Part shown: one piece after another, positions 1 through 64,000 of the stretch
Layout: every line of letters starts with the position of its first letter
Position numbering within the stretch: position 1 is the first letter of the stretch
DNA from: Hyalangium minutum
Lineage (GTDB): Bacteria; Myxococcota; Myxococcia; Myxococcales; Myxococcaceae
Direction: 5' to 3'
NCBI RefSeq assembly: GCF_000737315.1
Contig: NZ_JMCB01000019.1
Coordinates: 173,596 to 237,595 of the forward strand
DNA length: 64,000 bases
Notes under the pieces: generated by a model
What the model was told of the DNA's origin: nothing
Databases searched by the model: none
What the model saw: only the letters and a program-made list of their open reading frames with translations
Translations under genes and position numbers: made by a program

Positions 1-447
1 CATCATCTCCGGAGACTGGGGAGCGGGCTCGGACTCGCAGATGGCCACCTCCACGGGCTTGCCTTCGCTCGAGCGCCCCTGGAGGACGAGGCCGGTCACC
101 TTCGCACCCGCTGGGGAGGCCTCCAGGGAGCCGCCCTTGAGCTGGAGGGACTTCACCGCAGTGTCCCCCGGCTTCACGGGCGAGAGGGCCACCGAGACGA
201 GCACGCTGCGGGTCTCCGGCGCCACCTTCTCCGTATCCCAGTCCCGCCGGCTGCCCCACAGCATCGTCCCCTGGGGGTTGCGCTCCCGCGTGGGCGACCG
301 AGGCTGGCACCGCCGCGCGTAGCGCTCGGCGTCGGACAGCGGGGCGGCCTTGGCTACCGCCTTCGCACTCGGAGGAGGAGCGGCGTATGCCACCGCGCTG
401 AGATGAAGACACAACCCGGCCATCAGGAACCTATTGAAAAAGGTCAC
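1..447 (-). CDS. ADYC-domain-type secreted protein, N-terminal part (runs off window start)
   Basis: Translated by hand: GTG at 447 after GGAGAG gives MTFFNRFLMAGLCLHLSAVAYAAPPP...NPQGTMLWGSRRDW...LVLQGRSSEGKPVEVAICESEP, open to position 1. Signal peptide; resembles the N-terminus of myxobacterial ADYC proteins. Not in the ORF track. Confidence 0.6.
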   Translation of the reverse strand, partial: MTFFNRFLMAGLCLHLSAVAYAAPPPSAKAVAKAAPLSDAERYARRCQPRSPTRERNPQGTMLWGSRRDWDTEKVAPETRSVLVSVALSPVKPGDTAVKSLQLKGGSLEASPAGAKVTGLVLQGRSSEGKPVEVAICESEPAPQSPEMM

Positions 448-612
448 GGTGCTCTCTCCGGTGAAGTCACGTCGGTGGGGCCTGAACCGGCCCTCACGGG
501 TACAGAGCCAGTGTCGGCCCGAATCATTCAGAAAAACGGACGGGGTCCAGCGCTCGCCTCCTGCACCCATGAGAGAATGAGAGCTCTTGGGTAGGCAGGA
601 GGTCTCGCACAC

Positions 613-1560
613 GTGGAATCCAGCACCCGGACGACTGTTCCCCTGACTCGCGCGGCCCTGCTGCTGCTCGGGCTCTGGCTCCCAACCCCGGTCCTGGCTC
701 AGACCGCCCCGCCGCTGCCCGAGCGCCGGCTCGTTATCAACAGCCTGCTCGTCGCGCGCCTCAACCCCCTGGGGCTCGAGCTGCAGACGCGCGGCGGCTA
801 CCAGCGGCGCCTCTACCCTCACGAGGGACCGCTCTTCCGCGACAACTTCCTCTTCGTGGGTGTCTACCCCAAGCTCAGCCCCGCGGGTATCAAGGTGGGG
901 CCGGTGGTGGAAGTACAGCCTCTGTCCATCTTCAACCTGAGGCTGTCCGCCGAGTACGTGGGCTTCTTTGGCGCGCAGGGCTTCTTGCAGTCGCGCCCTT
1001 CGGCGAACGCGGACGCCTCCGACACGGCCCGGGATGACGGCAAGGCCGCGGGGCAGCACTACAGCGCCTCGGGGATGCGCCTGGCCCTCGAGCCCTTTGT
1101 CCAGATGAAGCTGGGGCCCGTCGCCGTGCGAAACCGCTTCGCGGCCGAGTACTGGAGCATGGGCCTGCGCGGCGAAGACCGGGTCTGGTACGACGCCACA
1201 CTGGACACGCTGGTGCCCGGCAAGGGCTTCACGCTGGCGAACGATCTGGACGTGCTCTTCCTGGGGCTGCCGCCGCTGGTGGTGGGGGCGCGCTATTCGC
1301 TGGTCGAGCCGCTCTACACGCCGCGCCACCTCGAGGCGGGCGAGGCCCTGACGGTGGACAATGGCCACCAGCGCGTGGGGTTGCTGGCCGCCTATGTCTT
1401 CTATGACGAGGGGTACACGGCCTTCAACAAGCCAGCCGTCATCCTCAACGTCGCGTGGTACCTGCAGCATCGCTTCCGCACAGGGGCGGACGTGAACCGC
1501 GCCATGCCCTATCTGCTCCTGGGCTTCGCCTTCCAGTCGGATCTTCTGGACGGAACGTAG
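613..1560 (+). CDS. Hypothetical exported, probable outer-membrane beta-barrel protein
   Basis: Signal peptide (LLLLGLWLPTPVLAQ), alternating amphipathic aromatic-rich segments, GC3-rich codons. Confidence 0.6.
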   Translation: MESSTRTTVPLTRAALLLLGLWLPTPVLAQTAPPLPERRLVINSLLVARLNPLGLELQTRGGYQRRLYPHEGPLFRDNFLFVGVYPKLSPAGIKVGPVVEVQPLSIFNLRLSAEYVGFFGAQGFLQSRPSANADASDTARDDGKAAGQHYSASGMRLALEPFVQMKLGPVAVRNRFAAEYWSMGLRGEDRVWYDATLDTLVPGKGFTLANDLDVLFLGLPPLVVGARYSLVEPLYTPRHLEAGEALTVDNGHQRVGLLAAYVFYDEGYTAFNKPAVILNVAWYLQHRFRTGADVNRAMPYLLLGFAFQSDLLDGT

Positions 1561-1593
1561 TCTCGTGAAGCTCTCGAGCTACGGCACCGCAGG

Positions 1594-2100
1594 TCACCTC
1601 TTGAAGAAGCCCCCTTCGGGGAACGCTTGGGTCGCCAGCCTCTGCAGCAAGGCGAAGTCATCCAGGAAGCCCGCTTCTTGGAGGTATGTGCGCTTCGAGT
1701 CGTAGAAGGCGAGCTTCTCGCAACTGAAGCAAGCGACCACGTCCAGCCAATCCGTGCCGCGCCAGAAGCGCAGGGTGATGTCCGGGTTGAACATGCACTT
1801 GCGACGCGGCCTGGGCTCGAAGTCCTTCGGTGACACCCAGATCTTCCCCAAGGCCTCGCGATCCTCCTTGCTGAGCGCGGGGCCCTCGCGGGTGAGGAGG
1901 TAGGGTCCGCTGAACTTGCGGGTGTCCGGCTCGGGAGGCAGTTGGTCCCAGTTCTGGTCCACATCCGAGAGGAAGATCTGCACCCGATCCGGCTGGCGAA
2001 AGAACTGCTCCAGGGTGGGTGAGGCGGGAGCCTTCGGTGCCACATTCGGTGCCACAACAGGCGCGGAGGACAGGCACAGGATCAGGAGCGCGGTGAGCAT
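1594..2100 (-). CDS. Hypothetical exported protein
   Basis: Start moved to MLTALLILCLSSAP at 2100; C-x-F-x-P and C-F-S-C motifs; normal codon bias. Confidence 0.55.
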   Translation of the reverse strand: MLTALLILCLSSAPVVAPNVAPKAPASPTLEQFFRQPDRVQIFLSDVDQNWDQLPPEPDTRKFSGPYLLTREGPALSKEDREALGKIWVSPKDFEPRPRRKCMFNPDITLRFWRGTDWLDVVACFSCEKLAFYDSKRTYLQEAGFLDDFALLQRLATQAFPEGGFFKR

Positions 2101-2226
2101 GGGTCTCCAGGCTACATGGATTGAGGTGGGGTTTGCCGCTTCGCAGCCTCCAATGCTCGGAGCACTGGAGCCTAGGACTTGACGTCGTCGCGGCCGACGA
2201 CCGTCATCATCGTGGCGCTCAGGGTG

Positions 2227-2251
2227 GCGGGTTCGATTCCCGCCGCCTCCA
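2227..2251 (+). repeat. ssrA (tmRNA)-like 3'-end fragment, copy 1 (att core)
   Basis: GCGGGTTCGATTCCCGCCGCCTCCA = T-arm plus 3' acceptor strand CGCCTCC-A, with no matching 5' half nearby. Confidence 0.7.
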
Positions 2252-2848
2252 TCTTGAGAGAGGCTCAATTCGTGTAGGAGCAGACGGTCTGCGTCTGATC
2301 AATCGAACACGTCCAGCGCGAATGGTCTGCGCAGTAGCTCGGCCCAGGAAAGTCGCGGTGTCCGCTCCTTCTTCGGTTCAGCCTTCGCCGTTGCCTCAGG
2401 CGGCGAGTTCTCCGTCTCCAGCCCCTCCCTCTCCCCAGGTTGAGAAAGTCTCCGCGCAACCATCGCTGAAGCTGCAGGGCTCTACTCCCCAGAACTGGGT
2501 GGAAGCCTCGCGCAGTCCGGGAGATCCCGTGTACACGTCTCAGTCTCCGTACTGGTGCTCGTTACATAGCATCCACCCAAGCCATCATCCCCACACTTGG
2601 AAGCCATCACGGTCCTCGCCCGAGACCCCGTCAGGGCGCAGGAGCTAACCTAACGAATTGGCAACCCGTAGCTTGTTCCGCAACCCGTTCCGCAGGGGGC
2701 GAAAACAATGCCAGGGCAGGCCACTCTCGTCCCCGTGCAAAACTCCGCCACATCAGCTGACAGAGCCCTGAGAATACTGGGGCCGGGAGCCGCTGATAAA
2801 GCAGCAGCTTCCGGCCATGGTTTCCAGGAACACTGAGCGCTGGCGAGA

Positions 2849-5362
2849 CTACTCGGGGAGTGTAATCACTTGTGTGCTCGTCACGGACTGACCATTCCAG
2901 AAGAAGAGGGTGAATTCGTCGCTCGCGTTCCAGTGAATACTCCGAGTTATCTTCTGTGTCTCGATGGGGCCGAAAGTGATCGTCTCCATGAGAATGCCGC
3001 GCGCGTCATAGAACTCGAAGGTTCGAGTGACGGGTTCACTGCCTTCGTTGCCGAAAAGCATGAAATATTGATTTGGCTGGAGGGGAGGTGTGATCGCTGT
3101 CGACCAATCAATGGGTTGGTACAGAGCCTGGGGGAGTTGGTTTGAGATGCCGCCGCCCGGAGCCGCACCACCGTTGGAACGTGCCCAGACAAGGTTGCCG
3201 CCGGCTCCTTCTCCAGTCGTGGTTCCGAACACCCGGATTTGGTTGAGGGTTCCACAGATGTGCGTGCCGCCACAGGTGCCGCTGCTGTTGCAGACATCTC
3301 CGGTCGTACAGGAATTGGAATCGTTACATGGTGTACCGGTGGTGGTACGTGAGCAGGACTGGCTTTCGCTGCTGGTGAAGCCAGCACAATTTCCCTCCGA
3401 GCAGGTATAGGTAGTGATGGAGCGGGACTGTGAGCCTATGGGATCGCAGACGTCGTTGAAGCCACCGCATGCGCCCCACGCCCCAGCACTGGGAGTGCCA
3501 CAGGGAGTGTTGACCGGCTTGTTGCTCCAACTAGTGGTGGAGACGCTTGGATTGCACGTCTGGCAGCTGGCGGCCGGGTTGGTAGCGCCGGAGGCATAGT
3601 AGGTGCCGCCAATCCAGCAGCCTGCGGTGCACTGGCCCGCGCTGGTGCAGATGAGCCCTGAGCCGCAGGAGGTGCCGGGAAGGGCCGAGGGATGAGAGCA
3701 GTTGCCCGAGGCATCGCAGATGTCCAGGGTGCAGGCGTTGCTGTCATTGGTGCAGGCCGTACCGGAGGGCAGGAAGCCATCGCCCGGGCAACTATCGGAG
3801 GTGCCGGTGCAGGACTCGGCGGCGTCGCACGCTCCGTTGGAGGCACGGCAGACAGTGGTAGCGGGTTTCTTGGCGTCCGCTGGGCACGAGCTGGAGGTAC
3901 CGATGCACATCTCTGCGGCATCACAGCTACCATTGGCCGCGCGGCAGACAGTGGTGGATGGCAGGAATGAGCAGGTGCCCAGATTGCCGAGGATGTTGCA
4001 CGCATCGCATGCGCCGCCACATGTGGAGTCGCAGCACACGCCATCCACGCACTGGCTGCTGGAGCATTGGTTGGCCGCGGTGCAAGCAGCCCCGTTGCCC
4101 CTGTGCGCCTCGCAGGTGTTGCCCTCGCAGTAGGAGCCGCTCGCGCAGTCGGTATCCGCCCGGCAACAGCTTGAGGAGGCACACTCTCCGTAACCGCACG
4201 TGGCCGGGTTGCAGGTCTGCATCCCCGCTGCACCGCACCACGCCGTGCAGCTCCGGCTGCTCGAGCCAGTACACTCGAAGCCCTCGTCCACTTGCCCGTC
4301 GCAGGTGTCGTCCACCCCGTTGCACGCCTCCGCTGCGGGCGGCGTGCAGGCCCCCCACGAGCAGGTCGCCCCGCACACCCGGGTGCCAGTGGAGCCACAG
4401 CTCGTCGCACAATTGGCGTTCGTCCCCTCCTCGCACTCTCCCCCCAGCTCGTCCAGCGCGTTGACATGGGCTATTGCGCCACTGAGGTTCAGCGAAAGGG
4501 CGTACATGCCGCCGAACAAGTGTCCACGGCTGAAGGTGACGCGGGCATGAGGGGCCAGCACCGTACCCTTGAACTCGGTACTTCCGATGTCGATGCGAGT
4601 GGCATCCACGAAGTGGTAGAGCACGCGCTGCGGGGTGATGCCGCCGCTGAACAAGGTGCTGAAGCCGTTGAAGCTGAATGGGTTGTCGGAGGCGGGGTGC
4701 GTGCTGCGGACGTTGATCACCACGAACGAGCTGGCCGGCGCGTTGATGGACCACGCCCAGGCACCGGTGAGGTGGGTGTTGGTCACATTGAAAATGTTCA
4801 GGCACGGATCCGCGCCGTTCATCTTCACGTTGCCATATTCGAGCGTGGCGTCGAGGCCCTGCTGGTCAGCCAGCCGCGAGGACAGACCGAGCATCTTGTC
4901 GCGCCGGTCCGCGAAGTTGAAGTCAGAGGGAATGCCCGGCGTCATGGTGCAGCCCGAAGCGCAGCCCGTGCCCCTGTCGGTGTAACTACCTCCATACCTG
5001 ACGTCGCCATGGAGGGTGCCTCCCGAGACGGTCAGGTCACCACCTGCCATCAACGCGCTGGGGGCATTGTTTGGCAGCACCGAGCCCGCTTCGGAGCGCG
5101 TCAGGGCGATGTTGCCACCCGCTGCCACCTTGCCCTCGACGGTGCTCTCGACGGTGGTGGCGCCCTCGATCAGGAACAGGTTGTAGTCACCCAAGTGAAT
5201 GTCAAGGCAAACGGAGCAGGAGTCCGCCGTGACCTGACTGATGGCGGTGCTCAGGTTCGCTGGCGCTCCCGCTTGCGTTTGCCCTGGTTCGCTTGAGGTG
5301 CATTTCAACGCGCCAAGAACGACTGCTGCCGCCAACAAACACGTAAATCCCGCCCGGTACAT
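2849..5362 (-). CDS. Choice-of-anchor A domain surface protein with Cys-rich (MopE-like and disintegrin-like) repeats
   Basis: Signal peptide MYRAGFTCLLAAAVVLG; LGDYNLFL...VEGKVAAGGNI and GTVLAPHARVTF...G motifs; EACNGVDDTCDGQVDEG; tandem CRA-x-NG-x-CDAAE-x-C repeats. Confidence 0.8.
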   Translation of the reverse strand: MYRAGFTCLLAAAVVLGALKCTSSEPGQTQAGAPANLSTAISQVTADSCSVCLDIHLGDYNLFLIEGATTVESTVEGKVAAGGNIALTRSEAGSVLPNNAPSALMAGGDLTVSGGTLHGDVRYGGSYTDRGTGCASGCTMTPGIPSDFNFADRRDKMLGLSSRLADQQGLDATLEYGNVKMNGADPCLNIFNVTNTHLTGAWAWSINAPASSFVVINVRSTHPASDNPFSFNGFSTLFSGGITPQRVLYHFVDATRIDIGSTEFKGTVLAPHARVTFSRGHLFGGMYALSLNLSGAIAHVNALDELGGECEEGTNANCATSCGSTGTRVCGATCSWGACTPPAAEACNGVDDTCDGQVDEGFECTGSSSRSCTAWCGAAGMQTCNPATCGYGECASSSCCRADTDCASGSYCEGNTCEAHRGNGAACTAANQCSSSQCVDGVCCDSTCGGACDACNILGNLGTCSFLPSTTVCRAANGSCDAAEMCIGTSSSCPADAKKPATTVCRASNGACDAAESCTGTSDSCPGDGFLPSGTACTNDSNACTLDICDASGNCSHPSALPGTSCGSGLICTSAGQCTAGCWIGGTYYASGATNPAASCQTCNPSVSTTSWSNKPVNTPCGTPSAGAWGACGGFNDVCDPIGSQSRSITTYTCSEGNCAGFTSSESQSCSRTTTGTPCNDSNSCTTGDVCNSSGTCGGTHICGTLNQIRVFGTTTGEGAGGNLVWARSNGGAAPGGGISNQLPQALYQPIDWSTAITPPLQPNQYFMLFGNEGSEPVTRTFEFYDARGILMETITFGPIETQKITRSIHWNASDEFTLFFWNGQSVTSTQVITLPE

Positions 5363-5700
5363 TTCATCCGCTCCAGGCCCCCGGCGGATGCCTCCGTAGG
5401 AGCGTCGATCTTCGGGCTGCAACGCACCGCTCGGGAGGCGCAGCGCAGTCCTTGCCAACGACAAGTGAGCCAGAAGGAGTCAAAATGATGCAGAAGAATC
5501 TGCGGGCTCGGTCGTCTTTCGCGGTAAGTGAGGAGCGCCGCAGCGAGGCCACGCCCTTGACGCGTTGCGGTGTCATGGAGCAGGCCACCCGAATTCCACT
5601 CGCCTGCGTCTGCGGCGCTCCTGGCAGGGCCGCCATGACGGCAGAGGAACATGCGACGCTGGCCACCATCGGCGCGAACCTGGAGATGCGGGGGCGGGAT

Positions 5701-5813
5701 CTCCGCGACTTCTTCACGGCATGGACGGGAGGCGGCCTTCCTGAATGCCTGGGGATAGTTACCCCCGCACGGTTTCGTCCTCCGTCATGTTGCACGTATG
5801 TCGCAGGAGCCTG
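5701..5813 (+). pseudogene. Decayed repeated block, copy 1 (LRDFFTAWTGGGLPE plus GTTGCACGTATGTCGCAGGAGCCTG)
   Basis: 39/45 nt identical to 7625-7669 and 24/25 nt identical to 7676-7700 (aligned by hand). Confidence 0.5.
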
Positions 5814-5824
5814 CGGAATGTGCT

Positions 5825-5858
5825 GGGACAGGACGGGACGACACGGGACGCGGCGGGA
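5825..5858 (+). repeat. GGGAC-type short direct repeats, possible integrase arm sites
   Basis: GGGACAGGACGGGACGACACGGGACGCGGCGGGAT, about 75 bp upstream of the second ssrA fragment. Confidence 0.35.
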
Positions 5859-5932
5859 TAACGAATCCAAATCATTCCGGGCGGTTGCGAGGCAAGGGCG
5901 CGATTCTGCTAGAGATTTCGCACCGCCGGCAT

Positions 5933-5955
5933 GGGTTCGATTCCCGCCGCCTCCA
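5933..5955 (+). repeat. ssrA (tmRNA)-like 3'-end fragment, copy 2 (att core)
   Basis: GGGTTCGATTCCCGCCGCCTCCA, 23/23 identical to 2229-2251. Confidence 0.7.
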
Positions 5956-5993
5956 CACCGTTCATCGCACAGGAGCCAGTAGACTCCAGAGCC

Positions 5994-6638
5994 ATGCGTG
6001 CAAGCCCTGCTGGCTGGGTAGCTTTCGTCGGTGTGCTCCTGGCTGCCTGCGCCTCCACGAATGTCTCGTTGCCTGAGGAGGAACCCCAGGAAGTCTCCTG
6101 GGAAGAAGGCTGCCAGGACAACACCACCCTTGAGCTGGTCTGCTCCGAAAACACCTGTGCCTTCTTCCGCTGCAGGGACTTGACAGAAGCCAGGGGAGCA
6201 AGCCCTGGCCAGATCGAACCGACTCGATGGCCGGGGCTCAGGCCTCCTGGCGGGTGGCGCAGAGGGGGACGGCTACCTCGGCCAGGCGCCGAGCCCGTCT
6301 TCCGAATCCGCTGGCACAACCACCCCGCTCCGACCCTGCCCAGTCAGCGCCCGCTCCCGCGCGACCGCCTCGTGAAGCACCACATCTTCCCGCAGGCCCC
6401 GGACCTCGCCGCATGGTTCCAGCAGCAGGGCCTCAACATCCACCAGTACACGCTCTTGATTCCTCGTGAAGTGCATATTCGGATCCACCTCGGAGGCCAA
6501 CGCGGAGGCCGGTGGAATGAGGAATGGCGTCACTTCACGAGGGGCCGCCTGCGAGCCACACCCGAGGAGATCTGGCAGCACGCCATCAAGTTGATCGTGA
6601 AGTACGATCTGACAGGAGCCTCGATGGTGCCCTACTGA
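5994..6638 (+). CDS. sitA6: SitA6-family (TIGR02269) polymorphic toxin lipoprotein
   Basis: Lipobox LLAAC; ELVCSENTCAFFRC; His-rich toxin domain KHHIFPQ...IHQYT...HIRIH...GGRWNEEW. Confidence 0.8.
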   Translation: MRASPAGWVAFVGVLLAACASTNVSLPEEEPQEVSWEEGCQDNTTLELVCSENTCAFFRCRDLTEARGASPGQIEPTRWPGLRPPGGWRRGGRLPRPGAEPVFRIRWHNHPAPTLPSQRPLPRDRLVKHHIFPQAPDLAAWFQQQGLNIHQYTLLIPREVHIRIHLGGQRGGRWNEEWRHFTRGRLRATPEEIWQHAIKLIVKYDLTGASMVPY

Positions 6639-6662
6639 TGAGGCACCCTGAGCGCAAATCGG

Positions 6663-7376
6663 ATGCGATTCTACGAGTTGAGGGAGAACCGAGCGTCGGG
6701 CTACACAGGGGACATCAGTGCCGCATCCAAGTGGTTCCTCCCCGGAGCGAAGTGTCCTGGGTGCGGTGCTACATGGGCCAACGCGGCGGTGGCTTATCCC
6801 TGCGTCGACCTATCACGGCATCCCCAGCAGGCAGCGTTCGTGGTGCCGAGGGCTGAGCCTCTTCATGAGTTCGAACGGCTGCGTGAGCTGATCCGCCCCT
6901 GGGCTCCTGAAGGAGCGCCTCTTCCTCCCGGAACGCGGTTCGGTCCCCTTGTCGGGAACGCGTGGGGGCGCTTCGGCTCCTTCTTCTTCCAGAATCCCTG
7001 GACGCTGCTGGTGCGACGCGAGGCCATGGAGACGCTGCAACAGGCCGGCCTTCGGGGGTTGGCGGGGCATCAGCCGCAGCTGAGCTTCCGTCAGAAGAAA
7101 GAGCTGCCAGACCTGATGGAACTCCAGCTTATGCCCTACGGACTGTTGCACGCTGACTGCCTGCGCCAACCCCCTGCGCCTTGTCCTCGGTGCGGGCGTG
7201 AGGGCTCCGAACTCCCAGAGCAGCTCATCCTCAAGGCCGCCTCGCTGCCGCCACATACGGATGTGTTTCGCCTGGCCGATTTCGAAAGCGTCCTGGTCGG
7301 CACCGAGCACTTCAAGGAGGCCGTCCAGCGCCTCGGGATGGATGGAATCCTCTTCCACGAACTACCGCTGCGCTGA
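6663..7376 (+). CDS. sitI6: SitI6-family double-CXXCG (TIGR02264) immunity protein
   Basis: CPGCG and CPRCG motifs; directly downstream of the sitA6-like gene. Confidence 0.8.
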   Translation: MRFYELRENRASGYTGDISAASKWFLPGAKCPGCGATWANAAVAYPCVDLSRHPQQAAFVVPRAEPLHEFERLRELIRPWAPEGAPLPPGTRFGPLVGNAWGRFGSFFFQNPWTLLVRREAMETLQQAGLRGLAGHQPQLSFRQKKELPDLMELQLMPYGLLHADCLRQPPAPCPRCGREGSELPEQLILKAASLPPHTDVFRLADFESVLVGTEHFKEAVQRLGMDGILFHELPLR

Positions 7377-7624
7377 GCGACAGGCTGTACCAGCCGATGC
7401 AGCACTCTGCATGGCTGACGCCCGCCATCCGCAGCGCCCGCAGGAGCAGGTGCTTGGCCATCCCAGCGTTGAGCGGCTGGCCGCCCGGCTGGCAGAACAC
7501 GAAAGGGCCACACGGGGGACGGTGTACCTGGGTGCCTCCACAGCTGAGCCGGGCAGGTTCACGGTCCTTTCCCGCGTACGAAGCGGCTTGCACGGCAGTT
7601 CCGGCAGCCAGGGTTCAGCGCAAG

Positions 7625-7700
7625 CTCCGCGATTTCCTCACGGCATGGGCGGGAGGGGCCATTCCTGAAGGTCCGGTTGCACCTATGTCGCAGGAGCCTG
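7625..7700 (+). pseudogene. Decayed repeated block, copy 2 (LRDFLTAWAGGAIPE plus GTTGCACCTATGTCGCAGGAGCCTG)
   Basis: Diverged copy of 5701-5813 with a shorter spacer. Confidence 0.5.
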
Positions 7701-7812
7701 TTTCCAAGGTGGTGACTGAAGTCACCGGTGGATGACGGGGGTCATCAGGACGCTCCCGGCCCATTCCCCCTGGGAGGCCTCCTGGGTCGGCCCGTGACAA
7801 GCCCTCTGCTCT

Positions 7813-7828
7813 GATGAATGTGCTCACC
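7813..7828. promoter_or_regulatory. CRP/FNR-type box (single, weaker)
   Basis: GATGA-ATGTGC-TCACC; weak partner CGTGAC at 7793; about 108 nt upstream of the 7937 gene. Confidence 0.4.
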
Positions 7829-7936
7829 AGCCCTTGCAGGCTCTCCCCTGGGACGAGGTGCTGGCATGTCGGATGCAGAAGGACAGGGCATCACTTCACC
7901 TCACCGCCCGCGGTGACACCGTCCAGGAGAACTCCC

Positions 7937-9013
7937 ATGGCCCCCATCGGCTCCAAGCTGACCCGCGCTGCTCCCCTCTCCTCGGCCCCGGCCTCGTTCG
8001 AGCCCAAGCCGCTGACGCGTGCCAAGCCGCTGACGGAGGCCAAGCCGAAGGGCCCGGACGCCCTGAAGCACCCGGCCCTGCCCGATGGCGGTCCCAAGTA
8101 CAGCCCCCTCGTGCAGAACACGGGCGATGCCGGCGTCCTGATGGCGACCGGCGGCACCAACAAGCTCACCGCGCCGCTGAGCGCCGATCCGAAGAAGTAC
8201 CTCGACAAGCCGGGCACCACCCACCAGAAGGACGTCTTCGGCGGCACGGCGAAGGCCAGCCTCGGCTCGGCCTCGGCCTCCACCATCAACCACCGCGCGG
8301 GCGGTGTGATTCAGCACTCGGCCCAGGCCGAGATCAACGGGCCGAATGCCTCCTTCCAGGCCCAGAAGACGCACGCGGGCCGGCTGGGCATCACCAGCGC
8401 CCAGCTCACCGGCGAGGCCACCGCGTTCAAGGGGCAGGCGCAGGCGGGCATCCAGCTCGATAACAAGAACCACGCGTACACCGCCGCGCTGACGGGCCGG
8501 GCGGAGACGGGCGTGAACGTCACGGGCAGCCTCACGCATGACGTCAACCGGCACGTGGGCGGGTTCCTCAAGGGCGAGGCCAAGGCCGGAGCCGCCGCCT
8601 TCGCCGAGGCCGCCGCGTCGCTGAACCCGAAGGCCGGCACGGCGCTGCTCTCGGCCCAGGCGGGCGCGGGGGCCACCGCAGGCGTGTACGGCACGGCGGG
8701 TGGGCACCTGGGCCGGCTGCACGGCTCCGCCACCGCGGGCCTGGTCGCGGGCGCGGCGGCTCAGGCCGGTGGGAAGCTCGGTCTGGAGAATGGCTTCCTC
8801 CGCCAGTCGGCGCAGGTCAACGCCGCCGCGGGCGTGGGCACGCACCTCAAGACCGACGTCGCGCTCGACGTGCGCCATCACCTCAAGCCCAGCCTGGCCG
8901 AGGGCCTGCGCCCGGGCCTCGCTGCCGCGACGGGTGTGGGCTCGCCCGCGAGCGCGCTGCAGCCCGAGAAGTCGAAGCTCGAGAAGGCTCTCTCGAAGGC
9001 GTTTGGCGGCTGA
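7937..9013 (+). CDS. Gly/Ala-rich protein without signal peptide, candidate T6SS effector
   Basis: Strong GC3 bias; start MAPIGSK after AGGAGA; long run of A-x-A-x-G small-residue strands. Confidence 0.65.
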   Translation: MAPIGSKLTRAAPLSSAPASFEPKPLTRAKPLTEAKPKGPDALKHPALPDGGPKYSPLVQNTGDAGVLMATGGTNKLTAPLSADPKKYLDKPGTTHQKDVFGGTAKASLGSASASTINHRAGGVIQHSAQAEINGPNASFQAQKTHAGRLGITSAQLTGEATAFKGQAQAGIQLDNKNHAYTAALTGRAETGVNVTGSLTHDVNRHVGGFLKGEAKAGAAAFAEAAASLNPKAGTALLSAQAGAGATAGVYGTAGGHLGRLHGSATAGLVAGAAAQAGGKLGLENGFLRQSAQVNAAAGVGTHLKTDVALDVRHHLKPSLAEGLRPGLAAATGVGSPASALQPEKSKLEKALSKAFGG

Positions 9014-9041
9014 GCCACTTGCCACACAAGGGCGGCGCCGC

Positions 9042-9080
9042 AGTGAAGCGGCACACAGGTTTTCTATGAAGCCCTCCACA
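9042..9080. promoter_or_regulatory. Tandem CRP/FNR-type boxes
   Basis: AGTGA-AGCGGC-ACACA (9042) and TATGA-AGCCCT-CCACA (9065), 23 bp apart. Confidence 0.55.
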
Positions 9081-9114
9081 GCGGGTGCGGAGCCGCCTCG
9101 GCAGAGTGCGACGC

Positions 9115-10512
9115 ATGCACCTTCCCGCGTGGATCCGCGCCGCCGCCGTGGCGGGCTTCCTCAGTCACTCGGCCGCCTGGTCCCAGACGGCCCCCTCCGG
9201 CTTCGAGCTGGAGCGCCTGGAGCTCAACCTCGGTAAGGGCTCGCTCCTGTCCAGCCACGGCGAGCTGCTGGTCCCCACCGGCGTGAGCGCCGGGCTCGTC
9301 AGCCACTATGAGCACCTGCCGCTCGTGCTCCAGGACGGAGAGTCGCACCTGGAGCGGGTGCGGCACCGCGCCTCGCTCATGCTGGCGGCCAGCTACGGTG
9401 TGCTGCCGTGGCTCGAGGTGGGCGCGCAGATCCCCGCGGTGCTCTGGCAGCAAGGCGGGGATCCCAGCCTCCTGGGCCTGCCGCCGCTGACCGCGCGCGG
9501 GCTCGGGACGCCGATGCTCCAGGCCCGGCTGGGGCTGCTGTCGCGCCGCGAGGAGCACCCCGTGAACCTCGCGGTGGATCTCGCCGCGGGCCTACCTGTG
9601 GGGAGCGGCTCCGCGCTGGCGCGCGACGCGGGCCTGCGCTTCCGAGCCGGGGCCACGCTGGGGCTCGACTGGGGCTGGCTCCACCCCTCGCTCGAGGCGG
9701 GCGTGCTGCTGCGGCCGCCCAACCCCTTGTTCCGCAAAGGCTCGCCGCCCGTGGTCCCCGAGCTGCGCGTAAGCGCGGTGCTGGCCACGGCGAACCCGGG
9801 GCTTCGCGGCGAACTCGCCCTCCGGGGCGCCTTCGCGAGCGACGACAAGCAGCCCTCCCTGGAGCTGCTGGGCGGCGTGCGGTGGCCGCTGATGCCTCGG
9901 GTGGAGCTGCTCGCCCTGGGAGGCCCCGGCCTGGGCGCGGCGCCCGGAACGCCCTCCGCCCGCGTGCTGCTGGGGGTGAACTTCCTCATGGAGCCCCCGC
10001 CCGCATTGGAGCGGCTCACGGAGGCCATCCCTCACTTCACGCTGGAGCCGGAGGCCACCGCCGCACGCCGCGAGGTGCCCCGCCCGGCCGTGGCCCCCGT
10101 GCCCACGCGGGAGCTGCTCCCCACCGCAGTTCCGTTGGCCCACGCCACGCCCCTGCTGCAGGGCTCCGTGCTCTTCGAGCCGGGGCGGGCCGAGCTGCCC
10201 GCAGACCTCAGCCTGCCGCAGGCGGTGCTCGAGCTGCTGCGCTCGGAGCCCGGCAAGTCCATCGTCCTCCTCGAGGGGTACGCGGGCCAGGAGGACGCCG
10301 CGCAGGCCGATCGCCTCCTGCCCTTGAGGCGCGCGCAAGCGCTCCGGACCTACCTGGCGGGCCAGGGCGTGCCCTTGGAGCGCCTGCGGGTGCGAATCAC
10401 CAGCCCGGCCGCTTCCGCACACGCCCCCACGCCCGAGGACCTGGCGCGAGCGCGGCGGGTGGAGATGACCGTCCTGAGCGACCCCACCGCCGTCTCCGAG
10501 ACGACTCCCTGA
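9115..10512 (+). CDS. Outer-membrane beta-barrel plus OmpA-like C-terminal domain protein
   Basis: Signal peptide; GFELERLELN...barrel strands; C-terminal VLFEPGRAEL...LLEGYA...LPLRRAQALRTYL...RRVEM OmpA-like pattern. Confidence 0.8.
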   Translation: MHLPAWIRAAAVAGFLSHSAAWSQTAPSGFELERLELNLGKGSLLSSHGELLVPTGVSAGLVSHYEHLPLVLQDGESHLERVRHRASLMLAASYGVLPWLEVGAQIPAVLWQQGGDPSLLGLPPLTARGLGTPMLQARLGLLSRREEHPVNLAVDLAAGLPVGSGSALARDAGLRFRAGATLGLDWGWLHPSLEAGVLLRPPNPLFRKGSPPVVPELRVSAVLATANPGLRGELALRGAFASDDKQPSLELLGGVRWPLMPRVELLALGGPGLGAAPGTPSARVLLGVNFLMEPPPALERLTEAIPHFTLEPEATAARREVPRPAVAPVPTRELLPTAVPLAHATPLLQGSVLFEPGRAELPADLSLPQAVLELLRSEPGKSIVLLEGYAGQEDAAQADRLLPLRRAQALRTYLAGQGVPLERLRVRITSPAASAHAPTPEDLARARRVEMTVLSDPTAVSETTP

Positions 10513-10519
10513 GGCCGCC

Positions 10520-12205
10520 ATGTCCTTCGACTTCCACGCCATTCTCCAGCACGTCGAGGCAGCTGCCCCCACCGAGGGCCTCCCCGAGTGGCTCCCGCGA
10601 AGCTGGAGCGATCCGGAGGGCTTCGCCTCGGCGCTGGCCCCGGCGTACACGGGCCGCGGCGCGGCCTTCAAGAGCCGCACGGGCCAGCACCACGACTTCT
10701 TCCACGATCTCATCGTCCGGCACGCCACCACGGATCGCATCGCGCTGCGCACGTATGACCGGACGCGCGGCTGGCAGACGCTGAGCTACCGCCAACTGCA
10801 CGACCAGGCCCTCCGGCGGGCCGCAGCGTGGGAGCATCGAGGCGTCAAACCGGGAGCCCGGGTGTGCCTGATGTTCCACCCTGGCGCCGAGCTGTGGGTG
10901 AGCCTCGCCGCAGCGCTGGGGTTGGGAGCCTGCATCAGCCTGCTGCCGCCGGTGGGACAGCGCTTCGTCGCGCGCCGGCTCGCCGCGCTCGCACCGGGCC
11001 ACGTGGCCGCCGAGCCACACCAGGCGCCGCTGCTGGGCGCCTACGCCAAGTGCCTGCTGCCCACGACGGGGCCATCGGCGCCAGCGCTCGCCTCATACTC
11101 GTACAAGCCGGACGAGCCGGTGGGCCTGTTCTTCTCGCCTCTGGCGGCGCTCCCCTCCACCCCGGTGCCGCTCAAGGCGGGAGAGGCTTGGCTCGGCGCA
11201 CTGGTGGATGGGCTGCTCACCTTCGCGCTGGCGCCGGGAGATCACCTGACCGCTCCGGGCTTCCACCCACTCCAGCACCTGCCCGCGCTCATCTTCGCCA
11301 CGCTGCTGCGCGGAGCTACATTCCTCCACCTCGAGCCCTCGGATGTAGAGGAGCGCCCCAGCCTCCTGACCGAATACCCGGTGCGGGCGCTCGGGGTCAC
11401 CCCGGCCTTGAGGGACGTGCTGCTGCGGAGCCGGACGCCGCTGAAGAACGTAGGAGGCTGGTTCCGCAACCCCGAGGCCCCGCTCGACTGGCAGGCGTGG
11501 CGCGCGTGGGTGAAGCAGTGCGGGCTGGAGTCCGTGCCCTGCTCCAACGTGCTGGTGGATGCGGCCGCGGGAGGCGCAGTGCTTTGCTCGCTCCGGCGCG
11601 TGGGAGATGTCCACGCCGAGGCCGCTCCGGCGCCGGGCCGCCGCTGGGCCCTGGAGGCGCTCGACCGGAGTGGACAGCGGGCCGCAGGAGACTCGGGCGT
11701 CTTCACCCTTCTGCCCTCGGAGGGGCGGCCGCCAGGGCACGTCATCCTCTCCCGCCTCCGCCAGAAGTACCTCTACGGCGGGACGTGGGATGCGCGGCAC
11801 GAGGGCCGGGTCCCGCTCATGGCCGAGGTGACGGAGGCGCTGGCGGCCATGTCTCCGCCCTGTTCCACCTCGCTGCTCACCGTGCCGACGGGAGGCCTCT
11901 CGGGCGAGCTCCGCTCGATGTTGCTCGTCTTCACGGGCGCGCCCTCGCAGGGCGCGGCGCTGTCCCTGGCGGAGGTGCGCCGGTACCTCGAGCTGCAGCT
12001 TGGCGCCGAGCACGTACCAGAGCGGTTCGAGGTCTTCCCGCTCTACCCGAGGTTGAAAGAGGGCCAGGTGGACGCGGCGTGGTGCCACGCGCAGTACCTG
12101 ACGGGCGCGCTCTACCACAAAGCCCAGGAGCCGCTGTTCCAGACGCTCACGGAGCTGCGGGCCCAGGTGCGGCACGCCGCGCTCCCTTCCGAAACGAGGA
12201 GATGA
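10520..12205 (+). CDS. Degenerate AMP-binding (ANL-fold) protein in the T6SS operon
   Basis: LSYRQLHDQALRRAAAW...GVKPGARVCLM N-terminal pattern; the P-loop position reads FFSPLAALPSTP; the A10 motif reads LYPRLKEGQVD (Lys replaced by Gln). Confidence 0.7.
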   Translation: MSFDFHAILQHVEAAAPTEGLPEWLPRSWSDPEGFASALAPAYTGRGAAFKSRTGQHHDFFHDLIVRHATTDRIALRTYDRTRGWQTLSYRQLHDQALRRAAAWEHRGVKPGARVCLMFHPGAELWVSLAAALGLGACISLLPPVGQRFVARRLAALAPGHVAAEPHQAPLLGAYAKCLLPTTGPSAPALASYSYKPDEPVGLFFSPLAALPSTPVPLKAGEAWLGALVDGLLTFALAPGDHLTAPGFHPLQHLPALIFATLLRGATFLHLEPSDVEERPSLLTEYPVRALGVTPALRDVLLRSRTPLKNVGGWFRNPEAPLDWQAWRAWVKQCGLESVPCSNVLVDAAAGGAVLCSLRRVGDVHAEAAPAPGRRWALEALDRSGQRAAGDSGVFTLLPSEGRPPGHVILSRLRQKYLYGGTWDARHEGRVPLMAEVTEALAAMSPPCSTSLLTVPTGGLSGELRSMLLVFTGAPSQGAALSLAEVRRYLELQLGAEHVPERFEVFPLYPRLKEGQVDAAWCHAQYLTGALYHKAQEPLFQTLTELRAQVRHAALPSETRR

Positions 12206-12208
12206 CCG

Positions 12209-12595
12209 ATGGGAATCCAAGTCGTCACGGGAGCCATGCTCCAGTGCAGCTTCGGCGTGGCGCCCTCCAGCCTGGTGGTGCTCCCGGCGAACAAGGTGAT
12301 GGCGACCACTCCGGCCGCCAACATCATGGACAACAAGCCGCTGGTGAACATCCCCCCGTTCGGGATGTGCCAATCCATGGCAAATCCGATGGTGGCCGCA
12401 GCCACGGCGGCGGCGCTGGGCGTGCTCACCCCAATGCCTTGCATTCCGGCGACGGCGGCGCCGTGGGCACCCGGCTGTCCCAAGGTGATGATCGGCAACA
12501 TGCCGGCCTTGGACAGCTCCTCCAAGTGCATGTGCAACTGGGGCGGCGTCATCCAGATCGTCAACCCCGGCCAGACGGCGGTGCAAGATGGCTGA
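12209..12595 (+). CDS. DUF4280 PAAR-like spike-tip protein (IglG-like)
   Basis: GAMLQCSFG, NIPPFGMC, PCIP, W-x-PG, KCMCNWGGVIQI: the DUF4280 Cys pattern. Confidence 0.9.
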   Translation: MGIQVVTGAMLQCSFGVAPSSLVVLPANKVMATTPAANIMDNKPLVNIPPFGMCQSMANPMVAAATAAALGVLTPMPCIPATAAPWAPGCPKVMIGNMPALDSSSKCMCNWGGVIQIVNPGQTAVQDG

Positions 12596-13715
12596 GTCTC
12601 TGCATTCGCTCGCGGCGCTGGAGCGCGCGTTGAGCACGGCCTCTGCTCCTGTCTCCTCGCTGACGCCCGAGCAGGTGGAGGCGCGGGTGGATCGGGTCAC
12701 CGCGCTGATGGCCCGGAGCGCCTACGACGAGGCGGCGCGCGCCTCCGAGGCATTGCTCACCGAGGGACTCCGGGATGTGCGGCTGGTAACGCCGTGCCTC
12801 TTCGGTGCCTTCCTGGAGCGCGGCCCGCGCGCTCTGCCCGGGATCTTCTCCGCCCTGCACCGAGTCCTCACGCGGAGCTGGGAGCAGCTTGGCCCCAGCG
12901 ACAAGAAGCCAGTCGTGGCGGACAGTGGGCTGCTCTGGCTGTTCAAGTCGCTTCACAAGCACCTGGAGTTCCATGGGCGGGCCCAGGACGACGTGTGGCG
13001 CAAGTGGTGCGAAAGCTGCGAGGCGTCTGAGATTCAGGAAGCGCTCCAGCGCGCAAGTGAGCTGTTCGAGGCTCTTGAACAGCTCCTGCCCAAAGGAGGG
13101 GGTACTACCCGGCTGCTCCAGTTGACCGGCTGGCTGACGGAGAACCGCGAGCTCTTCTCGGAGACTCCAGCCCGCCCTGCGCGGGCCCAGGCTGAGGAGT
13201 CCCCCAGGGCGGCGGCCATCTCTGAGCGCTGGGAGGAGGCGCCTTCCGCCGATCCAGAGGAGGAGGCGGAAGATGAGGAGGACGAAGAGCAAGAAGAAGC
13301 CACCGAGGAGCAGGCACTTGAAGCCGAGGATGACTCCGAAGAGGAGATCCTCTTCGAGCCCGTGGCGGTCCCGCAGCCCCGCTTGCCGCCACAGCCTGGT
13401 CTGGAGCCCTCTCCGGCGCTCGAGCAACTGCTGCACAAGCTGACCGCATTCGATCAGCTCGTAGAGCGTCAGGACTTCTCGCGGGCCAGCATGATTGCCA
13501 CGGACGTGCTCCATGTGATCGACCACTTCGATCCGCTCGTCTATCTGCCCTCGCTCTTCACACGCTTCCTCTCGGGCCTGAGCGCGCATGCGGGGAGCAT
13601 CGAGCCACGGATGCAGAGCCCTCGCTCCTTGGGTGAGCGTGCCCTCGAGCGGCTCTACCGGACGGACTTGCAGGCGTTCTTGAACTCCTCCTCCGGTGTG
13701 GAGGACGCGCCATGA
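12588..13715 (+). CDS. IglI-family / TssA(ImpA_N)-like T6SS protein
   Basis: RDVRLVTPCLFGAFLERGPRALPGIFSALHRVLTRSWEQLGP resembles the ImpA N-terminal KDLR...G...L...W..L.P pattern; acidic linker; overlaps both neighbours. Confidence 0.65.
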   Translation: MAESLHSLAALERALSTASAPVSSLTPEQVEARVDRVTALMARSAYDEAARASEALLTEGLRDVRLVTPCLFGAFLERGPRALPGIFSALHRVLTRSWEQLGPSDKKPVVADSGLLWLFKSLHKHLEFHGRAQDDVWRKWCESCEASEIQEALQRASELFEALEQLLPKGGGTTRLLQLTGWLTENRELFSETPARPARAQAEESPRAAAISERWEEAPSADPEEEAEDEEDEEQEEATEEQALEAEDDSEEEILFEPVAVPQPRLPPQPGLEPSPALEQLLHKLTAFDQLVERQDFSRASMIATDVLHVIDHFDPLVYLPSLFTRFLSGLSAHAGSIEPRMQSPRSLGERALERLYRTDLQAFLNSSSGVEDAP

Positions 13716-14632
13716 GAGACCTCTCATTCGAGCAACGGCTGCGCGAGCGCATCCGCGGGTTCGACATGCCCGCTCTGCTGGTGCTGCTGAAACACAAAAA
13801 GTATGCGCTGGAGCTGATCGAATACCGGAGCCACCGCACGCTCGTGCATCAGAGCCACCTGGTGCATGACATCCAGTTCAGCGACGAGTCACCCAGCCGG
13901 GTGATCATCACGGTGAACATCGGGCTGCTCAGCGTGCAGTCTCCTCTGCCCACCTTCCTGCATCAGACAATGAATCAGCTGGATCCGCTGGAGAGCGAGC
14001 GGATGGAACGTTTCCTGGGCTATTTCGACCACGAACTGCTCCGGGCGCGCTTCGCGGGGCTCTACCCTGAACGAAGCGCCTCGCTGCTTCCCGGCTGGGA
14101 GGAAGCGGCGCAGAACCGATTGAGCTTATTGAGCCTCACCAGCCCGAGCACGCTGCACTGGCTGTTCGCCCAAGTCTTCCCAGAGGCCGAAGTGTCCGTA
14201 CGGCGTGAGGTGCGCACTCAGGCCGTGCCAGCCCACGGCTCGCAGCTCGGTGTCACGGCATTGGGAGACTCCACGGCGTTGGGGGGCTTCGCCTCTGTGC
14301 CCACGGGCGGCATGGAAGTAACGGTCTTCTTCAATGAAAGTCATTGCGGAATAGGAACACCGTGGGCCATGGAAGCTCCGCTGCGCCTTTCCCATAGGCT
14401 CCTCCCTGTCTTCTCCCAGAGCTCGGCGCCACTCACCGCGTGGATGGTGTTGCGCGATCCGAGCGGTCCAGCCCGCCTCCAGCCAGACAACTACCTCGGC
14501 TATGTCCCGCTGGCGGGCACTGAGAACCTTCATCAACGTCTCTTGCTCTTCCGCGGCAACCTCGCGCATCCAACCCCAGACACGTCTAGCGGCCAGATAC
14601 CCAGCGTTTCGACCGAGCAGAGAGTGGCTTGA
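13712..14632 (+). CDS. tssG: TssG-like baseplate protein (IglJ position)
   Basis: ITVNIGLLSVQSPLP...FLGYFDHELL resembles the TssG V.FLGL.G..SPLP...DFLD.F.HRL pattern. Confidence 0.65.
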   Translation: MRDLSFEQRLRERIRGFDMPALLVLLKHKKYALELIEYRSHRTLVHQSHLVHDIQFSDESPSRVIITVNIGLLSVQSPLPTFLHQTMNQLDPLESERMERFLGYFDHELLRARFAGLYPERSASLLPGWEEAAQNRLSLLSLTSPSTLHWLFAQVFPEAEVSVRREVRTQAVPAHGSQLGVTALGDSTALGGFASVPTGGMEVTVFFNESHCGIGTPWAMEAPLRLSHRLLPVFSQSSAPLTAWMVLRDPSGPARLQPDNYLGYVPLAGTENLHQRLLLFRGNLAHPTPDTSSGQIPSVSTEQRVA

Positions 14633-14667
14633 CCCACTCCTGCCAAGTACCTCCAAGGGAGCCAACC

Positions 14668-15858
14668 ATGTCAAAAGTTCAATTCATCGGCTATCAACTC
14701 CAAACAGCGGCCAATGGAACATCGAACGCACTCAGCAAGCGCGTGAACTACCCAGGCCTCGCGAATGGCCGCGATGACATCAGGGCTCGATGCATGGTGC
14801 TGGCCGACGCCATCATCGCAGCGCGAATGCATCCAGCCATCGACACCAGCGCCAAGAAGATCTTTGCCGCACCAGAGTTCTTCTTCCGTGGCGGTTCGGC
14901 CGGCGTCTACAACATCGAAGATGTCTCGTACATCAACGAGTTCCTGGACACGTTCCTCGCCAAGCCGCACTACAAGAAGTGGACGTTCGTGCTTGGCACT
15001 GCACTCGCTGCGATGCCCGAGGAGAACTCCAAGACCGAGATTCTCAATATCTCCCTCGTGCGCAATGGCGGCGTGCGCGTCACCGGCAAAACGGATGCCA
15101 GCGAGCAGGACGCTCTCGCGCATGGCAGTAGCGACTCGCGGCTGATTTACAAGGAATACGTCTCCGCCATCGATTTCCTCGGGCCGAACTTCGGGCGAGG
15201 CGATTTGTTCCATGACGATCCGGCCCAGGGTGGACGCGCACATATCCGTGGCAAGCCCAAGACCCTCATGCCTACGTCGGGAGCGCGACCCACGGGCAAA
15301 TACATGCGCCACCGGAACAGTGCGAACGAGCACGGCCGGACTCGCACCTGGAAGCCCTCGGGGCACCTGCAGGGTGAGATCTATGGAGAGTTTCTACACG
15401 GACGAATCAAGACGCTCCCGGAGCTGAATCGGCGGCTCCGCCCCACCACGTACAAGACCAGCGAGCGCAGCAGGACGGGGCTCGGCGGCGGTATCGACTT
15501 CCAGATGAGTGGAATGCGCTTCGCGCTCGAGATCTGTCTGGATCACGCTCAGCAGCGCGCCGCAGAAGCTGTCCATTCGGACGTGGACGTGCACCTCGTC
15601 ACATCCTGCGGAATGACTCCCCGGTATTCGTGCTGCAAGAGCAGAGGCTTCCTGTTCCATGTCGACGGCATCACCGACGATGCAGCAAGGGTCTGGGCCT
15701 ACAAACGGACAAGCAGCGGCCACCTTCAGATGCGGCCGCAGACATCGTTGGACATGACCCACCCTTCACGCTGGCTCAACTCGACGACCGACGCGACGAA
15801 TCTCTTCGAGGCGGGCAAGGGCTCCGTCGTCATCTTCCGCGCCGACGCTCTTCCCTGA
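14668..15858 (+). CDS. Nitrilase / carbon-nitrogen hydrolase-fold protein, candidate effector
   Basis: KIFAAPEFFF (Glu), LIYKEYVS (Lys), FALEICLDHA (Cys); start after AGGGAG; visibly AT-richer codons. Confidence 0.6.
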   Translation: MSKVQFIGYQLQTAANGTSNALSKRVNYPGLANGRDDIRARCMVLADAIIAARMHPAIDTSAKKIFAAPEFFFRGGSAGVYNIEDVSYINEFLDTFLAKPHYKKWTFVLGTALAAMPEENSKTEILNISLVRNGGVRVTGKTDASEQDALAHGSSDSRLIYKEYVSAIDFLGPNFGRGDLFHDDPAQGGRAHIRGKPKTLMPTSGARPTGKYMRHRNSANEHGRTRTWKPSGHLQGEIYGEFLHGRIKTLPELNRRLRPTTYKTSERSRTGLGGGIDFQMSGMRFALEICLDHAQQRAAEAVHSDVDVHLVTSCGMTPRYSCCKSRGFLFHVDGITDDAARVWAYKRTSSGHLQMRPQTSLDMTHPSRWLNSTTDATNLFEAGKGSVVIFRADALP

Positions 15859-15882
15859 AGCTGGAAGCAGTGAGCAGGCCCC

Positions 15883-15921
15883 TGTGACGCACTTCACTCG
15901 CGTCCCGTGAGCGCGCTCACA
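15883..15921. promoter_or_regulatory. Tandem CRP/FNR-type boxes upstream of tssB
   Basis: TGTGA-CGCACT-TCACT (15883) and CGTGA-GCGCGC-TCACA (15906), 23 bp apart. Confidence 0.7.
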
Positions 15922-16006
15922 GCGCCTCCGGGGCATTTCCCACAGATTACGCAGCACCCGGGAGCCACCCGGCCTCCGGTCATCCCAGACAGAAAGAGAG
16001 AGCGCC

Positions 16007-16540
16007 TTGCCCATCCAAGACAAACTTCCCACGTCCCGCATCACCCTCACCTACCGCACCACCATCAACGGGCAGGAGGAAGAGGTTGACCTCCCCTTCC
16101 GCATGCTCGTCCTCGGCGACCTCTCCCTCGGCTCGTCCAAGGACCGCAAGGTGGATCTCGACGAGCGCAAGCTGCGCTCCGTCAAGCCCGGCGGTCTGGA
16201 TGACCTGATGAAGGACATGGACATGTCCATCGAGTTCCAGGTCCCCGACAAGACCACCTCCAGCGGCGAGGGCACGATGAACGTGAAGCTGCCCATCGAG
16301 CGCATGAAGTCCTTCCATCCGGACGAGTTCGTCCAGCACGTGCCCAAGCTCAAGGCCCTGCTCATCCTCCGCAAGCTGCTGCTCGAGATGCAGGCCGACA
16401 TCGACAACCGCAAGGAGCTCTGGCGCACGCTCTCCGAGCTCTACGCCCACCCGGAGCAGATCCAGCAGCTGCTCGAGAGCGACGCGCTCAAGGGCTTCGA
16501 GAACCTCCGCCTGCCCCCCGGCGAAGCGGCCGGCAACTGA
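16007..16540 (+). CDS. tssB: T6SS contractile sheath small subunit TssB (VipA/IglA)
   Basis: SRITLTYRT...DLPFRMLVLGDLS...KSFHPDEFVQHVPKLKALL. Confidence 0.95.
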   Translation: MPIQDKLPTSRITLTYRTTINGQEEEVDLPFRMLVLGDLSLGSSKDRKVDLDERKLRSVKPGGLDDLMKDMDMSIEFQVPDKTTSSGEGTMNVKLPIERMKSFHPDEFVQHVPKLKALLILRKLLLEMQADIDNRKELWRTLSELYAHPEQIQQLLESDALKGFENLRLPPGEAAGN

Positions 16541-16582
16541 GTTCCCCTCCACCCCCTGTCACCCCACAAGGAAACACCCACC

Positions 16583-18076
16583 ATGGCTGAGAAAAACTAC
16601 CTGCAGGAACTCTTCAAGAGCCGCGGCCTGGGCACCCCGCCCACCACCGCCGAGCCCATGATTGGCACCGGCCTCGTCCCCACCTCGCGCCAGGAGAGCG
16701 AGATCTCCACCGACAGCCGGTTCATGTCCGCGCTCGCCGCGCTGCTCCACAACGTCAAGCCGCTCCAGGACGAGGACAGCCGGCCGCGCTTCGACAAGGG
16801 CCAGGTGATGGACGCCGTGGCCCGCCTGGATGAGCTCATCGAGGCCCAGGTCAACGAGATCCTCCACCACGAGACCTTCCAGCAGGCGGAGTCCACGTGG
16901 CGCGGTGTGGAGGACCTCGTCAATCACACCAACTTCCAGGCCAACATCAACATCGATCTGCTCGACGTGTCCAAGCAGGAGCTGGCTCAGGACTTCGAGA
17001 AGAACGCGAGCAGCATCTTCTCCAGCTCGCTCTTCAACAAGGTCTACACCCACGAGTACGACCAGTACGGCGGCCGGCCGTTCGGCACGATGATCGGGCT
17101 GTACGAGTTCACCGCGTCCCGGCCGGATCTGCAGTGGCTCGAGCGCATGAGCTGGGTGGCCAACGCGGCGCACTGCCCCTTCGTGGCCTCGGCCAGCTAC
17201 AAGTTCTTCGACTGCGAGAGCGTGGAGCAGCTCGAGTCGCTCAAGAGCCTGGACGGAGTGCTCAACCACCCGCGCTACGGCAAGTGGGCGGAGCTGCGCG
17301 AGAGCGAGTCGGCCGCGTACATCAGCCTGGCGCTCCCGCGCTACGTGGTGCGGCTGCCGTACAACCCCGTCACCAACCCGTGCGAGGTGCTCAACTTCAC
17401 CGAGGAGGCCCACGGCGACTCCAAGAAGTACCTCTGGGGCAATGCCGCCATCCTCTTCGGCCGCAACCTGGCCAGCGCCTTCGAGGTGTCCGGCTGGTGC
17501 CAGTCCATCCGCGGCCCCAAGGGCGGCGGCCGCATCCAGGGCCTGCCGGTGGACACCTTCACCCTGCGCGGTCAGCAGGAGATGCAGATGCCGGTGGAGA
17601 TGTGCATCCCGGACTTCCGCGAGTACGAGTTCGTCCGCCACGGCTTCATGCCGCTCGTGTACCGGAAGAACGAGGCCGAGGCGACGTTCTTCAGCACCCC
17701 GTCCATCAAGCGCGCCAAGCGCTACAAGGATCCGAAGGACTCGGAGAACGCCCAGCTCGTCACCAACATGGCGTACACGTTCTCCATCACCCGGCTCGCG
17801 CACTACATCAAGAGCATCATGCGCGACAACATCGGCAGCTCCGCCGATGAGGTCTACGTCCACCAGCAGATCAGCAACTGGCTGATGGACTACGTGACCG
17901 CGGTGAGCAACCCGGATGACCTCACGCTGCGGCGCTTCCCGTTCAAGTCCGCTCAGGTGCTCGTGGCCAAGCGCCCGGGTGAGATCGGCTGGTACGACTG
18001 CAAGGTGTCGGTCCTGCCGCACATCCAGTTCGAGGGCCTCAACGTCGAGCTGCAGCTCGAGTCGCGGCTCGGCTAG
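16583..18076 (+). CDS. tssC: T6SS contractile sheath large subunit TssC (VipB/IglB)
   Basis: QVNEILHHETFQQAESTWRG, EYDQYGGRPFG, AAHCPF, LALPRY, YLWGNAA, GWCQSIRGPKGGG, VLPHIQFEG. Confidence 0.97.
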   Translation: MAEKNYLQELFKSRGLGTPPTTAEPMIGTGLVPTSRQESEISTDSRFMSALAALLHNVKPLQDEDSRPRFDKGQVMDAVARLDELIEAQVNEILHHETFQQAESTWRGVEDLVNHTNFQANINIDLLDVSKQELAQDFEKNASSIFSSSLFNKVYTHEYDQYGGRPFGTMIGLYEFTASRPDLQWLERMSWVANAAHCPFVASASYKFFDCESVEQLESLKSLDGVLNHPRYGKWAELRESESAAYISLALPRYVVRLPYNPVTNPCEVLNFTEEAHGDSKKYLWGNAAILFGRNLASAFEVSGWCQSIRGPKGGGRIQGLPVDTFTLRGQQEMQMPVEMCIPDFREYEFVRHGFMPLVYRKNEAEATFFSTPSIKRAKRYKDPKDSENAQLVTNMAYTFSITRLAHYIKSIMRDNIGSSADEVYVHQQISNWLMDYVTAVSNPDDLTLRRFPFKSAQVLVAKRPGEIGWYDCKVSVLPHIQFEGLNVELQLESRLG

Positions 18077-18118
18077 TCCCCAATCCCTCTTTCCCAATCC
18101 CTTTCACGAGAGAACACC

Positions 18119-18691
18119 ATGCCTCGCTTCAGCCGCAGTCTGGATGTGTACCAGGGCTTCAACTTCAAGAAGGACAAGCAGAGCAACGTCGGCGTGCTCC
18201 TGACCATGAAGGTCGGGGGCAAGGAGCTGAAGGCCGATCTGGAGACCATCAAGGATCCGGAGCAGCCCACCAAGGACATCAAGGCCGTTGGGGTGCTCAA
18301 CCACTACCTGTGGGAGACGGGCTCCACGGACTCCATGTACTTCGCCGGGCAGATCTCCACCGAGAACCGGCAGACGCTGGCCATGCTCATCCTCAATGAC
18401 TTGACCAACATCGAGGTGGAGTTCAGCTACGCCATCTACCAGTTCGACCCGCTGGAGAAGAAGTACTTCAAGTCCAGCTTCCACAAGTCCGCGCTCAAGG
18501 GCCTGGTGGAGAAGAGCGGGGACGAGCTGAAGGTGATGGTCGACGATGATCCGGCGGAGGAGGTCACCTCGCCGCAGAACTTCACCTTCCAGATCGGCAT
18601 CAAGCCGCAGCCCCAGGAGCAGCAGGTGACCCTGGCCAGCGCGCCGCAGATGAAGGTCGAGAAGAAGTGGGGCTTCAAGAGCGGCAAGTAG
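18119..18691 (+). CDS. Putative inner-tube protein, IglC-like (not canonical Hcp)
   Basis: Directly after tssC; beta-rich 190 aa; lacks typical Hcp motifs; TMKVGGKEL and FTFQIGIKP resemble recalled IglC segments. Confidence 0.6.
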   Translation: MPRFSRSLDVYQGFNFKKDKQSNVGVLLTMKVGGKELKADLETIKDPEQPTKDIKAVGVLNHYLWETGSTDSMYFAGQISTENRQTLAMLILNDLTNIEVEFSYAIYQFDPLEKKYFKSSFHKSALKGLVEKSGDELKVMVDDDPAEEVTSPQNFTFQIGIKPQPQEQQVTLASAPQMKVEKKWGFKSGK

Positions 18692-18730
18692 CCGCCAGGC
18701 CTCACCCCACCCGCTGAGTTCGAGCCCACC

Positions 18731-19987
18731 ATGGATCCCCACAAGATCGCCCGCGTCCGCTGGCAGGCGGGGCAGATGCTCCTGCCCGAACACTTCCGCG
18801 CCCAGGACGAAGTCCTCTCCGCCGAGACGCTGCTCTCAGCGGAGCTCACCGGCCTGCCTCCCGTGGGCATCGGTGGGCTCGAACTCAACCGGGCCCAGCT
18901 GGCCGAGGGCACCTTCTCCCTCGGCTCGCTGACAGCCCTCATGCCGGGTGGCCAGCTTGTGCAGGTGCCCGGCAACGCCACCGTAGCGCCCATCTCGCTG
19001 GAGGAGACGGGCCGCTCGCGGCTCACGCTCTACCTCCACCTGATGCACGAGACCCGCGGCGCCGAGGGAATTCCCCTGTACGCGAAGGATCCTCCCGCGC
19101 TCCACCGGGCGCTCCACATCCTCCAGCTCTCCGCCGAGCAGGCCCTGGATGGGGCGATCAGCTCGCTGCCGCTGGCCGAGCTCCAGAAGGATGAGCTGGG
19201 GCGGTGGGAGCTGTCGCGGGAGCAGCTTCCTCCCCTGCTGCGCGCCAGCCCCCACCCGTTCCTGGATGGGCTGTTCTCCTGCCTGGACGAGCTGCTGGAG
19301 CAGGCGCACGGGCAGCTGCGCACGGCCATCCGTGACCACTACGTGCGCGGCGACCGGCTCTCCAATGCCCGGCGTGCCCTGTGCGAGGTGCGCCGCGCCC
19401 AGGGCCTGCGCGCGGACATGCGCCATGGCCTCCACCCCTCCACCTACCACCTCTTCTCGATGCTCCGCGAGCTGTACCTGCAGATGTGCTGCTACCTGGA
19501 GTGCGAGCCGGCGGAGGAGCTGCCCGCCTACGAGCACGACGCACCGGGCCCGGGCCTGTGGCAGTGGATGAAGCTGCTCGCGGGTGGCCTCCGCCCGAGC
19601 CAGGCAAACCGCCGCACGTACCAGCCCCTCGACTGCCGCGAGGGACGCTTCGTGATCTCGCCCTTGCCCCAGGAGGAGCCCGCGCCGAACGACTTCTACC
19701 TGCTGATCCGGCGTCACGAGCGCGACAAGCCTCGCGCTTTGGAGGGCGTGAAGATCGCCAGCCCCCTGCGCCTGCCCCTCGTGCGGCGACAGGCCCTCAA
19801 GGGCCTCACCTTCCGCCACGTGCCGTACCCCTCGTTCCCGCACGCGTTCGACTCGGACATCGACTGGTACCAGCTCACGACCGAGGGCGAGGAGTGGCAG
19901 GCCGTGCTGCGCGAGGGCGGGCTCTCCCTCCCCGTGACGCCGCCGCTGGAGGGAGCCCAGGTGTTCCTCTTCTGGAGGAGGACGTGA
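18731..19987 (+). CDS. tssK: TssK-like baseplate connector (IglD-like)
   Basis: RVRWQAGQMLLPEHFRAQD matches the TssK W.EG..L.PQHFQQQD pattern; position after the tube gene as iglD. Confidence 0.8.
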   Translation: MDPHKIARVRWQAGQMLLPEHFRAQDEVLSAETLLSAELTGLPPVGIGGLELNRAQLAEGTFSLGSLTALMPGGQLVQVPGNATVAPISLEETGRSRLTLYLHLMHETRGAEGIPLYAKDPPALHRALHILQLSAEQALDGAISSLPLAELQKDELGRWELSREQLPPLLRASPHPFLDGLFSCLDELLEQAHGQLRTAIRDHYVRGDRLSNARRALCEVRRAQGLRADMRHGLHPSTYHLFSMLRELYLQMCCYLECEPAEELPAYEHDAPGPGLWQWMKLLAGGLRPSQANRRTYQPLDCREGRFVISPLPQEEPAPNDFYLLIRRHERDKPRALEGVKIASPLRLPLVRRQALKGLTFRHVPYPSFPHAFDSDIDWYQLTTEGEEWQAVLREGGLSLPVTPPLEGAQVFLFWRRT

Positions 19988-19988
19988 C

Positions 19989-20369
19989 ATGCCACGCCGG
20001 CCCTTTCTCGACAGGTTCTCCAGCCGCGGCGCCTCTGCGCGGGAGCCGCTGGGCCCCGTTCTGCGCAACCTCGAGGCGGTGCTCAACACCCGCGAGGGCT
20101 ACGGCTTCTTCCAGCAGGGCTTCGGGCTCGGGGACTACACCGGGGACCGCGGCGGCAAGGAGCTGGTGCCGTTCCTCACGGAGGAGCTGCAGCGCCAGGT
20201 GGCGCAGTACGAGCCCCGGCTGCGCGACGTGGAGGTGACGCTGCGTGGCCAGGACGCCGCCCTGTGCCTGCACTTCGAGGTGACGGGCCTGCTGAGCGGC
20301 GAGGCCCTGCGGCTGGGGCTGATCTTCGACACCGTGAGCAGCCGGGTGCGGCTGGAGAGGAAGGACTGA
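19989..20369 (+). CDS. tssE: TssE / gp25-like baseplate protein
   Basis: VLRNLEAVLNTR...FGLGD...VAQYEPRLRDVEV. Confidence 0.85.
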   Translation: MPRRPFLDRFSSRGASAREPLGPVLRNLEAVLNTREGYGFFQQGFGLGDYTGDRGGKELVPFLTEELQRQVAQYEPRLRDVEVTLRGQDAALCLHFEVTGLLSGEALRLGLIFDTVSSRVRLERKD

Positions 20370-20370
20370 C

Positions 20371-22014
20371 ATGCCAGACACATTCGAGGACAGGCTGGCC
20401 GTCTCGCTGACGCTCACCGTGGAGGGACAGGCACACGCCATCCCTCCCGGCAACATCCAGTCCTTTCATCTGGAGCTGCATGGCTGGGGACTGGAGGGGC
20501 GGGTGGAGTTCATCCTCACCGACAACAAGAGCCTGGGCGGCAAGCAGAAGGACACCCTGCTGCCGGACTTCCTCAAGCCCGGCCTCGCCGAGGTGGCGCT
20601 CGAGGTGAGCGCCGTCCAGACGGACGCCAAGCCCAAGCAGAAGCCCACGCCGCTGAAGCTCCAGGCGCTCGTGTCCTCCAAGGCGCTCGTGGAGCTGCCG
20701 GGTGGCTCCGGCCCGAAGGCCGCTCTGCTGCACCGCCGCTACACCGTGCACTTCCTGGACGCGGCCCAGCTGCTGTGGCGCCAGCACCACCCGTGCGCGC
20801 TCTACACGCAGAAGACCTTCAAGGATGTCCTCGACGAGCACAAGGGCGAGAAGATCCAGCTGACCTATGACTGGGACGCCGTGCTGGGCGTCTCGCAGCC
20901 GCTGCTCTTCCTTGGGCTGGAGCGGGAGCTGGGAGCGAGCTTCTACGACTTGCTCCAGTGGTACCTGGAGCGCCACCAGGGCGTGCTGGCGTATGACGCG
21001 GAGAAGGGCAGCTACTCCCTGCTCGGCGCGAAGTCGGAGAAGGGCAAGCCGCTAGAGCTGGATCCCGGAGAGGTGGCCTCGCTGGAGGTGCACCTGCCCG
21101 AGGTCATCCGCCACGGGGCCACCATCCTCAACGCCGTGGCCGAGGACCCCAAGCGCGAGGAGCTCACCCATGCCCAGGCCGTGAAGGGGCTTCGCCAGGA
21201 CGTACTGCTGTGCACGCCGCTGGCCGACTCGGTGCAGGCCCGGGTGGATCTGGAGAAGGCCCGCCTCGAGGCGCGGGGCATGGAGCTGGAGCTGGAGTGG
21301 CGGCGCATGCCGGCCCAGGCCTTCGCGCCGGGGACGCTGGTGAAGCTCTCGCCGGAGAAGGGCTGGAACCCGGCCAGCGTGGCCGCGAAGGACACCTTCC
21401 GGATCCGCTCCATGAGCCTCCACGGGCAGGCGCTCGTGGCCGACCCCGACGCGGAGCGCGAGGCTTCGAGTGCGGGCTTCCACTTCCAGATGAGCACTCG
21501 GCTGGAGCGCCAGGACGAGCGCTGGATCGACCGCCCCGCGTACACCCCTCCGCGCTTTCCTCGGTACGTCGAAGGCTTGCTGGTGAGCGAGGTGGGCGAG
21601 GAGAAGCACGAGACATGGCAGGTCTACAGCGAGGAGAAGACCTCGCTGGACAGCTACCGCATCCAGCTGCCGATCTTCGAGGACCAGGTGGTGAGCGCCC
21701 CCTTCAATCCCAACTTGCTGCCGGGCCACTTCTACTTCCCCGCCTACAAGAAAGAGCGAGTGCTGGTGGCGCTGGACTTCCAGCGGGCTTGGGTCAAGCG
21801 CTTCCTGGACTGGCGGGCCAGCGCGCGGATGCCGCAGGAGAGCCAGGGCGTGCAGCTGCTGATGGGCAAGACGCCCACCAACGGCGCCACCCTCCAGCAG
21901 TCCTATGAAGACGACAAGCCCGTGCTCTTGCTGCAGCGCACCCACGAGAAGGACCTGGGGGTGATCCGCCTGCGCGAGGGCTCGATGCGAATCCAGATCA
22001 AGGAAGAGGACTAG
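20371..22014 (+). CDS. VgrG N-terminal hub protein (gp27-like plus OB-fold; PdpA-like), no beta-helix
   Basis: LYTQKTFKDVL...SFYDLLQWYLERHQGVL and GHFYFPAYKKERVLVAL resemble VgrG hub and OB-fold motifs; ends at 547 aa. Confidence 0.65.
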   Translation: MPDTFEDRLAVSLTLTVEGQAHAIPPGNIQSFHLELHGWGLEGRVEFILTDNKSLGGKQKDTLLPDFLKPGLAEVALEVSAVQTDAKPKQKPTPLKLQALVSSKALVELPGGSGPKAALLHRRYTVHFLDAAQLLWRQHHPCALYTQKTFKDVLDEHKGEKIQLTYDWDAVLGVSQPLLFLGLERELGASFYDLLQWYLERHQGVLAYDAEKGSYSLLGAKSEKGKPLELDPGEVASLEVHLPEVIRHGATILNAVAEDPKREELTHAQAVKGLRQDVLLCTPLADSVQARVDLEKARLEARGMELELEWRRMPAQAFAPGTLVKLSPEKGWNPASVAAKDTFRIRSMSLHGQALVADPDAEREASSAGFHFQMSTRLERQDERWIDRPAYTPPRFPRYVEGLLVSEVGEEKHETWQVYSEEKTSLDSYRIQLPIFEDQVVSAPFNPNLLPGHFYFPAYKKERVLVALDFQRAWVKRFLDWRASARMPQESQGVQLLMGKTPTNGATLQQSYEDDKPVLLLQRTHEKDLGVIRLREGSMRIQIKEED

Positions 22015-22026
22015 GAGCGGCACGCC

Positions 22027-22626
22027 ATGGCGAAGCTCATCTGCACCATCGATCTGGACAAGGAGAAGGGCCTCACCGTCACGGTCGAGGATCCCGAGGG
22101 CAAGCTCACCCAGACGGTGATGCTGGATGGCAAGGCCATCACCCTGGAGGTGAAGAGCGACTCGGACACGAGCACCATCGTCCAGAAGGCAGACAGCATC
22201 AGCGTCACCTGCAAGGCCTTCAGCGTGGAGGCCGACACCATCACCTTGAAGTCCAAGAAGGAGTCGGCGTGGACGAGCGACGAGACGCTGGAGCTCAAGA
22301 GCACGAAGGACATGGCGCTCACCTCCAGCGCGAAGCTGACGCAGAAGGCCTCGAAGGACGCGGTCCTCTCCTCCAACGCCAACCTGGAGCTGAAGGCCAC
22401 GCAGAAGCTCACGCTCGAGGGAATGGAGGGCCAGGTGTCCGCCACCGGAGGGCCGCTCAAGCTGGAGGGAGTGAAGCTGGAGCTGAAGGGCAAATCCCAG
22501 GCGGAGCTGGGAGCCCCGCTCATCAAGGTGGCGGCACAGGGACAGCTGGGACTCGAGTCCTCGGGGATCGCGGAGCTGAAGGGCTCGATGACCAGCGTAA
22601 GCGGCTCGCTCGTGAAGCTGGGGTGA
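22027..22626 (+). CDS. vgrG: Stand-alone short VgrG/gp5-type beta-helix spike
   Basis: Ser/Thr/Lys-rich short beta-strand repeats ending ELKGSMTSVSGSLVKLG. Confidence 0.75.
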   Translation: MAKLICTIDLDKEKGLTVTVEDPEGKLTQTVMLDGKAITLEVKSDSDTSTIVQKADSISVTCKAFSVEADTITLKSKKESAWTSDETLELKSTKDMALTSSAKLTQKASKDAVLSSNANLELKATQKLTLEGMEGQVSATGGPLKLEGVKLELKGKSQAELGAPLIKVAAQGQLGLESSGIAELKGSMTSVSGSLVKLG

Positions 22627-22644
22627 GCGGACCGCCCTCGCTCC

Positions 22645-22683
22645 TGTGACGCAGTTCACACGCTTCCTATGGGGGCCCTCACA
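22645..22683. promoter_or_regulatory. Tandem CRP/FNR-type boxes upstream of tssF
   Basis: Perfect TGTGA-CGCAGT-TCACA (22645) and TATGG-GGGCCC-TCACA (22668), 23 bp apart. Confidence 0.7.
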
Positions 22684-22760
22684 GCCCCTTCGGTGAAGAA
22701 CGCTCAGAGTACGCGGCATCCGGGACGCCCACCGCCCCGGGTGAACGGATGGGATTTGCC

Positions 22761-24407
22761 ATGGCTGAAACGAATCAGCTCTATCAGGACTACCTCGCGG
22801 AGCTGGCGGCGCTCGAGCGCTTCCGCCAGGGCTTCCGCCACACCTACCCCGGCGTTCCCCTGGAGCAGGAGGACCCGGATGTGCGCCGGCTGGTGGAGGC
22901 CCTGGCCTTCTTCTCCGTGCAGACGCGGCACGCCACGCTGCGCAACCTCCGCTCCACGTGGCTGCGATTGTTCTCCAGCTTCTTCCACTGCCTGCTGGAG
23001 CCACTGCCTGCCACGGGCCTGGTGCAGGCGGCTCCCACGGAGAAGATGGTGGAGGCGGCAGTGCTGCCCCGAGGCACCGAGCTGAGCCTGCGGCCCGTGG
23101 GCGGCGAGGCGGGCTCCTTCCGCCTCGAGCGGGACCTGCGGGTGCTGCCCATCTTCCTGGAGGAGACGCAGGTGCTGAGCCTGGCGGATGGCGGCCACCG
23201 CCTCATCCTCCGCTTCGCCGCGGCCTTCCCTCGGAGGGATCCGGTGGAGGTGCTCAGCCTCCACGTGCGCCACCTGGAGGAGTACGGCAGTTCCCTGGCG
23301 GTGTACCACGCGCTCCGCAAGCATCTGCAGCAGGTGCGCGTGGTGTATGACGCGAAGGCGGATGAGCGCTCCGCGGGGCAGCTATGCGAGCACTCCTTCG
23401 GGCCGACGCCGTTCGCGCCCGATGACGCGAGCCTCTACGCCAACCCCCTGCAGCGCGCGCGCTCCTTCTTCCAGCTCCCGGAGCAGGGGCTCTTCCTGCA
23501 CATCCGGGTGGCGCCCACGCGGCAGGCCTGGAACCGCTTCAGCCTGTGCCTGGACTTGAAGAAGGAGTGGTCCGTGGGCCGCTCGCGCCACCCGGACTTC
23601 CTGCGCCCCTTCGTCGCGCCCGTCGTCAACCTCAAGGCCGCGCCCGCACAACCCATCACCCTGGATGGCACCCGCACCGAGCACCCGCTGTTGGGGCTGC
23701 GCAACGGCCATGGCTTCCGTCTGCACTCGGTGACGGGCGTCTACGTGCAGGGCTCCCGAGGCCGCGAGCCCATGCGTCCCGCCCACGTGCCTGGGCCCGG
23801 CCCCTCCTACGAACTGGACGAGCAGCTGGCCGCGGATGGCAACCCCTTGCACCAGCTGCTGGTGCAGATGCCGGAGGCCTTCCTCGAGCCGCGCAAGCTG
23901 CACGTGGACGCGCTCTGGTACCAGCCCCACTTCGCCACCGAGGCGATGGGCCGCCTCGAGGCCTCGACGCCCAGCCTCCACGTGGAGGGACTGCGGTGGC
24001 GCGTGCTGGGGGACGTGCAGCCGCCTCGCGAGAGCCCCCTGCGCCAGGACGTGCCCGCGCTGACGCGGCTGCTCTCGTGGAAGGTCCGCCCCACCCTGGA
24101 GCGGGACGAGCTGGCCGCCCTCCTGTCCTATCTGGGCACGTTCCAGGAGAGCGCCTTCGGCCCCATCCTCCCGCTGTTGCGCGCGCTGAGGTGCTCCGTG
24201 CTGCCGGATGGCGCGCTGCGCGGCACGGGGCTGCGGCACGTGTACGAGGCGCGGCTCGCGCCCTTCGACGCCAGCCAAGAGGCCCTCGTCGCCTGCTTCC
24301 TCGAGCAGGTGCTGGCCCTGCTGGACGCATGGAACGGCGAGGCCTCCGTGGAGCTGCGGCCCTCGGTGGACGGCGCTGGAGCTTTCAACCCCTGGGGAAC
24401 GCCATGA
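22761..24407 (+). CDS. tssF: TssF-like baseplate protein (IglH-like)
   Basis: YQDYLAELAALERFRQGF...EDPDVRRLVEALAFF; PFVAPVVNL. Confidence 0.85.
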   Translation: MAETNQLYQDYLAELAALERFRQGFRHTYPGVPLEQEDPDVRRLVEALAFFSVQTRHATLRNLRSTWLRLFSSFFHCLLEPLPATGLVQAAPTEKMVEAAVLPRGTELSLRPVGGEAGSFRLERDLRVLPIFLEETQVLSLADGGHRLILRFAAAFPRRDPVEVLSLHVRHLEEYGSSLAVYHALRKHLQQVRVVYDAKADERSAGQLCEHSFGPTPFAPDDASLYANPLQRARSFFQLPEQGLFLHIRVAPTRQAWNRFSLCLDLKKEWSVGRSRHPDFLRPFVAPVVNLKAAPAQPITLDGTRTEHPLLGLRNGHGFRLHSVTGVYVQGSRGREPMRPAHVPGPGPSYELDEQLAADGNPLHQLLVQMPEAFLEPRKLHVDALWYQPHFATEAMGRLEASTPSLHVEGLRWRVLGDVQPPRESPLRQDVPALTRLLSWKVRPTLERDELAALLSYLGTFQESAFGPILPLLRALRCSVLPDGALRGTGLRHVYEARLAPFDASQEALVACFLEQVLALLDAWNGEASVELRPSVDGAGAFNPWGTP

Positions 24408-25045
24408 ACCTGGAACATTGGAAGATCGTCTTCGCGCAGTACCGGCAGACGCGCGCGCTGTTGGACCAATGGCTGCCGGCCGAGACCTCGCGAAGCGAGG
24501 AGCGCACCCAGGTCCTCGTAGGACGCGCGGGGCTGGCGCAGTTGCAGCAGCAGTTACTGGTGGCGCTGGACGGCCTGCGCTCGGGGCTGGGCAGCCACTA
24601 CCGCTCCGAGGAGGTGGACGACGCGCTGCGGCCCTTCATCTATCTGCTAGATGAGCGGGTGCTGCTGCGCCTGGCCGAGGCCGAGCAGTACGACTGGCCC
24701 CCGCTGCAGCGCCACCTCCGCGGCGAGGAGGGCGGTGGAGACCTGTTCTTCGAGCTGGCGGACCAGAAGCTGAACCAGCCAGGAGCCTCGCCGCTGGTGT
24801 TCGAGCTGCTGCACTTCTGCCTCACCGCGGGCTTCGGCGGCCGCTACCTGGGCAACACGGCGAAGCTGCGTGAGTACAAGCAGCGGCTGGGGGCCCGCAT
24901 CGTCACCCCCGAACCCGCGCCTGCCGCGCCTCCCGCAGCCACGAACGCGCGGCCCCTGCTCTACGAGTTCCCCGCCCGCTACTACGCCGGCGCCTGCCTC
25001 TGCTTCCTGGGGCTGCAGGGCCTGCTGTGGTGGCTCTCCAACTGA
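24404..25045 (+). CDS. tssL: DotU/TssL membrane protein
   Basis: PFIYLLDERVL...LQRHLRGEEGGGDLFFE...LHFCLTAGFGGRY; C-terminal TM helix; ATGA overlap with tssF. Confidence 0.9.
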   Translation: MNLEHWKIVFAQYRQTRALLDQWLPAETSRSEERTQVLVGRAGLAQLQQQLLVALDGLRSGLGSHYRSEEVDDALRPFIYLLDERVLLRLAEAEQYDWPPLQRHLRGEEGGGDLFFELADQKLNQPGASPLVFELLHFCLTAGFGGRYLGNTAKLREYKQRLGARIVTPEPAPAAPPAATNARPLLYEFPARYYAGACLCFLGLQGLLWWLSN

Positions 25046-25054
25046 GGCGCCGCC

Positions 25055-25381
25055 ATGACTGCATCCCTTGCGAGAACAGGCAGTGAGCGCGCCTCCGTCC
25101 CGGCGGCCCCCGCGCTGCTGGAGCGCCTGGAGCGGCTCATCGACACGGAGCTGGGCCCCCTGCGAGCAGGCGTCGAGCCGCTGCTGGTGGACCTGCGCCA
25201 GGGCCTGGCAGCGCTCTTCCCGGGACCTGGAGGACAGCAGCTCTCGCCCCAGCAGCAGCAAGAGCAGCGCACCCGGCTCGACCAGGTGCTGGACACACTC
25301 GAAGACATTCTGGAGGCGCTGCAGCGCACCGCACGTGCGCAGCGCCGCACGGGCCCCACGGTGGGCCGGAGAGAGAGCTGA
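25055..25381 (+). CDS. Small helical hypothetical protein between tssL and tssM
   Basis: 108 aa with Leu/Glu heptads; 9 nt after tssL and 3 nt before tssM. Confidence 0.6.
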   Translation: MTASLARTGSERASVPAAPALLERLERLIDTELGPLRAGVEPLLVDLRQGLAALFPGPGGQQLSPQQQQEQRTRLDQVLDTLEDILEALQRTARAQRRTGPTVGRRES

Positions 25382-25384
25382 ATC

Positions 25385-28300
25385 ATGGAAAAGCTTCGCG
25401 AACTCGGGTCTCACGTGAGCCCCTACCAGGGCTGGCTGTTCCTCGCGCTGGGCGTGCTGCTCCTGGTGGCCGCCGTGGTGGCGCTCGCGGTGTGGATGCG
25501 CCGGCGGCGGCAGCGGGGCGCCACCTCCCTGGGGGCTCCGCCTCCCATGCCGGCCCAGCGGCTGCGGAAGATCCGCCAGGACTTCCTCAAGGCGCTGCCG
25601 TGGCTGCAGCGCGCCGCCGTGAGAGATCTACCGTGCGCGGTGGTGCTCGGCCCGGCGGGCAGCGGCAAGTCGAAGCTCATCGCCCTGGACGTGGACTGGC
25701 AGCGGCAGTCGCGCCAGTTCCTCCCCAGCCACACGAGCGACTCGCTGCTGAAGCTCTACCTTGGGCCCGACTCGGTGGTGCAGGAATTGTCGGCGCCGCT
25801 GACCGAGGACGACACGCCGCAGGCCCGCCGGTCGCTGCGCAAGCTGTGGAAGGACGCCTTTGGCCAGGGCCAGCATGCGCTCGCGGTCCTCGCGCTGGAC
25901 GTGCGCTGGCTGGCGGAGACCCCGCCCGACGAGGTGCGGCGCACAGCGCAGTTGCTGCGCGGCAAGCTCAACCTGCTGGCCGAGGTACGCAGACTCCCGG
26001 TGGAGACGCGCCTGTGCCTGACGCACATGGACACGCTGGAGGGCTTCGAGGACTTCGCCGAGCTGCTCCGCACCCACCATGTACCGCTCTCCTTCGCGCT
26101 GCCGCCTCGAGGCGAGGAGGGCCAGGTGGCCTCCCTCCTCCAGGCCCAGGAGCAGTACCTGGCGCTGGGGCTGACCTCGCTGCCGGTGGAATCCTTCGAA
26201 CGGCTGGAGCGCTTCTACTCCCAGGGCCACCGCCCCTTCGAGGCCCTGGCCCGCTTCACCACCGCGCTGCTCGAGGGTGGGACGCTGGCCTTCGTTCCCA
26301 AGCTGTCCCGGGTGTACCTCTCCTCGCCGTCGGCCCGCGCCTCGGGCGTGCTCTCCGTGCCCTCCGAGGCGCATGACGCCCAGACGCTGCGTCAGCGCTA
26401 CCTGCGCACGCACCTGAAGCGCGGCGCGATGCTGGCCACGGCCTGCAGCCTGCCCATGCTGGCCGCCTACGCGCACTTCTCCTGGCGGTTGTCGCAGGCC
26501 CAGGAGAATGTGGGGCGCTTCGAGAGCACGGTCCAGCGCATGCGCGACCAGGGCCAGGAGGTGTCTGGCAGCGTGGTGCAGGATCAGGTGCTCGCCGCGC
26601 GCCAGGCCATGGACGTGATGTGGCGGGCCACCGGCTACTGGCCGCTGCTGCCTTACAGCTTCTCCCAGGCCCGCGAGAACCTGACCAAGCGGCTGACCCA
26701 GGGCATCCGCGAGGCCCACCTGCGTCCCGCCCTCGAGCACTGCCAGAAGCAGCCGGACACGTGCCGCCCCGAGCAGGTCGTCTTCCTGCTGGCCGCCCTG
26801 CATGCCTCGAGCAGTGAGCCGCTCGGTCAGTTCGTCCTCTCCAGCCTGCGCAACCGGAGTGCGTGGAGCGTCTCCGGCAAGGAGGCACAGGAGACGGCCT
26901 CCACCACCGAGGCGCCCAACCTCGAGTCCACGCGCTCGTGGCTCACCGCCATCCATCTGGTGGAGTCCCTGGTGGGGCCCTACGTCACCCTCAGCGACAA
27001 GCCCTGGCAGGCCCCCACCACGCCAGAAGCGGACTGGGCGCGCTGGCCCTTCCGCGAGGCCTTCACGCTGGAGGGCCAGCTGGCTCCCTGGCAGGCCCAC
27101 TTCAAGCGGCTGGAGGACTTCCTGCAAGCGCAGGCGGTGGAGCCCTGGGAGCTGGACCGGATGAACAAGGAGCTGGAGGCGCTGCAGGAGGAGCGGCTGC
27201 AGCTCCAGGCGTGGCTGGAGGACAGCGCCATCTTTGCCGCCCTGCCGCGCGCGCTCGACCTGATCAAGGCCTCCGAGGCCCGCGTGGACACCAGCCGCTT
27301 CAAGGGCCTGTCCTCCACGCTCCAGTCCGTGGAGTGGATGAACAAACACCGCGAGGTGCTCGCCTCCCTGCTGCACATGGAGGAGGAGGCCTATACGGGC
27401 CTCAAGGCAGTGCAGAAGATGAGCGTGGCCGAGCTGCTCGTGCGTGGCGGAGTGTGGCAGCCGGGCCCCTCCAGCAAGGGCCCTCTCCAGCTGACCATCA
27501 CCCAGGGCCCCCTCGAGTTCCACCCGGCGGATAACTCGCGCCAGATTCACCGGGCCATCCTCCGCTACTACGAGCGTACGGGCCGCCTGCCCTTCGCCTC
27601 GGCGCGCGGTGAGGGGGAGGGCTCCTCTCCGTCCACCACCAGCCTGCCCGAGGAGCGGCTGAAGTTCGACACCCGCATCCGCCCGCTGGTGGACGAGTTC
27701 ACCCAGTTGCTCAAGAGCGCCGACCTGCCCGCGGAGGAGATCTCCCAGCGCCAGGAGCACGTCCGCCGCCAGGTGGATCTGTTCTCGATCCGGTACCGCC
27801 AGCGGCTCTACCAGCGCGTGAACGCCTACCGCCTCGACGCGCTCACCCCCGCCCTGCTCACCGAGGAGCTGTCGCGCCTCACCCAGCCCTCCTCGGAGCT
27901 GGTGGACATGCTGCGCGACGTGGCCAAGGGAGCCTCCCTCGAGCCGCTCGAGGGCCCCTACTACGAGTCCCTGCGCAACTCGGTGGCCACCTTCAAGCCC
28001 ATCGTGCAGGTGATGAAGCCCGACGAGAGCGGCAACTACGCTCTCCTCAATCCCTACCGGGCCCTGGTGGCGCAGCTGTCGGACGAGCTGCTGGCCGTCT
28101 CCCGCGGGGGAGCCCGGGCCGCATCCACCGCTCCGGCCTCCGGTGGCGAGGGAGGCAGCGCGGCCCGGCTCACGGAGATGCTCACACCCATGGGGCGCAT
28201 TGCCCTCTCGATGATGCTGGAGGCGGACGACTCGTATCTCCGCAAGGTGGATGCATGGCTGGACCAGCAGGGCTTCATCGGCGAGCTGCGTGAGCCCTTC

Positions 28301-29062
28301 CGGCAGCCGTTCCTGGCGGTGCGGAAGCTGGGGCAACAGGAGCTCGAGCAACTCCTGCAGGAGCAGTGGGAGACGGCCTCGGGCCGCATGCTGCACCCGT
28401 TGATGAGCCGGTACCCGTTCAACCCGCGGGCCACGCAAGAAGTGGAGCCGGGCGAGCTGGAGATCCTGCGCCGCCAGGATGGCGTGTTCTGGAGTTTCGT
28501 GAACCGGATCATCGCGCCCGTCAGCGAGGAGCGCGGCACAGACTGGGTGCTGCGAGGCGCCCTGCGGGATCGGCTCCGCCTGCCCGAGGAGCTGCTCCCC
28601 ACGCTCAGCCGGCTCTCGCGCCTGTCCCGCGCGCTCTGGGATGGGGAGGGCCGCGCACGTCCTCTGATGCTGCAGGTGATGCCGCTGCCGCTGCCACCCG
28701 CGCCCAAGGCGGACAGCTTCGTGACGCTGGGCTCGCTCAAGTGCGGCAGGACCGCGGCGCTGGCCTACAACCAGAGCCCTTCATGGCAGGCGTTCCCGGT
28801 CGACTGGTGGGATCAGCAGACCGCCTCGCTGGTGGTGGAGCTGCGCTCGCCCGAGCAGCAGGCCATCCAATACACCACGCTGCAGCAGCCGCGCTCGGCC
28901 TGGAGCTGCTTCCGCCTGCTCGAGGATTCGCTGCCCACGGGTGACCAGCAGCGGCTGTGGCGGATGCGGGGCCGCAGCTCGGAGACCGCGCAGCAGACGA
29001 TGGAGATCCGCTTCGGTCTCAAGGGAGAGCCCTGGACCCTTTTCCGTGAGGTGCAACCATGA
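25385..29062 (+). CDS. tssM: TssM/IcmF-like membrane complex protein (PdpB-like)
   Basis: N-terminal TM helix; Walker A VVLGPAGSGKSKLI; CLTHMDTLEGFEDF; second TM helix; C-terminal LMSRYPFNP and YNQSPSWQAFPVDW. Confidence 0.85.
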   Translation: MEKLRELGSHVSPYQGWLFLALGVLLLVAAVVALAVWMRRRRQRGATSLGAPPPMPAQRLRKIRQDFLKALPWLQRAAVRDLPCAVVLGPAGSGKSKLIALDVDWQRQSRQFLPSHTSDSLLKLYLGPDSVVQELSAPLTEDDTPQARRSLRKLWKDAFGQGQHALAVLALDVRWLAETPPDEVRRTAQLLRGKLNLLAEVRRLPVETRLCLTHMDTLEGFEDFAELLRTHHVPLSFALPPRGEEGQVASLLQAQEQYLALGLTSLPVESFERLERFYSQGHRPFEALARFTTALLEGGTLAFVPKLSRVYLSSPSARASGVLSVPSEAHDAQTLRQRYLRTHLKRGAMLATACSLPMLAAYAHFSWRLSQAQENVGRFESTVQRMRDQGQEVSGSVVQDQVLAARQAMDVMWRATGYWPLLPYSFSQARENLTKRLTQGIREAHLRPALEHCQKQPDTCRPEQVVFLLAALHASSSEPLGQFVLSSLRNRSAWSVSGKEAQETASTTEAPNLESTRSWLTAIHLVESLVGPYVTLSDKPWQAPTTPEADWARWPFREAFTLEGQLAPWQAHFKRLEDFLQAQAVEPWELDRMNKELEALQEERLQLQAWLEDSAIFAALPRALDLIKASEARVDTSRFKGLSSTLQSVEWMNKHREVLASLLHMEEEAYTGLKAVQKMSVAELLVRGGVWQPGPSSKGPLQLTITQGPLEFHPADNSRQIHRAILRYYERTGRLPFASARGEGEGSSPSTTSLPEERLKFDTRIRPLVDEFTQLLKSADLPAEEISQRQEHVRRQVDLFSIRYRQRLYQRVNAYRLDALTPALLTEELSRLTQPSSELVDMLRDVAKGASLEPLEGPYYESLRNSVATFKPIVQVMKPDESGNYALLNPYRALVAQLSDELLAVSRGGARAASTAPASGGEGGSAARLTEMLTPMGRIALSMMLEADDSYLRKVDAWLDQQGFIGELREPFRQPFLAVRKLGQQELEQLLQEQWETASGRMLHPLMSRYPFNPRATQEVEPGELEILRRQDGVFWSFVNRIIAPVSEERGTDWVLRGALRDRLRLPEELLPTLSRLSRLSRALWDGEGRARPLMLQVMPLPLPPAPKADSFVTLGSLKCGRTAALAYNQSPSWQAFPVDWWDQQTASLVVELRSPEQQAIQYTTLQQPRSAWSCFRLLEDSLPTGDQQRLWRMRGRSSETAQQTMEIRFGLKGEPWTLFREVQP

Positions 29063-29520
29063 AACGCCTGTTCCTGTTCTGCTCCACCCTGCTGCTGCCG
29101 CTCGTCGCCTGCCAACCGGCCACCCTGCAACTGAGCATCAAGGCTCCCTCGGGAACCAACCAGGGCCGGCCGCTCTACATGCTGGTGCGCAAGGTGGACC
29201 CGAAGCAGTACGCCACCGAGTCCTACGATGACGTCTCCGCCCGTGCCTTCCAGCCAGACGCGAGCGTCCTCCACAAGGAGATCATCTATCCGGGCACGCT
29301 GCGGCGCATCCCGGTGAAGATCCCCGAGGACTCTTCCCTGGCAGTGTCATTCCTCTTCACCGCTCCAGATGGGAACTGGCAGTCCTTCTTGAACATGCCC
29401 GTTCCCCAGGACCTGGATGTCGAGCTGCAGGAGAGCCGCATCCTGTCGGGAGGTTCTGCCGCGCCGCCCCCGGCTGAAGCGGCGGCCTCCCCCGCAGCTC
29501 CCACGCCGTCCAAGTCCTGA
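29059..29520 (+). CDS. tssJ: TssJ/IglE-like outer-membrane lipoprotein
   Basis: Lipobox PLVAC; LQLSIKAPSGTNQGRPLYMLV; ATGA overlap with tssM. Confidence 0.7.
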   Translation: MKRLFLFCSTLLLPLVACQPATLQLSIKAPSGTNQGRPLYMLVRKVDPKQYATESYDDVSARAFQPDASVLHKEIIYPGTLRRIPVKIPEDSSLAVSFLFTAPDGNWQSFLNMPVPQDLDVELQESRILSGGSAAPPPAEAAASPAAPTPSKS

Positions 29521-29539
29521 CGCCGCCACGACCGAAGCG

Positions 29540-29578
29540 AGTGAATCCCTTCACAGCCCCTGAATGAAGGGCCTCACA
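29540..29578. promoter_or_regulatory. Tandem CRP/FNR-type boxes upstream of the giant Ig-repeat gene
   Basis: AGTGA-ATCCCT-TCACA (29540) and AATGA-AGGGCC-TCACA (29563), 23 bp apart. Confidence 0.7.
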
Positions 29579-29657
29579 GCCCCCGAGCAGGCGGCCTGAG
29601 AGGGTTCCACCGCACAGGTCTCCACCTGCTTCCTTCGCAGAACAAGAGAGGTCTCAC

Positions 29658-32600
29658 ATGAAACATGTTCACGGTCCGCTCATCTTGGGGCTCTGCGTGC
29701 TCGCCGCCTGCGAACCGCCGCCGCCCTCGCCCACACCCGGCGCCATCGCACTCCCCAGCCGGGGAGCAGCTCTCGTGGCGGCAGTGAACGGTGGCTCGGT
29801 GCAAGCCATCGACCTCGGCACCGCCACCCCGGCCATCGACTTCAGTAGTCAGCAAGTGTGCGCGACGAGCCCTGCTCAAACGATCGAGGTGCGCAACATA
29901 GACCCCGCGGCTGCCCGGCAGATCGCCTTCGTGGCCGTGACAGCACCTTTTGTCCTGACACGCATCGAAAACAGCGCCCACCAAGAAGTGACCCCTCCCT
30001 TCTCGTTGGCAGCCGGGACGAGCGCGTACTTCTCCGTGGCCGTCCGGCCCGAGGAGCCGGATCAGTTCAACGGGAGCCTCACCCTGGTCACCGATGATCC
30101 CGCCCAGGGGCTCTTCACCATCAATCTGTCGGGCACGGGAACGGGCCCCCGCCTCGAGTTCTCCTCGTCTCCGCTGATCCTCACCCCCGGGGCGAGCGCC
30201 ACGGTGAGCTTGGAGAATACGGGTGACTCCACGCTCTCTTCTCTCGCAGCGACAATCCGGAGCCCGTTCTCGGCGCAGCTCGGTGCCACCTCCCTGGCGC
30301 AGAATGCGATCACGTCCTTGACCGTGACTCTCCCCACCTCTGCTGCGGGGACGTTCTTCTCGGAGACCCTGACGGTCTCCAGCTCGGACCCATGCAGGCC
30401 TTCCCAGAAGATCAAAGTCGTGGGAGCGCTCGACTCCGCGCCCCTGCTCGTCCTGTCGCACGCCCCCCTCTCCTTCTCGACCACCACGGGAAGCGTGAGT
30501 GCCCCCTTACCGGTGAAGGTGAAGAACCATGGTGGAGCCCGCCTTCAGGTCGCTGCGCCCACGCTCGAGGGGGTCTCCACGCCCAGCGCAGGGACTCAGT
30601 TCGCCGTGACGCCGGCCTTCGGCTTCGGGCTGGAACCGGGAGAGGAACACACGCTCAATGTGAAGTTTGCCCCCACAGCGTCTGGCTCGCATACAGCCCA
30701 GCTCAAGCTCACCAGCAACAGCACGGGCTCCCCTCATGTGGCGGATCTCGGCGGCGAGGCCACGGCGCCGTCACGTGCGCTCGAGGCCACTCCCTCCCAG
30801 GTGACATTCGCTACCCGGGGAGCCGACGAGCCCGGTGAAGTCACCGTGCCAGTGGAGATCGTCAACACGGGGGATGTGTCCCTGAACCTCAGCGCCAGCA
30901 CCTCGGCGGCCAGTGCATCCAACCCCTTCAGTGTCTCTCCATCCTCGATTGCCATCGCGCCCCTGCAGCACAAGCTCCTCACGGTGAAGTTCAACAACGC
31001 CAACCTCTCCGCAGGCGTGTTCAATGGCCAGCTCACGCTCAGGGATGGCGCCTTCGAGCTGGCAATTCCTCTCCAGAGCACTCTCTCCAGCACCTTGTTC
31101 TCCATCACCCCGCCGAGGCTGGACTTCACCGCTCACGAGCTGGGCGTCAGCACGCCCCAGACTCTCGAGGCGGCGCTCAACAACCAGAGCGACTCCCCCG
31201 TCACGGTCATCGGCGCCACGCAGCCGGGCTCCCCGTTCTCCGTGGACCTTCCCGGGAGCGGCCTGACCATTCCCGCCCACGGTGTCGCTCCCCTCCGCAT
31301 CACCTTCCGTCCCTCCGCGCCGGGCTCTTTCGACGAGACGCTCCACCTCCAGAACACGCCCCGTGCGACAGCTCCCACGCTCAGGCTCGTCGGCACGGCA
31401 TTGGCCCCTGTCCTGACGGTGACCGCGCCAGAGCTGCCCTTCTCGCGCCAGCTTCCCTACGGGGAATCGAGCGCCCAGTCCGTGACCCTGAAGAACGAGG
31501 GCAACATGAACGTCAGCCTGGAGCAGATCTCCCTCGGTACCAGTGGAGATTTTTCGCTCAAGACCAGCCTTCCCAGAGCGCTCGGCGCGGGCCAGTCGCT
31601 GGCTCTCTCCTTCTCCTTCACTCCCCAGAGCGTGGGCGTCAAGGAGGTCAGGCCCGTGTTCCATCTCAAGACGGATGCCGGCCGGGAGATCTCTTCCAGC
31701 CTCAACTTCTGGCTGAGGGGCACTGCTTCAGGTCCTATCGCAGACATCTCTCCCACCCCGCTGGCGTTCGGCTCTCAGCAGGTGATGAAGACCAAGGAAC
31801 TCCAGCTCCAGGTCCGCAATCAGGCCGACAGCCTCGAGCCCCTCAAGCTGACCCGCGTCGAGCTCGTCGACGTCCAGCCCTCGGCGGGCGCCTTCGCCAT
31901 TGACCCCATCAGCAGCAGCGAGACGCCCATCTCTCCAGACACGGCGCGCAATCCCCCGCTCAAGGTGAAGTTCACCCCGACCGTCGATCAGAACTACACG
32001 GGCAAGCTGCGCATCACCTACAGCGGCACCGATCCCAGCGTGACCACCAGCAAGACCATTCCCCTGACGGGCAAGGGGGCGAATGTCCTCGTAGCTCACA
32101 CGCCGGAGAGTCTGGACTTCAAGACCATTCCCCAGACCACGGACACGCAGGAGATCACCGTCACCAATGACAGTGAGGTGGCGATCGACCTCGAGACCGT
32201 GGAGATCCTGCCCGCCACGGCAACGAGCTTCACCTACTCCATCGAGGGCTGGCCGGCAGACACGCGCATCGCGTCGGGCGCCAAGAGGAAGATCAAGGTC
32301 TTCTTCACGCCCCTCTCGTCCACCGTGTCCGAGAACCGCACCCTGTCGGTGAAGTTCACTGGGAACCCTGCCACGATCATCCCCATCTCCCTCAAAGGGA
32401 AAGCGGGGCTCCCCGTCGCCACCTACGGCCAGCTGCTCCATCAGTTCACCGATGTCGCCAAGAACACTCGGGTCACCCAGCGCAACAGAATCAAGAACAC
32501 AGGCGCGACCACCCTCCGTGTCTACCAGCCCATCCCCAAGGAGGTGTATCCGAACCAGGTCACCGGCTTCAGCAAGCCCTACCGGGAGCCTTCTTCGGGC

Positions 32601-35003
32601 AGCCGGGTGGAATACGACTGGCCCGTGAGCCTCGATGAGCAGGAGGGTGAAATGTTCTTCGACGTCTACTTCCAGCCTCAGCGGGCGACGCCCGCGTCCG
32701 TCACCGAGACCTTCCTCATCAAGAGCAATTCCAACGGGGATCCGGCCTCCTCGGTCGAGATGGAAGTGCGCGGCACCGTCACTTCGCCCGTGCTCACGAC
32801 GCAAGGACCTTCCGAGTTCATCTTCACTCCGCTGTTGAACACGGAGAGCGTCCCGCAGGATCTCACCCTGATCAACAGTGGCCGGGCGCAGCTCGGCATC
32901 GTCTCCGTCTCCCTGTCCAGCGAGGCGGTCCCCTATTTCTGCATCTACTCGGATACTCAACCGGCCTGTGGCAGCTCGCTCAGCAACATCACCCTCGGGC
33001 ACACGGACAGGAAGACCGTCTACCTCAAGACGAAGGCCATCGAGGATACGGCGCAGCACCCGGGCAAGCTCATCATCAGTAGCAACAGCGACAGCAGCCC
33101 GAATCCTCTCATGTTCAACCTGAGCGCCACCGCCATCGGGGCCCTCACCCTCACCCCGGCTGTCTTGAACTTCGAGCCCTGCAACCTGCTGGCGCGCTCC
33201 CAGGCGCATCCCCTCCGGCTCACCAACTCGGGAGGAGAGTCCGTGGAGGTCGCCTCCATCCAGTTCGATCCTCCGGGAGACTTCAGCCACGGCACTCTCC
33301 CTGCCTCTCCCATTGCCCCCGGAGCCAGCGCGGACATCCCTCTGTACTTCTCTCCGAGGAGTGGCAGCGCCGCCGGTCACCGCGAGGCCACGGGCACCAT
33401 CACCCTGAAGAGCGGCAAGACCTTCACCTTCGACGTGACAGGCACGGCGACCACGGCCCAACTGCAGGTGAGCTTGGCGAATCCGCCGTCCGGTTCAGGC
33501 GGAGCCGACATCAGCAGCATGAACTTCGGAGGCGTGCGGATCGGGACGCGCTCGAAGCCCGTCACGCTCATGCTCAAGAACGTGTCGCCCGTCTCCCCGG
33601 GGGATCCTCCCGGAGATCTGACGATCACGAAGGTCTCGGTGGAGGGTCGCGACAAGGCCCTGTTCCCGCTGGAGGTGCCCTTCACGCAGACGACACTGGC
33701 GGCGGGTGGCTCCGTGAACGTCACACTGTACTTCGAGCCTCAGCAGCTTGCGGCATCCTCCGCCAACCTGGTGGTGACTTCGGATGCCTCCGAGGTCAGC
33801 CAGTACCAGGTGCTGCTGTCCGGCGAGGGCCGCTCCAGCGTGCTGGAGCTCTCACCGTACGAGCTGGACTTCCACAAGACGGTGGCGGGCTCTCTCGCCC
33901 CACCCAAGAAGCCCGTGGTGATCAAGAACACCTCCATCGCGCCGCTCACCATCACCTCCCTGGGGATCATCGAGGATCCCGCCCGGACCTCCCCCACCGC
34001 CCAGGCCGATCACTTCTCGGTACTTCCCTTCACGCCTCGGGAGCTGGCAGCCGGGGAGTCCCTGAGCATGGATGTGACGTTCCTCGCCAAGGCCGGTATC
34101 TCGTCCGCGGCGCTGTTGAAGATCACCAGCAACGCTCCGAGATCTCCCGACACGGGCGCGGATTCCACCGAGGGGCTGGTGAAGCTGCGCGGCGAGGGCC
34201 TGTCCTCGGTGTTCAAGGGCCTCCGGAGCAGCGTGGACTTCGGCACGCTTCGCAAGGTGGACGAGCGCTGGGAAGAGAGCGCGGAGCTCGTCGAGTTCAC
34301 CAATGACAGCAGCGAGACGATCCACCTGCTGCCGCCGATCCTGGAAGGCACGCGGGCGGCCGATTTCCGCGTGACCTTCATCGAGAAGGTCGGCGACGGT
34401 CCCACGATGGAGGTCCCCAGCGGAGGACGGGTCACGATGAAGATCGAGTTCCGTCCCACGGAGGCCGCCGTCTCGGAGGTGAGTCTGAGGCTGGCCACCA
34501 CGGCGCAAGAACGCGCCGCGACGGTCTCCTTGAAGGGCAAGGCCGTGACGCGCTTCCTGGACGTCAATCCCATGATCGTGGCTTTCGACCCGGTCTCGAC
34601 AGGAGAGAAGAGCGAGCCGCAGACGATCACCCTCACCAACCTGTCGGACTTGAAGGCGCGGATCAGCGTTCTGCAGGAGCCCTCCCAGGCGTTCATCCTG
34701 GACCCGAGCGCGCTCTCCGAGGAACTCCCAGCGGGCGGAAGCGTCCTCATCTCTGTGACGTTCTCCCCTGTCGCCAAGGGCCTTGCCGCTGAGGAACTCA
34801 AGCTGCGCATGCAGCGCGCGGAGACGACGGGCCGGGACATCGAGACAGTCGTCGCCATCCAGCTGAAGGGCGAGGGACAGGAACTCATCCCGGAGGGCGG
34901 AGGCTGCGCCAGCAGTTCTACCGGAACCGCCCCCCTGTGGATGGGAGGACTGCTGCTGGTGGCGCTGGTGGTTCGGCGCCGCTCACGCAGCACCGCCCCT
35001 TAA
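29658..35003 (+). CDS. Giant choice-of-anchor D (ASPM-SPD-2-Hydin Ig-like) repeat surface protein with MYXO-CTERM
   Basis: More than 10 repeats of L.F...  V.N.G..L.I...F....L.PG....V.F.P; N-terminal LAAC; C-terminal GGGC-linker-TM-RRRSR. Confidence 0.85.
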   Translation: MKHVHGPLILGLCVLAACEPPPPSPTPGAIALPSRGAALVAAVNGGSVQAIDLGTATPAIDFSSQQVCATSPAQTIEVRNIDPAAARQIAFVAVTAPFVLTRIENSAHQEVTPPFSLAAGTSAYFSVAVRPEEPDQFNGSLTLVTDDPAQGLFTINLSGTGTGPRLEFSSSPLILTPGASATVSLENTGDSTLSSLAATIRSPFSAQLGATSLAQNAITSLTVTLPTSAAGTFFSETLTVSSSDPCRPSQKIKVVGALDSAPLLVLSHAPLSFSTTTGSVSAPLPVKVKNHGGARLQVAAPTLEGVSTPSAGTQFAVTPAFGFGLEPGEEHTLNVKFAPTASGSHTAQLKLTSNSTGSPHVADLGGEATAPSRALEATPSQVTFATRGADEPGEVTVPVEIVNTGDVSLNLSASTSAASASNPFSVSPSSIAIAPLQHKLLTVKFNNANLSAGVFNGQLTLRDGAFELAIPLQSTLSSTLFSITPPRLDFTAHELGVSTPQTLEAALNNQSDSPVTVIGATQPGSPFSVDLPGSGLTIPAHGVAPLRITFRPSAPGSFDETLHLQNTPRATAPTLRLVGTALAPVLTVTAPELPFSRQLPYGESSAQSVTLKNEGNMNVSLEQISLGTSGDFSLKTSLPRALGAGQSLALSFSFTPQSVGVKEVRPVFHLKTDAGREISSSLNFWLRGTASGPIADISPTPLAFGSQQVMKTKELQLQVRNQADSLEPLKLTRVELVDVQPSAGAFAIDPISSSETPISPDTARNPPLKVKFTPTVDQNYTGKLRITYSGTDPSVTTSKTIPLTGKGANVLVAHTPESLDFKTIPQTTDTQEITVTNDSEVAIDLETVEILPATATSFTYSIEGWPADTRIASGAKRKIKVFFTPLSSTVSENRTLSVKFTGNPATIIPISLKGKAGLPVATYGQLLHQFTDVAKNTRVTQRNRIKNTGATTLRVYQPIPKEVYPNQVTGFSKPYREPSSGSRVEYDWPVSLDEQEGEMFFDVYFQPQRATPASVTETFLIKSNSNGDPASSVEMEVRGTVTSPVLTTQGPSEFIFTPLLNTESVPQDLTLINSGRAQLGIVSVSLSSEAVPYFCIYSDTQPACGSSLSNITLGHTDRKTVYLKTKAIEDTAQHPGKLIISSNSDSSPNPLMFNLSATAIGALTLTPAVLNFEPCNLLARSQAHPLRLTNSGGESVEVASIQFDPPGDFSHGTLPASPIAPGASADIPLYFSPRSGSAAGHREATGTITLKSGKTFTFDVTGTATTAQLQVSLANPPSGSGGADISSMNFGGVRIGTRSKPVTLMLKNVSPVSPGDPPGDLTITKVSVEGRDKALFPLEVPFTQTTLAAGGSVNVTLYFEPQQLAASSANLVVTSDASEVSQYQVLLSGEGRSSVLELSPYELDFHKTVAGSLAPPKKPVVIKNTSIAPLTITSLGIIEDPARTSPTAQADHFSVLPFTPRELAAGESLSMDVTFLAKAGISSAALLKITSNAPRSPDTGADSTEGLVKLRGEGLSSVFKGLRSSVDFGTLRKVDERWEESAELVEFTNDSSETIHLLPPILEGTRAADFRVTFIEKVGDGPTMEVPSGGRVTMKIEFRPTEAAVSEVSLRLATTAQERAATVSLKGKAVTRFLDVNPMIVAFDPVSTGEKSEPQTITLTNLSDLKARISVLQEPSQAFILDPSALSEELPAGGSVLISVTFSPVAKGLAAEELKLRMQRAETTGRDIETVVAIQLKGEGQELIPEGGGCASSSTGTAPLWMGGLLLVALVVRRRSRSTAP

Positions 35004-35024
35004 GTCCGGCATCCAGAGCAGGGA

Positions 35025-36458
35025 CTACTGGGCGGCCTTGGCCTGCAAGGCCGCCTTGTTCGGGTAGCTGGGCGCGGACTGCAGCAGCTTCGCCCAGAGC
35101 GCCTTGGCACCCTTCGCGTCACCCTTGGCCATCAGCCTATCGCCGAGCTGCTCCACCGCCGCCGCGTCCGAGCCCACCGCTACACCCCACACGCGGTCCG
35201 CCATGGGCGAGCTCTTCCCCACCAGCGCCCAGGCCATGCCCGCCTTCGCGCGCCCGTTGTCCGGCTGGAACGGCACCACGCGCCGGTACACGCCGAGCGC
35301 ATCGTCCCAGCGGCCCTTGGACAGGTGCTCCTCGCCTTCCTCCACCAACTTCGCCAGGCCCGCCTCCAGCTCCGGCGTGCGCTCGGTGTTCTGGATGGCG
35401 TCCACCATCTCCTGCGTCAGCGCTGGCGGCCCACCCTGTGCCCCAGAGTTCCCGGCCATGGGGCCGCCCGCCATCGGCCCACCGGCCATCGGCATGTTGC
35501 CCGCCATGGGCGCCGACGGCCTCGGCTGGGACAGGCGGATGCGCCGCTCCTCGGCGCGCTGCTGCTTCCACTTCTCCCGGCCGCCCGCCTTCGCCGTCTC
35601 CTCGGCGAACACGCTGAGCTGCTTGGCCAGATCCACTCGAGGAGCGTCCGGATGCGCCGCCACGTAGGCCTCGAAGCCCTCGTGCGCCGCGCGCAGCGCC
35701 TTCACGTCCTCGCCCTTCGTCTCGTACAGCACCGCCGAGCGAGAGAAGAGCGCCTCCGCATTCGAGGGCGCCACATCCAGCACCCGCTCGAAGATCGTCA
35801 GCGCGCCGGCCTTGTCGCCCGTGAGGTACAGCGCCTGGCCGCGCATCACCTCGACCTCGAGCACCGGCTCCAGCGCCGACCGGGCACAGGCCGCCGAACC
35901 CGCGACGTCACCCTTCTTGGCCCGCTCGTCGGCCACCTTCGCCATGTCCGCCAGAGGCGTGGTGGGCGTGAAGCCGCAGCCGACCTCCTCCGCGCTGGGC
36001 ACCGGCTTCTTGCCCAGCTTCTTGCGCTGCTCCACGAACAGGGCCCGCGTCGCGACAGCCTTCTGCTCCGCCTGGAGGAAGTACATCATCGCCTCCCCCG
36101 GCCGGCCGTTCGAGTAGTAGAGCTTCCCCAGCGAGGAGGCGATCTCGAACGTCTTCTCCCGCGACTTCAGGCCCTCGGTCGCATCCAACTGCTTGAGCAG
36201 ATCCTCGGCGCTGGGCGGCAGCCGGCCCTGGCCCGCCCCGCTCCCTGTCATCGGCGGGTGGCCCTCCGGCAGCCCTCCTTGTCCGTCCTCCATGCCCTGG
36301 CCCGGCGCCATGGCCGGATGCCCCTCGGGCAGGACTCCTGGAGGAGGACGTGCAGGCGACGCCTGGGTCCCCGGGGGTACGGGTGGGTGGTTGGGCGGCA
36401 GGTTGGAGGGCTCCGCGGCAAGCAGAGCCGCGGCCGCGAGGGCAAAGGAAAGGGTCAT
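35025..36458 (-). CDS. Exported tetratricopeptide-repeat protein
   Basis: Signal peptide MTLSFALAAAALLA; TPR-like helices; LPxxHP and MAGGP repeats; start overlaps the folK stop. Confidence 0.75.
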   Translation of the reverse strand: MTLSFALAAAALLAAEPSNLPPNHPPVPPGTQASPARPPPGVLPEGHPAMAPGQGMEDGQGGLPEGHPPMTGSGAGQGRLPPSAEDLLKQLDATEGLKSREKTFEIASSLGKLYYSNGRPGEAMMYFLQAEQKAVATRALFVEQRKKLGKKPVPSAEEVGCGFTPTTPLADMAKVADERAKKGDVAGSAACARSALEPVLEVEVMRGQALYLTGDKAGALTIFERVLDVAPSNAEALFSRSAVLYETKGEDVKALRAAHEGFEAYVAAHPDAPRVDLAKQLSVFAEETAKAGGREKWKQQRAEERRIRLSQPRPSAPMAGNMPMAGGPMAGGPMAGNSGAQGGPPALTQEMVDAIQNTERTPELEAGLAKLVEEGEEHLSKGRWDDALGVYRRVVPFQPDNGRAKAGMAWALVGKSSPMADRVWGVAVGSDAAAVEQLGDRLMAKGDAKGAKALWAKLLQSAPSYPNKAALQAKAAQ

Positions 36459-36985
36459 GACTCGTTCACCAGAGGGCTCAGATCGGGCCACTGCGTGGCC
36501 AAGAGCCTGCGGACATCTTGGGGATCCAGCCGGGCGAGCAGTTCCTTCACGGGAACGCCCAGCACCGGGTGCTTCACATGGGGGGCCAGCTCCGCCAGCG
36601 GCTCGAGTGCAAAGCGGCGCTTGTGCAGCTCGAGGTGCGGCACCTGGAGGTTGGCATCCGCGATCACTTCACCCTCCCAGAGGAGGATGTCCAGGTCGAT
36701 GGGCCGAGGCCCCCAGCGCGATCCATCGCGGCGGCGGCCCAGATCCTGCTCGATGCGCTGGAGGATGGTGAGCAGCCGCTGCGGAGGCAGCCCACAGTCC
36801 AGCGCCACCACGGCGTTGAGGAAGCGCGGCTGCGGCGGGCCCACCGGAGCGCTGTCGAAGAGCGGAGAGCACTGCAGCACCACGACGGCGTCGATCCGGG
36901 AGAGGGCCTCGAGGGCCGCCACGAGGTAGCCCTCGCGGTCTCCTTCATTGGAACCCAGCCCGACGTAGACGGTGGCAGTGCTCAC
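36455..36985 (-). CDS. folK: 2-amino-4-hydroxy-6-hydroxymethyldihydropteridine diphosphokinase
   Basis: VYVGLGSNEGDR, FLNAVV, RWGPRPIDLDILL, LQVPHLELHKRRFALEPL. Confidence 0.97.
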   Translation of the reverse strand: MSTATVYVGLGSNEGDREGYLVAALEALSRIDAVVVLQCSPLFDSAPVGPPQPRFLNAVVALDCGLPPQRLLTILQRIEQDLGRRRDGSRWGPRPIDLDILLWEGEVIADANLQVPHLELHKRRFALEPLAELAPHVKHPVLGVPVKELLARLDPQDVRRLLATQWPDLSPLVNES

Positions 36986-37755
36986 GGCTCGTTCTCAACC
37001 GGGTTGGCCAGGGTGCCGATTCCCTCGATCTCCACTTCCACCGTGTCTCCGGCTGCCAGCTTCCCCACCCCGGACGGCGTCCCGGTGCTGATCAGATCCC
37101 CGGGCAGCAGCGTCATGATGTGGGAGATGAAGGACACCAGCTGGGCCGGGCTGAACACCATGTCGGAAGTCCTACTGTCCTGGCGCACCTGCCCGTTCAC
37201 CCGGCACTGGATGCGCAGATCCGCCGGGGACAGCCCCGTCACGACCCAGGGGCCCGCGCAGGAGAAGGTGTCGTAGCTCTTGGCGCGGGTGTGCTGCACC
37301 TCGCGCTTCTGGATGTCGCGCGCCGTCACGTCATTGAAGCAGGTGAGCCCCCAGATGGCGCGCGCGGCGGTGGCCTCGTCCACGTTCTTCAACCGCTCGC
37401 CGATGAGCAGGCCCAGCTCCGCCTCGTAGTGCACCTCCTCGCTGGCCTTGGGAATACGGATGGGCGAGCGCGGCGCATTGAGCGAAGTGGAGGGCTTCAT
37501 GAAAATGAGCGGCTCGGGCGGCACCGGCTTGCCCATCTCCTCCGCGTGCTTGCGGTAGTTCTGCCCGATGCAGACGATCTTCGAGGCCTCGGAGGGCACC
37601 TGCAGCGCCACCGCGGACAGCGAGCGCCGCAGCCCCGTCTCCTTGCTCCCCTGGCCCCAGGGCGCGCCGTTGAGGACAACCACCTCATTGCCCTCGATGC
37701 GGCCGTACCAGGCGCGGCCTTCGTGCAGGAAGCGGCAGTAGCGTGTGACGGTCAT
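36982..37755 (-). CDS. Fumarylacetoacetate hydrolase family protein
   Basis: [49 protein letters not shown]. Confidence 0.93.
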
Positions 37756-38567
37756 GCGGTCCTCTTCAGGCCGAGCACGTCGGCCATGTCGTAGATTCCA
37801 GGGCGTTGGGCCACCACCCAGTTTGCCGCGCGCAGGGCCCCCTTGGCGAACTGGTCCCGGCTGGTTGCCCGGTGGGTGAGCTCCACCCGCTCGCCCTCTC
37901 CGAAGAAAAACACCGTGTGCTCGCCCACCACGTCCCCACCCCGCAGCGCCTGCACGCCGATCTCCTGCGGCGCCCGCGCCCCCAGCCAGCCCTTGCGCGC
38001 GAAGACGAGGTCGTCACTCGTGCGGCCCAGCGACTGGGCGAGCACCTCGGCCAGCCTCAGCGCCGTACCCGAGGGCGCGTCCTTCTTCTTGTTGTGGTGC
38101 GTCTCCAGGACTTCCACGTCGAAGCCCTCGCCCAGCACGCGGGCCAGCTCGGCCGCCACCTGGATGACGACATTGACGCCCACCGAGGTGTTCGGCGCCA
38201 GCACGATGGGAATGGACATGGACGCGGAGGCCACCTCCGAGCGCGTGTCCGGCGAGAAGCCCGTGGAGCCAATCACCATGGGCACGCCGCGCACCGCGCA
38301 CAGCCGCGCGTGCTCCACGCTGGCCTCGGCGCTGGTGAAGTCGATGACCACCTGGGCGCCCGCATCGATGGCCTTGCCCAGGTCATCCAACACGGCCAGC
38401 CCGAGCGGATCGCTCAGGCGCGCGGCGGTGCCGGCATCCTGCCCCACCGCAGGGCTGCCCGTCCGGGAGGTGGCGCCCACGACGGTGAGGCCCGGGGTAC
38501 TGCGCGCGAGCCGCAGCAGCGTGCTGCCCATGCGGCCCGAGACACCGGTAATGACTGTACGAAGCAT
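37752..38567 (-). CDS. dapB: 4-hydroxy-tetrahydrodipicolinate reductase
   Basis: [44 protein letters not shown]. Confidence 0.97.
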
Positions 38568-38620
38568 GGGCTCCCCGCTCTCGACACCCGAGCCTCCAGA
38601 CGGGAGAGCCCGGGGATGAC

Positions 38621-39502
38621 TCACACCAGGTTCAACCGCGTCAGCTCTTCCTTCAGCTTCGCCGCCTGCGGCTCGGACAGCGGCGTCAGCGGCAGGCGAA
38701 TCTCCGGGCCAAACACGCCCATCAGGTGCAGCGCCCACTTCACGGGGATGGGGTTGGACTCCACGAAGAGCAGCTTGTGCAGCGCGTTCATCCCCACCTG
38801 GAGGTCGCGCGCCTTCTCCAGTTCGCCGGCGCGGGCCGCGGCCACCAGATCCGCCATCATCCGCGGCGCCACGTTCGAGGACACCGAGACGACGCCCTTG
38901 CCGCCGCACGCGATGAAGGGCAGCACCGTGAAGTCATCCCCGGACAGCAGGGTGATGCGGTCGCCGCACTTCTCCACCAGGTCCACCGCGCGCGCCATGC
39001 TCCCCGTGGCCTCCTTGAGGGCCACCACCTCGGGGATGTCGCACAGCCACATGACCGTCTCGGGCAGCAGATCCACGCCCGTGCGGCCCGGAACGTTGTA
39101 GGCCACGATGGGGAAGCCCGGGTGCGCCTTGGCGATGGCCCGGTAGTGCTGCAGCAGGCCGTACTGCGTGGGCTTGTTGTAGTAGGGCGTGACGATGAGC
39201 GTGCCCGCCGCGCCCAGTTCGCGCACGCGGCCCACGGACTCAATGGTCTCCGCCGTGCTGTTGGAGCCCGCTCCCGCCACCACCGGCACCCGGCCCTTTG
39301 CCGCCGCCACGGCCACGCGCACCGCTTGGGAGCGCTCTTCGGCCGTCATCGTCACGGCCTCGCCCGTCGTCCCGATGGGCAGCAGCACGCTCGTCCCGCC
39401 GGCGATCTGCCGCTCGATCAGCGCGCGGTAGGCGTCCTCATCGAGCTTTCCATTCCGGAAAGGCGTGGCGAGCGCCGTCATGGAGCCTTCAAAGGTCATC
39501 AT
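38621..39502 (-). CDS. dapA: 4-hydroxy-tetrahydrodipicolinate synthase
   Basis: [43 protein letters not shown]. Confidence 0.98.
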
Positions 39503-39519
39503 GAACGCCGCTTATACGG

Positions 39520-40761
39520 TCAGGCCCGCTCGCCGCGCCAGAGATCCTCGACGGTCTCACGCTCGCGGATGACTCGCCATGCCGCTCCGTCAACAAGCAC
39601 CTCGGCGGGCCGGGGCCGGGAATTGTACGTTGATGCCATGCTCATGCCGTACGCCCCAGCACTCATGACGGCGTACAGCTCGCCCTGTTGAGGAAGAACG
39701 ATCGGCCGGGCCCGGGCGAGCACGTCGGTGGACTCGCACACCGGACCCACCACGTCCACCTGAACGGGCTTGCCGCGCCGTTTCACCACGGGTTGCAGCT
39801 CGTGGTGGGCCTCGTAGAGCGCCGGGCGGATGAGATCGTTCATCCCCACATCCACCACTACGAAGGTCTTCGCGGGGGTGCGCTTGCGGTACAGCACGCG
39901 GGTGAGCAGCACGCCGGCGTTGCCCACCAGCACACGCCCCGGCTCGAGGATGAGGGTGGCCCCCGTGTCCTTGGACGCCTCCAGCACGGTGCGGGCGTAC
40001 TCCTGAGGCGAGGGAGGCGTCTCGTCCCGGTAGGTGATGCCCAGGCCACCGCCGATGTCCAGGTACGCCAGCGGATGGCCCTGCTCCTTGAGCGAGCGGT
40101 ACAGCCCCGCCACCTTGGAGATGGCCGCCTTCATGGGCGCCGAGCGGGTCAGCTGCGAGCCGATGTGGCAGTCCAGGCCCACCGCGCTCAGCCCCTTCAT
40201 CTTCCGGGAGCGGGTGTAGAGGTCCACCGCCTCCTCGAAGGGCACGCCGAACTTGGACGTCTTCAGGCCAGTGGCGATGTGGCGGTGCGTGCGCGCATCC
40301 ACGTCCGGGTTCACGCGCAGAGCGAACGGAGCGCGGCGGCCCAGGCGGCGGCCCACCGCGTCGAGCATCTCCAGCTCCTCGGCGCTCTCCACGTTGAACA
40401 TGAGGAGGCCGGCGTTGAGCGCCCGCTCCATCTCGTCCGGCGTCTTGCCCACGCCGGCGAACACCGTCTTGGCCGGATCGCCGCCCGCCTGCCGCACCCG
40501 GGCGAGCTCGCCGCCCGAGACGATGTCGAAGCCGCCCCCCGCCTCCGCGAACAGCCGCAGCACCGCGAGGGTGCTGTTGGCCTTCACCGAGTAGCAGATG
40601 AGGTGCGGGTGCTTCCCGAAGGCCTCCGTCACCATCTGGAAGTGCCGGGTGAGCGTGGCCTTCGAGTACACGTAGGTGGGCGTCCCCACCGCCTCAGCGA
40701 TGGCGGGCAGGGGCACCTCCTCCGCGTGGAGGGTGCCTCGGTGATAGCTGAAGTGATTCAC
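39520..40761 (-). CDS. lysA: Diaminopimelate decarboxylase
   Basis: GTPTYVYS, YSVKAN, DIVSGGEL, HIGSQL, LEPGR, GPVCESTD, GAYGMSMASTYNSRPRPAEV. Confidence 0.98.
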   Translation of the reverse strand: MNHFSYHRGTLHAEEVPLPAIAEAVGTPTYVYSKATLTRHFQMVTEAFGKHPHLICYSVKANSTLAVLRLFAEAGGGFDIVSGGELARVRQAGGDPAKTVFAGVGKTPDEMERALNAGLLMFNVESAEELEMLDAVGRRLGRRAPFALRVNPDVDARTHRHIATGLKTSKFGVPFEEAVDLYTRSRKMKGLSAVGLDCHIGSQLTRSAPMKAAISKVAGLYRSLKEQGHPLAYLDIGGGLGITYRDETPPSPQEYARTVLEASKDTGATLILEPGRVLVGNAGVLLTRVLYRKRTPAKTFVVVDVGMNDLIRPALYEAHHELQPVVKRRGKPVQVDVVGPVCESTDVLARARPIVLPQQGELYAVMSAGAYGMSMASTYNSRPRPAEVLVDGAAWRVIRERETVEDLWRGERA

Positions 40762-40910
40762 TTGCCTGTATCCGGCGAAGGCGAAGGCTGGGCATCCGCG
40801 GGAGGCGGAGGAGGAGGCTCGGGAGGGCGCGGGGCCCCCTTGATGCCACAGGCCGCCAGGAGCAGCCCCAAGCCCAGGAGCACCACGAAGCCACGATAGA
40901 AGCGCTTCAT
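40758..40910 (-). CDS. Small LptM/LppL(YifL)-like lipoprotein
   Basis: Translated by hand: MKRFYRGFVVLLGLGLLLAACGIKGPPRPPEPPPPPPADAQPSPSPDTGK; CGxKGP motif; stop overlaps the lysA start. Not in the ORF track. Confidence 0.8.
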   Translation of the reverse strand: MKRFYRGFVVLLGLGLLLAACGIKGAPRPPEPPPPPPADAQPSPSPDTGK

Positions 40911-40919
40911 GTCCGTGGC

Positions 40920-42764
40920 CTAGAAGCGGATGCCGAGCGTGCCGCGCAACGCCTGAGCCGTCTCGAACTCACGCTGAACGGCCGAGTTCGGGGCCTCCTG
41001 CAGGCCGGACATGGGGAAGAGGATGCCCCAGTTGAGGCCGGCCACGAAGCCATCCTCGGTCTCGTAGCGGGCGCCCAGGTCCACCTCGAGGCCCAGGCTG
41101 CGGTTCACGGTGGACGGCGTGGACTGCGCGTAGAGCGCCTGCGAATAGACGACACTGCCGAACAGGTCGAAGCCGTCCGCCAGCGAGTACTTCACGTTGG
41201 GCTTGACGTAGACCGCGTCGGTGAGGCCGCCGATGAGCTCGCGCCAGAGGATGTTGTCCACGCGATAGGCGCGGTTGAAGCGGAAGTTGCGGATGGCGTT
41301 GTCGCTGCAGCCGCCCACGCCGCACTGGTACTGGGGCAGGCCCACGTCCCGGCCGTTCGGGTTGACGGTGCGGCTGCGCTGGAAGTAGCCGAAGCCCGAG
41401 GCCTTGTCACCCGAGGCAAAGCCGAGCTCCAGGCCCAGGTGCAGATCGCCGTTGAGCATCTTGTACTCGCCCTGGGCCACACCGCCGAACTGGAGCACGC
41501 GCAGCGACTGGTTCTGCGAGGGGTTGGAGGCGTCCCCCAGGGTCAGCGCCCGGTTGTTGATGCTGCCGTAGGTGGCCGCCAACTCCACCTCGATGCGGAA
41601 CATGCGCTCCTCGTAGCGCAGCCACAGGTCCGGCACGTACAGCGTGGCGTCGCGCGGCACGAAGGTCAGCGTGGCCGTGTTGTTCTCCTCCTCCCAGCGC
41701 TGGGTGCGGTAGGTGAAGTGCAGGCCGTAGTTGAGCACGCCCTGGTTGTTCTCCAGCTTGTCCTTGGCCTGTTGGTCCGTGTCCCGACGGGCGATGGCAA
41801 TCACGTAGCTGTGGCTGTCGTCCGCGTTCGAGTAATCGAACGACTCGCGCTGGGCGTCGCCCGTCACCTGCTGGCTGGTGGCGCCCTCGTCGTTGAAGTC
41901 GATCATCGGCGTCACGTAGAAGCCGGAGAAGGGCTCGGTGACGAACTGGATGCGGTCCACCGTGTCGCCGAAGTCACAGTCCAGACAGTTGCCGTCATTG
42001 CGCAGCATGCCCAGGCCCCAGTGGCTGCCCATGCGGCCGAAGCGCAGAATGCCCACCGGCGTGCTCACCTCGCCGTAGGCCCGCTTCACCACGATGGAGT
42101 CGCGCAGCGCGGTCACCGCCGAGGCCGAGGAGTCCTGGCTCTCGGAGAAGATGCCGAAGATGTTGCGGCCGCCATCCAGCGTCAGGTCCGGCGTGGAGCC
42201 GAACAGGAAGTTGTCCAGCAGGTCCACCTGCATCTTGAGGCGGACCTCCTCGGAGACGTTGAAGGTGGGCTCCAGCCGCACGCGCATGTTGGCGCCTGCC
42301 TGGGTGTTCTCCGTCTCCGAGCGCGTGGGGAACAGCGAGGTGTCCCGCCCCTTGCCCAAGTCAAACTTGTAGAAGAGGTTCGGCCGCACGCGGAAGTACC
42401 CATCCAGCGTGAACAGCTCCAGCTTGCGCTTCTCCTCCGTCCACTCCTGCTGCCAGTCAGAGCCCAGCGACTGGGTGGCCATCTGCGCGCGGATCTCCTC
42501 GCGCATCTCCTGCTTGGCGGCTTCCAGGCGACGGTCCAGCTCGGCCTGCATCTCTGGGGTCAGCTCGCTCGGAGCGGCGGGGGCAGACTGAGCAGCGGGA
42601 GCGGCCGGGGCCGGCGTGGCGACAGCGGGAGCCGCCGGGGTGGCGGGCGCGGGCTGGGCGGACGCGGGCGTCCCGCTCTCGGGCACCGGCGTCTTCTGTG
42701 GCGACGTCTGAGCGGTGGCCGTGGCGGAGGCGACGAGCAACGCCGCCAGCAGGACGTGAGACAT
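40920..42764 (-). CDS. TIGR04551-like outer-membrane beta-barrel protein
   Basis: Signal peptide; LDGYFRVRPNLFYKFDLG; FGRMGSHWGLGMLRNDG; C-terminal IRF. Confidence 0.75.
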   Translation of the reverse strand: MSHVLLAALLVASATATAQTSPQKTPVPESGTPASAQPAPATPAAPAVATPAPAAPAAQSAPAAPSELTPEMQAELDRRLEAAKQEMREEIRAQMATQSLGSDWQQEWTEEKRKLELFTLDGYFRVRPNLFYKFDLGKGRDTSLFPTRSETENTQAGANMRVRLEPTFNVSEEVRLKMQVDLLDNFLFGSTPDLTLDGGRNIFGIFSESQDSSASAVTALRDSIVVKRAYGEVSTPVGILRFGRMGSHWGLGMLRNDGNCLDCDFGDTVDRIQFVTEPFSGFYVTPMIDFNDEGATSQQVTGDAQRESFDYSNADDSHSYVIAIARRDTDQQAKDKLENNQGVLNYGLHFTYRTQRWEEENNTATLTFVPRDATLYVPDLWLRYEERMFRIEVELAATYGSINNRALTLGDASNPSQNQSLRVLQFGGVAQGEYKMLNGDLHLGLELGFASGDKASGFGYFQRSRTVNPNGRDVGLPQYQCGVGGCSDNAIRNFRFNRAYRVDNILWRELIGGLTDAVYVKPNVKYSLADGFDLFGSVVYSQALYAQSTPSTVNRSLGLEVDLGARYETEDGFVAGLNWGILFPMSGLQEAPNSAVQREFETAQALRGTLGIRF

Positions 42765-42877
42765 GGGCACGTTTCTCCAGAACCGCTCGGGGCGGCTGAG
42801 TACAGAGGGCGCGCGAGTTAAGCCACGGGGGGGAGGGGTGTCAACGTGAACCACACGTCCCGTACCCACATGTCAAC

Positions 42878-43294
42878 TCACGGCTTGGGGCCCTGGCGCA
42901 GCTCGACGAGCACCCCGTGGTTCCCCTTGGGGTGGATGAAGGCCACCTTCGCCCCACCCGCGCCGGGCTTAGGCGTCTCGTCGATCAGCGGTGCGCCCTT
43001 GGCCTTGAGGGCCGCCAGGGTCGCTTCAATGTCCTCCACCTCCAGGCAGATGTGGTGCATCCCCTCGCCCCGCTTCTCGAGGAACCGGGCCACGCCGGTG
43101 TCCGCAGAGGTGGGACAAATCAGCTCCACCCGGCCCATGCCGTGGCCGAAGATGGCGGTGCGCACCTGCTGCTCGGGCACCTCCTCAATCTCGGCCAGCT
43201 CCAAGCCCAGCACGTCCCGGTAGTGGGAGATGGCCTTCTCCAGGTCCTTCACGGCGATGGCCACGTGGTCGAGGCCCTTGGATTTGACGCTCAT
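42878..43294 (-). CDS. mce: Methylmalonyl-CoA epimerase
   Basis: LDHVAIAVKDLE, VELICP, GEGMHHICLEVEDI, VAFIHPK...GVLVEL. Confidence 0.92.
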   Translation of the reverse strand: MSVKSKGLDHVAIAVKDLEKAISHYRDVLGLELAEIEEVPEQQVRTAIFGHGMGRVELICPTSADTGVARFLEKRGEGMHHICLEVEDIEATLAALKAKGAPLIDETPKPGAGGAKVAFIHPKGNHGVLVELRQGPKP

Positions 43295-44127
43295 CGCTTC
43301 CTCCCTTTGCTTCGGGTTGTGCTGCGCAGGGGTTGGCACTTCGCGCAGAAGTGCGTGGTCCGTCCGCCTTGCGTGAAGGACTGAACCTTTGTCTTGCACT
43401 GGGGGCAGGGCGTGCCCGCTCGGCCGTAGATGAGGAACGGGTTGTCGGCGCCCTCCTCCAGGTACGTCTGCTCATCCCCCACCTCTTCCGCCAAGGCCCG
43501 CTGGAGCGTCTCATGGATGGCCTGGGTGAGGCGCTCCCACTCCTCGGGCTTGAGCGAGGCGGGCTTGCGGGCCGGGTGCAGGCGGGAGCGGAACAGGGCC
43601 TCGGCGGCGTAGATGTTGCCCAGGCCCGCCAGGAGCCCCTGGTCCATCAGCGCCACCTTGAGGTCCTGCCGGGTGGTGCCGAGCGCCTCCCGGAGCTGCT
43701 CCGCGGAGAGCCCGTCCGCCACCGGGTCCCGGCCCAGCTCCTCGATGGCCTTGAGCTGGCGGAGCTTCGCGGCGGGGGCGGGCTCCATTCGCCCGAAGAG
43801 GCGGGAATCCTTGAAGTGGATGACAGTGCCGTCCTCCAGGTGGAGGCGGGCGCGGCTGTAGGGCTCGGACTGGCCCTCGGGGCGGCGGACGAACTTCCCG
43901 GTCATCCCCAGGTGGGCCAGGAGGCCCCGCTCGCCCTCGAAGGTGAGCAGCAGGTACTTGCCCCGGCGCTCCAGGGCTTCGACGCGCCCCGTCAGCTCGG
44001 CGAATTTCGCACGTTTGGCGCCCCGGAAGACGCGGGTGTTGTCCGCCTCGGCGCGGACCACGCGGTGGCCCTGGAGCCAACGCGCCAGGTTGCGCCGGGC
44101 AATCTCAACCTCGGGAAGCTCAGGCAT
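43291..44127 (-). CDS. mutM: Formamidopyrimidine-DNA glycosylase
   Basis: MPELPEVE, RRGKYL, HLGMTG, GLGNIYAAEALF, C-terminal CPQC...CAKC zinc finger. Confidence 0.95.
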   Translation of the reverse strand: MPELPEVEIARRNLARWLQGHRVVRAEADNTRVFRGAKRAKFAELTGRVEALERRGKYLLLTFEGERGLLAHLGMTGKFVRRPEGQSEPYSRARLHLEDGTVIHFKDSRLFGRMEPAPAAKLRQLKAIEELGRDPVADGLSAEQLREALGTTRQDLKVALMDQGLLAGLGNIYAAEALFRSRLHPARKPASLKPEEWERLTQAIHETLQRALAEEVGDEQTYLEEGADNPFLIYGRAGTPCPQCKTKVQSFTQGGRTTHFCAKCQPLRSTTRSKGRKR

Positions 44128-44269
44128 CCGCCCCGGGCACATAGCACCGTGCGCCAGTGCCGCGCATTTCTTACTTGTTCATGCGCGTACACCCGCGAGA
44201 AGTTCCCCGCGCCAAAAGCCGGCACCTCTCCTAATGAGGGGGGCCTCAATCTCTTCACCCGGAGGAAGT

Positions 44270-44869
44270 ATGGCCGACAAGAAGTACACGCCGATGCAGT
44301 TCCCCAACTGCAAGGGCCTCAAGGGCATCAGCGACGCAGTGCTCGAGGTCCACTTCAAGCTGTACGAGGGCTACGTCAACCGCACCAACAAGCTCACCGA
44401 GACGCTCTCGGGCATGGCCACCAAGGGTGAGGCGGCCGGCACCAACCCGATGTACGCGGAGATGACCCGCCGCCTGGGCTTCGAGTACAACGGCGTCGTC
44501 CTGCACGAGTACTACTTCGGCAACCTGAAGGCGGGCGGCAGCGGCGCCACGCCCCCGGCGAAGCTGAAGAAGGCCATGGAGGAGAGCTTCGGCTCCTTCG
44601 AGACGTGGCTGGCGGACTTCAAGGCCATCTCCACCATGCCGGGCATCGGCTGGGCGGTGACCTTCCAGGATCCGCGCACCGGGTGGCTGTCCAACCACTG
44701 GATCACCCTGCACGAGACGAACAACATCGCCGGCTTCAAGCCCATCATCGTCATGGATGCGTGGGAGCACGCCTTCGTGCCGGACTACAAGGCCAACGAG
44801 CGCGCGAAGTACGTGGACGCGTACTTCTCCAACCTCGACTTTGACGCAGCCGAAGGCCGTCTGAAGTAG
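44270..44869 (+). CDS. Fe/Mn superoxide dismutase (ChrC-like subtype)
   Basis: HFKLYEGYV, LHEYYF, MDAWEHAF. Confidence 0.9.
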   Translation: MADKKYTPMQFPNCKGLKGISDAVLEVHFKLYEGYVNRTNKLTETLSGMATKGEAAGTNPMYAEMTRRLGFEYNGVVLHEYYFGNLKAGGSGATPPAKLKKAMEESFGSFETWLADFKAISTMPGIGWAVTFQDPRTGWLSNHWITLHETNNIAGFKPIIVMDAWEHAFVPDYKANERAKYVDAYFSNLDFDAAEGRLK

Positions 44870-44882
44870 GCCGTTCCCGGCT

Positions 44883-47800
44883 TCACCTCCGGGAGGCTCC
44901 CTCGTGCAGGCGAGCCTCCTGGCGGGCCTCCTTGACCCACTCGCGCACCAGCGCGCGCAGCCGCTCCGAGTCGAAGGGCTTCTCCACGCGCGGGTTGCGC
45001 ACCGTCTCCAGGAACTCCTTGGCCGCAGGCGTGTACGCCCCGCCGGTGATGAACACCATGCGCCGGGCCCGCTCCGGCGAGGCGGCCAGCAACTGGGCGT
45101 GCAGCTCCATGCCCGTCATCTCCGGCATCATGAGATCGCAGAGGATGACGTCGTAGCTGCTGCCCTCGGAGGAGGTGAGCCGCTCCAGCGCCTGCCGCGC
45201 ACTCTCCTCCACATCCACGTCGTGCTCGCGCGAGAGCGTGCGCCGCAGCGCGGAGCTCACCAGCGGATCGTCGTCCACGACCAGCAGCCGACCGCGCACT
45301 GTGGCTCCCGAGCGAACCTGGGGCGCCAGAGCCACCTGCTGCGCCGCACGGCTGGCCCCTGGCAGCCGCACCCGGAACACGGTGCCCTTGCCCACCTGGC
45401 TCTCCACCTCGATGCGCCCGCTCATGGAGCTGATGAACGCATGGCACAGCGCCAGGCCCAGCCCCGTGCCCACGCCCACCGGCTTGGTGGTGAAGAACGG
45501 ATCGAAGATGCGCCCCATCACCTCGGGAGGGATGCCGCAACCCGTGTCTCGCACCTCCGCCACCACCTGTGCCTCCCCTCCCCGCTTCAGCACGAGCCGG
45601 ACCTCGTTCTCCTCGGGCTTGCCCTCCGGCAGAGCATGGGCCGCGTTGATGATGAGGTTGAGGAACACCTGCGCCAGCCGTGCCTCGTTGCCCTCCACGG
45701 ATGGCACATCCTCCGCGTACTCGCGGATCAGTTGAGCGCGCGGGCGCAGTTCTCCGGCCGCCATCTTCGCTGCCGAGTCCATCACCGCCCGCAAGTCCAC
45801 CGGACCGTGCGTTTCCTCGTCCTGGCGCGAGAACGTCTTCAGGTCCTTCACGATGCGCCGCACCCGGTCCGCGCCCATCAGCGCCTCGCGCAGCACCTGC
45901 TCCAGCTCCCGCAGCCGATCGAGCGTGGCCTGCGAGCCCGCCTCCCGCGCCAGCTCCTTCACCTCCCCGCTGGCGTGGTCCAGGTTGGACATGATGTACG
46001 AGAGCGGGTTGTTGATCTCGTGCCCCACACCCGCGGCGAGCGTGCCCACCGCCGCCATCTTCCCCGCCTGGACGAGCTGAGCCTGCGTGGCACGCAGTTC
46101 CTGGAGGTTGGCATCCAGTTCCCGGGTCCGCTCCTCCACGCGGGCCTGCAGCCAGCGCTCGCGCTCCTTGAGCCCGCTCACGCGCCAGGCGTAGCCGCCC
46201 ATCACCACGCCGCATGCGGCCAAGACACACAGCGCGTAGAACCAGCCCGTCTGGTGGAACCAGGGCCGCAGCGTCACATCCACCCGGGCTCCGGGCTCCA
46301 CCCACCGGCCATCCCGGCCCAGCGCGGTGACCTCGAAGTGGTACGTGCCCGGCGTCAGCCGCGAGTACGAGACGATGCGCCGCTCCTCGGCCGCCACCCA
46401 GCCGCTGTCATACCCCTCCAGCCGGTAGCGAAGTGGCACCCGCTCGGCGCCGTGCGGCTCGAAGACGGTGAAGCGGAAGTCCACCCACTGTTGGCCCGGC
46501 GCCAGCTCCAGCCGATCGGTGGACGGCACGGGCTGGCCGTGAACCCGGATCTCTTCGATGAAGGGGCGAGGAAGCGGGGAACGAAGCCGGGCGTCCTCCG
46601 TCCGCACCCCGGACACGCCCTGCAGGCCGACGAACCAGAACCTCTTGTCGCGCGCCCTCCATGCGGCGGGCTGGCCTCCCCCGTTGCACTCGCCCGCCCG
46701 CATCCCGTCCCGGTCGTCGAAGAGCATGCCGCGCACGGGCTCGCGCCGCCCATCCATGACCTCCGCCACCTCGCCGCGGCTCACCCGGGCGACGCCCTTG
46801 TTGCTGCTCATCCAGAAGAAGTCCTGGGCGTCCAGCAGGAGGCTGTAGACGGTGTTATCCGGCAGGCCCTGCGCGGTGGTGACCGAGCTGAAGCGCCCAT
46901 CCTTCAGGCGGCTCAGCCCGGTGCCAGTCCCCACCCACAGCGCACCATCCGTATCCAGGAACAGGCTGAAGACCGAGTTGCCCGCGAGCCCATCATGCGT
47001 GGTGAAGCGCGTGAAGGTGCCTTGGGAGAAGCGCACGAGGCCCGAGTGCGTGCCGTACCAGATCGTCCCCGAGTCCTCCCGCAGCAGGGGCATGATGAAC
47101 TCGACGGTGAAGCCCTGCTCGCGGCCGTACACCGTGACGCGGCCGTTGCGCAGCGAGACCAGCCCCGACGAGGTGGCGAACCACATGCCGCCATCCGGCT
47201 CTGGCGCCATGGACCAGATGGTTGCGCCCGGAGGAAACCCCAGCTCGGGCTTGGGCCGGACGAAGCGCTCCCCGTTGAACCAGTAGGCGCCCGAGTACGT
47301 CCCCGCCCACAGCGTGCCGTCCGAGCTCTCCGCCAGCGAGCGGACGCGCTCGTCCTCCAGCCCACGCTCCGGCCCCATGCGGGTGATGACGCCGTCCTTC
47401 ATCCGCTCCAGCCCGCCGCGCAAGGAGCCCCACCACAGCGAGCCATCCTTCGTGTCCAGCACCACGGTGGGTGAGATGACCGTGGCGCCTTCCGGCTCGC
47501 CGACGGGGAGGAAGGGCCCGCTGCGCAGGCGATGGACCCCGTCTCGCCCCGTCCCCACCCACACGCTGCCATCCGAGACCTCGCACAAGCTCAGGATGGG
47601 CTCGTTCGCCAGGCTCTGCGGAGCCAGCGCGGGAGAGAAGCCCGTCACGCCCCGCCGCACCAGCCCATTGTCCGTCCCCACCCAGAGGTTGCCGTCCCGA
47701 TCCTCGAGCAGCGCCTTGATCTGGAACCGGGGTACGCCCTGCTCGGCGCCATACACGGTGAACTGGCCCTCCCGCAGGGAGTAGAGCCCCTGGGTGGTGC

Positions 47801-48512
47801 CAATCCAGAGCGTGCCATCCCGCGCCAGCATCAGGCCGGCCACGCGCGGCGCATCGGTCCCGGGCAGCGGGGTGAGCACCACCGAATCTCCCTTGACGCG
47901 GACCAGGCCCTTCGCCGTGCCGCCCCACACGCCCCCCTCCCCATCCGGGACGAGCGCCCAGACCGCTCCACCGGGAATCCCGTCGCGCGCCGTGTAGCGC
48001 CGCAGGGGCGCGCCGCCGGAGGTCGGTACCCGCACCAGCTCCTCAGCCGCCCCGACCCACACGGAGGTGCTGTCCGCCGCGAGCCCCAGGATGGGCTGCA
48101 CATCCAGCCCATCCACGCCGGGCACCTGCCGGAGCTGGCCTTTCTCATAGCGAAGAAGACCCAAACCCGTGCCCACCCAGAGCACCCCGGACCCGTCCGT
48201 CACCAGCGACGAGATGGACACGGCCTGCATCTTGGGGGTGTTTTTCCGATCGAAGACGGAGAAGCGCGCGCCATCGAACCGGGCGAGCCCCTCGAAAGTG
48301 CCGAACCACAGGTAGCCGTCGGGCGTCTCCGCGCAGGCCAGTCCCGAGAGCTGCGGCAAGCCACTCTCGCTGCGCCAAGCCTGGTGGTTGTACTGGGAGA
48401 TGCGCCGATCCGCCTCCAGCGCCCAGGCCGCTGTGGCGGCGCCCCACACCACGAGCACCGCGAGCCTCAGCAGGCCTCCCCACCGGTCTCGCCGTTGTGC
48501 GCGCACTCCCAT
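44883..48512 (-). CDS. Hybrid sensor histidine kinase (beta-propeller / Y_Y_Y / HisKA / HATPase / REC)
   Basis: Repeated DG.LWVGT propeller blades; TM helix; LAAGVGHEINNPL; QVFLNLIINA; GTGLGL; LLVVDDD...DLMMP. Confidence 0.95.
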   Translation of the reverse strand: MGVRAQRRDRWGGLLRLAVLVVWGAATAAWALEADRRISQYNHQAWRSESGLPQLSGLACAETPDGYLWFGTFEGLARFDGARFSVFDRKNTPKMQAVSISSLVTDGSGVLWVGTGLGLLRYEKGQLRQVPGVDGLDVQPILGLAADSTSVWVGAAEELVRVPTSGGAPLRRYTARDGIPGGAVWALVPDGEGGVWGGTAKGLVRVKGDSVVLTPLPGTDAPRVAGLMLARDGTLWIGTTQGLYSLREGQFTVYGAEQGVPRFQIKALLEDRDGNLWVGTDNGLVRRGVTGFSPALAPQSLANEPILSLCEVSDGSVWVGTGRDGVHRLRSGPFLPVGEPEGATVISPTVVLDTKDGSLWWGSLRGGLERMKDGVITRMGPERGLEDERVRSLAESSDGTLWAGTYSGAYWFNGERFVRPKPELGFPPGATIWSMAPEPDGGMWFATSSGLVSLRNGRVTVYGREQGFTVEFIMPLLREDSGTIWYGTHSGLVRFSQGTFTRFTTHDGLAGNSVFSLFLDTDGALWVGTGTGLSRLKDGRFSSVTTAQGLPDNTVYSLLLDAQDFFWMSSNKGVARVSRGEVAEVMDGRREPVRGMLFDDRDGMRAGECNGGGQPAAWRARDKRFWFVGLQGVSGVRTEDARLRSPLPRPFIEEIRVHGQPVPSTDRLELAPGQQWVDFRFTVFEPHGAERVPLRYRLEGYDSGWVAAEERRIVSYSRLTPGTYHFEVTALGRDGRWVEPGARVDVTLRPWFHQTGWFYALCVLAACGVVMGGYAWRVSGLKERERWLQARVEERTRELDANLQELRATQAQLVQAGKMAAVGTLAAGVGHEINNPLSYIMSNLDHASGEVKELAREAGSQATLDRLRELEQVLREALMGADRVRRIVKDLKTFSRQDEETHGPVDLRAVMDSAAKMAAGELRPRAQLIREYAEDVPSVEGNEARLAQVFLNLIINAAHALPEGKPEENEVRLVLKRGGEAQVVAEVRDTGCGIPPEVMGRIFDPFFTTKPVGVGTGLGLALCHAFISSMSGRIEVESQVGKGTVFRVRLPGASRAAQQVALAPQVRSGATVRGRLLVVDDDPLVSSALRRTLSREHDVDVEESARQALERLTSSEGSSYDVILCDLMMPEMTGMELHAQLLAASPERARRMVFITGGAYTPAAKEFLETVRNPRVEKPFDSERLRALVREWVKEARQEARLHEGASRR
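44892..44919. terminator. Hairpin between convergent SOD and kinase genes
   Basis: GGAGGCTC (44892) / GAGCCTCC (44912) inverted repeat; no U-tract; lies in the last codons of the kinase gene. Confidence 0.3.
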
Positions 48513-48575
48513 GAAGCGCGCAGTGTCGCCTCGGATGGTCCCCAGGCAAAGAAAACCGGGAGGATCCTGATCACC

Positions 48576-50003
48576 TCACCGCAGACGGTAGACGGTGGTC
48601 TCGCCCTCCACGCCCTTGAGGAGGGCGCGCTCGCGCGTAGCGTTCAGCTCCGCGGCGCGGATGATGTCCTGGGCGCCCGGGGCGGCGTACACAGGCTCGG
48701 TGATGGCGATCTCGTCCGCGCCCGCCACGCCCTGCACGCGCGCGGCCACGTTCACCGTCTGGCCGAAGTAGTCCAGCCGCTCATTGAGCTCCACCGCGAT
48801 ACAGGGCCCCGTGTGCAGCCCCACTTTGAGCTGCAACTGAGCGCCCTCGCGGCTCACCCGCCGCACCTCGCGCGTCATGGCCGTGGCCGCCTCCAGCGCG
48901 GGCGTGGGCTCCGCGAAGCTGGCCATCACCGCGTCTCCAATCGTCTTCACCATGGAGCCGCCCTGCTCGGCGATCAGGTCTCTCAGGACCCCGAAGTGCT
49001 CGCGCACCAGCCCGTAGGCGCGCATGTCGCCGATGCGCTCGTACAGCTCCGTGGAGCCCTTCAGGTCCGTGAAGAGCACCGTCATCGACTTGAACTCCAG
49101 GCCACCCTCGGAGGGGATGCTCTCGGCGCGGAACAGCTCGCGGAACGTCTGGTGCGTCACCAGCCGCTTGCCGCTGAAGTAGCGCCGCATCGTGGATCCC
49201 CGGGTCATCGACGGGATGTCACAGGACAGCTGGGACGAGGTGAACCAGAACTTCACCAGCGCCACCCGCGCGGCGTCCGGCGTCCGGTTGTGGATCGTCA
49301 GGGAGACCTCTCCGGCCCGGACCTTGACCAGGCCCGGCAGCATCCGGCCATCCATCAGCTCCGCGTCCACGGAGCTCACGCCCTCATCCGCGGAGACCTC
49401 CAGCTTGCAGTACACGTGGTGGATCGGAGCGGCCAGGAAGTAGATACGGCCCGCCTCCAGCCGTTGGGTGAAGCGGTGGACGCCTCCCGGGGGCAGCGAG
49501 ATGGACTCGAGGACGCTCTCGCCCAGGAGCTGCCGGATGTTCTCCGGCACGGTGCGGCTCTGGGAGAACATCAGCGCCAGCAGGTCCCTCTGGAGATCCA
49601 GGGAGTCGGGCTGGTGGAAGCGGATGCGGCGCACGGCGGGCGCCACGCTGAAGGCGACCTCCATGGTGTCGTCCTCGGTGCGGACGCTGACCCGGCACAT
49701 CTGACAGTCACGCTCCCGGCTCAGCGAGCGCAGCGCCGCAGGCGTCGTCAGGAAGGCGCCGCACCATGGGCACAGCAGGCCCCAGGTGAACTCCAGGATG
49801 CCGGCGTGAGTGGCGCGGAGAAACAGGTCGATGGCCTCGTTCTCCGGCACGCCCGCGTCCGCAGCGAAGTGGAGCGGGCTGGTGCGGAACAGCGCCTCCT
49901 CGGGAGCGGTGGTGATGAAGCGCGCGAAGCGGTCCACGGTTCCGGGGCGGAAGTGACGGTGGGCACGCAGCACTTCGATGCGGTTTTCGAGCGCAACGGA
50001 CAT
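48576..50003 (-). CDS. Class III adenylate/guanylate cyclase with DUF5939-like N-terminus
   Basis: VLFTDLKGST, VKTIGDAVM, LDYFGQTVNVAARV (Lys/Asp pair suggests ATP specificity); N-terminal CPWC...CQMC. Confidence 0.9.
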   Translation of the reverse strand: MSVALENRIEVLRAHRHFRPGTVDRFARFITTAPEEALFRTSPLHFAADAGVPENEAIDLFLRATHAGILEFTWGLLCPWCGAFLTTPAALRSLSRERDCQMCRVSVRTEDDTMEVAFSVAPAVRRIRFHQPDSLDLQRDLLALMFSQSRTVPENIRQLLGESVLESISLPPGGVHRFTQRLEAGRIYFLAAPIHHVYCKLEVSADEGVSSVDAELMDGRMLPGLVKVRAGEVSLTIHNRTPDAARVALVKFWFTSSQLSCDIPSMTRGSTMRRYFSGKRLVTHQTFRELFRAESIPSEGGLEFKSMTVLFTDLKGSTELYERIGDMRAYGLVREHFGVLRDLIAEQGGSMVKTIGDAVMASFAEPTPALEAATAMTREVRRVSREGAQLQLKVGLHTGPCIAVELNERLDYFGQTVNVAARVQGVAGADEIAITEPVYAAPGAQDIIRAAELNATRERALLKGVEGETTVYRLR

Positions 50004-50060
50004 GGCGGCGCCATGGTAACCGCCTGCCTTTTCCGCCGCATGGCTGCCCTGCGAGGGGGC

Positions 50061-51017
50061 TCAGGAGGGCTCGGATAGGTCCACGTCGGCCGAAGCTCCA
50101 GCCTCCTCGGCCTTGTTCCCTTCGCGGCTTCGGACCTCGTGAGCCGCTTGAGCACGGAGCCGGAGTGCTCCTCGCTCCGGGAGCCGCCGCTCCGCCTGCG
50201 CTGAGCCCCGGCCAACTTGACGCAGCGCAGCAATCCCTTCCTCGATCCGCCGGAATGCCTCCAGCCGCTCCGCAGTGGGCGAGGCCTGCATGGGGGCGGA
50301 AGGCGAGACAGCAGGCTCGACGACCTTCGACTGGGCGCGGGCGCGGCGCTCCAGGAAGGACAGGAGCCGCTGCCGGTGGGTGTCATGGTAGCGGCGAGGC
50401 TCGAAGGGCGTGGACTGCGACTCGATGAGGCGCAGCACCATCTCCACCTCCTGCTCGGAGGGGCGAGGCCCCATCACGTCCAGCTCCGGCAACGTGTCCT
50501 GGGCGATCTGATCTTCTGCGTAGTACAGCGAGGAGAGGCCAAGCCCCCGGCCAAAGGGCCTCACCACACACAGGTGTCCTCGGTGGCGCATGACCAGGCG
50601 CCCGAGGCCCACGCGGCCGGAGCGCCGCAGGGCTTCGACGAGCAGCGAGTATTGGCGCTCGGCCTCCACCTCTGGAACCAGGTGGTAGCTGGCCTCGAAG
50701 AAGCCGGGGTCGATCTCCTCCAGCTTCACGAAGTCCTCCAGCTCGATGGAGCGGCTGGACTTCGGATCGAACGCCTCCAACTCGCCAGAGGTGACTTCGA
50801 CATAGTGGCCAGGCCGCAGCTCGTATCCCTTCACCACACGCTCGAAGGGCACCTCCTGGCCATCCGCCGAGCACACGCGCTTCTGGCGGATGCGCGCGCC
50901 ATCCGCGTCGTGCAGTTGGTGGAACTTCACCGTGCGGGGCTCTACCGCAGCGTAGAGCCGTACTGGCACATGAACCAACCCGAAGCTCAGCGAGCCGACC
51001 CAGCAAGGACGTGACAT
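50061..51017 (-). CDS. ku: Ku protein (NHEJ)
   Basis: WVGSLSFGLVHVPVRLY, KFHQLH, VKGYE, EEIDP, YHDTHRQRL. Confidence 0.92.
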   Translation of the reverse strand: MSRPCWVGSLSFGLVHVPVRLYAAVEPRTVKFHQLHDADGARIRQKRVCSADGQEVPFERVVKGYELRPGHYVEVTSGELEAFDPKSSRSIELEDFVKLEEIDPGFFEASYHLVPEVEAERQYSLLVEALRRSGRVGLGRLVMRHRGHLCVVRPFGRGLGLSSLYYAEDQIAQDTLPELDVMGPRPSEQEVEMVLRLIESQSTPFEPRRYHDTHRQRLLSFLERRARAQSKVVEPAVSPSAPMQASPTAERLEAFRRIEEGIAALRQVGRGSAQAERRLPERGALRLRAQAAHEVRSREGNKAEEAGASADVDLSEPS

Positions 51018-51267
51018 CTGGGGCCTCCCGGCGTCCGTGCGCGGACCACCGGACTTAAAAGTCCGTCCCAGGGCCGGGAGCGACAAGGGCCGCCAGGCTC
51101 CCTGGCGGAGCGCCAGCCGGGGGGGCGTGCGAGGCCGAGCGTTGCATAACCGCCACCTGCCCCCGTCCCCCGGAAGAAGCGGCGTCGTGATGCTTGCCGC
51201 GCCTCAGGGCGCTGACTACGAGTCCGGCGCACCCTTACGCAGCGTCAGGAAAGGAAGAGACGTGGCT

Positions 51268-52092
51268 ATGCAGCGCACCCTGTCGGTAGTCCTGGGCCTC
51301 ACCCTCGCGATGAGCCTCAGCACCGGCTGCGCCAAGCAGCGCATCCGGGCAGAGAAGGCCGTGGCGGACATCCTGATCTCGGACGAGCAGGAGGAGCAGA
51401 TCGGCCTGCAGGTGAAGCAAGAGCTCGAGCAGAAGGAGAAGATCCAGTACGTCCAGGATCCGGCCATCGTGGAGTACGTGAACCGGATCGCCACGCCCAT
51501 CCTCCAGCAAGCCAACTCGGACCGGAAGGGCGTGAAGTGGAAGGTGAACGTCATCAACGACCCGAAGACGGTGAACGCCTTCGCCACGCCGGGCGGCTAC
51601 CTCTATGTGTACACGGGCCTGCTGCTGGCGGCGGACAACGAGGCCGAGGTGGCGGGAGTGCTGGCGCACGAGGCGGGCCACGTGGTGGGCCGGCACTCGG
51701 CGCGCGCCATGGTGAACGCGTACGGCCTGCAGGCGATTACGCAGCTGGCGCTGGGCAAGAACCCGGGCATGGCGTCGCAGATCGCCGCGGCGCTGGTGGG
51801 CCAAGGCGCGATGCTGGCTCACGGCCGCAGCGAGGAGACGGAGGCGGACGAGTACGGCGCCAAGTACGCGGCGGGAGCGAACTACGATCCGCGCGGCCTG
51901 ATCACCTTCTTCCAGAAGCTGCAGAAGCTGCAGGGTAACACGCCGGGAGTGCTCAAGTGGCTGAGCACGCACCCGACCAACGCCGACCGCATCAGCCACC
52001 TGGAGCAGGTCATCGCCCAGAAGGGGTACCGGGGCAGCGAGGTGGGCGCGGACCGGCTGGCGCCCATCAAGGCGAAGCTGGGCGGCAAGTAG
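51268..52092 (+). CDS. M48-family metalloprotease lipoprotein
   Basis: Lipobox STGC; VNAFATPGG; LAHEAGH; ETEADEYG; WLSTHP. Confidence 0.92.
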   Translation: MQRTLSVVLGLTLAMSLSTGCAKQRIRAEKAVADILISDEQEEQIGLQVKQELEQKEKIQYVQDPAIVEYVNRIATPILQQANSDRKGVKWKVNVINDPKTVNAFATPGGYLYVYTGLLLAADNEAEVAGVLAHEAGHVVGRHSARAMVNAYGLQAITQLALGKNPGMASQIAAALVGQGAMLAHGRSEETEADEYGAKYAAGANYDPRGLITFFQKLQKLQGNTPGVLKWLSTHPTNADRISHLEQVIAQKGYRGSEVGADRLAPIKAKLGGK

Positions 52093-52104
52093 AGAGGGGG
52101 CCGA

Positions 52105-52272
52105 CTAGTCCTCGAAGGGCTCGAAGTCGGCCTTCGTGGCGCCGCAGTCCGGGCAGAACCAGGTGTCCGGAATGTCCTCGAACGCAGTCCCGGGAGGGAT
52201 GCCCCCCTCTGGGTCTCCCTCGGCGGGATCGTAGATGTGATTGCACGCCAGGCACCGGTACTTTCGTTTCAT
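52105..52272 (-). CDS. Rubredoxin
   Basis: Translated by hand: [55 protein letters not shown]. Not in the ORF track. Confidence 0.95.
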
Positions 52273-52327
52273 TCGGACGCTCCCTTCGGAGCGTCCATCT
52301 TAGCCGGTCGCCCGGGCCGTGGGCGCT

Positions 52328-53371
52328 TCAGTGAACCGTGGGAGGCAGCTCGGTGTTGGAGGGCTCGGGGGACTGGCCCCGGGCCACGCGCTTCTTCCAC
52401 CGCCAGAAGGCGTACCGCGTCTTGCGCGCGCTGCTGGCGCTCTTGGCCGCGCCCGGCGTCTTGAGCGGAGGCTCCAGCGGAGGCGCCTCGCCGGGCGCCC
52501 TCGCGCCCTTGGCCTTGGCTCGCGCATCCTTGGAGGCGTGCTCGAGGATGGCGTTCAGCTCGCCGCCGAGGATGAAGATGAGGCCGGTGATGTAGAGCCA
52601 CGTGAGCAGCACCACCACGCCGCCGATGGAGCCATACGTCACGTTGTACTTGCCGAAGTGCTCCACGTACTGGGTGAAGCCCCAGGTGCTCACCAGCCAC
52701 AGCCCGGTGCCGATGACGGAGCCCGGTGTGATGTACTTGAACCGCTGCTTCACGTCCGGCAGCACGTAGTAGCAGAGCGCCAGCATCAGCATCACCAGCG
52801 CAGCGGTGAAGGGCCAGCGCAGCCAGGACCAGACGACGTGGAACATGTCCACGAGCTGCAGACGCTGCGCGAGCCACTCCCCCAGCTTGCCGCCCAGGAG
52901 GAACAGGGCGAAGGAGATGGGGATGAGCAGCGTGCCCACCAGCGTCATGAGCATCGCCACCCCCTGCGTCTTCCAGAAGGGCCGGGACTCGGGCACGTCG
53001 TAGGCGAGGTTGAGCGCCTTGCGCAGCGCATCCACCCCACGCGAGGCCGACCACAGCGCCACCCCGAGACCCAGCGTGAGCAGCTTGGGGCGGGGTTGGT
53101 TCACCAGCGAGTCCAGGTGCTCCCTCACCAGCGACAGGGCATCGCCCGGCACCAGCGGGGCCACACGCGCGATCACGGCCTCCACCGCGCCCTGCGCGAA
53201 GGGCATGTACGCCGCCAACGTGACGACGAAGAAGAGCAGCGGGAAGAGCGAGAAGAGGAAGTAGTACGAGAGCTGCGCAGCGCAATCCGTGACGGTGTCC
53301 TCTTGGAACTCCTTCACCATGCGCCGGCCGAACTCGCGCCATGTCAGATATTTGAGCCGGAACAGCCGCAT
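52328..53371 (-). CDS. YihY / virulence factor BrkB family membrane protein
   Basis: AAQLSYYFLFSLFPLL, LWSASRG, YGSIGGVVVLLTWLY. Confidence 0.92.
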   Translation of the reverse strand: MRLFRLKYLTWREFGRRMVKEFQEDTVTDCAAQLSYYFLFSLFPLLFFVVTLAAYMPFAQGAVEAVIARVAPLVPGDALSLVREHLDSLVNQPRPKLLTLGLGVALWSASRGVDALRKALNLAYDVPESRPFWKTQGVAMLMTLVGTLLIPISFALFLLGGKLGEWLAQRLQLVDMFHVVWSWLRWPFTAALVMLMLALCYYVLPDVKQRFKYITPGSVIGTGLWLVSTWGFTQYVEHFGKYNVTYGSIGGVVVLLTWLYITGLIFILGGELNAILEHASKDARAKAKGARAPGEAPPLEPPLKTPGAAKSASSARKTRYAFWRWKKRVARGQSPEPSNTELPPTVH

Positions 53372-53455
53372 CCATCCCCCTTGGAAGAGAAAGGTGGGCA
53401 GCCAGGCAGTGGGTGGCAGCAGGCGGGCAGGCGAGCGCGCCCCCCGGTTCGTCTC

Positions 53456-54346
53456 CTAGACGACTTCTGGCGGCAGGTACTTGCCGATCAGGGGACGCAG
53501 GCGGGTGCGCACCTCGTTGGAGATGCGGCTGCGATCGGACCAGATCCCAAGCGCCAAGACGGAGTCGCAGTGGCACTGGACGGGCGCCGAGGCGATCCGT
53601 GAGAGGGAGCGGCGCAGGAGGCCCAGTGCGTTGGCGATGGCGACGCGGCGGTTCTGGAAGTGGGCGGTGTTCTGGGCCTCGGGCGCGGTGCTGAGCGGAG
53701 GCTGCCAGGAGTCATAATCGGTGGGCACGGCCACCAGCGCGTAGTGCAGCTCCGCCTCGCGGGCCAGCCGGGCCTCTGGCATCACCGTCATGCCGATCAG
53801 ATCTCCGCCCCAGGTGCGGTACATGCGGCTCTCGGCGCGGGTGCTGAGCGAGGGGCCTTCGATACATATATAGGTGGCCTGCGAGTGCACCTTCCCCGTG
53901 CTGCTTTCCTGGGCCACTTCGGAGAGCACGTGCCGCAGCGTCTCGCAGAAGGGCTCGGTCATCTCCACGTGCACCACCAGGTCGTCATAGAAGGTGCAGG
54001 GCCGCCGGTAGGTGCGGTCGATGACCTGATCCGGAATGACGAGGTGGTGCGGGTGGATGTGCTCGCGGAGGCTGCCCACCATGCCGCAGGCGAGGACGTG
54101 GGAGACGCCCAGCACCTTGAGGGCAAAGAGGTTGGCGCGGTAGGGCACGCGCGTGGGGCCGAGCATGTGCCCGGCACCGTGGCGATCCAGCAGGGCCACG
54201 GGGACGCCGTCGAGCTCCATGGTGAAGATGGGGCCCGAGGGCGGGCCGAAGGGCGTCTCGATCACGTGGGGCTCGGCCTGGCCCGCCACGCCCAGCGCTT
54301 CCAAGAGCCCGGAGCCTCCAATGATGCCGACTCGGCTGCCTGCCAT
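53456..54346 (-). CDS. mtnP: S-methyl-5'-thioadenosine phosphorylase
   Basis: GIIGGSGL, TPFGPPS, RHGAGH, YRANLFALK, EGPSLSTRAES, GMTVMPEARLARE. Confidence 0.92.
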   Translation of the reverse strand: MAGSRVGIIGGSGLLEALGVAGQAEPHVIETPFGPPSGPIFTMELDGVPVALLDRHGAGHMLGPTRVPYRANLFALKVLGVSHVLACGMVGSLREHIHPHHLVIPDQVIDRTYRRPCTFYDDLVVHVEMTEPFCETLRHVLSEVAQESSTGKVHSQATYICIEGPSLSTRAESRMYRTWGGDLIGMTVMPEARLAREAELHYALVAVPTDYDSWQPPLSTAPEAQNTAHFQNRRVAIANALGLLRRSLSRIASAPVQCHCDSVLALGIWSDRSRISNEVRTRLRPLIGKYLPPEVV

Positions 54347-54432
54347 GTGCGTCCTCCTCGGCGCGGGTGAGACGGGACGATAGCCCGGCCCTGGAGCAAG
54401 GGGTGGCAAAGACTGCTAACTTCTCGCGCGTC

Positions 54433-55230
54433 ATGCGTGCACCCTTGCTGCTGATCTTCACCCTGCTGGCTGGCCCCGCTCTCGCACAGGAGGCCGAGGC
54501 GCCGCCTCTCGGCTGCAAAGAAGACAACTCCGAGTGCAAGGAAGGCTGCACCATCGAGTACGGGAGCAGCACGCGCACCTACTCCCAACTGGGGACGTGT
54601 CTGCAGAAGTGCAAGCAGACGTACGACAAGTGCACGGCGCGCCACCTGGCGCTCCAGCAGCAGAAGAAGGACGGCATTGAGCCCCACCACGGTGGGCCCG
54701 AGATACCTCCGGAGCCCGGGGAGCCCAAGGGCTCGGCAGTGTCCAAGCCTGCGGCCAGGGACGAGTTCGGAGATTCCAGCGCGCCCAGCGAGCCCACGGG
54801 GCGCAAGGGGGTGTACCGGGCCTCCGAGTCGAAGAAGGTGGCGGAGCCGGAGGCAGAGCCCAAGCCGGGACCCAAGGCCGCGGAGAAGCCGGTGCCGCAG
54901 GAGGATCCCGCGGACGAGCTCGCCCGAGCCATGGATCCGGAGCCTGACACGAAGCCGGAGCCTGCGAAGAAGGGTGAGAAGACGGCGGGGAAGCCCGAGC
55001 CCACCGCGAAGCCCGGGTCCGAGAAGCCAGCGCCCGTGGACTCGGCCGCGACGGCAGCGAAGCCGGTGATTGACAAGGACGTCCCGGTACCGGCTGACTC
55101 GAAGGACGAACCTGCTCCGCAGCCCGAGCCGAAGCCTGCACCCAAGGCGCAGCCCAAGCCGGCCCCTGCTTCCACGAAGCCTCCGCCGCCCAAGCGGGAC
55201 ATCGACGACTGGGATCCGAACGGGAAGTAG
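54433..55230 (+). CDS. Exported hypothetical protein with a Cys-hairpin domain and Pro/Lys/Glu-rich tail
   Basis: Signal peptide; six spaced Cys; EPKP-type low-complexity tail. Confidence 0.65.
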   Translation: MRAPLLLIFTLLAGPALAQEAEAPPLGCKEDNSECKEGCTIEYGSSTRTYSQLGTCLQKCKQTYDKCTARHLALQQQKKDGIEPHHGGPEIPPEPGEPKGSAVSKPAARDEFGDSSAPSEPTGRKGVYRASESKKVAEPEAEPKPGPKAAEKPVPQEDPADELARAMDPEPDTKPEPAKKGEKTAGKPEPTAKPGSEKPAPVDSAATAAKPVIDKDVPVPADSKDEPAPQPEPKPAPKAQPKPAPASTKPPPPKRDIDDWDPNGK

Positions 55231-55244
55231 CTCTCTGGGGTGAC

Positions 55245-56213
55245 TCAGCGTCTGGAGTTCCGCCGGAGCCCGGCCAGTTGCTGCCGCGTCTCGGGAACGA
55301 AGTCGGTGATCACCCCGAGGCGCAGCTGGTGAGTTCGAGCGAGGCGAAGCGCCTGGCGTAGCGAGTGGCGCCGCCTGACGGGAACGCGCTCCCTCATGAC
55401 CCAGCAATTCACCCCCAACGGAGACGCCGCCTTCATTGCCGCGGACGTCAGGGTGTCGATCTCCGGATGGAGGAACTCCAGCCGGCCACCAACCTCCGCG
55501 ATCTGCTTCCGCACGTTCTCGATCTCGGCCGGAGTGAACGGCAAGTAGCGATCGCTCAGCTGGGGATCGGCCTCATAAACGAGGCCTCCCGCCTCCCGGT
55601 CCAAGTCGAACAGCATCCCGAGCCGAGCCGCGGGCAGAAGCCGCGCCAGCTCGACGAGATCCGACACGGCAAACGACGAGAACACGATGGCCTCCAGCGA
55701 CAGCCTGGAGTGCGCCGGCACCTGCTTCGCCAGCAACTCCACCAGAGAGGGGCGGCCCGGCGCCTGCTTCGGGGCCCGCGTGCCCTTCACATCCTTGATC
55801 TCGATATTCAGCACGAAGTCGCCCAGCCCCCGCCGAGCGCGCCACTCGGCAATGAGGTCCATCACCTCGGTCAGCGTCGGAATCGCGCTCTGGCGGCCGC
55901 GCAGTCCCGTGCGGAGCTGCCTCACCTCCTCCAACCTCAACTCCCCCATGAACCGGGCGGAGGGCGGAGCCACCAGGACGTGCTCCCGGAGCGCATTGGA
56001 GTGAGTCACCACCAGCGCATCATCCAGGGTCCGCAGCACGTCGATCTCGACGAAGTCCGCGCCGTGCTCGAACGCCTGGGCGATGGACTCCAGCGTGTTC
56101 TCCGGCGGCTTGCTTCCCCGGGCCCTGGATCGAGGAGATGCCGCCCGCGCGAAGGCCGAGTCCGTACACCCCGAGCCACGGTGCCCACCGAGTCGTATCC
56201 GCTCCATCTGCAC
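55245..56213 (-). CDS. Glycerophosphodiester phosphodiesterase family protein
   Basis: GGHRG, PENTLES, EIDV, VVTH, IPTLTEV, NIEIK, FSSF. Confidence 0.88.
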   Translation of the reverse strand: MQMERIRLGGHRGSGCTDSAFARAASPRSRARGSKPPENTLESIAQAFEHGADFVEIDVLRTLDDALVVTHSNALREHVLVAPPSARFMGELRLEEVRQLRTGLRGRQSAIPTLTEVMDLIAEWRARRGLGDFVLNIEIKDVKGTRAPKQAPGRPSLVELLAKQVPAHSRLSLEAIVFSSFAVSDLVELARLLPAARLGMLFDLDREAGGLVYEADPQLSDRYLPFTPAEIENVRKQIAEVGGRLEFLHPEIDTLTSAAMKAASPLGVNCWVMRERVPVRRRHSLRQALRLARTHQLRLGVITDFVPETRQQLAGLRRNSRR

Positions 56214-56231
56214 CCTCCTCTGGGGCGCCGC

Positions 56232-57251
56232 TCACTGCGCCAGCTGCCGGAGCGCCCACTGCGCGGCACTCCGTACCAGCTCGCTATCATCCTCGCTGAG
56301 CTTTTCCAGCAAGAGCCGGGCGTTCTCCTGCCTCGTGGCCCCGAGCGCATACACGGCATTGCGCCGCAGCCCATCGTATTGCGCCCGCGCGAGCGCTGTA
56401 CCCGGGATGAACGTCGCGTACTGCTCCTGGGTGAGCCCCGCCAGTTCCATCACCCCCAGGCCCGCCACGGCTCGAGGCGCAAAGCGCGGATGCTCCGCGA
56501 ACACCGGGCGCCGGTTGAGCGGGCACACGTCCTGGCAGATGTCGCAGCCGAAGACGAGGTTGTTCATCTCGACGCGGAAGGACTCGGGCACCTCGTGGTC
56601 CCGGTTCTCGATGGTCTGGTACGACAAGCATGCCCGCGCATTCACGCGCCCATTGCCCACGAGCGCGCCCGTGGGACACGACATCAGGCACTTGCGGCAG
56701 GAGCCACACCGGTCCGCCGCGGGCCCGTCCCCATATGCGTCCACCTCCGCGTCGAGAACCACTGTCGCCAGCAGCACCCACGAGCCGAAGCGCTCGGTGA
56801 TGAAGCAGCCGTTCTTCCCCACGTAGCCCAGGCCCGCGCGCGCCGCCCACACCTTCTCCATCAGCGGGCCGCTGTCCACGCTCCCGTAGGTGCCAATCCC
56901 GGGGTACTCGCCCTGGACGGCCTTGCGGAACGCCTTCATCCGGTCGCGCAGCGTCGAGTGGTAGTCCCGCCCCCGTGCGTACCGGGCAATCGGCGAGCCC
57001 TCCGTCTCCGCATCGTCCCGGTAGTAGTTGTTGGCGAACACCACCACCGTCTTCGCTCCGGGCAGAAGCTGGGTGACGTCGAGCCGCTCGGCGGCTCGCT
57101 CCTTCATCCAGTCCATGTCCGCCGCGTAGCCCGCCGCGATCCACTCGGTGAGAGCCTCGGGCGGAATCGGCGCCGCGCGGGCGAAGCCCACGAGGTCAAA
57201 GCCGACGGCGTCGGACAGCTGGCGCAGGTGGGCGGTGGGGAGCAGTTTCAC
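56232..57251 (-). CDS. queG: Epoxyqueuosine reductase
   Basis: ARYARGRDYH, VDSGPLMEK, GYVGKN, CGSCRKCLMSCPTGAL, FGCDICQDVCP. Confidence 0.95.
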   Translation of the reverse strand: MKLLPTAHLRQLSDAVGFDLVGFARAAPIPPEALTEWIAAGYAADMDWMKERAAERLDVTQLLPGAKTVVVFANNYYRDDAETEGSPIARYARGRDYHSTLRDRMKAFRKAVQGEYPGIGTYGSVDSGPLMEKVWAARAGLGYVGKNGCFITERFGSWVLLATVVLDAEVDAYGDGPAADRCGSCRKCLMSCPTGALVGNGRVNARACLSYQTIENRDHEVPESFRVEMNNLVFGCDICQDVCPLNRRPVFAEHPRFAPRAVAGLGVMELAGLTQEQYATFIPGTALARAQYDGLRRNAVYALGATRQENARLLLEKLSEDDSELVRSAAQWALRQLAQ

Positions 57252-57288
57252 GGCGCTTCTCTTCTACCGCTCCTCACGGCCGAGCGGG

Positions 57289-57849
57289 CTATTTCCCGGG
57301 CTTCTCCGGTATCCACTTCACATCTGGGACACCCACCCGGTGGTTGGCAACACGGGCCATGACAAAAAGCAGATCCGAGAGCCGATTTAGGAAAACTCCC
57401 ACGTCGTGGGAGACCTTCCCCTCGCGCAGCAGTGGGACGACACGCCGCTCCGCCCGCCGGCACACCGTCCTCGACAGGTGCAAAGCACTGGACGCCTGGC
57501 TGCCTCCCGGGAGGATGAAGTGTGTCATCGTCGGTAGCTCGGTCTCGAAGCCATCGATGGCCTTCTCCATCGCCTCCACCCACTCGGGCTTGATGTGGGG
57601 GATGTGCGCCGCGGCCTTGGTGCCTTGGGGTGTGGCGAGCACGGCCCCCACCGTGAACAACTGGTCCTGGAGTTGCTGCAGCAACCCGTCCAGATCCGCC
57701 GGCATGGAGAGGCTGCGCGCCAGGCCCAGGGTCGCGTTCAGCTCGTCCACCTCGCCGTACGCGTCCACCCTTTCGTCGTCTTTCGGAACACGGCCGCCGC
57801 CGAACAATCCCGTTTCCCCAGCGTCCCCTGTCTTCGTGTAGATCTTCAT
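57289..57849 (-). CDS. Cob(I)alamin adenosyltransferase (PduO type)
   Basis: [47 protein letters not shown]. Confidence 0.95.
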
Positions 57850-57864
57850 GAACTCGAACCTCTC

Positions 57865-58659
57865 ATGAAACCCTACCTCGCGCTGCTCGAACACGTCCTG
57901 GCCCACGGCACGAAGAAGAGTGACCGGACCGGCACCGGCACCCTCAGCCTCTTCGGCCACCAGCTGCGGTTCGATCTCACCCAGGGCTTCCCTCTGGTGA
58001 CGACGAAGAAGGTCCACCTGAAGTCCATCATCCACGAGCTGCTGTGGATGCTTCAGGGCGACACGAGCGTGCGCACGCTCCAGGCCCAGGGCGTCACCAT
58101 CTGGGACGAGTGGGCCGACGCCGAAGGCAAGCTCGGTCCCGTGTACGGCCACCAGTGGCGCTCGTGGTCCGCGCCCAATGGCGAGCACATCGACCAGATG
58201 CGCATCCTGGTAGACGGACTGCGCAAGAACCCGGACTCGCGGCGCCACCTTGTCAGCGCATGGAACGTGGCGGACCTGCCCGCCATGAAGCTGCCGCCCT
58301 GCCACGTGCTCTTCCAGTTCTATGTGGCCGACGGGCGCCTGTCCTGCCAGCTCTACCAACGCAGCGCGGACATCTTCCTCGGACTGCCCTTCAACATCGC
58401 CTCGTACTCGCTGCTGACGATGATGGTGGCGCAGACCACGGGGCTCGTCCCGCACGAGTTCATCCACACCATCGGCGACGCCCACCTCTACCTCAACCAC
58501 GTGGAGCAGGCCCGCACGCAGCTGGCGCGAGAGCCTCGTCCCCTGCCCCGGATGAAGCTCAACCCCGAGGTGAAGGACCTGTTCGCCTTCAAGTACGAGG
58601 ACTTCACGCTTGAAGGCTACGATCCGCACCCCGCCATCAAGGCGTCCGTGGCCGTATGA
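57865..58659 (+). CDS. thyA: Thymidylate synthase
   Basis: [50 protein letters not shown]. Confidence 0.98.
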
Positions 58660-59150
58660 GGCTGTCCGCCATCGTCGCCATGGCGTCCAACCGGGTGATT
58701 GGCGCCAACAACCAGCTGCCGTGGCGCCTGCCCGCGGACCTCGCGCGCTTCAAGAAGCTCACGATGGGGCACGCGCTCGTCATGGGCCGCAAGACGTACG
58801 AGTCCATCGGCCGCCCGCTGCCGGGCCGCACCATGATCGTCATCACTCGCCAGCGGGACTACGCGCCCGAGGGCGTGAAGGTGGCGCACTCGGTGGACGA
58901 GGCACTCGCGCTCGCCCCAGGGGATGACGAGATCTTCATCGCCGGCGGCGCGGAGCTCTACGCGCAGACCCTGAACCGGCTGGACCGGCTCTACCTCACC
59001 CGCATCGACCGCGACTTCCCAGGCGACACACGCTTCCCAGAGGTGGAGCTCTCCACTTGGAAGCTGCTCGAGCAGGAGCTGCACCCCGCCTCAGCCCCCG
59101 ACGCCCTGCCCTACGCCTTCCTCACGTACGAGCGGCAGCGCAGCGCCTAG
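58656..59150 (+). CDS. folA: Dihydrofolate reductase
   Basis: [43 protein letters not shown]. Confidence 0.97.
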
Positions 59151-59235
59151 CTCACACCTCCACACACCCACCTCTCCACTCCAGGGAACACTGTCTTCCC
59201 TCTGAGAGAAGTTCCGTGGGTGAAGTGCTCAATGT

Positions 59236-59260
59236 AATTTTGACTTTGATTCTCAAAATT
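59236..59260. promoter_or_regulatory. Fur-like operator upstream of the iron permease gene
   Basis: AATTTTGA-CTTTGATTC-TCAAAATT (perfect 8-bp inverted repeat); 9-1-9 core TTTGACTTT-G-ATTCTCAAA in an AT-rich patch. Confidence 0.6.
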
Positions 59261-59293
59261 GAAGTACCCCATCTGACTTGGTAGAGAGCAGGG

Positions 59294-61183
59294 GTGAACA
59301 CCACCCGTGCCTTCGCCCTGCTATCCCTGCTTGTCGCGCTGCCCTTCACCGCGAAGGCCGCTGATGAAAGTGCATCGTCGGAAGGGCGCACGTGGCACCG
59401 GCTGGTGGGCATCCTCCAGTACCTGCAGGCGGATTATCCGGCCGCCGTCGAGTCTCAGTCCGAGTTCGAGCTGGCGGAGCAGCGCAGCTTCATCGCCGAG
59501 GCGGTGACGGCGGCGCAGGAGATCGGCCCTGGCGCGGCGCCCTTCCTCTCGAAGCTCCGCGACGTGCAGGCACGGGTGGAGCACGGAAAGGATCCGGAGG
59601 GAGTCAGCCGGGACTGCGGCGCGCTGGTGGAGAACCTGGTGCTCGCGGGAGGCCTGGCTCGCAGCCCGCGCCACCCGCCGGATCTGGCGCGCGGGAAGCA
59701 GCTCTTCCAGGTGTCATGCGCCGCCTGCCATGGCCCCGAGGGCAAAGGTGACATGCCCATCGCCGCGACGATGGAGCCGAAGCCCGCCAACTTCCACGAC
59801 GCGGAGGTCATGGCCGGGCTGATGCCGTACAAGGCCTTCAACACCATCAGCTTCGGCGTGCCGGGCACGGCGATGCCGGGCTTCCCGACGCTCTCGGAAG
59901 AGGAGCGCTGGTCGCTCGCGTTCTACCTCTTCACGCTGCGCCAGCCGCCGTGCGAGGGCACTCCGCCGACCGTCTCGCTGGAGCGGCTGGCCACGGCCAC
60001 GGATCCGGAGATGGCCGCCGAGCACGGGGAGAAGAACCTCGCGTGCCTGCGGCGCAAGCTGCCGGACGAGAACGAGGAGCGCCTGCTGCTGACGGCTCGC
60101 ACGCACGTGGAGGACGCGCTGCGCAAGGGCGCTTCGGGAGACAGCATGGGGGCGCGCAACGCGCTGCTGGAGGCGTACCTCAACGGCATGGAACCGGTCG
60201 AGGTGAAGCTGCGCGCCCGGAACCCGGAGCTGGTGGCGAAGCTGGAGAAGCGGTTCCTCGCGGCGCGGCTCGCGGCCGAGCGGGGCACCCCACAGCTCCA
60301 GGACGAGGGCCGTGAGCTGCTGAGCCTGCTGGACCAGGCGCGGCGGGGCAGCGGCACGTCGGCAGACATGGTTTCGGTGCTGTGGCTCACCCTCCTCATC
60401 CTGCTGCGCGAGGGCTTCGAGGCCACCATCATCGTCGCGGCGCTGCTGGCGGCGCTGAAGAAGATGAAGGCGATGGAGCAGGTGCGCGTGGTGCACGCGG
60501 GTTGGATGTCCGCGCTGGTGATGGGCACGGTGGCCTTCCTCTTTGGGCAGCGGCTGCTGGCGGGCGCCAACCGGGAGCTGCTCGAGGGCTTCGCGGCACT
60601 CGCGGCGGTGGGCATGCTGGTGTACGCGGCGCTGTGGCTCAACGCGCGCTCCAACATGAGCCGCTTCATGGGCGAGCTGCGCCAGAAGATGCAGGGCGCG
60701 CTGGGCAGCGGGAGCACGCTGGGCCTGTTCATGATCGCCTTCACCTCGGTGCTGCGTGAGAGCTTCGAGACGGCGGTGTTCCTCCAGGGCCTGGCGCTGG
60801 ACTCGGCGACGGGCGTGGCCTGGGGCGTGCTGGCGGGCGCCGTGGCGATGGTGGTGCTGGTCGTCTTCGTGAACCGCGTGGGCTACCGGCTGCCGATGAA
60901 GACGCTCTTCAACGCGTCCACCGTGGTGCTGCTCGCGACGGCGGTGATGCTGCTGGGCAAGGGCCTGCACGCGCTGCAGGAGGTGGCCCTGCTGCCGCTG
61001 GCGCCCATCCCCTTCGTCACCGTGGACATGCTCGGCGTCTACCCGGATGCGGTCTCGCTGGTGCCGCAGCTGCTGCTGGCGCTCATACCGGTGGCCTATG
61101 TCGTCCTCCGTCGCATGCGCAACACCCGCTCGTCCTCGTCTTCCTCCGAGAGCGACGGCAACGCGGGCGCACCGCTCGCCTGA
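59294..61183 (+). CDS. Cytochrome c / FTR1-family iron permease fusion (PbrT-like)
   Basis: CAACH heme motif; two RExxE motifs (LREGFE, LRESFE); about seven TM helices. Confidence 0.92.
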   Translation: MNTTRAFALLSLLVALPFTAKAADESASSEGRTWHRLVGILQYLQADYPAAVESQSEFELAEQRSFIAEAVTAAQEIGPGAAPFLSKLRDVQARVEHGKDPEGVSRDCGALVENLVLAGGLARSPRHPPDLARGKQLFQVSCAACHGPEGKGDMPIAATMEPKPANFHDAEVMAGLMPYKAFNTISFGVPGTAMPGFPTLSEEERWSLAFYLFTLRQPPCEGTPPTVSLERLATATDPEMAAEHGEKNLACLRRKLPDENEERLLLTARTHVEDALRKGASGDSMGARNALLEAYLNGMEPVEVKLRARNPELVAKLEKRFLAARLAAERGTPQLQDEGRELLSLLDQARRGSGTSADMVSVLWLTLLILLREGFEATIIVAALLAALKKMKAMEQVRVVHAGWMSALVMGTVAFLFGQRLLAGANRELLEGFAALAAVGMLVYAALWLNARSNMSRFMGELRQKMQGALGSGSTLGLFMIAFTSVLRESFETAVFLQGLALDSATGVAWGVLAGAVAMVVLVVFVNRVGYRLPMKTLFNASTVVLLATAVMLLGKGLHALQEVALLPLAPIPFVTVDMLGVYPDAVSLVPQLLLALIPVAYVVLRRMRNTRSSSSSSESDGNAGAPLA

Positions 61184-61325
61184 GCCCGCTGTTCACTCTT
61201 TGCGCAGTGCAAAGTTTGCGAACCGCCGCCCGCTAACGGCTGCACGGGCGCGTGACTCCTACACATTGTCGTTCCGCTGATTTACGCCGCCGAGGTGCAG
61301 GCCCGGAGTTTGCGACAGGCGAGGC

Positions 61326-62108
61326 ATGGCAGGAGGTGCCCGCTTGCTTGCTCGCTCTTGGCGTCGCCGTGGTTTTACGCTCGTTGAAGTGATGACCGCA
61401 GTGGTCATCGTGCTCGTCCTGGCCGCCCTGGCAGGTCTCTCGGGCGTGTATGGGCTGGGCCGAGCCCGAATGAACACCGCCGTGTTCGACCTGGCGGCGC
61501 TGATCAGCCGCGGCCAGCTGCGAGCCATGAGCCGGGGTGCGCCGCACTACCTCTTCATCCACCAGACAGCGGATGGCCGTCTCCGTGTCCAGCTGATCGA
61601 GCGTCCGGACTCGCCAGCGCTCAGCCCAGCCCAGTGGGCGTCACTGGACCTGACGCAGGGGCCAGGCAAGGCGCTGGCATTCACGCGCACGCTGCCTGAT
61701 GGCACCCAGGTGCAGTCTCACGCACTCGTGGCGGATCACCTGGTGCTAGGAGGCAGCACGGGGCCGGATACGGGTGGACTGGCCTTTCTGGATCTGGACT
61801 CGCAGCGCATCCAGCGGCCTCTGCCCGCGCCGTTCAGCGCCCTGGCGCTCAGCACGGCGGCCACGGCAACGGACGTAGACCGGCCCACAGCGGACCTGCT
61901 GGCCGGCTGCAACTTCTGCATCAACCCCAGCGGCAGCGAGCCCTACGGCGCGCTGCGCTTCAACCCCGACGGCACGCTGGAGGTGGTGACGGGCAGCGCA
62001 CGCTCTGGCGCCGTCATCGCCTTCGCGCCCAACACCCAAGCAGAAGCGGACATCGTGCCGAAGCTGCTGGCTGTGTCCGCACCGGCCGGGGCCACCGTCA
62101 TCTTCTAG
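61326..62108 (+). CDS. fimU: Type IV minor pilin, FimU/FimT-like
   Basis: RRRG/FTLVEVM prepilin site; LRFNPDG. Confidence 0.75.
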   Translation: MAGGARLLARSWRRRGFTLVEVMTAVVIVLVLAALAGLSGVYGLGRARMNTAVFDLAALISRGQLRAMSRGAPHYLFIHQTADGRLRVQLIERPDSPALSPAQWASLDLTQGPGKALAFTRTLPDGTQVQSHALVADHLVLGGSTGPDTGGLAFLDLDSQRIQRPLPAPFSALALSTAATATDVDRPTADLLAGCNFCINPSGSEPYGALRFNPDGTLEVVTGSARSGAVIAFAPNTQAEADIVPKLLAVSAPAGATVIF

Positions 62109-62116
62109 GAGGAACC

Positions 62117-62677
62117 ATGAGCCCCTCGCGCGTCTCACCTCGTGGCAGCACCCTCATCGAGGCAATGGCTGCCCTCGCCGTCTTCACCATCGGAATCATC
62201 GGCATCATGGACATGAACCTGCTGGCCAGTCAGCAGAACTCCCTGGCTCGCTCGCGCACCGTCGCCAGCAAGATTGCTCGCGACGTGGCGGACTCCTTCG
62301 AGCGCATTCCCTTCAACCACGCGATCCTCAGCGTCCCGACGGGCCTGCACCAAGACGACTCCGGCTTCGCCGACATGGACAACACGGATGGGCTGGTGAA
62401 GCTGGAGGACGCGATCGCACAGACCACGGAGCGCCCGCTGCTCGGTGCGGCGGACGCCATGTTCAGCGCTGAGGGCGACCGCTCCTTCTACCAGGTGGCC
62501 TGGCGCGTGCTGCCCGTGGCCAACCCGGATCGCTTCGGTCAGGTGGATCAGAAGCGGATCCTCATCATGGTGCGCTTCCCGTCGCCCGGCGGGGGCATGG
62601 TGCAGGTGAACACCTGGGCCATCCGCTACAACGTCGGGTTGATCACCGGTGACCCGAACACCGCCTTGGAGCTGTGA
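62117..62677 (+). CDS. pilV: Type IV minor pilin, PilV-like
   Basis: RG/STLIEAM prepilin site with hydrophobic helix. Confidence 0.75.
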   Translation: MSPSRVSPRGSTLIEAMAALAVFTIGIIGIMDMNLLASQQNSLARSRTVASKIARDVADSFERIPFNHAILSVPTGLHQDDSGFADMDNTDGLVKLEDAIAQTTERPLLGAADAMFSAEGDRSFYQVAWRVLPVANPDRFGQVDQKRILIMVRFPSPGGGMVQVNTWAIRYNVGLITGDPNTALEL

Positions 62678-62680
62678 GCC

Positions 62681-64000
62681 ATGCGCAAGTCCTTCCGCTC
62701 TCGTGGCTTCACGCTGTTGGAGCTGCTGGTGGGTGCCGCCATCGGCGCGGTGGTGATGGCGGGCATCAGCATGACGTTCATCTCGCAGGCCGAGCAGTAC
62801 CAGACCCACGCCAGCCGCCGGGGCGTGCAGGCCAACGCGCGCCAGGCCCTGGCCTTCATGGGGCGCCACCTTCGCGCTGCGGGCTATGGCATCGACCCGG
62901 ACCGGGCCATCCTGTCCTGGGACTCGTACGATGCGGCCACCCATCAGCAGGCACCGGGCTTCCCGGATGCCTTCGCGGTCCACTTCCGTGACGAGCTGTT
63001 CCGCCGCCGGGCGCAGTCCGTGGCGTCCCACCTCATCACCCTGCGGGCCAGTGAGCCCCTCAAGCCCGGCCAGGAGCTGCGCCGAGGGCAGATCCTGCTC
63101 GTCATCTGCGAGCGCGACCCGGGCTTCCCGGACCCGGCGGTGGACGAGAACCCGCCGCACGTGTTCGTCACCGTGGGTGACTACGTGGGGCCCGGCTCCA
63201 CGGAGATCCCGCTGGACCAGAGCCCAGTATCCGCCGCGGATGACGGTCCCACCCAGCGCCCAGGCCGGCTTTTCCACGAGCAGGACACGCCTGGCTTCGC
63301 GCATCCGTGCTTCAGCCGGCAGCCGCCGCACGTGCTGAGGGTCCACCGCGCTGCCTTCTACGTGGCCATGTTCACCCATCCCACCACCGGCGAGCGCAAG
63401 CCCTACCTCATGATGCACCAGGGCTTGGACATGCCCTCGGCCAGCAACCCTCAGGGCGACGGCGTCATCGACGAGAATGACGCGGTGCCGGTGGCCGAAG
63501 GCATCGAGCAGCTTCAGGCGGCCTATATCCTGGACACCCACAACCAGGATCCCGACCGGACTCCGCTCATCCTGGGCGTCAACGGCCCGATGGGCCCCAC
63601 TCACTTCGGTGAGAACTGGGAGCAGATTGACTTGGCCAACCTGCCCCATGGCTGGTTCTTCAACGTTGGCTTTGGCGCCGTGGATCCGTACGTCATGGCT
63701 GAGCGCCGCCTGAGAGATCACCCCGCCAACATCCGCCAGGTGCGCCTGAGCGTGGTCTCCCGCAGCGCCGTGCCCACGCCTCGGTTCGCGGGTGATGACC
63801 TGATGCGGAGGCACGATGGCACGCCGTATCCGGATGGAGCGCCGCTGCCCAACGGCACCGTGCCCTGGCGCCACCTGGAGAACCTGGAGCTGCCTCCCGC
63901 CGCGGACTTCACCCCGTCGGGCGGTGGCTTCTACCGGATGCTCCTGCGTGAATCGATCACCCCCAAGAATCTCCTGCTGAACCGGCAGTTCGCACCCATC
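62681..64000 (+). CDS. pilW: Type IV minor pilin, PilW-like (runs off window end)
   Basis: Translated by hand: MRKSFRSRG/FTLLELLVGAAIG; LRAAGYGIDP; VAEGIEQLQAAY; NIRQVRLSVVSRS. Not in the ORF track. Confidence 0.8.
   Translation, partial: MRKSFRSRGFTLLELLVGAAIGAVVMAGISMTFISQAEQYQTHASRRGVQANARQALAFMGRHLRAAGYGIDPDRAILSWDSYDAATHQQAPGFPDAFAVHFRDELFRRRAQSVASHLITLRASEPLKPGQELRRGQILLVICERDPGFPDPAVDENPPHVFVTVGDYVGPGSTEIPLDQSPVSAADDGPTQRPGRLFHEQDTPGFAHPCFSRQPPHVLRVHRAAFYVAMFTHPTTGERKPYLMMHQGLDMPSASNPQGDGVIDENDAVPVAEGIEQLQAAYILDTHNQDPDRTPLILGVNGPMGPTHFGENWEQIDLANLPHGWFFNVGFGAVDPYVMAERRLRDHPANIRQVRLSVVSRSAVPTPRFAGDDLMRRHDGTPYPDGAPLPNGTVPWRHLENLELPPAADFTPSGGGFYRMLLRESITPKNLLLNRQFAPI

Follow-up and report, generated by a model that had tools for sequence, protein, structure and literature searches.

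Tandem CRP-type boxes at all four units of a myxobacterial T6SS locus, in a geometry that fits class II activator-dependent promoters

Lambda cI binds OR1 and OR2 as adjacent dimers about 24 bp apart, the proximal of which overlaps the −35 element (at about −42) and activates PRM. Activation by cI at these two operators is reported to be cooperative (PMC1874639). At the M. tuberculosis promoter PwhiB1, tandem sites for the CRP protein Rv3676 lie at −58.5 and −37.5 (PMC2844151), and in the T6SS of Vibrio cholerae, cAMP-CRP is needed for Hcp expression (PMC2726435). The literature that we searched contained nothing on T6SS transcription in myxobacteria, on a promoter motif of these systems or on a link to CRP. 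Here we describe a 66-bp module, made up of two CRP-type palindromes and a weak −10 element, that stands at the start of all four transcription units of a T6SS locus in Hyalangium minutum.

The locus lies in the window, by which we mean the whole stretch of 64,000 nt that was analysed, and its four units, assigned by Pfam, all run on the plus strand. Unit 1 (9115..15858) consists of genes for OmpA-like, AMP-binding-like, DUF4280 (PAAR-like), unknown and TssG-like products and a further unknown gene, with gaps of <10 nt between genes. Unit 2 (16007..22626) carries tssB, tssC, a 190-aa gene, tssK, tssE, a 547-aa gene and a 199-aa gene, and unit 3 (22749..29520) carries tssF, dotU, a 108-aa gene, an IcmF-like tssM and an IglE_N lipoprotein gene. 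Unit 4 (29658..35003), assigned from synteny as well as Pfam, encodes a 1781-aa lipoprotein with ASH/HYDIN-type Ig repeats.

A preliminary description of this DNA had proposed that a pair of TGTGA-N6-TCACA-type palindromes, 23 bp apart from start to start, precedes each unit. We indeed found all four pairs where it had placed them, always in tandem, at this spacing and on the plus strand. Module 1 (9042..9107), before the OmpA-like gene, comprises box 1 at 9042-9057 (AGTGAAGCGGCACACA), box 2 at 9065-9080 (TATGAAGCCCTCCACA) followed by GC, and the −10-like hexamer CAGAGT at 9102-9107. Module 2 (15883..15948), before tssB, has box 1 at 15883-15898 (TGTGACGCACTTCACT), box 2 at 15906-15921 (CGTGAGCGCGCTCACA) plus GC, and CAGATT at 15943-15948. 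Module 3 (22645..22710), before tssF, begins with the box that had been singled out as perfect, and box 1 at 22645-22660 (TGTGACGCAGTTCACA) is indeed a 10/10 palindrome; box 2 at 22668-22683 (TATGGGGGCCCTCACA) plus GC and CAGAGT at 22705-22710 complete it. Module 4 (29540..29605), before the giant Ig-repeat lipoprotein gene, has box 1 at 29540-29555 (AGTGAATCCCTTCACA), box 2 at 29563-29578 (AATGAAGGGCCTCACA) plus GC, and GAGGGT at 29600-29605. The assignment of the boxes to the CRP type also held, as all eight score 8-10 of 10 against TGTGA-N6-TCACA and carry G4 and C13. The trinucleotide directly after box 2 is GCG or GCC in 4/4 pairs, as claimed. Between the end of box 2 and the start codon lie 34 nt at ompA, 85 nt at tssB, 65 nt at tssF and 79 nt at the Ig gene, in agreement with the proposal.

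The two boxes of a pair are not equally well preserved. In box 2 the outer half frequently departs from the consensus (TATGA or TATGG), with G2 changed to A in three of the four sites, and is weaker than box 1. No other part of the module is as well conserved as the promoter-proximal half of box 2. Spacers and linkers vary from module to module, and the most invariant stretches are TCACAGC and the hexamer. The conservation of TCACAGC exceeds what a CRP half-site needs.

Single boxes are not enriched: the window holds 14 sites that score at least 8/10, compared with 16 ± 4 in Markov simulations. Eight of these sites form the four 23-bp pairs, and pairs at this distance reached a mean of 0.005 and a maximum of 1 in 200 simulations. 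The full 66-nt pattern matched four times in the window and not once in 100 shuffles. No other recurring spacing between boxes was found in the window, and the four pairs occupy the only four intergenic gaps of >100 bp in the T6SS locus. The paired boxes are a real, non-chance feature. Longer similarity links only the promoter regions of tssB and tssF, which are 73% identical over 103 nt. A repeat or mobile element was rejected, because the module spacers differ and wider similarity is confined to those two regions. A structured RNA element was rejected as well, because no Rfam family matched between 7000 and 36000 and the half-sites hold identical bases instead of covarying.

Exactly 21 nt after box 2 lies the −10-like hexamer of the CAGAGT type, with invariant A2 and T6. 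Among 12 T6SS-linked modules, a hexamer with A2 and T6 stands 21 nt past box 2 in 11 and 20 nt past it in one. This 21-nt gap is the canonical distance from a class II CRP site to the −10, and box 2 would therefore be centred at about −41.5/−42.5, the class II CRP/FNR position, with box 1 at about −64.5/−65.5. We found no −35 element in the modules, the best −35/−10 combinations in the four gaps reaching only 6-7 of 12, and a consensus scan returned no sigma70-type promoter between 7000 and 26900. The best sigma54 candidates in the four gaps (TGGCAC-N5-TTGCW, GG and GC 10 nt apart) reach 6-7 of 11. Sigma70 and sigma54 promoters were rejected for the four units, since consensus matches are poor in all four gaps. 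As far as can be judged from sequence, the geometry of the modules fits a class II activator-dependent promoter. The ompA ATG (9115) lies 7 nt past the hexamer, and the annotated starts of its orthologs in L025 (3389) and L006 (2551) have the same offset; this constancy in three genomes predicts a leaderless mRNA and would fix the transcription start at the predicted position.

Conservation of the double motif in orthologous loci held for close relatives and failed in other loci. The module is present in Pyxidicoccus fallax (L001/L025) and three metagenome loci (L002/L027, L006 and L026); it is absent from L005, although the TssB of this locus is 83% identical, and from L007, A. gephyra and C. 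fuscus. Orthologous modules stand before tssB (L001 7166-7231), tssF (L001 13915, L002 6560) and the Ig gene (L026 5082 and L027 10489, with CAGGTT/CAAGGT 21 nt past box 2), and in the ompA alignment conservation starts at box 1 despite unrelated upstream contexts. The tssB genes of Archangium and Cystobacter have no module and carry an ordinary promoter (TTGACC-N17-TAGACT or TAAAGT); the boxes are missing where a good −35 is present. A pattern scan of genome contigs returned P. fallax as the only genome. The module is not universal for this T6SS type and appears to be a lineage-specific variant of a known promoter type.

The boxes had also been taken to tie two non-core genes to the T6SS. For the giant Ig gene this link is supported: it has the full module in three of four related genomes and is a syntenic neighbour of the T6SS in Archangium and Cystobacter too. 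The P. fallax Ig gene is without the double box and has an MrpC-type palindrome, TGTCATGCCCATGACA, in its place. The single box claimed ahead of gene 7937 does exist (7813..7828, plus strand; GATGAATGTGCTCACC). It matches at only 7/10, a level at which the window holds 103 sites, and has neither a partner at 23 bp nor a −10-like hexamer 21 nt downstream; we therefore place it at chance level and do not count it as part of the system. Gene 7937 is missing at the corresponding position in P. fallax and L006, and 60 nt before its ATG it has the window's only TGGCAY-N5-WTGCW sigma54-like promoter (7862..7877, plus strand; TGGCATGTCGGATGCA), which is separate from the CRP code. Given the chance-level box, the synteny that is not kept and this promoter of its own, we rejected gene 7937 as a member of the regulon, and its proposed tie to the T6SS is not supported.

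Fourteen unrelated metagenome contigs also carry the module. Copies there show full palindromes in both boxes, and in all 14 matches box 2 has G at its second position, though the search pattern left that position free. No T6SS homologs adjoin any of these copies, which were accordingly rejected as T6SS loci; the module precedes unrelated genes there and is not T6SS-specific. In contig L008 it is followed by a DoxX gene and then by the gene for a 226-aa CRP. This cNMP-binding protein is conserved across Cystobacterineae and was found in P. xibeiensis, Corallococcus, Archangium and Stigmatella, and FHA-GAF-cyclase genes flank its gene in three genera. Its closest PDB relative is Mtb CRP (Rv3676), and its alignments with Rv3676 and with GlxR span the entire protein (E about 4e-33). 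The helix reads TRESTNKWL (TRESVNKWL in Corallococcus), giving R-E-S-T-N-K as compared with R-E-T-V-N-K in Mtb CRP and R-E-T-V-G-R in E. coli. In the CRP helix, R and E contact the G bases of TGTGA (PMC10187061). In Corallococcus, a 23-bp pair (9/10 and 10/10) lies upstream of the orthologous crp, with no hexamer carrying A2 and T6 at 21 nt, and in P. xibeiensis and A. gephyra 9/10 boxes lie beside crp or cNMP-binding genes. From these sequence features, the 226-aa cNMP-binding CRP known from relatives would be the likeliest regulator of the modules. No CRP/FNR gene was detected in the window by Pfam, run on about 50 ORFs, or by tblastn with E. coli CRP as the query, and a regulator encoded there was rejected; all that was found is a DUF5939-cyclase gene (48576-50003), some 13 kb away from where the locus ends.

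On balance, and with reserve, we read the modules as class II CRP/FNR-type activator-dependent promoters at 4/4 units, with tandem dimers and the 226-aa CRP as the probable reader. A CRP-family dimer reading TGTGA-N6-TCACA would occupy box 2, which, centred near −41.5/−42.5, would stand in for the missing −35, and a second dimer would bind box 1, immediately adjacent and 23 bp upstream. We infer that the dimer on box 1 aids cooperative loading of box 2, whose outer half is often degenerate. The box 2 dimer would recruit RNA polymerase to the weak −10 (CAGAGT), thus activating rather than repressing, and with the 226-aa CRP as the reader a cAMP or cGMP signal would jointly turn on every T6SS unit and the giant Ig lipoprotein. 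It counts against the proposal that in E. coli class II promoters a dimer at about −64.5 would take the docking place of alpha-CTD. The earlier idea of one CRP-family regulator for the locus thus keeps its footing in the boxes, their geometry, their conservation and the link to the Ig gene, and loses gene 7937 and MrpC.

Tandem CRP sites may also work in the opposite sense. In a biphasic or repressive switch like that of whiB1, which we consider unlikely here, box 1 (about −65) would activate in class I fashion, and box 2, filled at higher regulator or cNMP levels, would displace alpha-CTD and sigma and shut the promoter. This would restrict T6SS expression to an intermediate signal, or else the pair would be purely an operator. 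PwhiB1 provides the precedent, with adjacent sites 21 bp apart of which the distal one activates and the weaker proximal one represses, and with distal occupation improving proximal occupation (PMC2844151). The candidate regulator being closest to Mtb CRP and the outer half of box 2 being weaker than box 1 are in line with such a switch. However, PwhiB1 has its own −35 and an extended −10 and the modules have no −35, box 2 is exactly in class II register with the −10, and its promoter-proximal half is the best conserved part, all of which argues against such a switch. The class II arrangement could also be served by a protein other than the 226-aa CRP, either a CRP/FNR paralogue or an unrelated dimeric or tetrameric HTH protein with a CRP-like operator, although we think this rather improbable. 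Myxobacteria carry several to many CRP/FNR paralogues, the window is without a regulator gene, and the link to the 226-aa CRP consists of one metagenome operon and boxes beside orthologs. Against this, TGTGA and TCACA are the exact half-sites and stand 6 bp apart, the 226-aa CRP has the matching R-E-x-x-N-K helix, and the Corallococcus crp itself bears the 23-bp pair.

The invariance of TCACAGC and the hexamer, which exceeds that of all other module parts, might suggest an alternative (ECF-type) sigma factor that uses TCACAGC as its −35 and CAGAGT as its −10, the palindromic look being secondary. Yet 19-21 nt separate these elements, more than the 16-18 nt typical of sigma70-family promoters, and a sigma factor leaves box 1, the left half of box 2 and the fixed 23-bp register unexplained; as the metagenome copies also show full palindromes in both boxes, we regard this as very improbable. 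MrpC, the developmental CRP-like regulator of Myxococcus that the preliminary description had named, is a CRP-family protein with a motif roughly like the CRP consensus (PMC4320627). Its ChIP-seq motif, TGTYN8RACA (PMC4320627), nevertheless conflicts with all eight boxes, each of which has G where the motif calls for Y (position 4) and C where it calls for R (position 13). A true MrpC-type palindrome does stand before the P. fallax Ig gene, where it takes the place of the double box, and the two kinds of site are thus distinguishable. MrpC is therefore unlikely as the regulator, and we give scarcely any credence to its binding the boxes.

With four units, one 66-bp module and one candidate regulator beside cyclases in related genera, the locus is a compact, testable model, and the module ties a giant Ig-repeat lipoprotein to the T6SS. 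Our analysis suggests that a cyclic-nucleotide-sensing regulator turns on the whole T6SS and this protein together. Related genera use ordinary sigma70-like promoters for the same T6SS, which makes the locus a clear case of recent regulon rewiring. More speculatively, and with considerable doubt, promoters with the fixed double box may form a class of their own that is widespread among GC-rich soil bacteria, with a cNMP-sensing CRP binding them as a dimer of dimers. One Myxococcaceae lineage would then have rewired an entire ClpV-less, IglE-containing T6SS, together with the giant Ig lipoprotein, into this regulon, and cyclic-nucleotide signals from nearby FHA-GAF and kinase-linked cyclases would control contact-dependent killing by a social predator. 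Two CRP sites that adjoin at an unvarying 23 bp, in class II register, are an unusual arrangement, and it leads to the questions of where alpha-CTD is placed and whether binding is cooperative.

The modules resemble the galP1-type class II promoters of E. coli and the NtcA-activated promoters of cyanobacteria in having a 16-bp TGTGA-N6-TCACA site whose end lies 21 nt ahead of the −10. As in class II CRP/FNR promoters, its predicted centre is at about −41.5, it would replace the −35, and the −10 keeps only A2 and T6; the difference is that every module here has another full site directly next to the first, with 23 bp between the centres. In E. coli class III promoters, by contrast, the second site lies at −74.5 or further upstream. 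With PwhiB1 the modules share two directly adjacent CRP sites, the proximal being the weaker and, here by inference, aided in its occupation by the distal one; among PDB entries, the PwhiB1 regulator Rv3676 is nearest to the candidate myxobacterial CRP. The sites of PwhiB1, however, are spaced at 21 bp and those of the modules at 23 bp; PwhiB1 possesses a −35 and a repressing proximal site, whereas the modules have no −35 and a proximal site in an activating register; and here one module is reused at four units of a locus. Lambda cI at OR1/OR2 offers a functional analogy only, for how adjacent dimers can work, its protein family and operator sequence being unrelated. As in the Vibrio cholerae T6SS, a CRP-family regulator would stand behind the system, here as predicted from the boxes. 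In Vibrio cholerae, however, the hcp promoters depend on sigma54 and CRP acts for the most part through quorum sensing, whereas here every unit of the locus has tandem CRP boxes of its own.

We scored the window position by position against TGTGA-N6-TCACA (10 scored positions) and found only 14 sites of at least 8/10 in 64 kb, eight of which make up four pairs. Direct reading and scoring bore out the pairs reported in the preliminary description, at 9042/9065, 15883/15906, 22645/22668 and 29540/29563: the 23-bp spacing is exact in all four, all lie on the + strand, and GC directly follows box 2. Single boxes occur at chance level (14 observed vs 16 ± 4 in first-order Markov simulations), and pairs at 23 bp number four vs a mean of 0.005 and a maximum of 1 in 200 simulations. 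No other spacing recurs between sites of at least 8/10 in the window.

Alignment of the four regions revealed a feature absent from the first account, a hexamer exactly 21 nt past the TCACA of box 2 (CAGAGT, CAGATT, CAGAGT and GAGGGT), whose second base is always A and whose sixth is always T, the two key positions in a −10 element. The resulting 66-nt pattern of box 1, box 2, GC and hexamer, hereafter the module, has four matches in the window vs none in 100 shuffles, and each window site of at least 9/10 is part of one. With the hexamer at −12 to −7, a 16-bp CRP core ending 21 nt ahead of it is centred by arithmetic at −41.5, the class II position as defined for CRP (PMC2844151). The four module gaps contain no −35 element and no match to the sigma70 or sigma54 consensus; an ECF sigma promoter is one alternative for them. 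In the OmpA-like gene, the in-frame ATG (9115) follows the hexamer by exactly 7 nt, an offset also seen at the annotated ompA starts of Pyxidicoccus fallax (L025 3389) and of L006, a related T6SS locus (2551). This predicts a leaderless mRNA and would place the boxes at −65.5 (box 1) and −42.5 (box 2). The promoter regions of tssB (15878-15980) and tssF (22640-22742) are 73% identical over 103 nt, and their likeness runs beyond the −10 into the common stretch ACGCnGCAyCCGGGA, perhaps a 5' leader that they share or a trace of promoter duplication. Comparison of the modules led us to reject the idea that they are repeat-element copies, and Rfam gave no match to an RNA element at them.

By Pfam and ORF mapping, just four intergenic gaps between 9 and 35 kb exceed 100 bp, and each of them holds a module. 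The four units so defined are the genes from the OmpA-like one to that at 14629-15858; tssB, tssC, tssK, tssE and neighbours; tssF, dotU, tssM and an IglE-like gene; and a 1781-aa Ig-repeat lipoprotein. The T6SS at 9115-29520 is of an unusual type, with an IglE_N lipoprotein, DotU, an IcmF-like TssM, an OmpA-like gene and a conserved 561-aa AMP-binding-like protein. Pfam matches for TssF, TssG and TssM are weak, and no ClpV-like ATPase was found among its scanned ORFs.

The search for orthologous loci yielded one genome locus, that of P. fallax (TssK 84% identical), and further loci through TssB and IglE homologs. Conservation of the motif across them holds in part. In P. fallax, ompA, tssB and tssF are each preceded by a module with the 23-bp spacing and, at 21 nt, either CAGAGT or CACATT. 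A fourth module, in reverse orientation and with its hexamer CAGAAT at 20 nt (L001 7116-7154, L025 9832-9870), stands back to back with that of tssB and points towards a divergent 253-aa gene without a Pfam match. Modules also precede tssF and the Ig gene on a JGI contig (L002/L027), the Ig gene in L026 and ompA in L006. In the ompA alignment, conservation begins at box 1 despite unrelated upstream neighbour genes. The module is absent from the related loci L005 (TssB 83% identical) and L007 (72%) and from Archangium gephyra and Cystobacter fuscus (67-68%), which indicates that the double-box code is lineage-specific. A. gephyra and C. fuscus have a plain promoter before tssB, TTGACC-N17 followed by TAGACT or TAAAGT; the double-box code is present exactly where the −35 is missing. 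Cargo beside the related loci varies: L006 carries an OTT_1508-type deaminase gene before tssB (8789-9847), and L027 an RHS/YD-shell toxin and transposases downstream (18949-20468).

Of the two non-core genes assigned to the same regulation, the giant Ig gene (start 29658) retains its tie to the T6SS: its module is complete in the window and also in L026 and L027. It adjoins the T6SS in P. fallax and lies inside the cluster, at a different place, in Archangium and Cystobacter; the P. fallax ortholog has a single perfect palindrome, TGTCATGCCCATGACA (MrpC-type TGTY-N8-RACA; L001 20837-20852), instead of the double box. The tie of the Gly/Ala-rich gene at 7937 did not hold up: the single box at 7813 scores only 7/10, a level reached by 103 window sites, lacks a partner and is not significant. 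This gene is missing from the position in L006 and in P. fallax, where an Mrp antiporter operon stands. The window's only TGGCAY-N5-WTGCW match, TGGCATGTCGGATGCA at 7862-7877, lies 60 nt before its ATG and is likely its sigma54 promoter, judging from sequence. Just upstream of the locus lies a gene pair from myxobacterial paralogous families (DUF2380 lipoprotein and Gmx_para_CXXCG; 5931-7376), and 2849-5464 (− strand) encodes a large pAdhesive_15/disintegrin-like protein.

One scan of metagenome contigs found the 66-nt pattern in 14, where we estimate roughly one match by chance. In most of them both boxes are full palindromes, and all 14 have G at position 2 of box 2, which the pattern does not require. 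No homologs of the window T6SS proteins lie beside them; the downstream genes encode DoxX, secreted thioredoxin-like, subtilase, DUF305, Kelch lipoprotein, haem-oxygenase-like and YCII proteins, a variety that marks the module as a general promoter type rather than a T6SS-specific one.

On one such contig (L008), the module is followed by a DoxX gene and then by a gene for a 226-aa CRP/FNR protein, our candidate for the regulator that reads the boxes. Homologs of this protein, 65-73% identical, make up a conserved group in Archangium, Corallococcus, Cystobacter, Stigmatella, Hyalangium and Pyxidicoccus xibeiensis. In three genera (L022, L023, L024) the gene adjoins FHA-GAF-cyclase or kinase-receiver-cyclase genes, extra cNMP-binding proteins also flank it, and the surroundings look like a conserved cNMP signalling island. 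In Corallococcus, boxes of 9/10 and 10/10 form a 23-bp pair about 80 nt upstream of the gene. The P. xibeiensis locus has a 9/10 box whose partner at +23 is degenerate, and another 9/10 box before the adjoining cNMP-binding gene; A. gephyra has a 9/10 box before a cNMP-binding gene. Over its full length, the 226-aa protein has its best PDB relatives in M. tuberculosis CRP Rv3676 and C. glutamicum GlxR (E about 4e-33). Its recognition helix is R-E-S-T-N-K, vs R-E-T-V-N-K in Mtb CRP and R-E-T-V-G-R in E. coli CRP; the R and E of this helix recognise the G bases in TGTGA (PMC10187061). In the window, 44883-50003 (− strand), about 10-15 kb from the T6SS, holds a hybrid histidine kinase (Reg_prop/Y_Y_Y domains) adjoining a DUF5939-adenylate/guanylate cyclase, a possible cNMP source.

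The promoters are best read as class II-type and activator-dependent, with two adjacent CRP-family dimers; binding and regulation are what we infer. A dimer on box 1 would help to load box 2, which has a weakened outer half, and the dimer on box 2 would recruit RNA polymerase. The main rival follows whiB1, where adjacent sites 21 bp apart activate from the distal and repress from the proximal position (PMC2844151). It gains from the little room that a dimer at about −65 leaves the alpha-CTD, but the window promoters have no −35 and hold box 2 in exact class II register. As to the protein involved, another paralogue or an unrelated regulator might read the boxes. MrpC, named as a candidate in the preliminary description, is unlikely to bind them, since its ChIP-seq motif TGTYN8RACA (PMC4320627) disagrees at positions 4 and 13 in 8/8 boxes.

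CRP sites, class II promoters and adjacent tandem CRP sites (Mtb whiB1) are already known, as is CRP control of a T6SS in V. cholerae (PMC2726435). Four things appear new, with no description found in the literature: a double box with invariant 23-bp spacing that sits in class II register, the repeated use of this box before each unit of a T6SS locus, its recent gain by a single myxobacterial lineage, and its putative regulatory link to a cyclase-associated CRP.

Follow-up and report, generated by a model that had tools for sequence, protein, structure and literature searches.

A type VI secretion gene cluster of Hyalangium minutum that probably shares its lineage with the Francisella FPI system

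Gene content and integrity of the cluster

Does the T6SS (type VI secretion system) that is encoded by Hyalangium minutum, a free-living soil predator, belong with the canonical systems (T6SS-i), or with the T6SS-ii encoded by the FPI of Francisella, an intracellular pathogen? We analysed a stretch of 64,000 nucleotides of its genome (hereafter the window), for which a T6SS-ii-lineage machine had been predicted at positions 9115-29520. These limits are exact: 9115 is the ATG of the OmpA-like gene, the first of the cluster (the longest ORF there opens at GTG 9085), and 29520 ends the stop codon of the iglE-like gene, the last. The ORF coordinates delimit 18 intact, closely packed genes (Table 1), all on the + strand and tightly coupled as had been stated, with intergenic spacings in gene order of 7, 3, -8, -4, 35, 148, 42, 42, 39, 1, 1, 12, 122, -4, 9, 3 and -4 bp (negative values are overlaps). 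Pfam and NCBIfam models recovered each of the ten genes named in the original prediction (TssB, C, K, E, F, G, L, M, the lipoprotein and DUF4280), but the cluster is larger than those ten, with eight additional genes (OmpA-like, ANL-like, IglI, the variable 396-aa gene, the tube, PdpA-like, short vgrG and the 108-aa gene). The gene set is confirmed as that of a complete T6SS. In family searches, neither the cluster nor the remaining confident ORFs of the 64-kb window matched T6SS_HCP, long VgrG, TssJ/SciN or ClpV, in agreement with the stated absence of Hcp, full-length VgrG and ClpV.

Table 1 Genes of the cluster and its downstream neighbour, with positions in the window
Feature	Position	Strand	Evidence
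OmpA-family outer-membrane or peptidoglycan-binding protein, TraB-like N-terminal part	9115..10512	+	OmpA domain residues 363-437, 1.7e-5
561-aa divergent adenylate-forming (ANL) superfamily member	10520..12205	+	Pfam AMP-binding 5e-13, N-terminal part only
DUF4280 PAAR-like spike tip, IglG family	12209..12595	+	PF14107 5.5e-38; NF041248 IglG 1.3e-17
IglI-family protein	12588..13715	+	NF041244 IglI_fam 1e-77, 262 bits vs cut-off 100
TssG baseplate subunit	13712..14632	+	PF06996 1.5e-5, 24.9 bits vs cut-off 24.6
396-aa protein, lineage-variable slot between tssG and tssB	14668..15858	+	lower local GC
TssB/IglA small sheath subunit	16007..16540	+	PF05591 2.4e-39; TIGR03358 1.5e-42; TTG start as listed
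TssC/IglB large sheath subunit	16583..18076	+	TIGR03355 6e-146, 487 bits; groups with IglB in tree
IglC-like inner tube protein (predicted), functional Hcp equivalent	18119..18691	+	AlphaFold model and Foldseek; iglC position after tssC
TssK/IglD baseplate-to-membrane-complex adaptor	18731..19987	+	TIGR03353 5.4e-97; hhalign to IglD P 99.8, full length
TssE, gp25-like sheath initiator	19989..20369	+	PF04965 (GPW_gp25) 1e-11; TIGR03357 1.7e-13, 50.3 bits, just under 53.2 cut-off
PdpA-like spike hub, akin to N-terminal part of split VgrG	20371..22014	+	profile match to PdpA
Short 199-aa VgrG beta-helix needle	22027..22626	+	NF041249 T6SS_TssI_Fran 3.1e-7, below its cut-off; DUF2345 2e-4
TssF baseplate subunit	22749..24407	+	PF05947 3e-26; TIGR03359 3.5e-29, N-terminal two-thirds only
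TssL/DotU, C-terminal hydrophobic anchor	24404..25045	+	PF09850 7e-20; hydrophobic C-terminal tail in sequence
108-aa small protein between dotU and tssM	25055..25381	+	same position in Corallococcus and Myxococcaceae MAG, 45-54%
TssM/PdpB-like inner-membrane subunit	25385..29062	+	weak IcmF_helical, IcmF_C, IcmF-related_N; TIGR03348 9e-21
IglE-type outer-membrane lipoprotein, TssJ equivalent	29059..29520	+	PF22361 IglE_N 4.8e-33, 114 bits vs cut-off 26
1781-aa Ig-repeat (choice-of-anchor D) surface lipoprotein, directly downstream of cluster	29658..35003	+	NF012200 3.8e-87, 10 repeats

Such a cluster might be an evolutionary remnant that is no longer active, or its machine might serve a purpose other than secretion, given that no toxin/immunity pair was recognised inside it and that it encodes no dedicated recycling ATPase. 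We regard this as improbable, however, since none of the 18 ORFs carries a frameshift or internal stop, translational coupling is kept, the cluster has been conserved in different genera and phyla, and Francisella functions without ClpV (PMC5481754). Codon usage speaks in the same sense: in 16 of the 18 genes GC3 is 0.81-0.96, resembling host genes with their strong high-GC codon bias (tssG and the ORF at 14668-15858, both in a lower-GC stretch, fall under the 0.80 GC3 filter). A myxobacterial origin of the DNA is borne out by myxobacteria-specific SitA6/SitI6 genes in the flanks and by the nearest genome found, which is that of an Archangium (below).

Sheath phylogeny and the inner tube

In an unrooted neighbour-joining tree of TssC (simple distance correction), FPI IglB, Fangia, Vibrio sinus, the second Francisella system and the window clade were split from 11 T6SS-i sequences in 300/300 bootstraps, and the window TssC nests in no sampled T6SS-i clade. 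As the tree lacks a root, and as references for T6SS-iii, T6SS-iv, M. xanthus and P. aeruginosa H1 are absent from it, the window clade could be a branch of some T6SS-i lineage outside the sample. Identity of IglB to the window clade is 38-43%, versus 27-35% to T6SS-i; the window TssC itself shows 35% identity to IglB and 37% to VipB, so that raw identity does not separate the two affinities, and its scores against the PDB sequences are nearly equal (354 bits for IglB, 347 for VipB).

The order tssB-tssC-tube-tssK does mirror iglA-B-C-D as proposed, the gene in the iglC position encoding a protein with an IglC-like predicted fold. This 190-aa protein had no Pfam, NCBIfam or PDB sequence match, and its 238 homologues are all without names. 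With its AlphaFold (AF2) model (pLDDT 86), the top and only significant Foldseek match was F. tularensis IglC (2qwu_A, E 9.9e-6, TM 0.66), whereas Hcp structures appeared only at E > 0.1 and TM about 0.3; the tube is hence predicted to fold like IglC rather than Hcp.

Spike, baseplate and membrane complex

The spike also compares better with Francisella than with a canonical VgrG. For the 547-aa PdpA-like hub, the family profile had PdpA (6u9e_A, E 5.6e-6) as its only PDB match, hhalign to the Vibrio sinus FPI PdpA gave P 95.6 and E 1.2e-8 over 482 columns, and the HMM reached 9e-13 to Vibrio sinus PdpA and 2.6e-18 to a 663-aa protein of the second Francisella system. The 199-aa VgrG is matched best by the NCBI Francisella TssI model, and its family HMM ranked the 164-aa VgrGs top among FPI ORFs (about 1e-4, small database). 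In two MAGs (L020 and L021) the PdpA-like and VgrG parts are joined in one 770-aa ORF, which identifies the pair as a split VgrG. The DUF4280 tip protein, with six cysteines, aligns to IglG residues 56-170 (NF041248; hhalign P 98.3) and lacks the Francisella N-terminal extension. Within the baseplate, TssE is clear, as had been claimed, with its PF04965 match, TssG is 25-38% conserved across all related loci, and TssF aligns weakly with IglH (hhalign P 5-7).

As for the membrane complex, the window DotU aligns with that of the FPI (hhalign P 98.2), TssM has an N-terminal transmembrane segment and a Walker A motif (GPAGSGKS at residue 89), and the IglE-type lipoprotein additionally matches NF041245 (1.9e-10) and carries the lipobox LPLVAC. 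The OmpA-like protein, weakly matched to TraB (NF033763, 4.8e-15), is probably the cell-wall anchor of the machine; the edge position of its gene is conserved in Corallococcus (about 60%), in Archangium (66%) and in a near relative (L040). Since the locus specifies a contractile machine without ClpV, as in T6SS-iv, one might think of an array resembling T6SS-iv or of a contractile injection system that acts extracellularly, but the encoded membrane complex (TssM, TssL and lipoprotein), the TssK and the two-protein TssB/TssC sheath, together with the absence of any tail-fibre, tape-measure or single-chain sheath genes seen in the cluster, make that interpretation barely credible for what looks like a membrane-anchored T6SS.

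A TssA-like factor and the proposed mode of action

In the IglI-family protein, an acidic disordered linker joins an ImpA_N-like helical domain at the N terminus to a second helical domain at the C terminus. Its family, with 611 representative clusters, recovers FPI IglI by HMM (2e-20). ImpA_N was matched by 20/78 family representatives, and the family profile hit an ImpA_N protein (6rju_A, 1.5e-6) and TssA (6hs5_A, 4.5e-3); the window protein alone reached E 0.08 to ImpA_N, and the best PDB match of its AF2 model was the TssA N-terminal domain (6hs5, E 0.095). IglI looks like a diverged TssA-type assembly factor with an ImpA_N domain, and F. novicida sheath assembly requires IglI (PMC5481754).

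By homology to T6SS-i and the FPI, TssM, TssL/DotU and the IglE lipoprotein would form an envelope-spanning complex, which the OmpA-like protein may tie to peptidoglycan. TssE, TssF, TssG and TssK would make up the baseplate, housing a spike of the PdpA-like hub, the short VgrG beta-helix and the DUF4280 tip. From there the IglC-like tube and the TssB/TssC sheath would polymerise, helped by IglI, and contraction of the sheath would drive out tube and spike together with whatever cargo is attached. Given that the locus has no ClpV, we propose that, as in Francisella, a housekeeping unfoldase (ClpB, for instance) recycles the contracted sheath. Conceivable targets are prey bacteria, competitors and eukaryotic grazers.

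Relationship to known systems

The likeness to the FPI extends over the grouping of the sheath genes, the predicted IglC-fold tube, the spike split into PdpA and a very short VgrG, the DUF4280 tip, the IglI-family protein, the IglE-type lipoprotein in the place of TssJ and the lack of ClpV. At the sequence level, no link to the FPI was found for the tube (IglC), TssG (IglJ) or TssE, and the links of TssF (IglH), VgrG and IglE to Francisella are weak. The window differs from the FPI in its clear TssE and readily recognised TssF, TssG and TssK: the FPI TssE is still unidentified (PMC9600919), and FPI proteins are reported not to score on canonical TIGRFAM models (PMC4793230), whereas those four window proteins do, which leans toward the canonical systems. 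Furthermore, the PdpA-like protein is short of about 240 N-terminal residues, the DUF4280 protein is without the IglG extension, TssM retains Walker A, OmpA-like and ANL-like genes are extra, and searches of the window locus turned up no homologue of IglF or PdpD.

FPI-like second clusters are known in Francisella (FTN_0038-0054 of F. novicida and T6SS I/II of Francisella sp. W12-1067; PMC4230796); in our comparison L007 and L023 stand for them. They take an intermediate place in the TssC tree, with the FPI on one side and the window clade on the other, are 44% identical to the window in TssC and 57-59% in the DUF4280 protein, and have the 663-aa PdpA-like protein, a lipoprotein resembling IglE (8.6e-10) and a short VgrG. 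TssE, TssG and IglI homologues were not detected in the parts of these loci examined, and the clusters differ in being AT-rich, restricted to Francisella and of different gene order.

With the canonical T6SS-i (e.g., V. cholerae; the studied M. xanthus system, PDB 5urw) the window shares homologous TssB, C, E, F, G, K, L and M, presumably the contractile mechanism, and an IglI N-terminal domain related to TssA ImpA_N; it lacks the Hcp-family tube, full-length VgrG, TssJ, ClpV and canonical TssA, and its TssC lies across the 100%-supported split. Could it nonetheless be a divergent T6SS-i in which ClpV, TssJ and TssA have disappeared and Hcp and VgrG have been reshaped, with a likeness to the FPI that reflects only the deep ancestry common to all T6SSs, or parallel loss, and no specific kinship? 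TssB, TssC and TssK do exceed the curated cut-offs of the canonical TIGRFAM models (TssE falls just short, TssF well short), TssC is as close to VipB as to IglB, and the unrooted tree is missing several T6SS-i subtypes and T6SS-iii. We nevertheless hold this to be unlikely, as five parts (IglI, IglE_N, PdpA, the IglC fold and the short VgrG) are specific features in common with the FPI and not with T6SS-i, and the IglB grouping has full bootstrap support, with IglB clearly nearer to the window clade than to T6SS-i. An independent hint comes from DotU, for which the nearest relatives of the Francisella protein were found in Stigmatella, Desulfonatronospira and Haliangium (Broms et al. 2012, PMC3326028), a result that points to the same taxa.

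We think it likely that the locus encodes a complete, probably functional contractile T6SS of the lineage that includes the FPI (T6SS-ii), less diverged from the canonical systems. By published description, T6SS-iii possesses Hcp, VgrG and ClpV and lacks TssJ/L/M, with TssN/O/P instead. On this description, the window, with TssL and TssM, would be set apart from it; the T6SS-iii of Bacteroidota is likewise a contractile T6SS and also uses DUF4280 tip proteins (PMC5014421).

Distribution

The same gene set, largely in the same order, was found in Archangium, Corallococcus, Myxococcales and Polyangia MAGs, Desulfonatronospira, Methylococcaceae, Paraglaciecola, Kangiella, Aliikangiella and a Chlamydiales MAG; many Myxococcota have it, and so do marine Gammaproteobacteria. 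Order is preserved across genera and phyla at 30-93% protein identity (the nearest genome found, Archangium violaceum CP069396, has a 93% identical TssC), and such conservation argues for selection on function. A recent horizontal acquisition from a Francisella-like donor might be considered, as FPI-type clusters move between lineages (one is present in Vibrio sinus, its IglB 65% identical to that of Francisella); but GC content and codon usage fit the host, TssC is just 35% identical to IglB, and the system is widespread, with at least two paralogous types within Myxococcota, so we deem this very improbable. The predicted kinship with T6SS-ii is upheld by the TssC split, the IglC fold and the PdpA, IglI, IglE and IglG equivalents; the system is neither unique to this organism nor a copy of the FPI, but part of a sister lineage that is large and has diverged less. 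The open-access literature searched describes no T6SS-ii outside Francisella and confines it to that genus. With close relatives so widespread in environmental bacteria, what Francisella carries looks like a single branch of a large lineage, one without description in searchable papers.

Accessory genes and candidate cargo

We postulate that the product of the strain-variable 396-aa gene is a candidate cargo or effector. It had no match in Pfam, NCBIfam, PADLOC or PDB and no homologue among 24 genome-scan loci; it is 88% identical in the near relative L040, and in A. violaceum the slot holds an unrelated 805-aa protein instead. The ANL-like product, encoded beside the tip gene, is a weaker candidate for cargo. 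Its family profile matched NRPS adenylation domains and acyl-CoA synthetases in the PDB, mostly over residues ~65-170, and the gene is a conserved accessory adjoining the PAAR-like gene, also present in Corallococcus, Archangium, Methylococcaceae and Myxococcales MAG loci. The 108-aa protein matched no family. The 1781-aa lipoprotein, with ASH/HYDIN-like Ig domains, is possibly associated with the T6SS cluster. Genes similar to it adjoin iglE in Corallococcus (L010) and in one MAG (L016).

A complete FPI-like secretion cluster

The original prediction of a complete secretion system resembling the one on Francisella's pathogenicity island (FPI, T6SS-ii) proved correct in its coordinates and its gene list, as Pfam and NCBIfam models identify the families concerned in the cluster. 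All 18 intact open reading frames (ORFs) lie on the same strand and are tightly packed (intergenic spacing -8 to 148 bp, with four pairs overlapping by 4-8 bp), in a window of ca. 68% GC whose remaining genes on either side of the cluster are housekeeping or myxobacteria-specific. GC3 reached 0.81-0.96 in 16 of the 18, while tssG and the ORF coding for a 396-aa protein fell under the 0.80 filter. One further candidate, a 138-aa ORF that overlaps the start of tssF, was rejected as spurious, having no family match and failing the codon-bias filter.

Table. Positions of the secretion cluster, of selected genes in and around it, and of features in related loci
Feature	Sequence	Position	Strand
T6SS cluster (18 ORFs)	window	9115-29520	+
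ANL enzyme-like gene	window	10520-12205	
396-aa variable protein	window	14668-15858	+
Tube protein, IglC-like by predicted fold (190 aa)	window	18119-18691	+
Spike hub, PdpA-like (547 aa)	window	20371-22014	+
Rejected ORF (138 aa)	window	22669-23085	
Ig-repeat lipoprotein (1781 aa)	window	29658-35003	+
Adhesive-domain ORF (871 aa)	window	2849-5464	-
SitA6-family toxin lipoprotein	window	5931-6638	+
SitI6 immunity protein	window	6663-7376	+
Continuous PdpA-like/VgrG ORF (770 aa)	L020, Myxococcales MAG	9090-11399	
Continuous PdpA-like/VgrG ORF (770 aa)	L021, Myxococcales MAG	13656-15965	
Candidate strain-specific cargo, HNH + DUF4265	L039, Archangium violaceum CP069396	6711-7624	
Candidate strain-specific cargo, 805-aa protein	L039, Archangium violaceum CP069396	12192-14609	
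FPI-type cluster	L005, Vibrio sinus S4M6 chromosome	363-14098	

Pfam and NCBIfam detected TssB, TssC (487 bits against TIGR03355), DotU/TssL, a DUF4280 protein and TssM, the last through several weak IcmF domains and with a Walker A motif; TssK matched TIGR03353 at 5e-97, and TssE, TssF and (weakly) TssG were found by Pfam or TIGRFAM. TssB, C, E, F, G, K, L and M, which make up the canonical T6SS-i core, are all in the cluster, with TssG, TssM and TssE scoring at or near the cut-offs, but neither the cluster nor any other confident ORF of the 64-kb window matched Hcp (TssD), a long VgrG (TssI), TssJ or ClpV (TssH). In systems of the FPI type, which have no ClpV, it is ClpB that recycles the sheath. 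The presence of a membrane complex (TssL, TssM and a lipoprotein) and of a two-protein TssB/TssC sheath sets the locus apart from eCIS/T6SS-iv, which lack TssJ/L/M and have a single sheath protein.

Tube, spike and tip

The tube protein gave no family or PDB sequence match in single-sequence and family-profile searches (the family profile retrieved only antibodies from the PDB, dismissed as chance), and each of its 238 homologues is named "hypothetical". The AlphaFold prediction, made from 60 of these homologues, was confident (pLDDT 86, pTM 0.84), and its sole significant PDB match by Foldseek was F. tularensis IglC (2qwu_A, E 9.9e-6, TM 0.66, 203/207 columns). Hcp and pyocin tube proteins came next at E 0.1-0.6 and TM ca. 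0.3 (best Hcp E 0.12-0.24). The likeness to IglC is thus one of predicted structure, neither hhalign nor HMM searches having linked the two at the sequence level.

The 547-aa spike hub likewise had no family match and its single-sequence PDB search was unproductive. A profile of 13 orthologues retrieved a single PDB entry, the Francisella spike protein PdpA (6u9e_A, E 5.6e-6), and hhalign aligned the hub over 482 columns (P 95.6, E 1.2e-8) with a PdpA of 849 aa that Vibrio sinus encodes in an FPI-type cluster. For the short VgrG (199 aa) the best match was the NCBI Francisella TssI model NF041249, at 3e-7 and so under the cut-off; DUF2345 gave a weak signal, and a single-sequence PDB search nothing useful. 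In two distinct Myxococcales MAGs (L020 and L021, 87% identical in DNA) the PdpA-like and VgrG parts form one continuous ORF, and because of this fusion the hub and the short VgrG are, as read from sequence, a split VgrG.

The DUF4280 protein (128 aa) aligns only to residues 56-170 of IglG. An hhalign comparison with IglG gave a probability of 98.3, and an HMM of the window type finds FPI IglG at 2.7e-16.

IglI as a probable TssA, and other FPI counterparts

Canonical TssA was not found in the cluster, and a 2026 review lists T6SS-ii as being without it. The window does encode an IglI, scoring 262 bits against the NCBI IglI family model NF041244 (cut-off 100); the family HMM matches FPI IglI at 2e-20, and the window and FPI proteins align with an hhalign probability of 97.6. 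When 78 diverse representatives of the IglI family were scanned singly, 20 matched Pfam ImpA_N (best 1.2e-7). Among orthologues, those of Desulfonatronospira (5.9e-5) and Methylococcaceae (6.2e-4) matched this domain, the window protein alone reached only E 0.08, in the expected position, and FPI IglI itself gave no ImpA_N match. The family profile against the PDB retrieved 6rju_A at the top (E 1.5e-6), the aligned segment of which is itself an ImpA_N domain (7.5e-28), and TssA of Burkholderia cenocepacia in third place (6hs5_A, 4.5e-3). An AlphaFold model of the window IglI (pLDDT 74) has two confident helical domains with a disordered acidic linker between them; its best PDB match was the N-terminal domain of the same 6hs5 TssA, but at E 0.095. 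In F. novicida IglI is essential for sheath assembly (PMC5481754), which fits a TssA-like role. We consider that IglI is probably a TssA. No searchable paper names both IglI and ImpA_N, and the consulted ones that deal with IglI and TssA draw no link between them.

The lipoprotein of the cluster carries a lipobox and matches Pfam IglE_N at 4.8e-33 (114 bits, cut-off 26), although it scores 41 bits against the NCBI equivalog NF041245, under the cut-off of 75. In hhalign comparisons with FPI proteins other than PdpD, PdpB, IglA and IglB, probabilities were 99.8 for TssK and IglD and 98.2 for the two DotU proteins. Window-type HMMs found FPI DotU at ca. 1e-17 to 1e-20 and FPI VgrG and IglE more weakly. 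By the same means (window-clade HMMs and hhalign) the FPI showed no TssE, no link between TssG and IglJ and only weak signals between TssF and IglH.

TssC phylogeny

A neighbour-joining tree was built from 35 TssC sequences (463 columns), including 11 T6SS-i references from annotated plasmids; the one reference locus that was checked carries TssH, TssJ and TagH. In this unrooted distance tree, which holds no T6SS-iii, T6SS-iv, M. xanthus or P. aeruginosa H1 sequences, the FPI, a second Francisella system and the window clade (the window TssC with its environmental relatives) were separated from the 11 T6SS-i references in each of 300 bootstraps. No T6SS-iii reference was among the plasmid hits listed, and none turned up when viral contigs were scanned with a TssC alignment. 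The FPI and the second Francisella system grouped together at 99.7% and the window clade alone at 60%, with the window TssC outside the crown group of Francisella, Fangia and Vibrio sinus. Identity of IglB to members of the window clade is 38-43%, against 27-35% to T6SS-i. In an independent study, the DotU proteins nearest to that of Francisella were those of Stigmatella, Desulfonatronospira and Haliangium (Bröms et al. 2012, PMC3326028).

Distribution of related systems

When a single genome of each species was scanned with IglB, the loci fell into three groups, i.e., FPI clusters (Francisella, Fangia, Facilibium and Vibrio sinus), another, second type of Francisella cluster, and a third group comprising Corallococcus, MAGs of Myxococcaceae, Myxococcales and Polyangia, and Paraglaciecola, Kangiella, Aliikangiella, Methylococcaceae and Pseudoalteromonadaceae. 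Loci of this third group hold, by tblastn, the same set as the window, namely tssB, tssC, tube, tssK, (tssE), pdpA-like, short vgrG, tssF, dotU, tssG, iglI and DUF4280, mostly in the same order. The core order is also found in Desulfonatronospira thiodismutans and in a Chlamydiales MAG, and Archangium violaceum CP069396 is almost collinear with the window (TssC 93% identical).

At least 120 of 1019 TssC matches are ≥55% identical to the window protein, and among the matches listed are Archangium, Cystobacter, Stigmatella, Hyalangium, Corallococcus, Myxococcus stipitatus, Pyxidicoccus, Desulfobotulus, Desulfonatronospira and MAGs assigned to Elusimicrobia, Polyangia and Chlamydiales. An exhaustive search with the IglI profile gave, at the 50% identity level, 611 representative clusters with E ≤ 1e-3 and 300 with E ≤ 1e-30. 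The system exists in at least two paralogous versions in myxobacteria: in three Corallococcus loci (L009-L011) TssC is ca. 51% and the tube ca. 25% identical to the window proteins, and other Corallococcus proteins reach 64% and 60%.

Several observations were made on the retrieved records themselves. The Vibrio sinus locus is a genuine FPI-type cluster outside Francisella, as are those of Fangia (L004) and Facilibium (L006); its IglB is 65% identical to the F. tularensis query, and besides the PdpA it holds PdpB, IglE, a 164-aa VgrG, IglA-D and IglJ. Three metagenomic TssC relatives (P0091, P0097 and P0117; 826-856 aa) contain TssB (PF05591) and TssC (PF05943, PF18945) domains together, which suggests that the sheath subunits are fused in some of the window clade's relatives. 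NZ_CP010448.1 (L025 and L026), a 101-kb PLSDB "plasmid" of F. tularensis SCHU S4, carries chromosomal genes and a partial FPI (pdpD, iglABC(D)) and is probably a piece of the chromosome filed wrongly.

A sister lineage of the FPI

The window shares with the FPI the sheath clade, an IglC-type rather than Hcp tube, PdpA with a very short VgrG, IglI, and an IglE lipoprotein replacing TssJ. It differs in having TssE, none being identified in the FPI (PMC9600919), in a TssF, TssG and TssK that standard models recognise, whereas unrecognisable IglH and IglJ are a feature of the FPI, in the Walker A motif of its TssM, and in a DUF4280 protein without the Francisella-specific N-terminal helical extension by which IglG binds IglF (PMC5014421). 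Searches with hhalign and tblastn gave no IglF homologue and, as regards the FPI effector and accessory genes PdpC, PdpD, PdpE and AnmK, no window protein matched the PdpD region of locus L001 by tblastn. At its 5' end the window also carries OmpA-like and divergent adenylate-forming-enzyme-like genes, both kept in related loci. On account of these differences the locus falls outside the FPI in the strict sense, yet it has the lineage-specific core and is best described as a widespread sister lineage of the FPI, bridging it to canonical T6SS. The T6SS-ii affinity originally read from the gene order is, in this form, supported.

Reviews from 2016 to August 2026 confine T6SS-ii to Francisella, and full-text search (subscription journals lying outside its reach) found no paper on an FPI-type T6SS in myxobacteria or the other carrier taxa. 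The families are already covered in part by curated databases, e.g., the NCBI model IglI_fam cites a protein of Myxococcus fulvus and Pfam IglE_N also matches. The locus and its many relatives contradict the reviews and indicate that the Francisella machine is a member of a broad environmental lineage. We lean, with some reserve, towards regarding the window as part of a large and ancient T6SS lineage, undescribed as a system in searchable papers, that extends through Myxococcota, Desulfobacterota, several orders of Gammaproteobacteria and MAGs assigned to Chlamydiales and Elusimicrobia, and of which the FPI is one fast-evolving offshoot.

If so, the lineage would serve as a key to the FPI, because recognisable canonical parts coexist in it with "Francisella-only" ones: the missing TssA would be IglI, PdpA together with VgrG would amount to a split VgrG, TssF and TssG would correspond to IglH and IglJ, and the loss of TssE would be specific to Francisella. 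Intermediate sequences would link IglI, PdpA, IglH and IglJ to canonical parts, correspondences that a 2022 structural paper failed to identify by BLAST (PMC9600919). Non-pathogenic, tractable hosts such as myxobacteria and marine gammaproteobacteria could model the FPI-type architecture, and the question arises of what role a second, non-canonical T6SS plays in predatory myxobacteria.

Candidate cargo and neighbouring genes

The slot between tssG and tssB differs among relatives, holding the 396-aa protein in the window, an 88% identical one in a near relative (L040) and an unrelated protein of 805 aa in A. violaceum. The 396-aa protein had no match in Pfam, NCBIfam, PADLOC or the PDB, and no immunity-like gene follows it in the window. 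The motifs PEFFF and EICLDH in it are reminiscent of the nitrilase superfamily, a lead that no tool supported. The A. violaceum cluster has two genes inserted after the OmpA-like and before the ANL-like gene, for an HNH nuclease (142 aa) and a DUF4265 protein, which would fit a candidate antibacterial toxin/immunity pair. In many of the related loci the PAAR-like gene has as its neighbour the divergent ANL enzyme-like gene, which is recognisable in its N-terminal part alone and is an unusual companion for a T6SS.

Directly 3' of iglE lies the gene of a 1781-aa lipoprotein with ca. 10 choice-of-anchor D/ASH-type Ig repeats and a C-terminal hydrophobic tail, which may be linked to the system, since similar Ig-repeat genes adjoin iglE in a Corallococcus locus (L010) and in a MAG (L016). 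Some 2 kb upstream of the cluster, in a stretch of lower GC, a polymorphic toxin lipoprotein of the SitA6 family (TIGR02269, 7e-57) precedes its SitI6 double-CXXCG immunity protein (TIGR02264, 1.6e-89), a toxin/immunity pair delivered via myxobacterial outer-membrane exchange. Further upstream, an 871-aa ORF (GC3 0.76) combines a choice-of-anchor A/ice-binding-like adhesive domain with a disintegrin-like segment.

Follow-up and report, generated by a model that had tools for sequence, protein, structure and literature searches.

A family of ANL-fold pseudoenzymes almost always encoded directly before the PAAR-like tip gene of Francisella-like T6SSs

The locus and its genes

The window considered here, i.e., the whole 64,000-nucleotide stretch of Hyalangium minutum DNA that was analysed, contains on its forward strand a T6SS gene cluster whose features are collected in Table 1. 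The open reading frame at 10520-12205 is a real gene encoding a protein of 561 aa and 60.8 kDa (the ANL-like protein). The reading frame begins with an ATG, which is taken as the right start codon because an N-terminal M-x-F-D is conserved among homologs, and its GC3 of 0.88 is typical for coding sequence of the same genome. The close packing of this gene had been described in an earlier, sequence-only reading of the DNA, and both distances given there hold: the gene starts 7 nt after the upstream OmpA-family ORF, which ends at 10512, and only 3 nt separate its TGA stop (12203-12205) from the ATG (12209) of the gene for a DUF4280 PAAR-like tip protein. The ribosome-binding site of the tip gene, GAGGAG, lies within the 3′ end of the ANL-like gene.

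The genes that follow encode an IglI-family protein, a TssG-like protein in the IglJ position and, farther downstream, the remaining T6SS components. The cluster matches the IglE_N and IglI_fam models and carries a short VgrG; a sequence search of the PDB with its 547-aa and 190-aa proteins, aimed at a link to Francisella PdpA/IglC, gave no match. Sequence and hydropathy analysis of the ANL-like protein revealed neither a signal peptide nor a transmembrane segment, and a transmembrane or Sec-secreted reading was rejected, the sole hydrophobic stretch being the buried A2 element. A role in anti-phage defence was likewise rejected, PADLOC having given no match.

Table 1. Coordinates of the ANL-like gene, its parts and the surrounding T6SS genes in the window
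Feature	Position	Strand	Basis or remark
OmpA-family protein (TraB-like barrel + peptidoglycan-binding domain), directly upstream	9085..10512	+	Domain matches
ANL-fold pseudoenzyme gene	10520..12205	+	ORF call, GC3, partial PF00501 match, AF2 + Foldseek, family profile vs Acs
Sole part sequence-recognisable as AMP-binding (aa 70-144, structural motifs A1/A2)	10727..10951	+	PF00501
Degenerate A3/P-loop position, FFSPLAALPSTP (aa 204-215)	11129..11164	+	Loop between model strands 200-205 and 215-219
Degenerate A5 position, VDAAAGG (aa 346-352)	11555..11575	+	Profile alignment: Acs WWQTETGG opposite lvDAAAGG
Degenerate A10 position, LYPRLKEGQVD (aa 508-518)	12041..12073	+	Acs SLPKTRSGKI opposite PlyPRreegkv
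Helical C-terminal extension specific to the family, following A10 (aa 519-554), candidate interaction surface	12074..12181	+	AF2 model + conservation
DUF4280 PAAR-like tip protein (128 aa), proposed binding partner	12209..12595	+	PF14107, 130.4 bits over aa 5-122
IglI-family protein, conserved module	12588..13715	+	NCBIfam NF041244, 261.9 bits (cut-off 100); syntenic
TssG-like (IglJ-position) baseplate protein, conserved module	13712..14632	+	PF06996, 24.9 bits (cut-off 24.6); syntenic
TssB, TssC, 190-aa tube-position protein, TssK, TssE, 547-aa unknown (rest of T6SS)	within 16007..29520	+	NCBIfam/Pfam
Short VgrG, TssF, TssM-like, IglE-like lipoprotein (rest of T6SS)	within 16007..29520	+	NCBIfam/Pfam

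Fold and active-site positions of the ANL-like protein

At the sequence level, the kinship of the protein with ANL enzymes is visible only in part. Pfam PF00501 matches with 48.9 bits (cut-off 29.9) over aa 70-144, corresponding to profile positions 8-78 of 384, NCBIfam and PDB sequence matches are limited to the same segment, and PF13193 (AMP-binding_C) finds no match in the protein. The AF2 model (pLDDT 77.8, pTM 0.77) extends the relationship to the full length: it has the large N-terminal and small C-terminal domains of the two-subdomain ANL fold, and Foldseek, the comparison proposed by the sequence-only reading, aligned it with Acs, EntE, CahJ, PltF, 4-CBL (4-chlorobenzoyl-CoA ligase) and MenE over 510-658 columns at probability 1.00, with E values of 3.5e-25 to 4e-23 and TMq values of 0.54-0.71, at or above 0.60 in all but one case; for full-length enzymes such as Acs, EntE and 4-CBL, E is about 1e-25 and TM 0.62-0.71. 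Furthermore, a profile of the family aligns with Salmonella enterica Acs at E=7e-25, collinear through to the A10 motif. The ANL-family scaffold proposed earlier is thus borne out by three kinds of comparison, and, as modelled, the protein keeps the full fold of an acyl-CoA synthetase.

In ANL enzymes, the P-loop (A3) serves the ATP phosphates, the A5 Glu binds Mg2+, the A7 Asp and A8 Arg contact the ribose, and the A10 Lys is required for adenylation; the canonical P-loop reads (T/S)SG(T/S)TGxPKG. The sequence-only reading had called the protein a pseudoenzyme on the grounds of a degenerate P-loop and a Gln in place of the A10 Lys, and had named intact catalytic motifs in an alignment as an outcome that would speak against this; the comparison instead returned degenerate motifs throughout. 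At the P-loop place, between two strands, the protein has FFSPLAALPSTP, and [LV]F[SD]P[LF]..P...P, without a Gly-rich, Thr or Lys motif, is the consensus of the family; the A3 position was located from secondary structure and from its distance to the aligned block rather than from a residue-level alignment, and none of 260 family members matches the P-loop pattern. The Mg-binding Glu of A5 is replaced by Ala. The A7 Asp is gone, Acs YxxGD lying opposite a gap and the corresponding stretch in the window being Gly or hydrophobic, and A8, examined together with its hinge residue, is degenerate as well, its Arg having become Thr (Acs GRVDD opposite G-T-W-D-A). Lastly, the catalytic Lys609 of Acs pairs in the profile alignment with Gln516, in a column that across the family holds A, E, R, K, G, V or Q, with Lys in about 9% of the 260 members. 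The replacement of A3, A5, A7, A8 and A10 supports the view that the protein is catalytically dead, and the loss is family-wide rather than a local decay.

Several other positions are strongly conserved across the family, among them S206, P207, G351, G352, S357, D518, W521, G529 and L531. Since the catalytic sites are lost and these positions are kept, selection acts on something other than catalysis. A conserved pocket may still bind a ligand. Compared with Acs, EntE, 4-chlorobenzoyl-CoA ligase and other ANL enzymes, with which they have in common the two-subdomain fold and A1/A2, the pseudoenzymes possess conserved extensions of their own at the N-terminus (aa 1-60) and C-terminus (aa 519-554), and their genes sit in a T6SS context instead of metabolism or NRPS. 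The C-terminal extension, preceded by the conserved D518 that ends the A10 stretch, is modelled as three helices (519-527, 530-536 and 538-554; pLDDT 85-91), carries the conserved residues W521, C522, Q525, G529, L531 and K534, and is a candidate interaction surface.

Extent of the family and its linkage to the secretion system

The ANL pseudoenzymes form a large, previously undescribed protein family, almost always encoded directly before the PAAR-like tip gene of a Francisella-like T6SS. The family comprises at least 347 clusters at 50% identity (matches at E<=1e-30) and spans about 48 clades; the GC of the loci ranges from 0.33 to 0.74. A metagenome scan with a narrower clade alignment contributed 11 loci, further alignment-based homolog searches returned mainly members of the myxobacterial clade or metagenome proteins, and tblastn against plasmids found no match to the family. 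In public records, the members are labelled "AMP-binding protein" or "long-chain fatty acid--CoA ligase"; the latter label is probably wrong for the family, which would amount to a systematic misannotation, the proteins likely being part of a secretion machine and not ligases.

In 66 of the 70 informative loci, the next gene downstream, on the same strand, is that for DUF4280, the loci without an adjacent copy including L010, a rearranged locus, L061 and L073. Other T6SS genes are present in 66 of 73 loci, and of the seven loci without them, six are short contigs; the occurrence of homologs mostly away from T6SS loci, which would have told against the earlier proposal, is therefore clearly not what is seen. 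Both linkages persist in members whose identity to the window protein is only 28-36%, and over the entire range of locus GC. In one lineage, the two genes have become one: P0206, known from two low-coverage metagenome contigs, is a single 778-aa protein within a T6SS locus, in which the ANL-like part is followed by DUF4280 at aa 668-776. Programmed read-through of the stop codon was considered as another way of joining the two products, as both ORFs share a frame in the window, where they are separated by TGA-CCG, and do so in 30 of 67 loci, 26 of them with a single stop between. The idea was dropped because these in-frame counts are near one third, the chance expectation when the relatedness of the loci is taken into account.

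The wider module, IglE / ANL-like / DUF4280 / IglI / TssG-like, is met with repeatedly, in loci whose members share as little as 28% identity. The OmpA-family gene is linked only in some loci (the window, L001-L003, L012, L015, L019, L020, L022, L024, L048, L050 and L070), and in many remote loci IglE stands at the upstream place instead. Relative to the window protein, members within Myxococcota have a median identity of 60% and those from remote loci one of 33%, and the same comparison gives 54/30 for TssK, 50/32 for TssE and 56/32 for VgrG; the ANL-like protein diverges as these components do, and therefore co-evolves with the T6SS machine. Additionally, genomes with two such T6SS loci carry two copies of the gene, one in each locus (e.g., L012/L018 and L015/L033).

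A proposed role at the spike tip

From genomic context and analogy, we consider it fairly probable that the protein is an inert descendant of an acetyl/acyl-CoA-synthetase-type (ANL) enzyme that has become a dedicated structural component of a Francisella-island-like class of T6SS. Its most likely role is that of a non-enzymatic, spike-tip-associated partner of the PAAR-like protein, which would be required for completing or loading the tip. The 3-nt spacer and the internal ribosome-binding site suggest that the two proteins are made together through translational coupling, and the near-universal adjacency of their genes, the natural fusion and the IglF-IglG precedent point to binding of the ANL-like protein to the PAAR-like cone. 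The resulting complex would cap the short VgrG spike and so permit efficient assembly of baseplate and sheath, by analogy with the phenotypes of iglF and iglG deletions. Upon firing, the protein would exit the cell on the spike; in the fused lineage, the ANL-like part must do so, because it forms one polypeptide with DUF4280. The contribution would be structural, in stabilising or loading the tip, rather than one of adenylation or thioester chemistry. A metabolic-enzyme fold recruited in this way would add a new type of accessory to the T6SS spike, and a clean case of a pseudoenzyme fixed in a nanomachine.

The Francisella island has the gene order iglE-(vgrG)-iglF-iglG-(iglH-dotU)-iglI-iglJ. 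The earlier suggestion that the ANL-like gene occupies an iglF-like position has been strengthened, in that the order of the module in remote loci mirrors that of the island, and the rough agreement in size holds as well (60.8 kDa vs 67.9 kDa for IglF). Both proteins are encoded immediately upstream of a DUF4280/PAAR-like gene in a T6SS cluster with IglE- and IglI-type genes; the likeness is one of gene position, size and context, not of sequence or fold. In Francisella, iglF sits just ahead of iglG, and its product both binds IglG and is secreted (PMC5014421); when either gene is deleted, sheath assembly falls to about 1 event for every 400-500 cells (PMC5481754). Binding, secretion and a need in sheath assembly are thus properties of IglF and predictions for the ANL-like protein. 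The site on IglG to which IglF binds is an N-terminal alpha-helical extension. This extension is missing from the DUF4280 proteins here, a caveat already attached to the sequence-only reading and now confirmed: in the window, the DUF4280 domain begins at residue 5, and the match to the 173-position NCBIfam IglG model sets in at its position 56. Any contact of the ANL-like protein must therefore use a different surface. Among the NCBIfam models, none named for IglF matched the full-length protein, two C-terminal fragments or two remote members at E<=10, and no description of IglF as ANL-like was found in the literature searched. On balance, the best reading of the analogy is that the ANL-like protein may be the functional counterpart of Francisella IglF.

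Accessory proteins encoded beside PAAR or VgrG genes are familiar from other systems. DUF2169 (TvpA), DUF1795 (Eag) and DUF4123 (Tap/Tec) proteins stabilise or load the tip and are sometimes needed for assembly (PMC13373197). The ANL-like fold is unrelated to theirs, and PF00501 is the sole Pfam match of the ANL-like protein, which contains none of the DUF4123, DUF1795 and DUF2169 domains; while those accessories serve canonical PAAR/DUF4150 proteins in T6SSi, the ANL-like protein pairs with DUF4280 in an IglE/IglI-type system. The P0206 fusion also resembles PAAR and PAAR-like proteins with N- or C-terminal extensions, but the ANL-like part shows no recognisable toxin, is not accompanied by an immunity partner and, in nearly all lineages, exists as a protein of its own.

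The same facts can be read in other ways. DUF4280 proteins are reported to be insoluble on their own (PMC5014421), and TvpA, like Eag chaperones, acts ahead of spike assembly by stabilising PAAR-type proteins (PMC13373197), so that the ANL-like protein could be solely a cytoplasmic chaperone that keeps an aggregation-prone DUF4280 cone soluble, passes it to the VgrG spike and is released unsecreted. The close gene pairing fits this account equally well; however, the P0206 polypeptide cannot leave its ANL-like part behind and the positional counterpart IglF is secreted (PMC5014421), and we regard a chaperone-only function as unlikely. Somewhat less probable still is a delivered effector, i.e., a non-enzymatic cargo, such as a lipid- or membrane-binding protein, which the PAAR-like protein would carry and which would function inside the target cell, even though IglF has been termed a putative effector (PMC5014421; PMC8651086). 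Acyl chains and CoA are ligands of the ancestors of the ANL fold, effectors are frequently found fused to PAAR and PAAR-like domains, and a fusion of the ANL-like protein with DUF4280 does exist. Effectors, however, are usually variable and swapped, whereas this gene has a fixed position, is inherited with the apparatus over about 48 clades and diverges at the rate of structural genes. Moreover, no catalytic or toxin motif is left in the protein, searches with Pfam, NCBIfam and PADLOC found no toxin domain, the gene has no immunity-like partner, and its neighbours are conserved apparatus genes, OmpA or IglE on one side and DUF4280 on the other.

We give very little weight to a protein that is still an enzyme or a small-molecule sensor, whose remodelled site would bind or convert another ligand, perhaps linking T6SS firing to a metabolite or modifying one of the T6SS components. 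Conservation near the former active site is strong (e.g., S206-P207, G351-G352, S357, R426-R427-x-G429-R430 and R511) and the fold is well predicted, but the P-loop, A5 Glu, A7 Asp, A8 Arg and A10 Lys are replaced in every clade, and the module contains no partner carrier protein or CoA-related gene.

A further and more tentative idea is that Francisella IglF itself belongs, in highly diverged form, to the ANL-pseudoenzyme family, so that a dead ANL protein and a DUF4280 cone would be the tip module from which a large T6SS class, T6SSii included, descends; this seems to us possible, though rather less than evenly likely. It offers a testable idea for the identity of IglF, which is needed for Francisella T6SS assembly and has no fold or function assigned. 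If true, a fold and an origin could be assigned to IglF, along with tractable homologs from non-pathogens that number in the hundreds, and the class would be widespread in Myxococcota and many uncultured lineages instead of being confined to Francisella. The IglE/IglI/DUF4280-type T6SS exists well outside this genus, while the literature searched still terms the type genus-restricted in 2026.

Gene structure and fold

The ANL-like gene begins with ATG and encodes 561 aa, and the start codon is right, since an N-terminal M-x-F-D is kept among homologs. Its third-position GC of 0.88 is as in the neighbouring genes (window 65-74% GC). A gap of 7 nt separates it from the upstream OmpA-family ORF and one of 3 nt separates its stop codon (TGA, 12203-12205) from the ATG of the DUF4280 gene, with a GAGGAG within its final codons ahead of that ATG; the coordinates and spacings of the sequence-only reading were all correct. 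The two ORFs share one reading frame, with only TGA-CCG between them (12203-12211). A shared frame occurs in 30 of 67 loci, which is not clearly above chance, and stop-codon read-through fusing the two proteins was dropped as a candidate.

By sequence, likeness to AMP-binding proteins is limited to aa 70-144, where Pfam PF00501 scores 48.9 bits (cut-off 29.9) and covers positions 8-78 of its 384; sequence matches from NCBIfam and the PDB do not extend beyond these residues. With 28 homologs as input, AlphaFold2 gave a model (mean pLDDT 77.8, pTM 0.77) that Foldseek matched to full-length Salmonella acetyl-CoA synthetase (Acs), EntE, CahJ, PltF, 4-chlorobenzoyl-CoA ligase, and MenE in the PDB, with E 3.5e-25 to 4e-23, probability 1.00, and 13-18% identity over 510-658 columns. 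TM scores were 0.54-0.71, and 49 of the 50 matches listed reached at least 0.60. Additionally, a family profile of 56 diverse members aligned with Acs in two blocks, as far as the A10 motif (E=7e-25). The ANL-family scaffold recognized earlier is upheld: it is real and includes both subdomains.

Loss of the catalytic motifs

In the profile alignment, the A10 motif of Acs (SLPKTRSGKI) corresponds to PlyPRreegkv in the family, placing Gln516 opposite the catalytic Lys609, whereas A5 (WWQTETGG) corresponds to lvDAAAGG, with Glu replaced by Ala. The YxxGD of A7 lies opposite a gap, and the corresponding residues of the window protein, 406-412, are family-wide either Gly or hydrophobic, and A8 (GRVDD in Acs) reads G-T-W-D-A, with loss of Arg. 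The A3 motif (P-loop), which falls outside the HMM alignment, was placed by secondary structure and spacing to the next aligned block in the model's loop 206-214, which is flanked by strands 200-205 and 215-219; this position reads FFSPLAALPSTP in the window protein. Across a 260-member alignment, its consensus is [LV]F[SD]P[LF]..P...P, none of the 260 members carries a P-loop-like pattern anywhere in its sequence, and the A10 column contains A/E/R/K/G/V/Q, with Lys in about 9%. The loss of the P-loop and of the A10 Lys noticed in the window copy is therefore family-wide, with A5, A7, and A8 also degenerate; it is ancient and does not reflect recent decay of the window copy. Residues that are strongly conserved (S206, P207, G351, G352, S357, G421, G429, R511, D518, W521, C522, G529, L531) include some in a helical extension that follows A10 and is specific to the family (aa 519-554, pLDDT 85-91) and in an N-terminal extension. 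Since all five catalytic motifs are lost despite a fold common to the ANL enzymes, the protein is, judged by its residues, not classed as an adenylate-forming enzyme.

Family distribution and a proposed role at the PAAR-like tip

A word-indexed search yielded 122 relatives with at least 49% identity, each of them from Myxococcaceae or Archangiaceae, which are named "AMP-binding protein" or "long-chain fatty acid--CoA ligase" in their sources, a widespread annotation that the present reading corrects. When 1.84 billion cluster representatives were searched exhaustively with a profile, at least 347 matched at E<=1e-30, forming about 48 groups with less than about 38% mutual identity; the best 150 of these are nearly all full-length matches of about 570 aa. 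Remote members reside on metagenome contigs with a GC of 0.33 to 0.74, plasmid searches gave no match, and additional searches for homologs brought in no new named taxa. Two of them, P0184 and P0239, carry C-terminal tails of ~170-260 aa from about residue 570, composed of Pro-rich repeats (PPPEGEAPPP, PPSDAPP).

The loci collected were 57 from genomes, 5 contigs of remote members, and 11 from metagenomes. In 66 of the 70 that were informative, DUF4280 lies directly downstream in the same orientation, which, with the family-wide motif loss, supports the initial interpretation of a pseudoenzyme recruited as a structural part, chaperone, or tip cargo. It is adjacent on the opposite strand in one and was not found in the neighbourhood in three: L010, which is rearranged and has Ig-repeat and Kelch proteins on its flanks; L061; and L073, with kinases downstream. 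Other T6SS genes occur in 66/73 loci (six of the seven exceptions are short contigs), so that homologs are found mostly at T6SS loci rather than away from them. The order IglE/ANL-like/DUF4280/IglI/TssG-like recurs in remote loci, and where a genome carries two such T6SS loci, each has a single ANL-like copy of its own. In one remote locus (L062), a clpB-type AAA+ gene at 7283-9988 directly precedes the ANL-like gene, recalling the Francisella system, in which ClpB takes the place of ClpV.

These data support a dead ANL enzyme that serves as a PAAR-associated accessory of the T6SS. They fit a protein that lost its enzyme chemistry long ago, and we consider it reasonably probable that it was kept as a T6SS part physically tied to the PAAR-like tip. 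A precedent is IglF, whose gene lies immediately before iglG and which binds IglG and is secreted (PMC5014421). The ANL-like protein would be co-produced with DUF4280 and bind it; the pair would cap the short VgrG spike, spike completion would license baseplate and sheath assembly, and the ANL-like protein would leave the cell with the spike. DUF4280 proteins were reportedly insoluble by themselves (PMC5014421), deletion of iglF or of iglG each reduces sheath assembly to ~1 event per 400-500 cells (PMC5481754), and assembly requires a pre-complex in which PAAR-type proteins are stabilised by DUF2169 TvpA proteins (PMC13373197); no Pfam match placed the ANL-like protein in the DUF4123/DUF1795/DUF2169 adaptor families. 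It appears to resemble IglF in every respect testable by genomics, and the family may explain IglF, for which no fold assignment was found in the literature searched. One finding weighs against a plain repeat of the IglF mechanism: the window DUF4280 lacks the N-terminal helix of IglG that IglF binds, a caveat of the sequence-only reading that Pfam and NCBIfam matches confirmed.

A chaperone retained inside the cell would equally fit the gene pairing, but is unlikely in view of P0206, a single 778-aa protein comprising an ANL-like part, a ~100-aa linker, and a DUF4280 domain (aa 668-776; E=2.9e-8 to the window DUF4280), encoded on two contigs between DotU and IglI-like/TssG-like genes. This fusion, like the older view of IglF, would suit a delivered effector, which we regard as still less probable given the fixed gene position, the lack of an immunity partner or toxin motif, and apparatus-like divergence. 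The ANL-like protein has a median identity to the window copy of 60% in Myxococcota and of 33% in remote loci, close to TssK (54/30), TssE (50/32), VgrG (56/32), and TssB (62/47); conservation is higher for DUF4280 (82/63) and lower for IglI (40/27). A remodelled enzyme or sensor is very improbable, as none of the residues with which the ANL fold binds ATP, Mg, or ribose would be available to it.

The surrounding cluster

Features in and just upstream of the window T6SS cluster, in gene order
Feature	Coordinates (strand)	Remarks
DUF2380 predicted lipoprotein	5931-6638 (+)	153.8 bits
Gmx_para_CXXCG family protein	6663-7376 (+)	284 bits
399-aa protein	7814-9013 (+)	Ala/Gly-rich; no Pfam/NCBIfam match
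OmpA-family	ends 10512	directly upstream of ANL-like
ANL-like	10520-12205 (+)	
DUF4280	12209-12595 (+)	PAAR-like tip protein
IglI-family		262 bits
TssG-like		
409-aa ORF	14629-15858 (+)	GC dip 0.62
TssB, TssC		sheath
190-aa protein	18119-18691 (+)	tube position
TssK, TssE		baseplate
547-aa protein	20371-22014 (+)	
Short VgrG		weak match to Francisella type
TssF, then TssM-like		
IglE-like lipoprotein		PF22361, 113.9 bits
1781-aa protein	29658-35003 (+)	ASH/HYDIN/Cep192-type Ig-like repeats; closes cluster

By gene content, the region 9085-35003 is likened to a Francisella-island T6SS in a high-GC myxobacterium, where an IglE_N lipoprotein and an IglI-family protein are encoded together with an IglG-like DUF4280 and a short VgrG; ClpV is missing from the cluster, yet TssE, TssF, TssG, and TssK are recognisable. 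T6SSii has been described as exclusive to Francisella up to 2026 (PMC12955703; PMC13584744), and no AMP-binding-like T6SS component was found in the literature searched.

The 547-aa and 190-aa proteins are conserved in nearly all related loci and have no family match and no match in PDB sequence searches; by position, they could be a PdpA-like spike partner and an IglC/Hcp-like tube protein, respectively. The 409-aa ORF, absent from 57/57 related genome loci and without a Pfam, NCBIfam, PDB, or PADLOC match, could be an effector gene inserted in this strain only; visual inspection shows a likeness of its 'APEFFF ... EICLDH' to a Glu/Cys pair of the nitrilase type. The PADLOC scan for anti-phage defence gave no match. 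Just upstream of the cluster, the DUF2380 and Gmx_para_CXXCG genes form a myxobacterial paralogous pair, and no counterpart of the 399-aa protein was found in related loci. A 1867-aa protein similar to the repeat protein closing the cluster lies upstream of the ANL-like gene in L010 (Archangium gephyra, 4203-9806), and in the family member P0140 a repeat protein of this kind is joined to an ANL-like one, the call being chimeric or frameshifted.

Follow-up and report, generated by a model that had tools for sequence, protein, structure and literature searches.

A candidate inner-tube subunit at the IglC position of a Francisella-like T6SS gene cluster in Hyalangium minutum

The window analyzed here, a 64-kb stretch of the Hyalangium minutum genome, carries a T6SS gene cluster on its plus strand that runs from roughly 10.5 kb to 29.5 kb. 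The cluster encodes, in order, a 561-aa protein, a DUF4280 protein, IglI, TssG, a 409-aa protein, TssB, TssC, a 190-aa protein, TssK, TssE and a 547-aa protein, and the latter is followed by VgrG, TssF, TssL/DotU, TssM and an IglE-type lipoprotein. The 190-aa protein, a candidate inner-tube subunit at the TssD/IglC position, is encoded at 18119..18691, by an ORF that opens with ATG at 18119 and closes with a TAG ending at 18691. The gap between the tssC stop codon and the start of this gene is 42 nt, and 39 nt separate its end from the start of tssK. Downstream of the T6SS cluster the window contains housekeeping genes.

All of the features described below likewise lie on the plus strand. The contractile sheath is encoded by tssB (16007..16540; PF05591 2.4e-39, TIGR03358 145 bits), which specifies the small subunit and counterpart of IglA (5e-30), and by tssC (16583..18076; TIGR03355 487 bits), which specifies the large subunit and counterpart of IglB. 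The best solved relative of this TssC is IglB itself (3j9o_B, 354 bits versus 347 bits for VipB). On the far side of the 190-aa gene lie tssK (18731..19987; TIGR03353 326 bits), encoding the baseplate subunit that corresponds to IglD, and tssE (19989..20369), whose gp25-like product is matched by PF04965 at 1e-11 and by TIGR03357 at 50 bits, just under the cut-off. TssF (22749..24407; PF05947 3e-26) corresponds to IglH. TssG (13712..14632), the counterpart of IglJ, is a weak assignment (PF06996 1.5e-5, 24.9 bits against a cut-off of 24.6) whose top FPI match is IglJ at E 0.1–0.2. TssL/DotU (24404..25045; PF09850 7e-20), with a start taken from the first ATG and overlapping the tssF stop, precedes TssM (25385..29062; TIGR03348 73 bits, below cut-off), the counterpart of PdpB, which contains a Walker A motif, GPAGSGKS, at residues 89–96. 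The last gene of the cluster encodes an IglE-type outer-membrane lipoprotein in the TssJ role (29059..29520; PF22361 IglE_N 4.8e-33, 114 bits; NF041245 1.9e-10).

The spike is represented by a short VgrG of 199 aa, a Francisella-like size (22027..22626; NF041249 T6SS_TssI_Fran 3e-7, below cut-off; DUF2345 2e-4), and by a DUF4280 PAAR-like tip protein (12209..12595; PF14107 5.5e-38, 130 bits), a counterpart of IglG (1.9e-14) without the N-terminal extension. An IglI-family protein is encoded at 12588..13715 (NF041244 1e-77, 262 bits against a cut-off of 100; Francisella IglI 1.1e-5). The conserved 561-aa accessory protein (10520..12205) is recognized over a short N-terminal AMP-binding-like stretch only (PF00501 5e-13, residues 70–144); its homologues occur in 25 related loci, usually between iglE and tssB, and align mostly over nearly their full length, some being cut by locus ends. 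The conserved 547-aa protein between tssE and vgrG (20371..22014) has homologues at the equivalent place in 23 related loci and no sequence match in Pfam, NCBIfam or PDB; considered as a possible counterpart of PdpA or IglF, it gave no match in the searches made. The 409-aa protein (14629..15858) lacks a Pfam or NCBIfam assignment, shows a lower GC3 of 0.76 and has no relative in the related loci. At the cluster edge, an OmpA-domain protein (9085..10512; PF00691 1.7e-5, below cut-off, with weak TraB and TssL-long-form matches) is a possible peptidoglycan anchor and may belong to the system. Scans of 28 window ORFs against Pfam or NCBIfam gave no match to Hcp or ClpV, and the scanned cluster ORFs include no other tube candidate, each having a different assignment or none.

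The interval 18119..18691 is a genuine gene and not a high-GC chance ORF. Its codon composition (GC3 0.95, GC2 0.31) gives it one of the highest GC3 values in the cluster, together with tssB (0.94), tssC (0.96) and tssE (0.95), and this sheath-gene level is in keeping with a protein required in high copy number. A word-indexed protein search returns 238 homologues at E ≤ 0.01. The closest of these, from Archangium, Cystobacter, Myxococcus, Corallococcus, Hyalangium, Stigmatella and Pyxidicoccus, are 92–54% identical and all about 190 aa long, and every named one is annotated 'hypothetical protein'. The start methionine M1 is kept in 77 of 78 diverse relatives, and the most conserved motif of the family, QGFNFKKDKQ, is located near the N-terminus, within a putative N-terminal extension. 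Coordinates, codon composition, homologues and conserved start together bear out the preliminary description of this DNA, made from sequence inspection, in placing a 190-aa gene directly after tssC. The window as a whole is about 68% G+C and contains many long overlapping spurious ORFs.

The 190-aa protein matches nothing in Pfam or NCBIfam at E ≤ 1, and six diverse family members return no meaningful match in NCBIfam. Pfam tallies of 78 relatives, in which no listed family matched more than two members, include neither PF05638 nor PF11550 among the top 25 families listed. HMMs built from IglC and Hcp1 find nothing among all window ORFs or in the 82 related loci described below. The claim that the protein has no Hcp signature is upheld by these searches, and comparison with Hcp (PF05638) by an Hcp1-clade HMM and by hhalign is negative as well. 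No profile match to IglC (PF11550) emerges either from Pfam, NCBIfam or the IglC HMM, and hhalign against IglC reaches E 0.02–0.07. Searches of PDB chains with the protein and two family profiles (phmmer/hmmsearch) gave matches to a ribosome biogenesis protein, RalGPS1 and nanobody frameworks, all of which were rejected as chance.

The family to which the protein belongs is large, has no curated Pfam or NCBIfam model and is called 'hypothetical' wherever a source names its members. When 1.84 billion representative proteins were searched with a profile built from 33 homologues, 727 clusters at 50% identity were recovered with E ≤ 1e-3, and 515 at E ≤ 1e-10. Related loci were found with a degenerate DNA pattern for QGFNF-x-KD-x-Q, from which the myxobacterial Lys codon was excluded; one-genome-per-species contigs yielded 82 loci, 76 of them encoding a family member and 6 being chance matches. 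Carriers belong to the Myxococcota, to the Desulfobacterota (Syntrophus, Desulfobacter, Desulfoluna, Desulfobotulus and Syntrophobacter) and to the Gammaproteobacteria (Pseudoalteromonas, Zooshikella, Methylobacter, Colwellia, Kangiella, Aliikangiella, Marinomonas, Shewanella and Cellvibrio), and include free-living Myxococcota and Desulfobacterota as well as marine or methanotrophic Gammaproteobacteria. Single MAG contigs labelled, tentatively, as Zixibacteria, Planctomycetota and Lentisphaerales also carry a member. IglC proper (PF11550), by comparison, was found in 18 clusters, all from Francisella or Pseudofrancisella. The narrow distribution attributed to IglC homologs in the preliminary description therefore holds for IglC proper but not for the 190-aa family.

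Gene order is conserved across this spread. The arrangement tssC-X-tssK, where X is the family gene, is found on one strand in 58 of the 76 loci, drawn from Desulfobacterota, Gammaproteobacteria and Myxococcota, and tssC adjoins the family gene in 9 further loci, most of them truncated by the edge of the locus. In 7 loci the family gene is an 'orphan' lying apart from T6SS genes, and several of these copies are in genomes that also encode a full cluster (L013/L040, on one chromosome, L031/L057 and L008/L078). Canonical hcp genes likewise occur as orphan paralogues. A scan of the neighbors of the orphan copies for effector domains turned up one secreted Exo_endo_phos protein and one Dyp-peroxidase/PFL-like fusion.

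The remainder of the cluster resembles the Francisella pathogenicity island, of which IglE, IglI, a DUF4280 tip and a truncated VgrG are hallmarks (PMC5924787, PMC5014421). The clusters in which the family gene sits in other carriers likewise have IglE, IglI, a PAAR-like tip and a short VgrG in common with the island. Clade profiles built from the related loci were searched against the proteins of the Francisella locus surrounding IglC (L083), which reads iglA-iglB-iglC-iglD, with iglJ, iglI, dotU, iglH, iglG, iglF, vgrG, iglE and pdpB on the opposite strand. The profiles of TssB, TssC and TssK find IglA (E 6e-37), IglB (E 5e-163) and IglD (E 8e-20), respectively; those of TssF, TssL and TssM find IglH (E 2.8e-6), DotU (E 2e-23) and the C-terminal part of PdpB (E 1.7e-11); and those of IglE and VgrG find their Francisella namesakes (E 8e-5 and 5e-10). 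IglG and IglI of the same locus are matched by single-sequence searches at the values given above. IglF and PdpD receive no match from the window cluster or the related loci, and PdpA lies outside L083. The profile of the 190-aa family does not find IglC. However, tssB-tssC-X-tssK of the window corresponds to iglA-iglB-iglC-iglD, and IglC (209 aa) is the only short Francisella protein in the locus left without a partner, at the equivalent position. By elimination and position, the 190-aa protein is thus the counterpart of IglC.

Sheath phylogeny offers a suggestive, though not decisive, indication in the same direction. In an alignment of 455–462 columns comprising nine T6SSi TssCs, IglB and the clade of the window, the window clade has 41% identity to IglB and 36% to the T6SSi sequences, and IglB has 32% to the latter. 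An unrooted tree of these sequences contains a split recovered in 200 of 200 replicates; we set it aside as evidence of sisterhood, since it says only that the T6SSi sample is monophyletic. When a neighbor-joining tree was rooted with the T6SSiii TssC of Capnocytophaga, a saturated outgroup at 17–18% identity, the window clade grouped with Francisella in 163 of 300 bootstraps, T6SSi with Francisella in 78, and Francisella was basal in 48.

We consider the 190-aa protein to be the inner-tube subunit of this system and the positional counterpart of IglC, and its family to provide the tube in a widespread lineage of T6SSs having accessory genes in common with the FPI, a reading to which we assign a probability of about 0.7. 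Tube function, ring assembly, secretion and common descent with IglC are what we infer as most likely, and kinship to IglC specifically rests on gene position and system content rather than on sequence or a robust structural match. The initial suggestion of an IglC homolog thus survives in part: the position tssC-X-tssK, the Francisella-like cluster and the first of the two structural models described below favor it, whereas sequence and profile methods and the second model do not. By analogy with Hcp and IglC, the 190-aa protein would assemble into stacked rings within the TssB/TssC sheath. The resulting tube would sit on the baseplate and spike, with the short VgrG and the DUF4280 protein forming its cap in an arrangement modelled on the proposal for IglC, VgrG and IglG in Francisella, and contraction of the sheath would expel it.

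A more far-reaching version of this reading, which we put forward tentatively and hold to be rather improbable as a whole, would see in the family, and not in IglC, the tube typical of a T6SS lineage that is both large and ancient, with the FPI a fast-evolving, host-adapted offshoot and the strongly conserved N-terminal extension a functional tube module. On that account the extension, with its motif QGFNFxKDxQ (absent from Hcp), might participate in ring–ring or tube–sheath contacts or might lie in the lumen. If the extension is such a module, assembly and cargo loading would differ from those of Hcp-based systems.

The foremost rival to the reading as an IglC counterpart is that the tube subunit is a very divergent branch of Hcp with no special tie to IglC, its Francisella-like accessories reflecting shared ancestry or gene exchange. 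We judge this unlikely, although several observations speak for it. The order tssB-tssC-tube is common in T6SSi, and Hcp follows tssC in plasmid loci of Ralstonia and Leisingera; the cluster encodes a canonical TssK, TssE and a TssM with a Walker A motif; and the rooted tree groups the window clade with Francisella in just 54% of bootstraps. Against these stand the adjacency of tube gene and tssK together with the accessory set, both of which are those of the Francisella island, and the missing PF05638 match in the window protein and in the listed tallies of its 78 relatives.

Alignment of profiles bears on the same question. With query sequences of IglC and Hcp1 verified against PDB chains 2qwu_A and 1y12_A, hhalign aligns the family to IglC or an IglC alignment over 28–90 colinear columns at E 0.02–0.07, and to Hcp1 or an Hcp1 alignment over 11–16 columns at E 0.24–0.34, none of these being significant (probability ≤2%). 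The widest spans, 90 colinear columns to IglC (E 0.07) as opposed to 16 to Hcp1 (E 0.34), argue against a divergent Hcp; yet hhalign cannot decide, because IglC and Hcp1 are equally undetectable to one another (14 columns, E 0.16, not significant). The non-significant alignment of family and IglC brings the first long strand of the one into line with that of the other, and likewise the single helix. The segment LLTMKVGGKEL, which had been said to resemble IglC, falls opposite IglC FIDSLTIAGEKL in three hhalign runs, at the same non-significant E of 0.02–0.07, but the second segment so described, FTFQIGIKP, is aligned to no IglC segment by any tool. BLASTP pairs the IglC segment AFSISIEP with YFKSSFHK of the window protein.

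The same hhalign registers, from alignments that are not significant, put the start of the Hcp-like first strand near residue 6 of Hcp1, residue 26 of the family and residue 37 of IglC; in the second AlphaFold model the first long strand of the 190-aa protein starts at residue 24. Read in this way, the family and IglC would both possess an N-terminal extension that Hcp lacks. The crystal structure of IglC contains a 32-residue N-terminal extension (PMC5924787). Following the single helix, 98 residues remain in the family, as in IglC, compared with about 87 in Hcp1, the helix positions of IglC and Hcp1 being read from their sequences by eye. The putative extension and the post-helix length, as features that the family and IglC would have in common, likewise count against a divergent Hcp.

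Structure prediction yields evidence on both sides. Model 1 was computed with AlphaFold from a shallow alignment of 33 sequences (pLDDT 80.5) and model 2 from a deeper alignment of 78 sequences (pLDDT 96.1, pTM 0.89). Both contain about 11–14 strands and one main helix at 81–92, in agreement with the earlier description of a beta-rich protein, and model 2 adds a five-residue helix at 10–14 and a long hairpin at 41–56. The only significant PDB match of model 1 is IglC (2QWU; E 1.2e-5, probability 1.0, TM 0.64/0.60, 201 columns), followed by weaker matches to pyocin, T5 and Hcp tube-like chains, with Hcp at E 0.22, a result that disfavors a divergent Hcp. Model 2, in contrast, has no PDB match at E ≤ 0.001, and 2QWU is absent from its top 50. 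Its best PDB matches are tube-like chains of the T5 tail tip (E 0.02), and its best small-protein match is Hcp1 (1Y12_A; E 0.1, probability 0.82, TM 0.41/0.47, 7.4 Å rmsd), as a divergent Hcp would lead one to expect. Against a viral library the best E is 4e-3, and the few named matches are mostly phage tail(-tube) and baseplate proteins, all weak. TM-scores to Hcp1 and to phage tube proteins are low, at 0.3–0.47. The PDB match lists also contain unrelated chains, antibody Fab among them. The structural match to IglC is thus model-dependent, present in model 1 and absent from the far more confident model 2. As a check on the fold proposed for an IglC homolog, the first model sustains the match to IglC and the second replaces it with weak tail-tube and Hcp1 matches; a tail-tube-type fold for the 190-aa protein is likely on the strength of these models.

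That the protein is not a tube at all, but rather a conserved accessory protein, a chaperone or a secreted substrate whose gene lies between tssC and tssK, with the tube encoded elsewhere, strikes us as quite improbable. The fold matches of model 2 are all weak, whether in PDB or in the viral library, and the window covers 64 kb of a genome. A contractile system needs a tube, however, and no other was found in the cluster or within the 64-kb window. The position of the gene is kept in 58 of 76 loci across phyla, and its codon bias is that of the sheath genes. Both the size of 190 aa and the layout of strands, helix and hairpin fit tube proteins, and among the named matches to the models are tail-tube, baseplate-hub and Hcp proteins, alongside unrelated chains. 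Finally, a chance ORF or annotation artefact of a high-GC genome, conceivable in a window with so many spurious ORFs, is refuted by the conservation of the sequence in hundreds of full-length homologues with a conserved start, and sits poorly with the codon composition and the pLDDT of 96.

Papers up to 2026 still call the Francisella-type T6SS (T6SSii) unique to Francisella, and one survey detected 'T6SSii' in Dongshaea. None of the literature searched describes IglC-like tube proteins or systems of the Francisella type in the phyla reported here. The breadth of the NCBI IglI-family and Pfam IglE_N models indicates that curators have already met such clusters; the tube-candidate family itself lacks a curated model. 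If the assignment of the 190-aa protein as a tube subunit and IglC counterpart holds, systems of this kind may be missed or assigned to the wrong type by automated T6SS searches in which an Hcp profile is mandatory, and the origin of the Francisella system becomes open to study in harmless, culturable relatives. A deep family alignment could, moreover, help with a question raised for IglC (PMC5924787), namely how rings are built from a tube protein that bears an N-terminal extension.

Set beside known tube proteins, the 190-aa protein resembles IglC (the T6SSii tube; PF11550; 2QWU) in the location of its gene between those for the large sheath subunit and TssK/IglD, in its size (190 versus 209–211 aa) and in its beta-rich composition with a single helix. 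It differs from IglC in that sequence similarity is undetectable (12% identity in the structural alignment), in that IglC has no counterpart of the family's QGFNFxKDxQ motif, and in that IglC is confined to Francisella and Pseudofrancisella, whereas the family extends through Myxococcota, Desulfobacterota, Gammaproteobacteria and possibly others. With Hcp/TssD (PF05638; P. aeruginosa Hcp1, 1Y12) it shares its presumed role, its place beside the sheath genes, the occurrence of orphan paralogues and, according to the more confident model, a tail-tube-type layout of strands, one helix and a long hairpin. Unlike Hcp, the family is about 25–30 residues longer, has a conserved putative N-terminal extension and gives no PF05638 match.

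At the level of the whole system, the window cluster has in common with the Francisella T6SSii the IglE-type lipoprotein, IglI, the DUF4280 PAAR-like tip and the short VgrG, and it agrees with that system too in the absence of ClpV, here among the 28 window ORFs scanned. The traits of the Francisella system also include PdpA, PdpC, PdpD and IglF, and neither IglF nor PdpD has a match in the window. Furthermore, TssM of the window contains the Walker A sequence GPAGSGKS, whereas PdpB is without a Walker A; TssE is present, whereas none is recognizable in Francisella; and TssK is canonical (TIGR03353 326 bits), whereas IglD is far from canonical TssK. The FNI-type clusters of Francisella W12-1067 provide a further comparison, drawn from their published description. 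In these clusters tssB-tssC is followed by a protein of 204–214 aa, after which comes a 356-aa ORF without assigned function in cluster I, which also has IglE-like and DUF4280 genes, and an IglD-like gene directly in cluster II (PMC4230796), a layout that resembles that of the window cluster.

The window's cluster for type VI secretion (the T6SS cluster) contains two proteins without established names that recur in related T6SS loci. The first, a 561-aa protein (10520-12205, + strand), carries a short AMP-binding-like stretch near its N-terminus (residues 70-144) as its sole recognised part. Homologues of this protein occur in 25 related T6SS loci, the majority aligning almost end to end, and their usual place is between iglE and tssB. 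The 561-aa protein is a conserved, so far nameless component of this T6SS type. The second, a 547-aa protein (20371-22014, + strand), sits between tssE and vgrG and is kept at the equivalent position in 23 related loci. It has no match in Pfam, NCBIfam or the PDB sequences, and none among the proteins of the Francisella pathogenicity island locus around IglC (L083), which includes IglF and others and leaves PdpA outside its bounds.

Third-position GC content (GC3) dips across the genes for IglI, TssG and a 409-aa protein (12588-15858, + strand), with values of 0.81, 0.76 and 0.76, respectively; the remaining cluster is higher, at 0.84-0.96. Of the 82 loci retrieved with the conserved N-terminal motif of the tube family, none, not even the closest (L030), holds a relative of the 409-aa gene, which is possibly an insertion specific to the lineage.

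An OmpA-domain protein (9085-10512, + strand), which borders the cluster on its upstream side, may anchor the apparatus to peptidoglycan. It bears a weak likeness to TraB of myxobacterial outer-membrane exchange, scoring 54 bits where the cut-off is 700. Directly 3' of iglE lies a gene for a 1781-aa protein (29658-35003, + strand) that has 11 repeats of the choice-of-anchor D type along with a MYXO-CTERM sorting signal. This protein speaks for a myxobacterial origin. An 871-aa protein encoded on the opposite strand (2849-5464, - strand) combines a choice-of-anchor A domain, which is ice-binding-like and adhesive, with disintegrin-like repeats.

The tube-family gene also occurs as orphan copies lacking T6SS neighbours (L008, L031, L035, L040, L054, L075 and L082), and several of the genomes bearing such copies also have a full cluster (pairs L013/L040, L031/L057 and L008/L078). 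Downstream of the orphan copy lies a gene for a secreted Exo_endo_phos protein in L075 and one for a 1358-aa Dyp-peroxidase/PFL-like fusion in L035. Two loci from the same Desulfobacterales MAG (L052 and L064) represent two complete clusters of the window's T6SS type. In L016, from a contig labelled Planctomycetota, the tube gene has no tssK beside it, and a second tssC follows approximately 5 kb downstream.

The sole hhalign alignment of the tube family to Hcp1 pairs the N-terminal segment YQGFNFKKDKQ (residues 11-21 of the window protein) with the C-terminal segment KYGWNIRQNVQ (Hcp1 residues 151-161) at an E-value of 0.24. This pairing probably reflects chance; a genuine match would give a hint of a strand swap, from the C-terminal to the N-terminal end.

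Finally, the TssM of the window (25385-29062, + strand) possesses a Walker A motif, GPAGSGKS, at residues 89-96, whereas its Francisella counterpart, PdpB, reportedly lacks one (PMC5014421).
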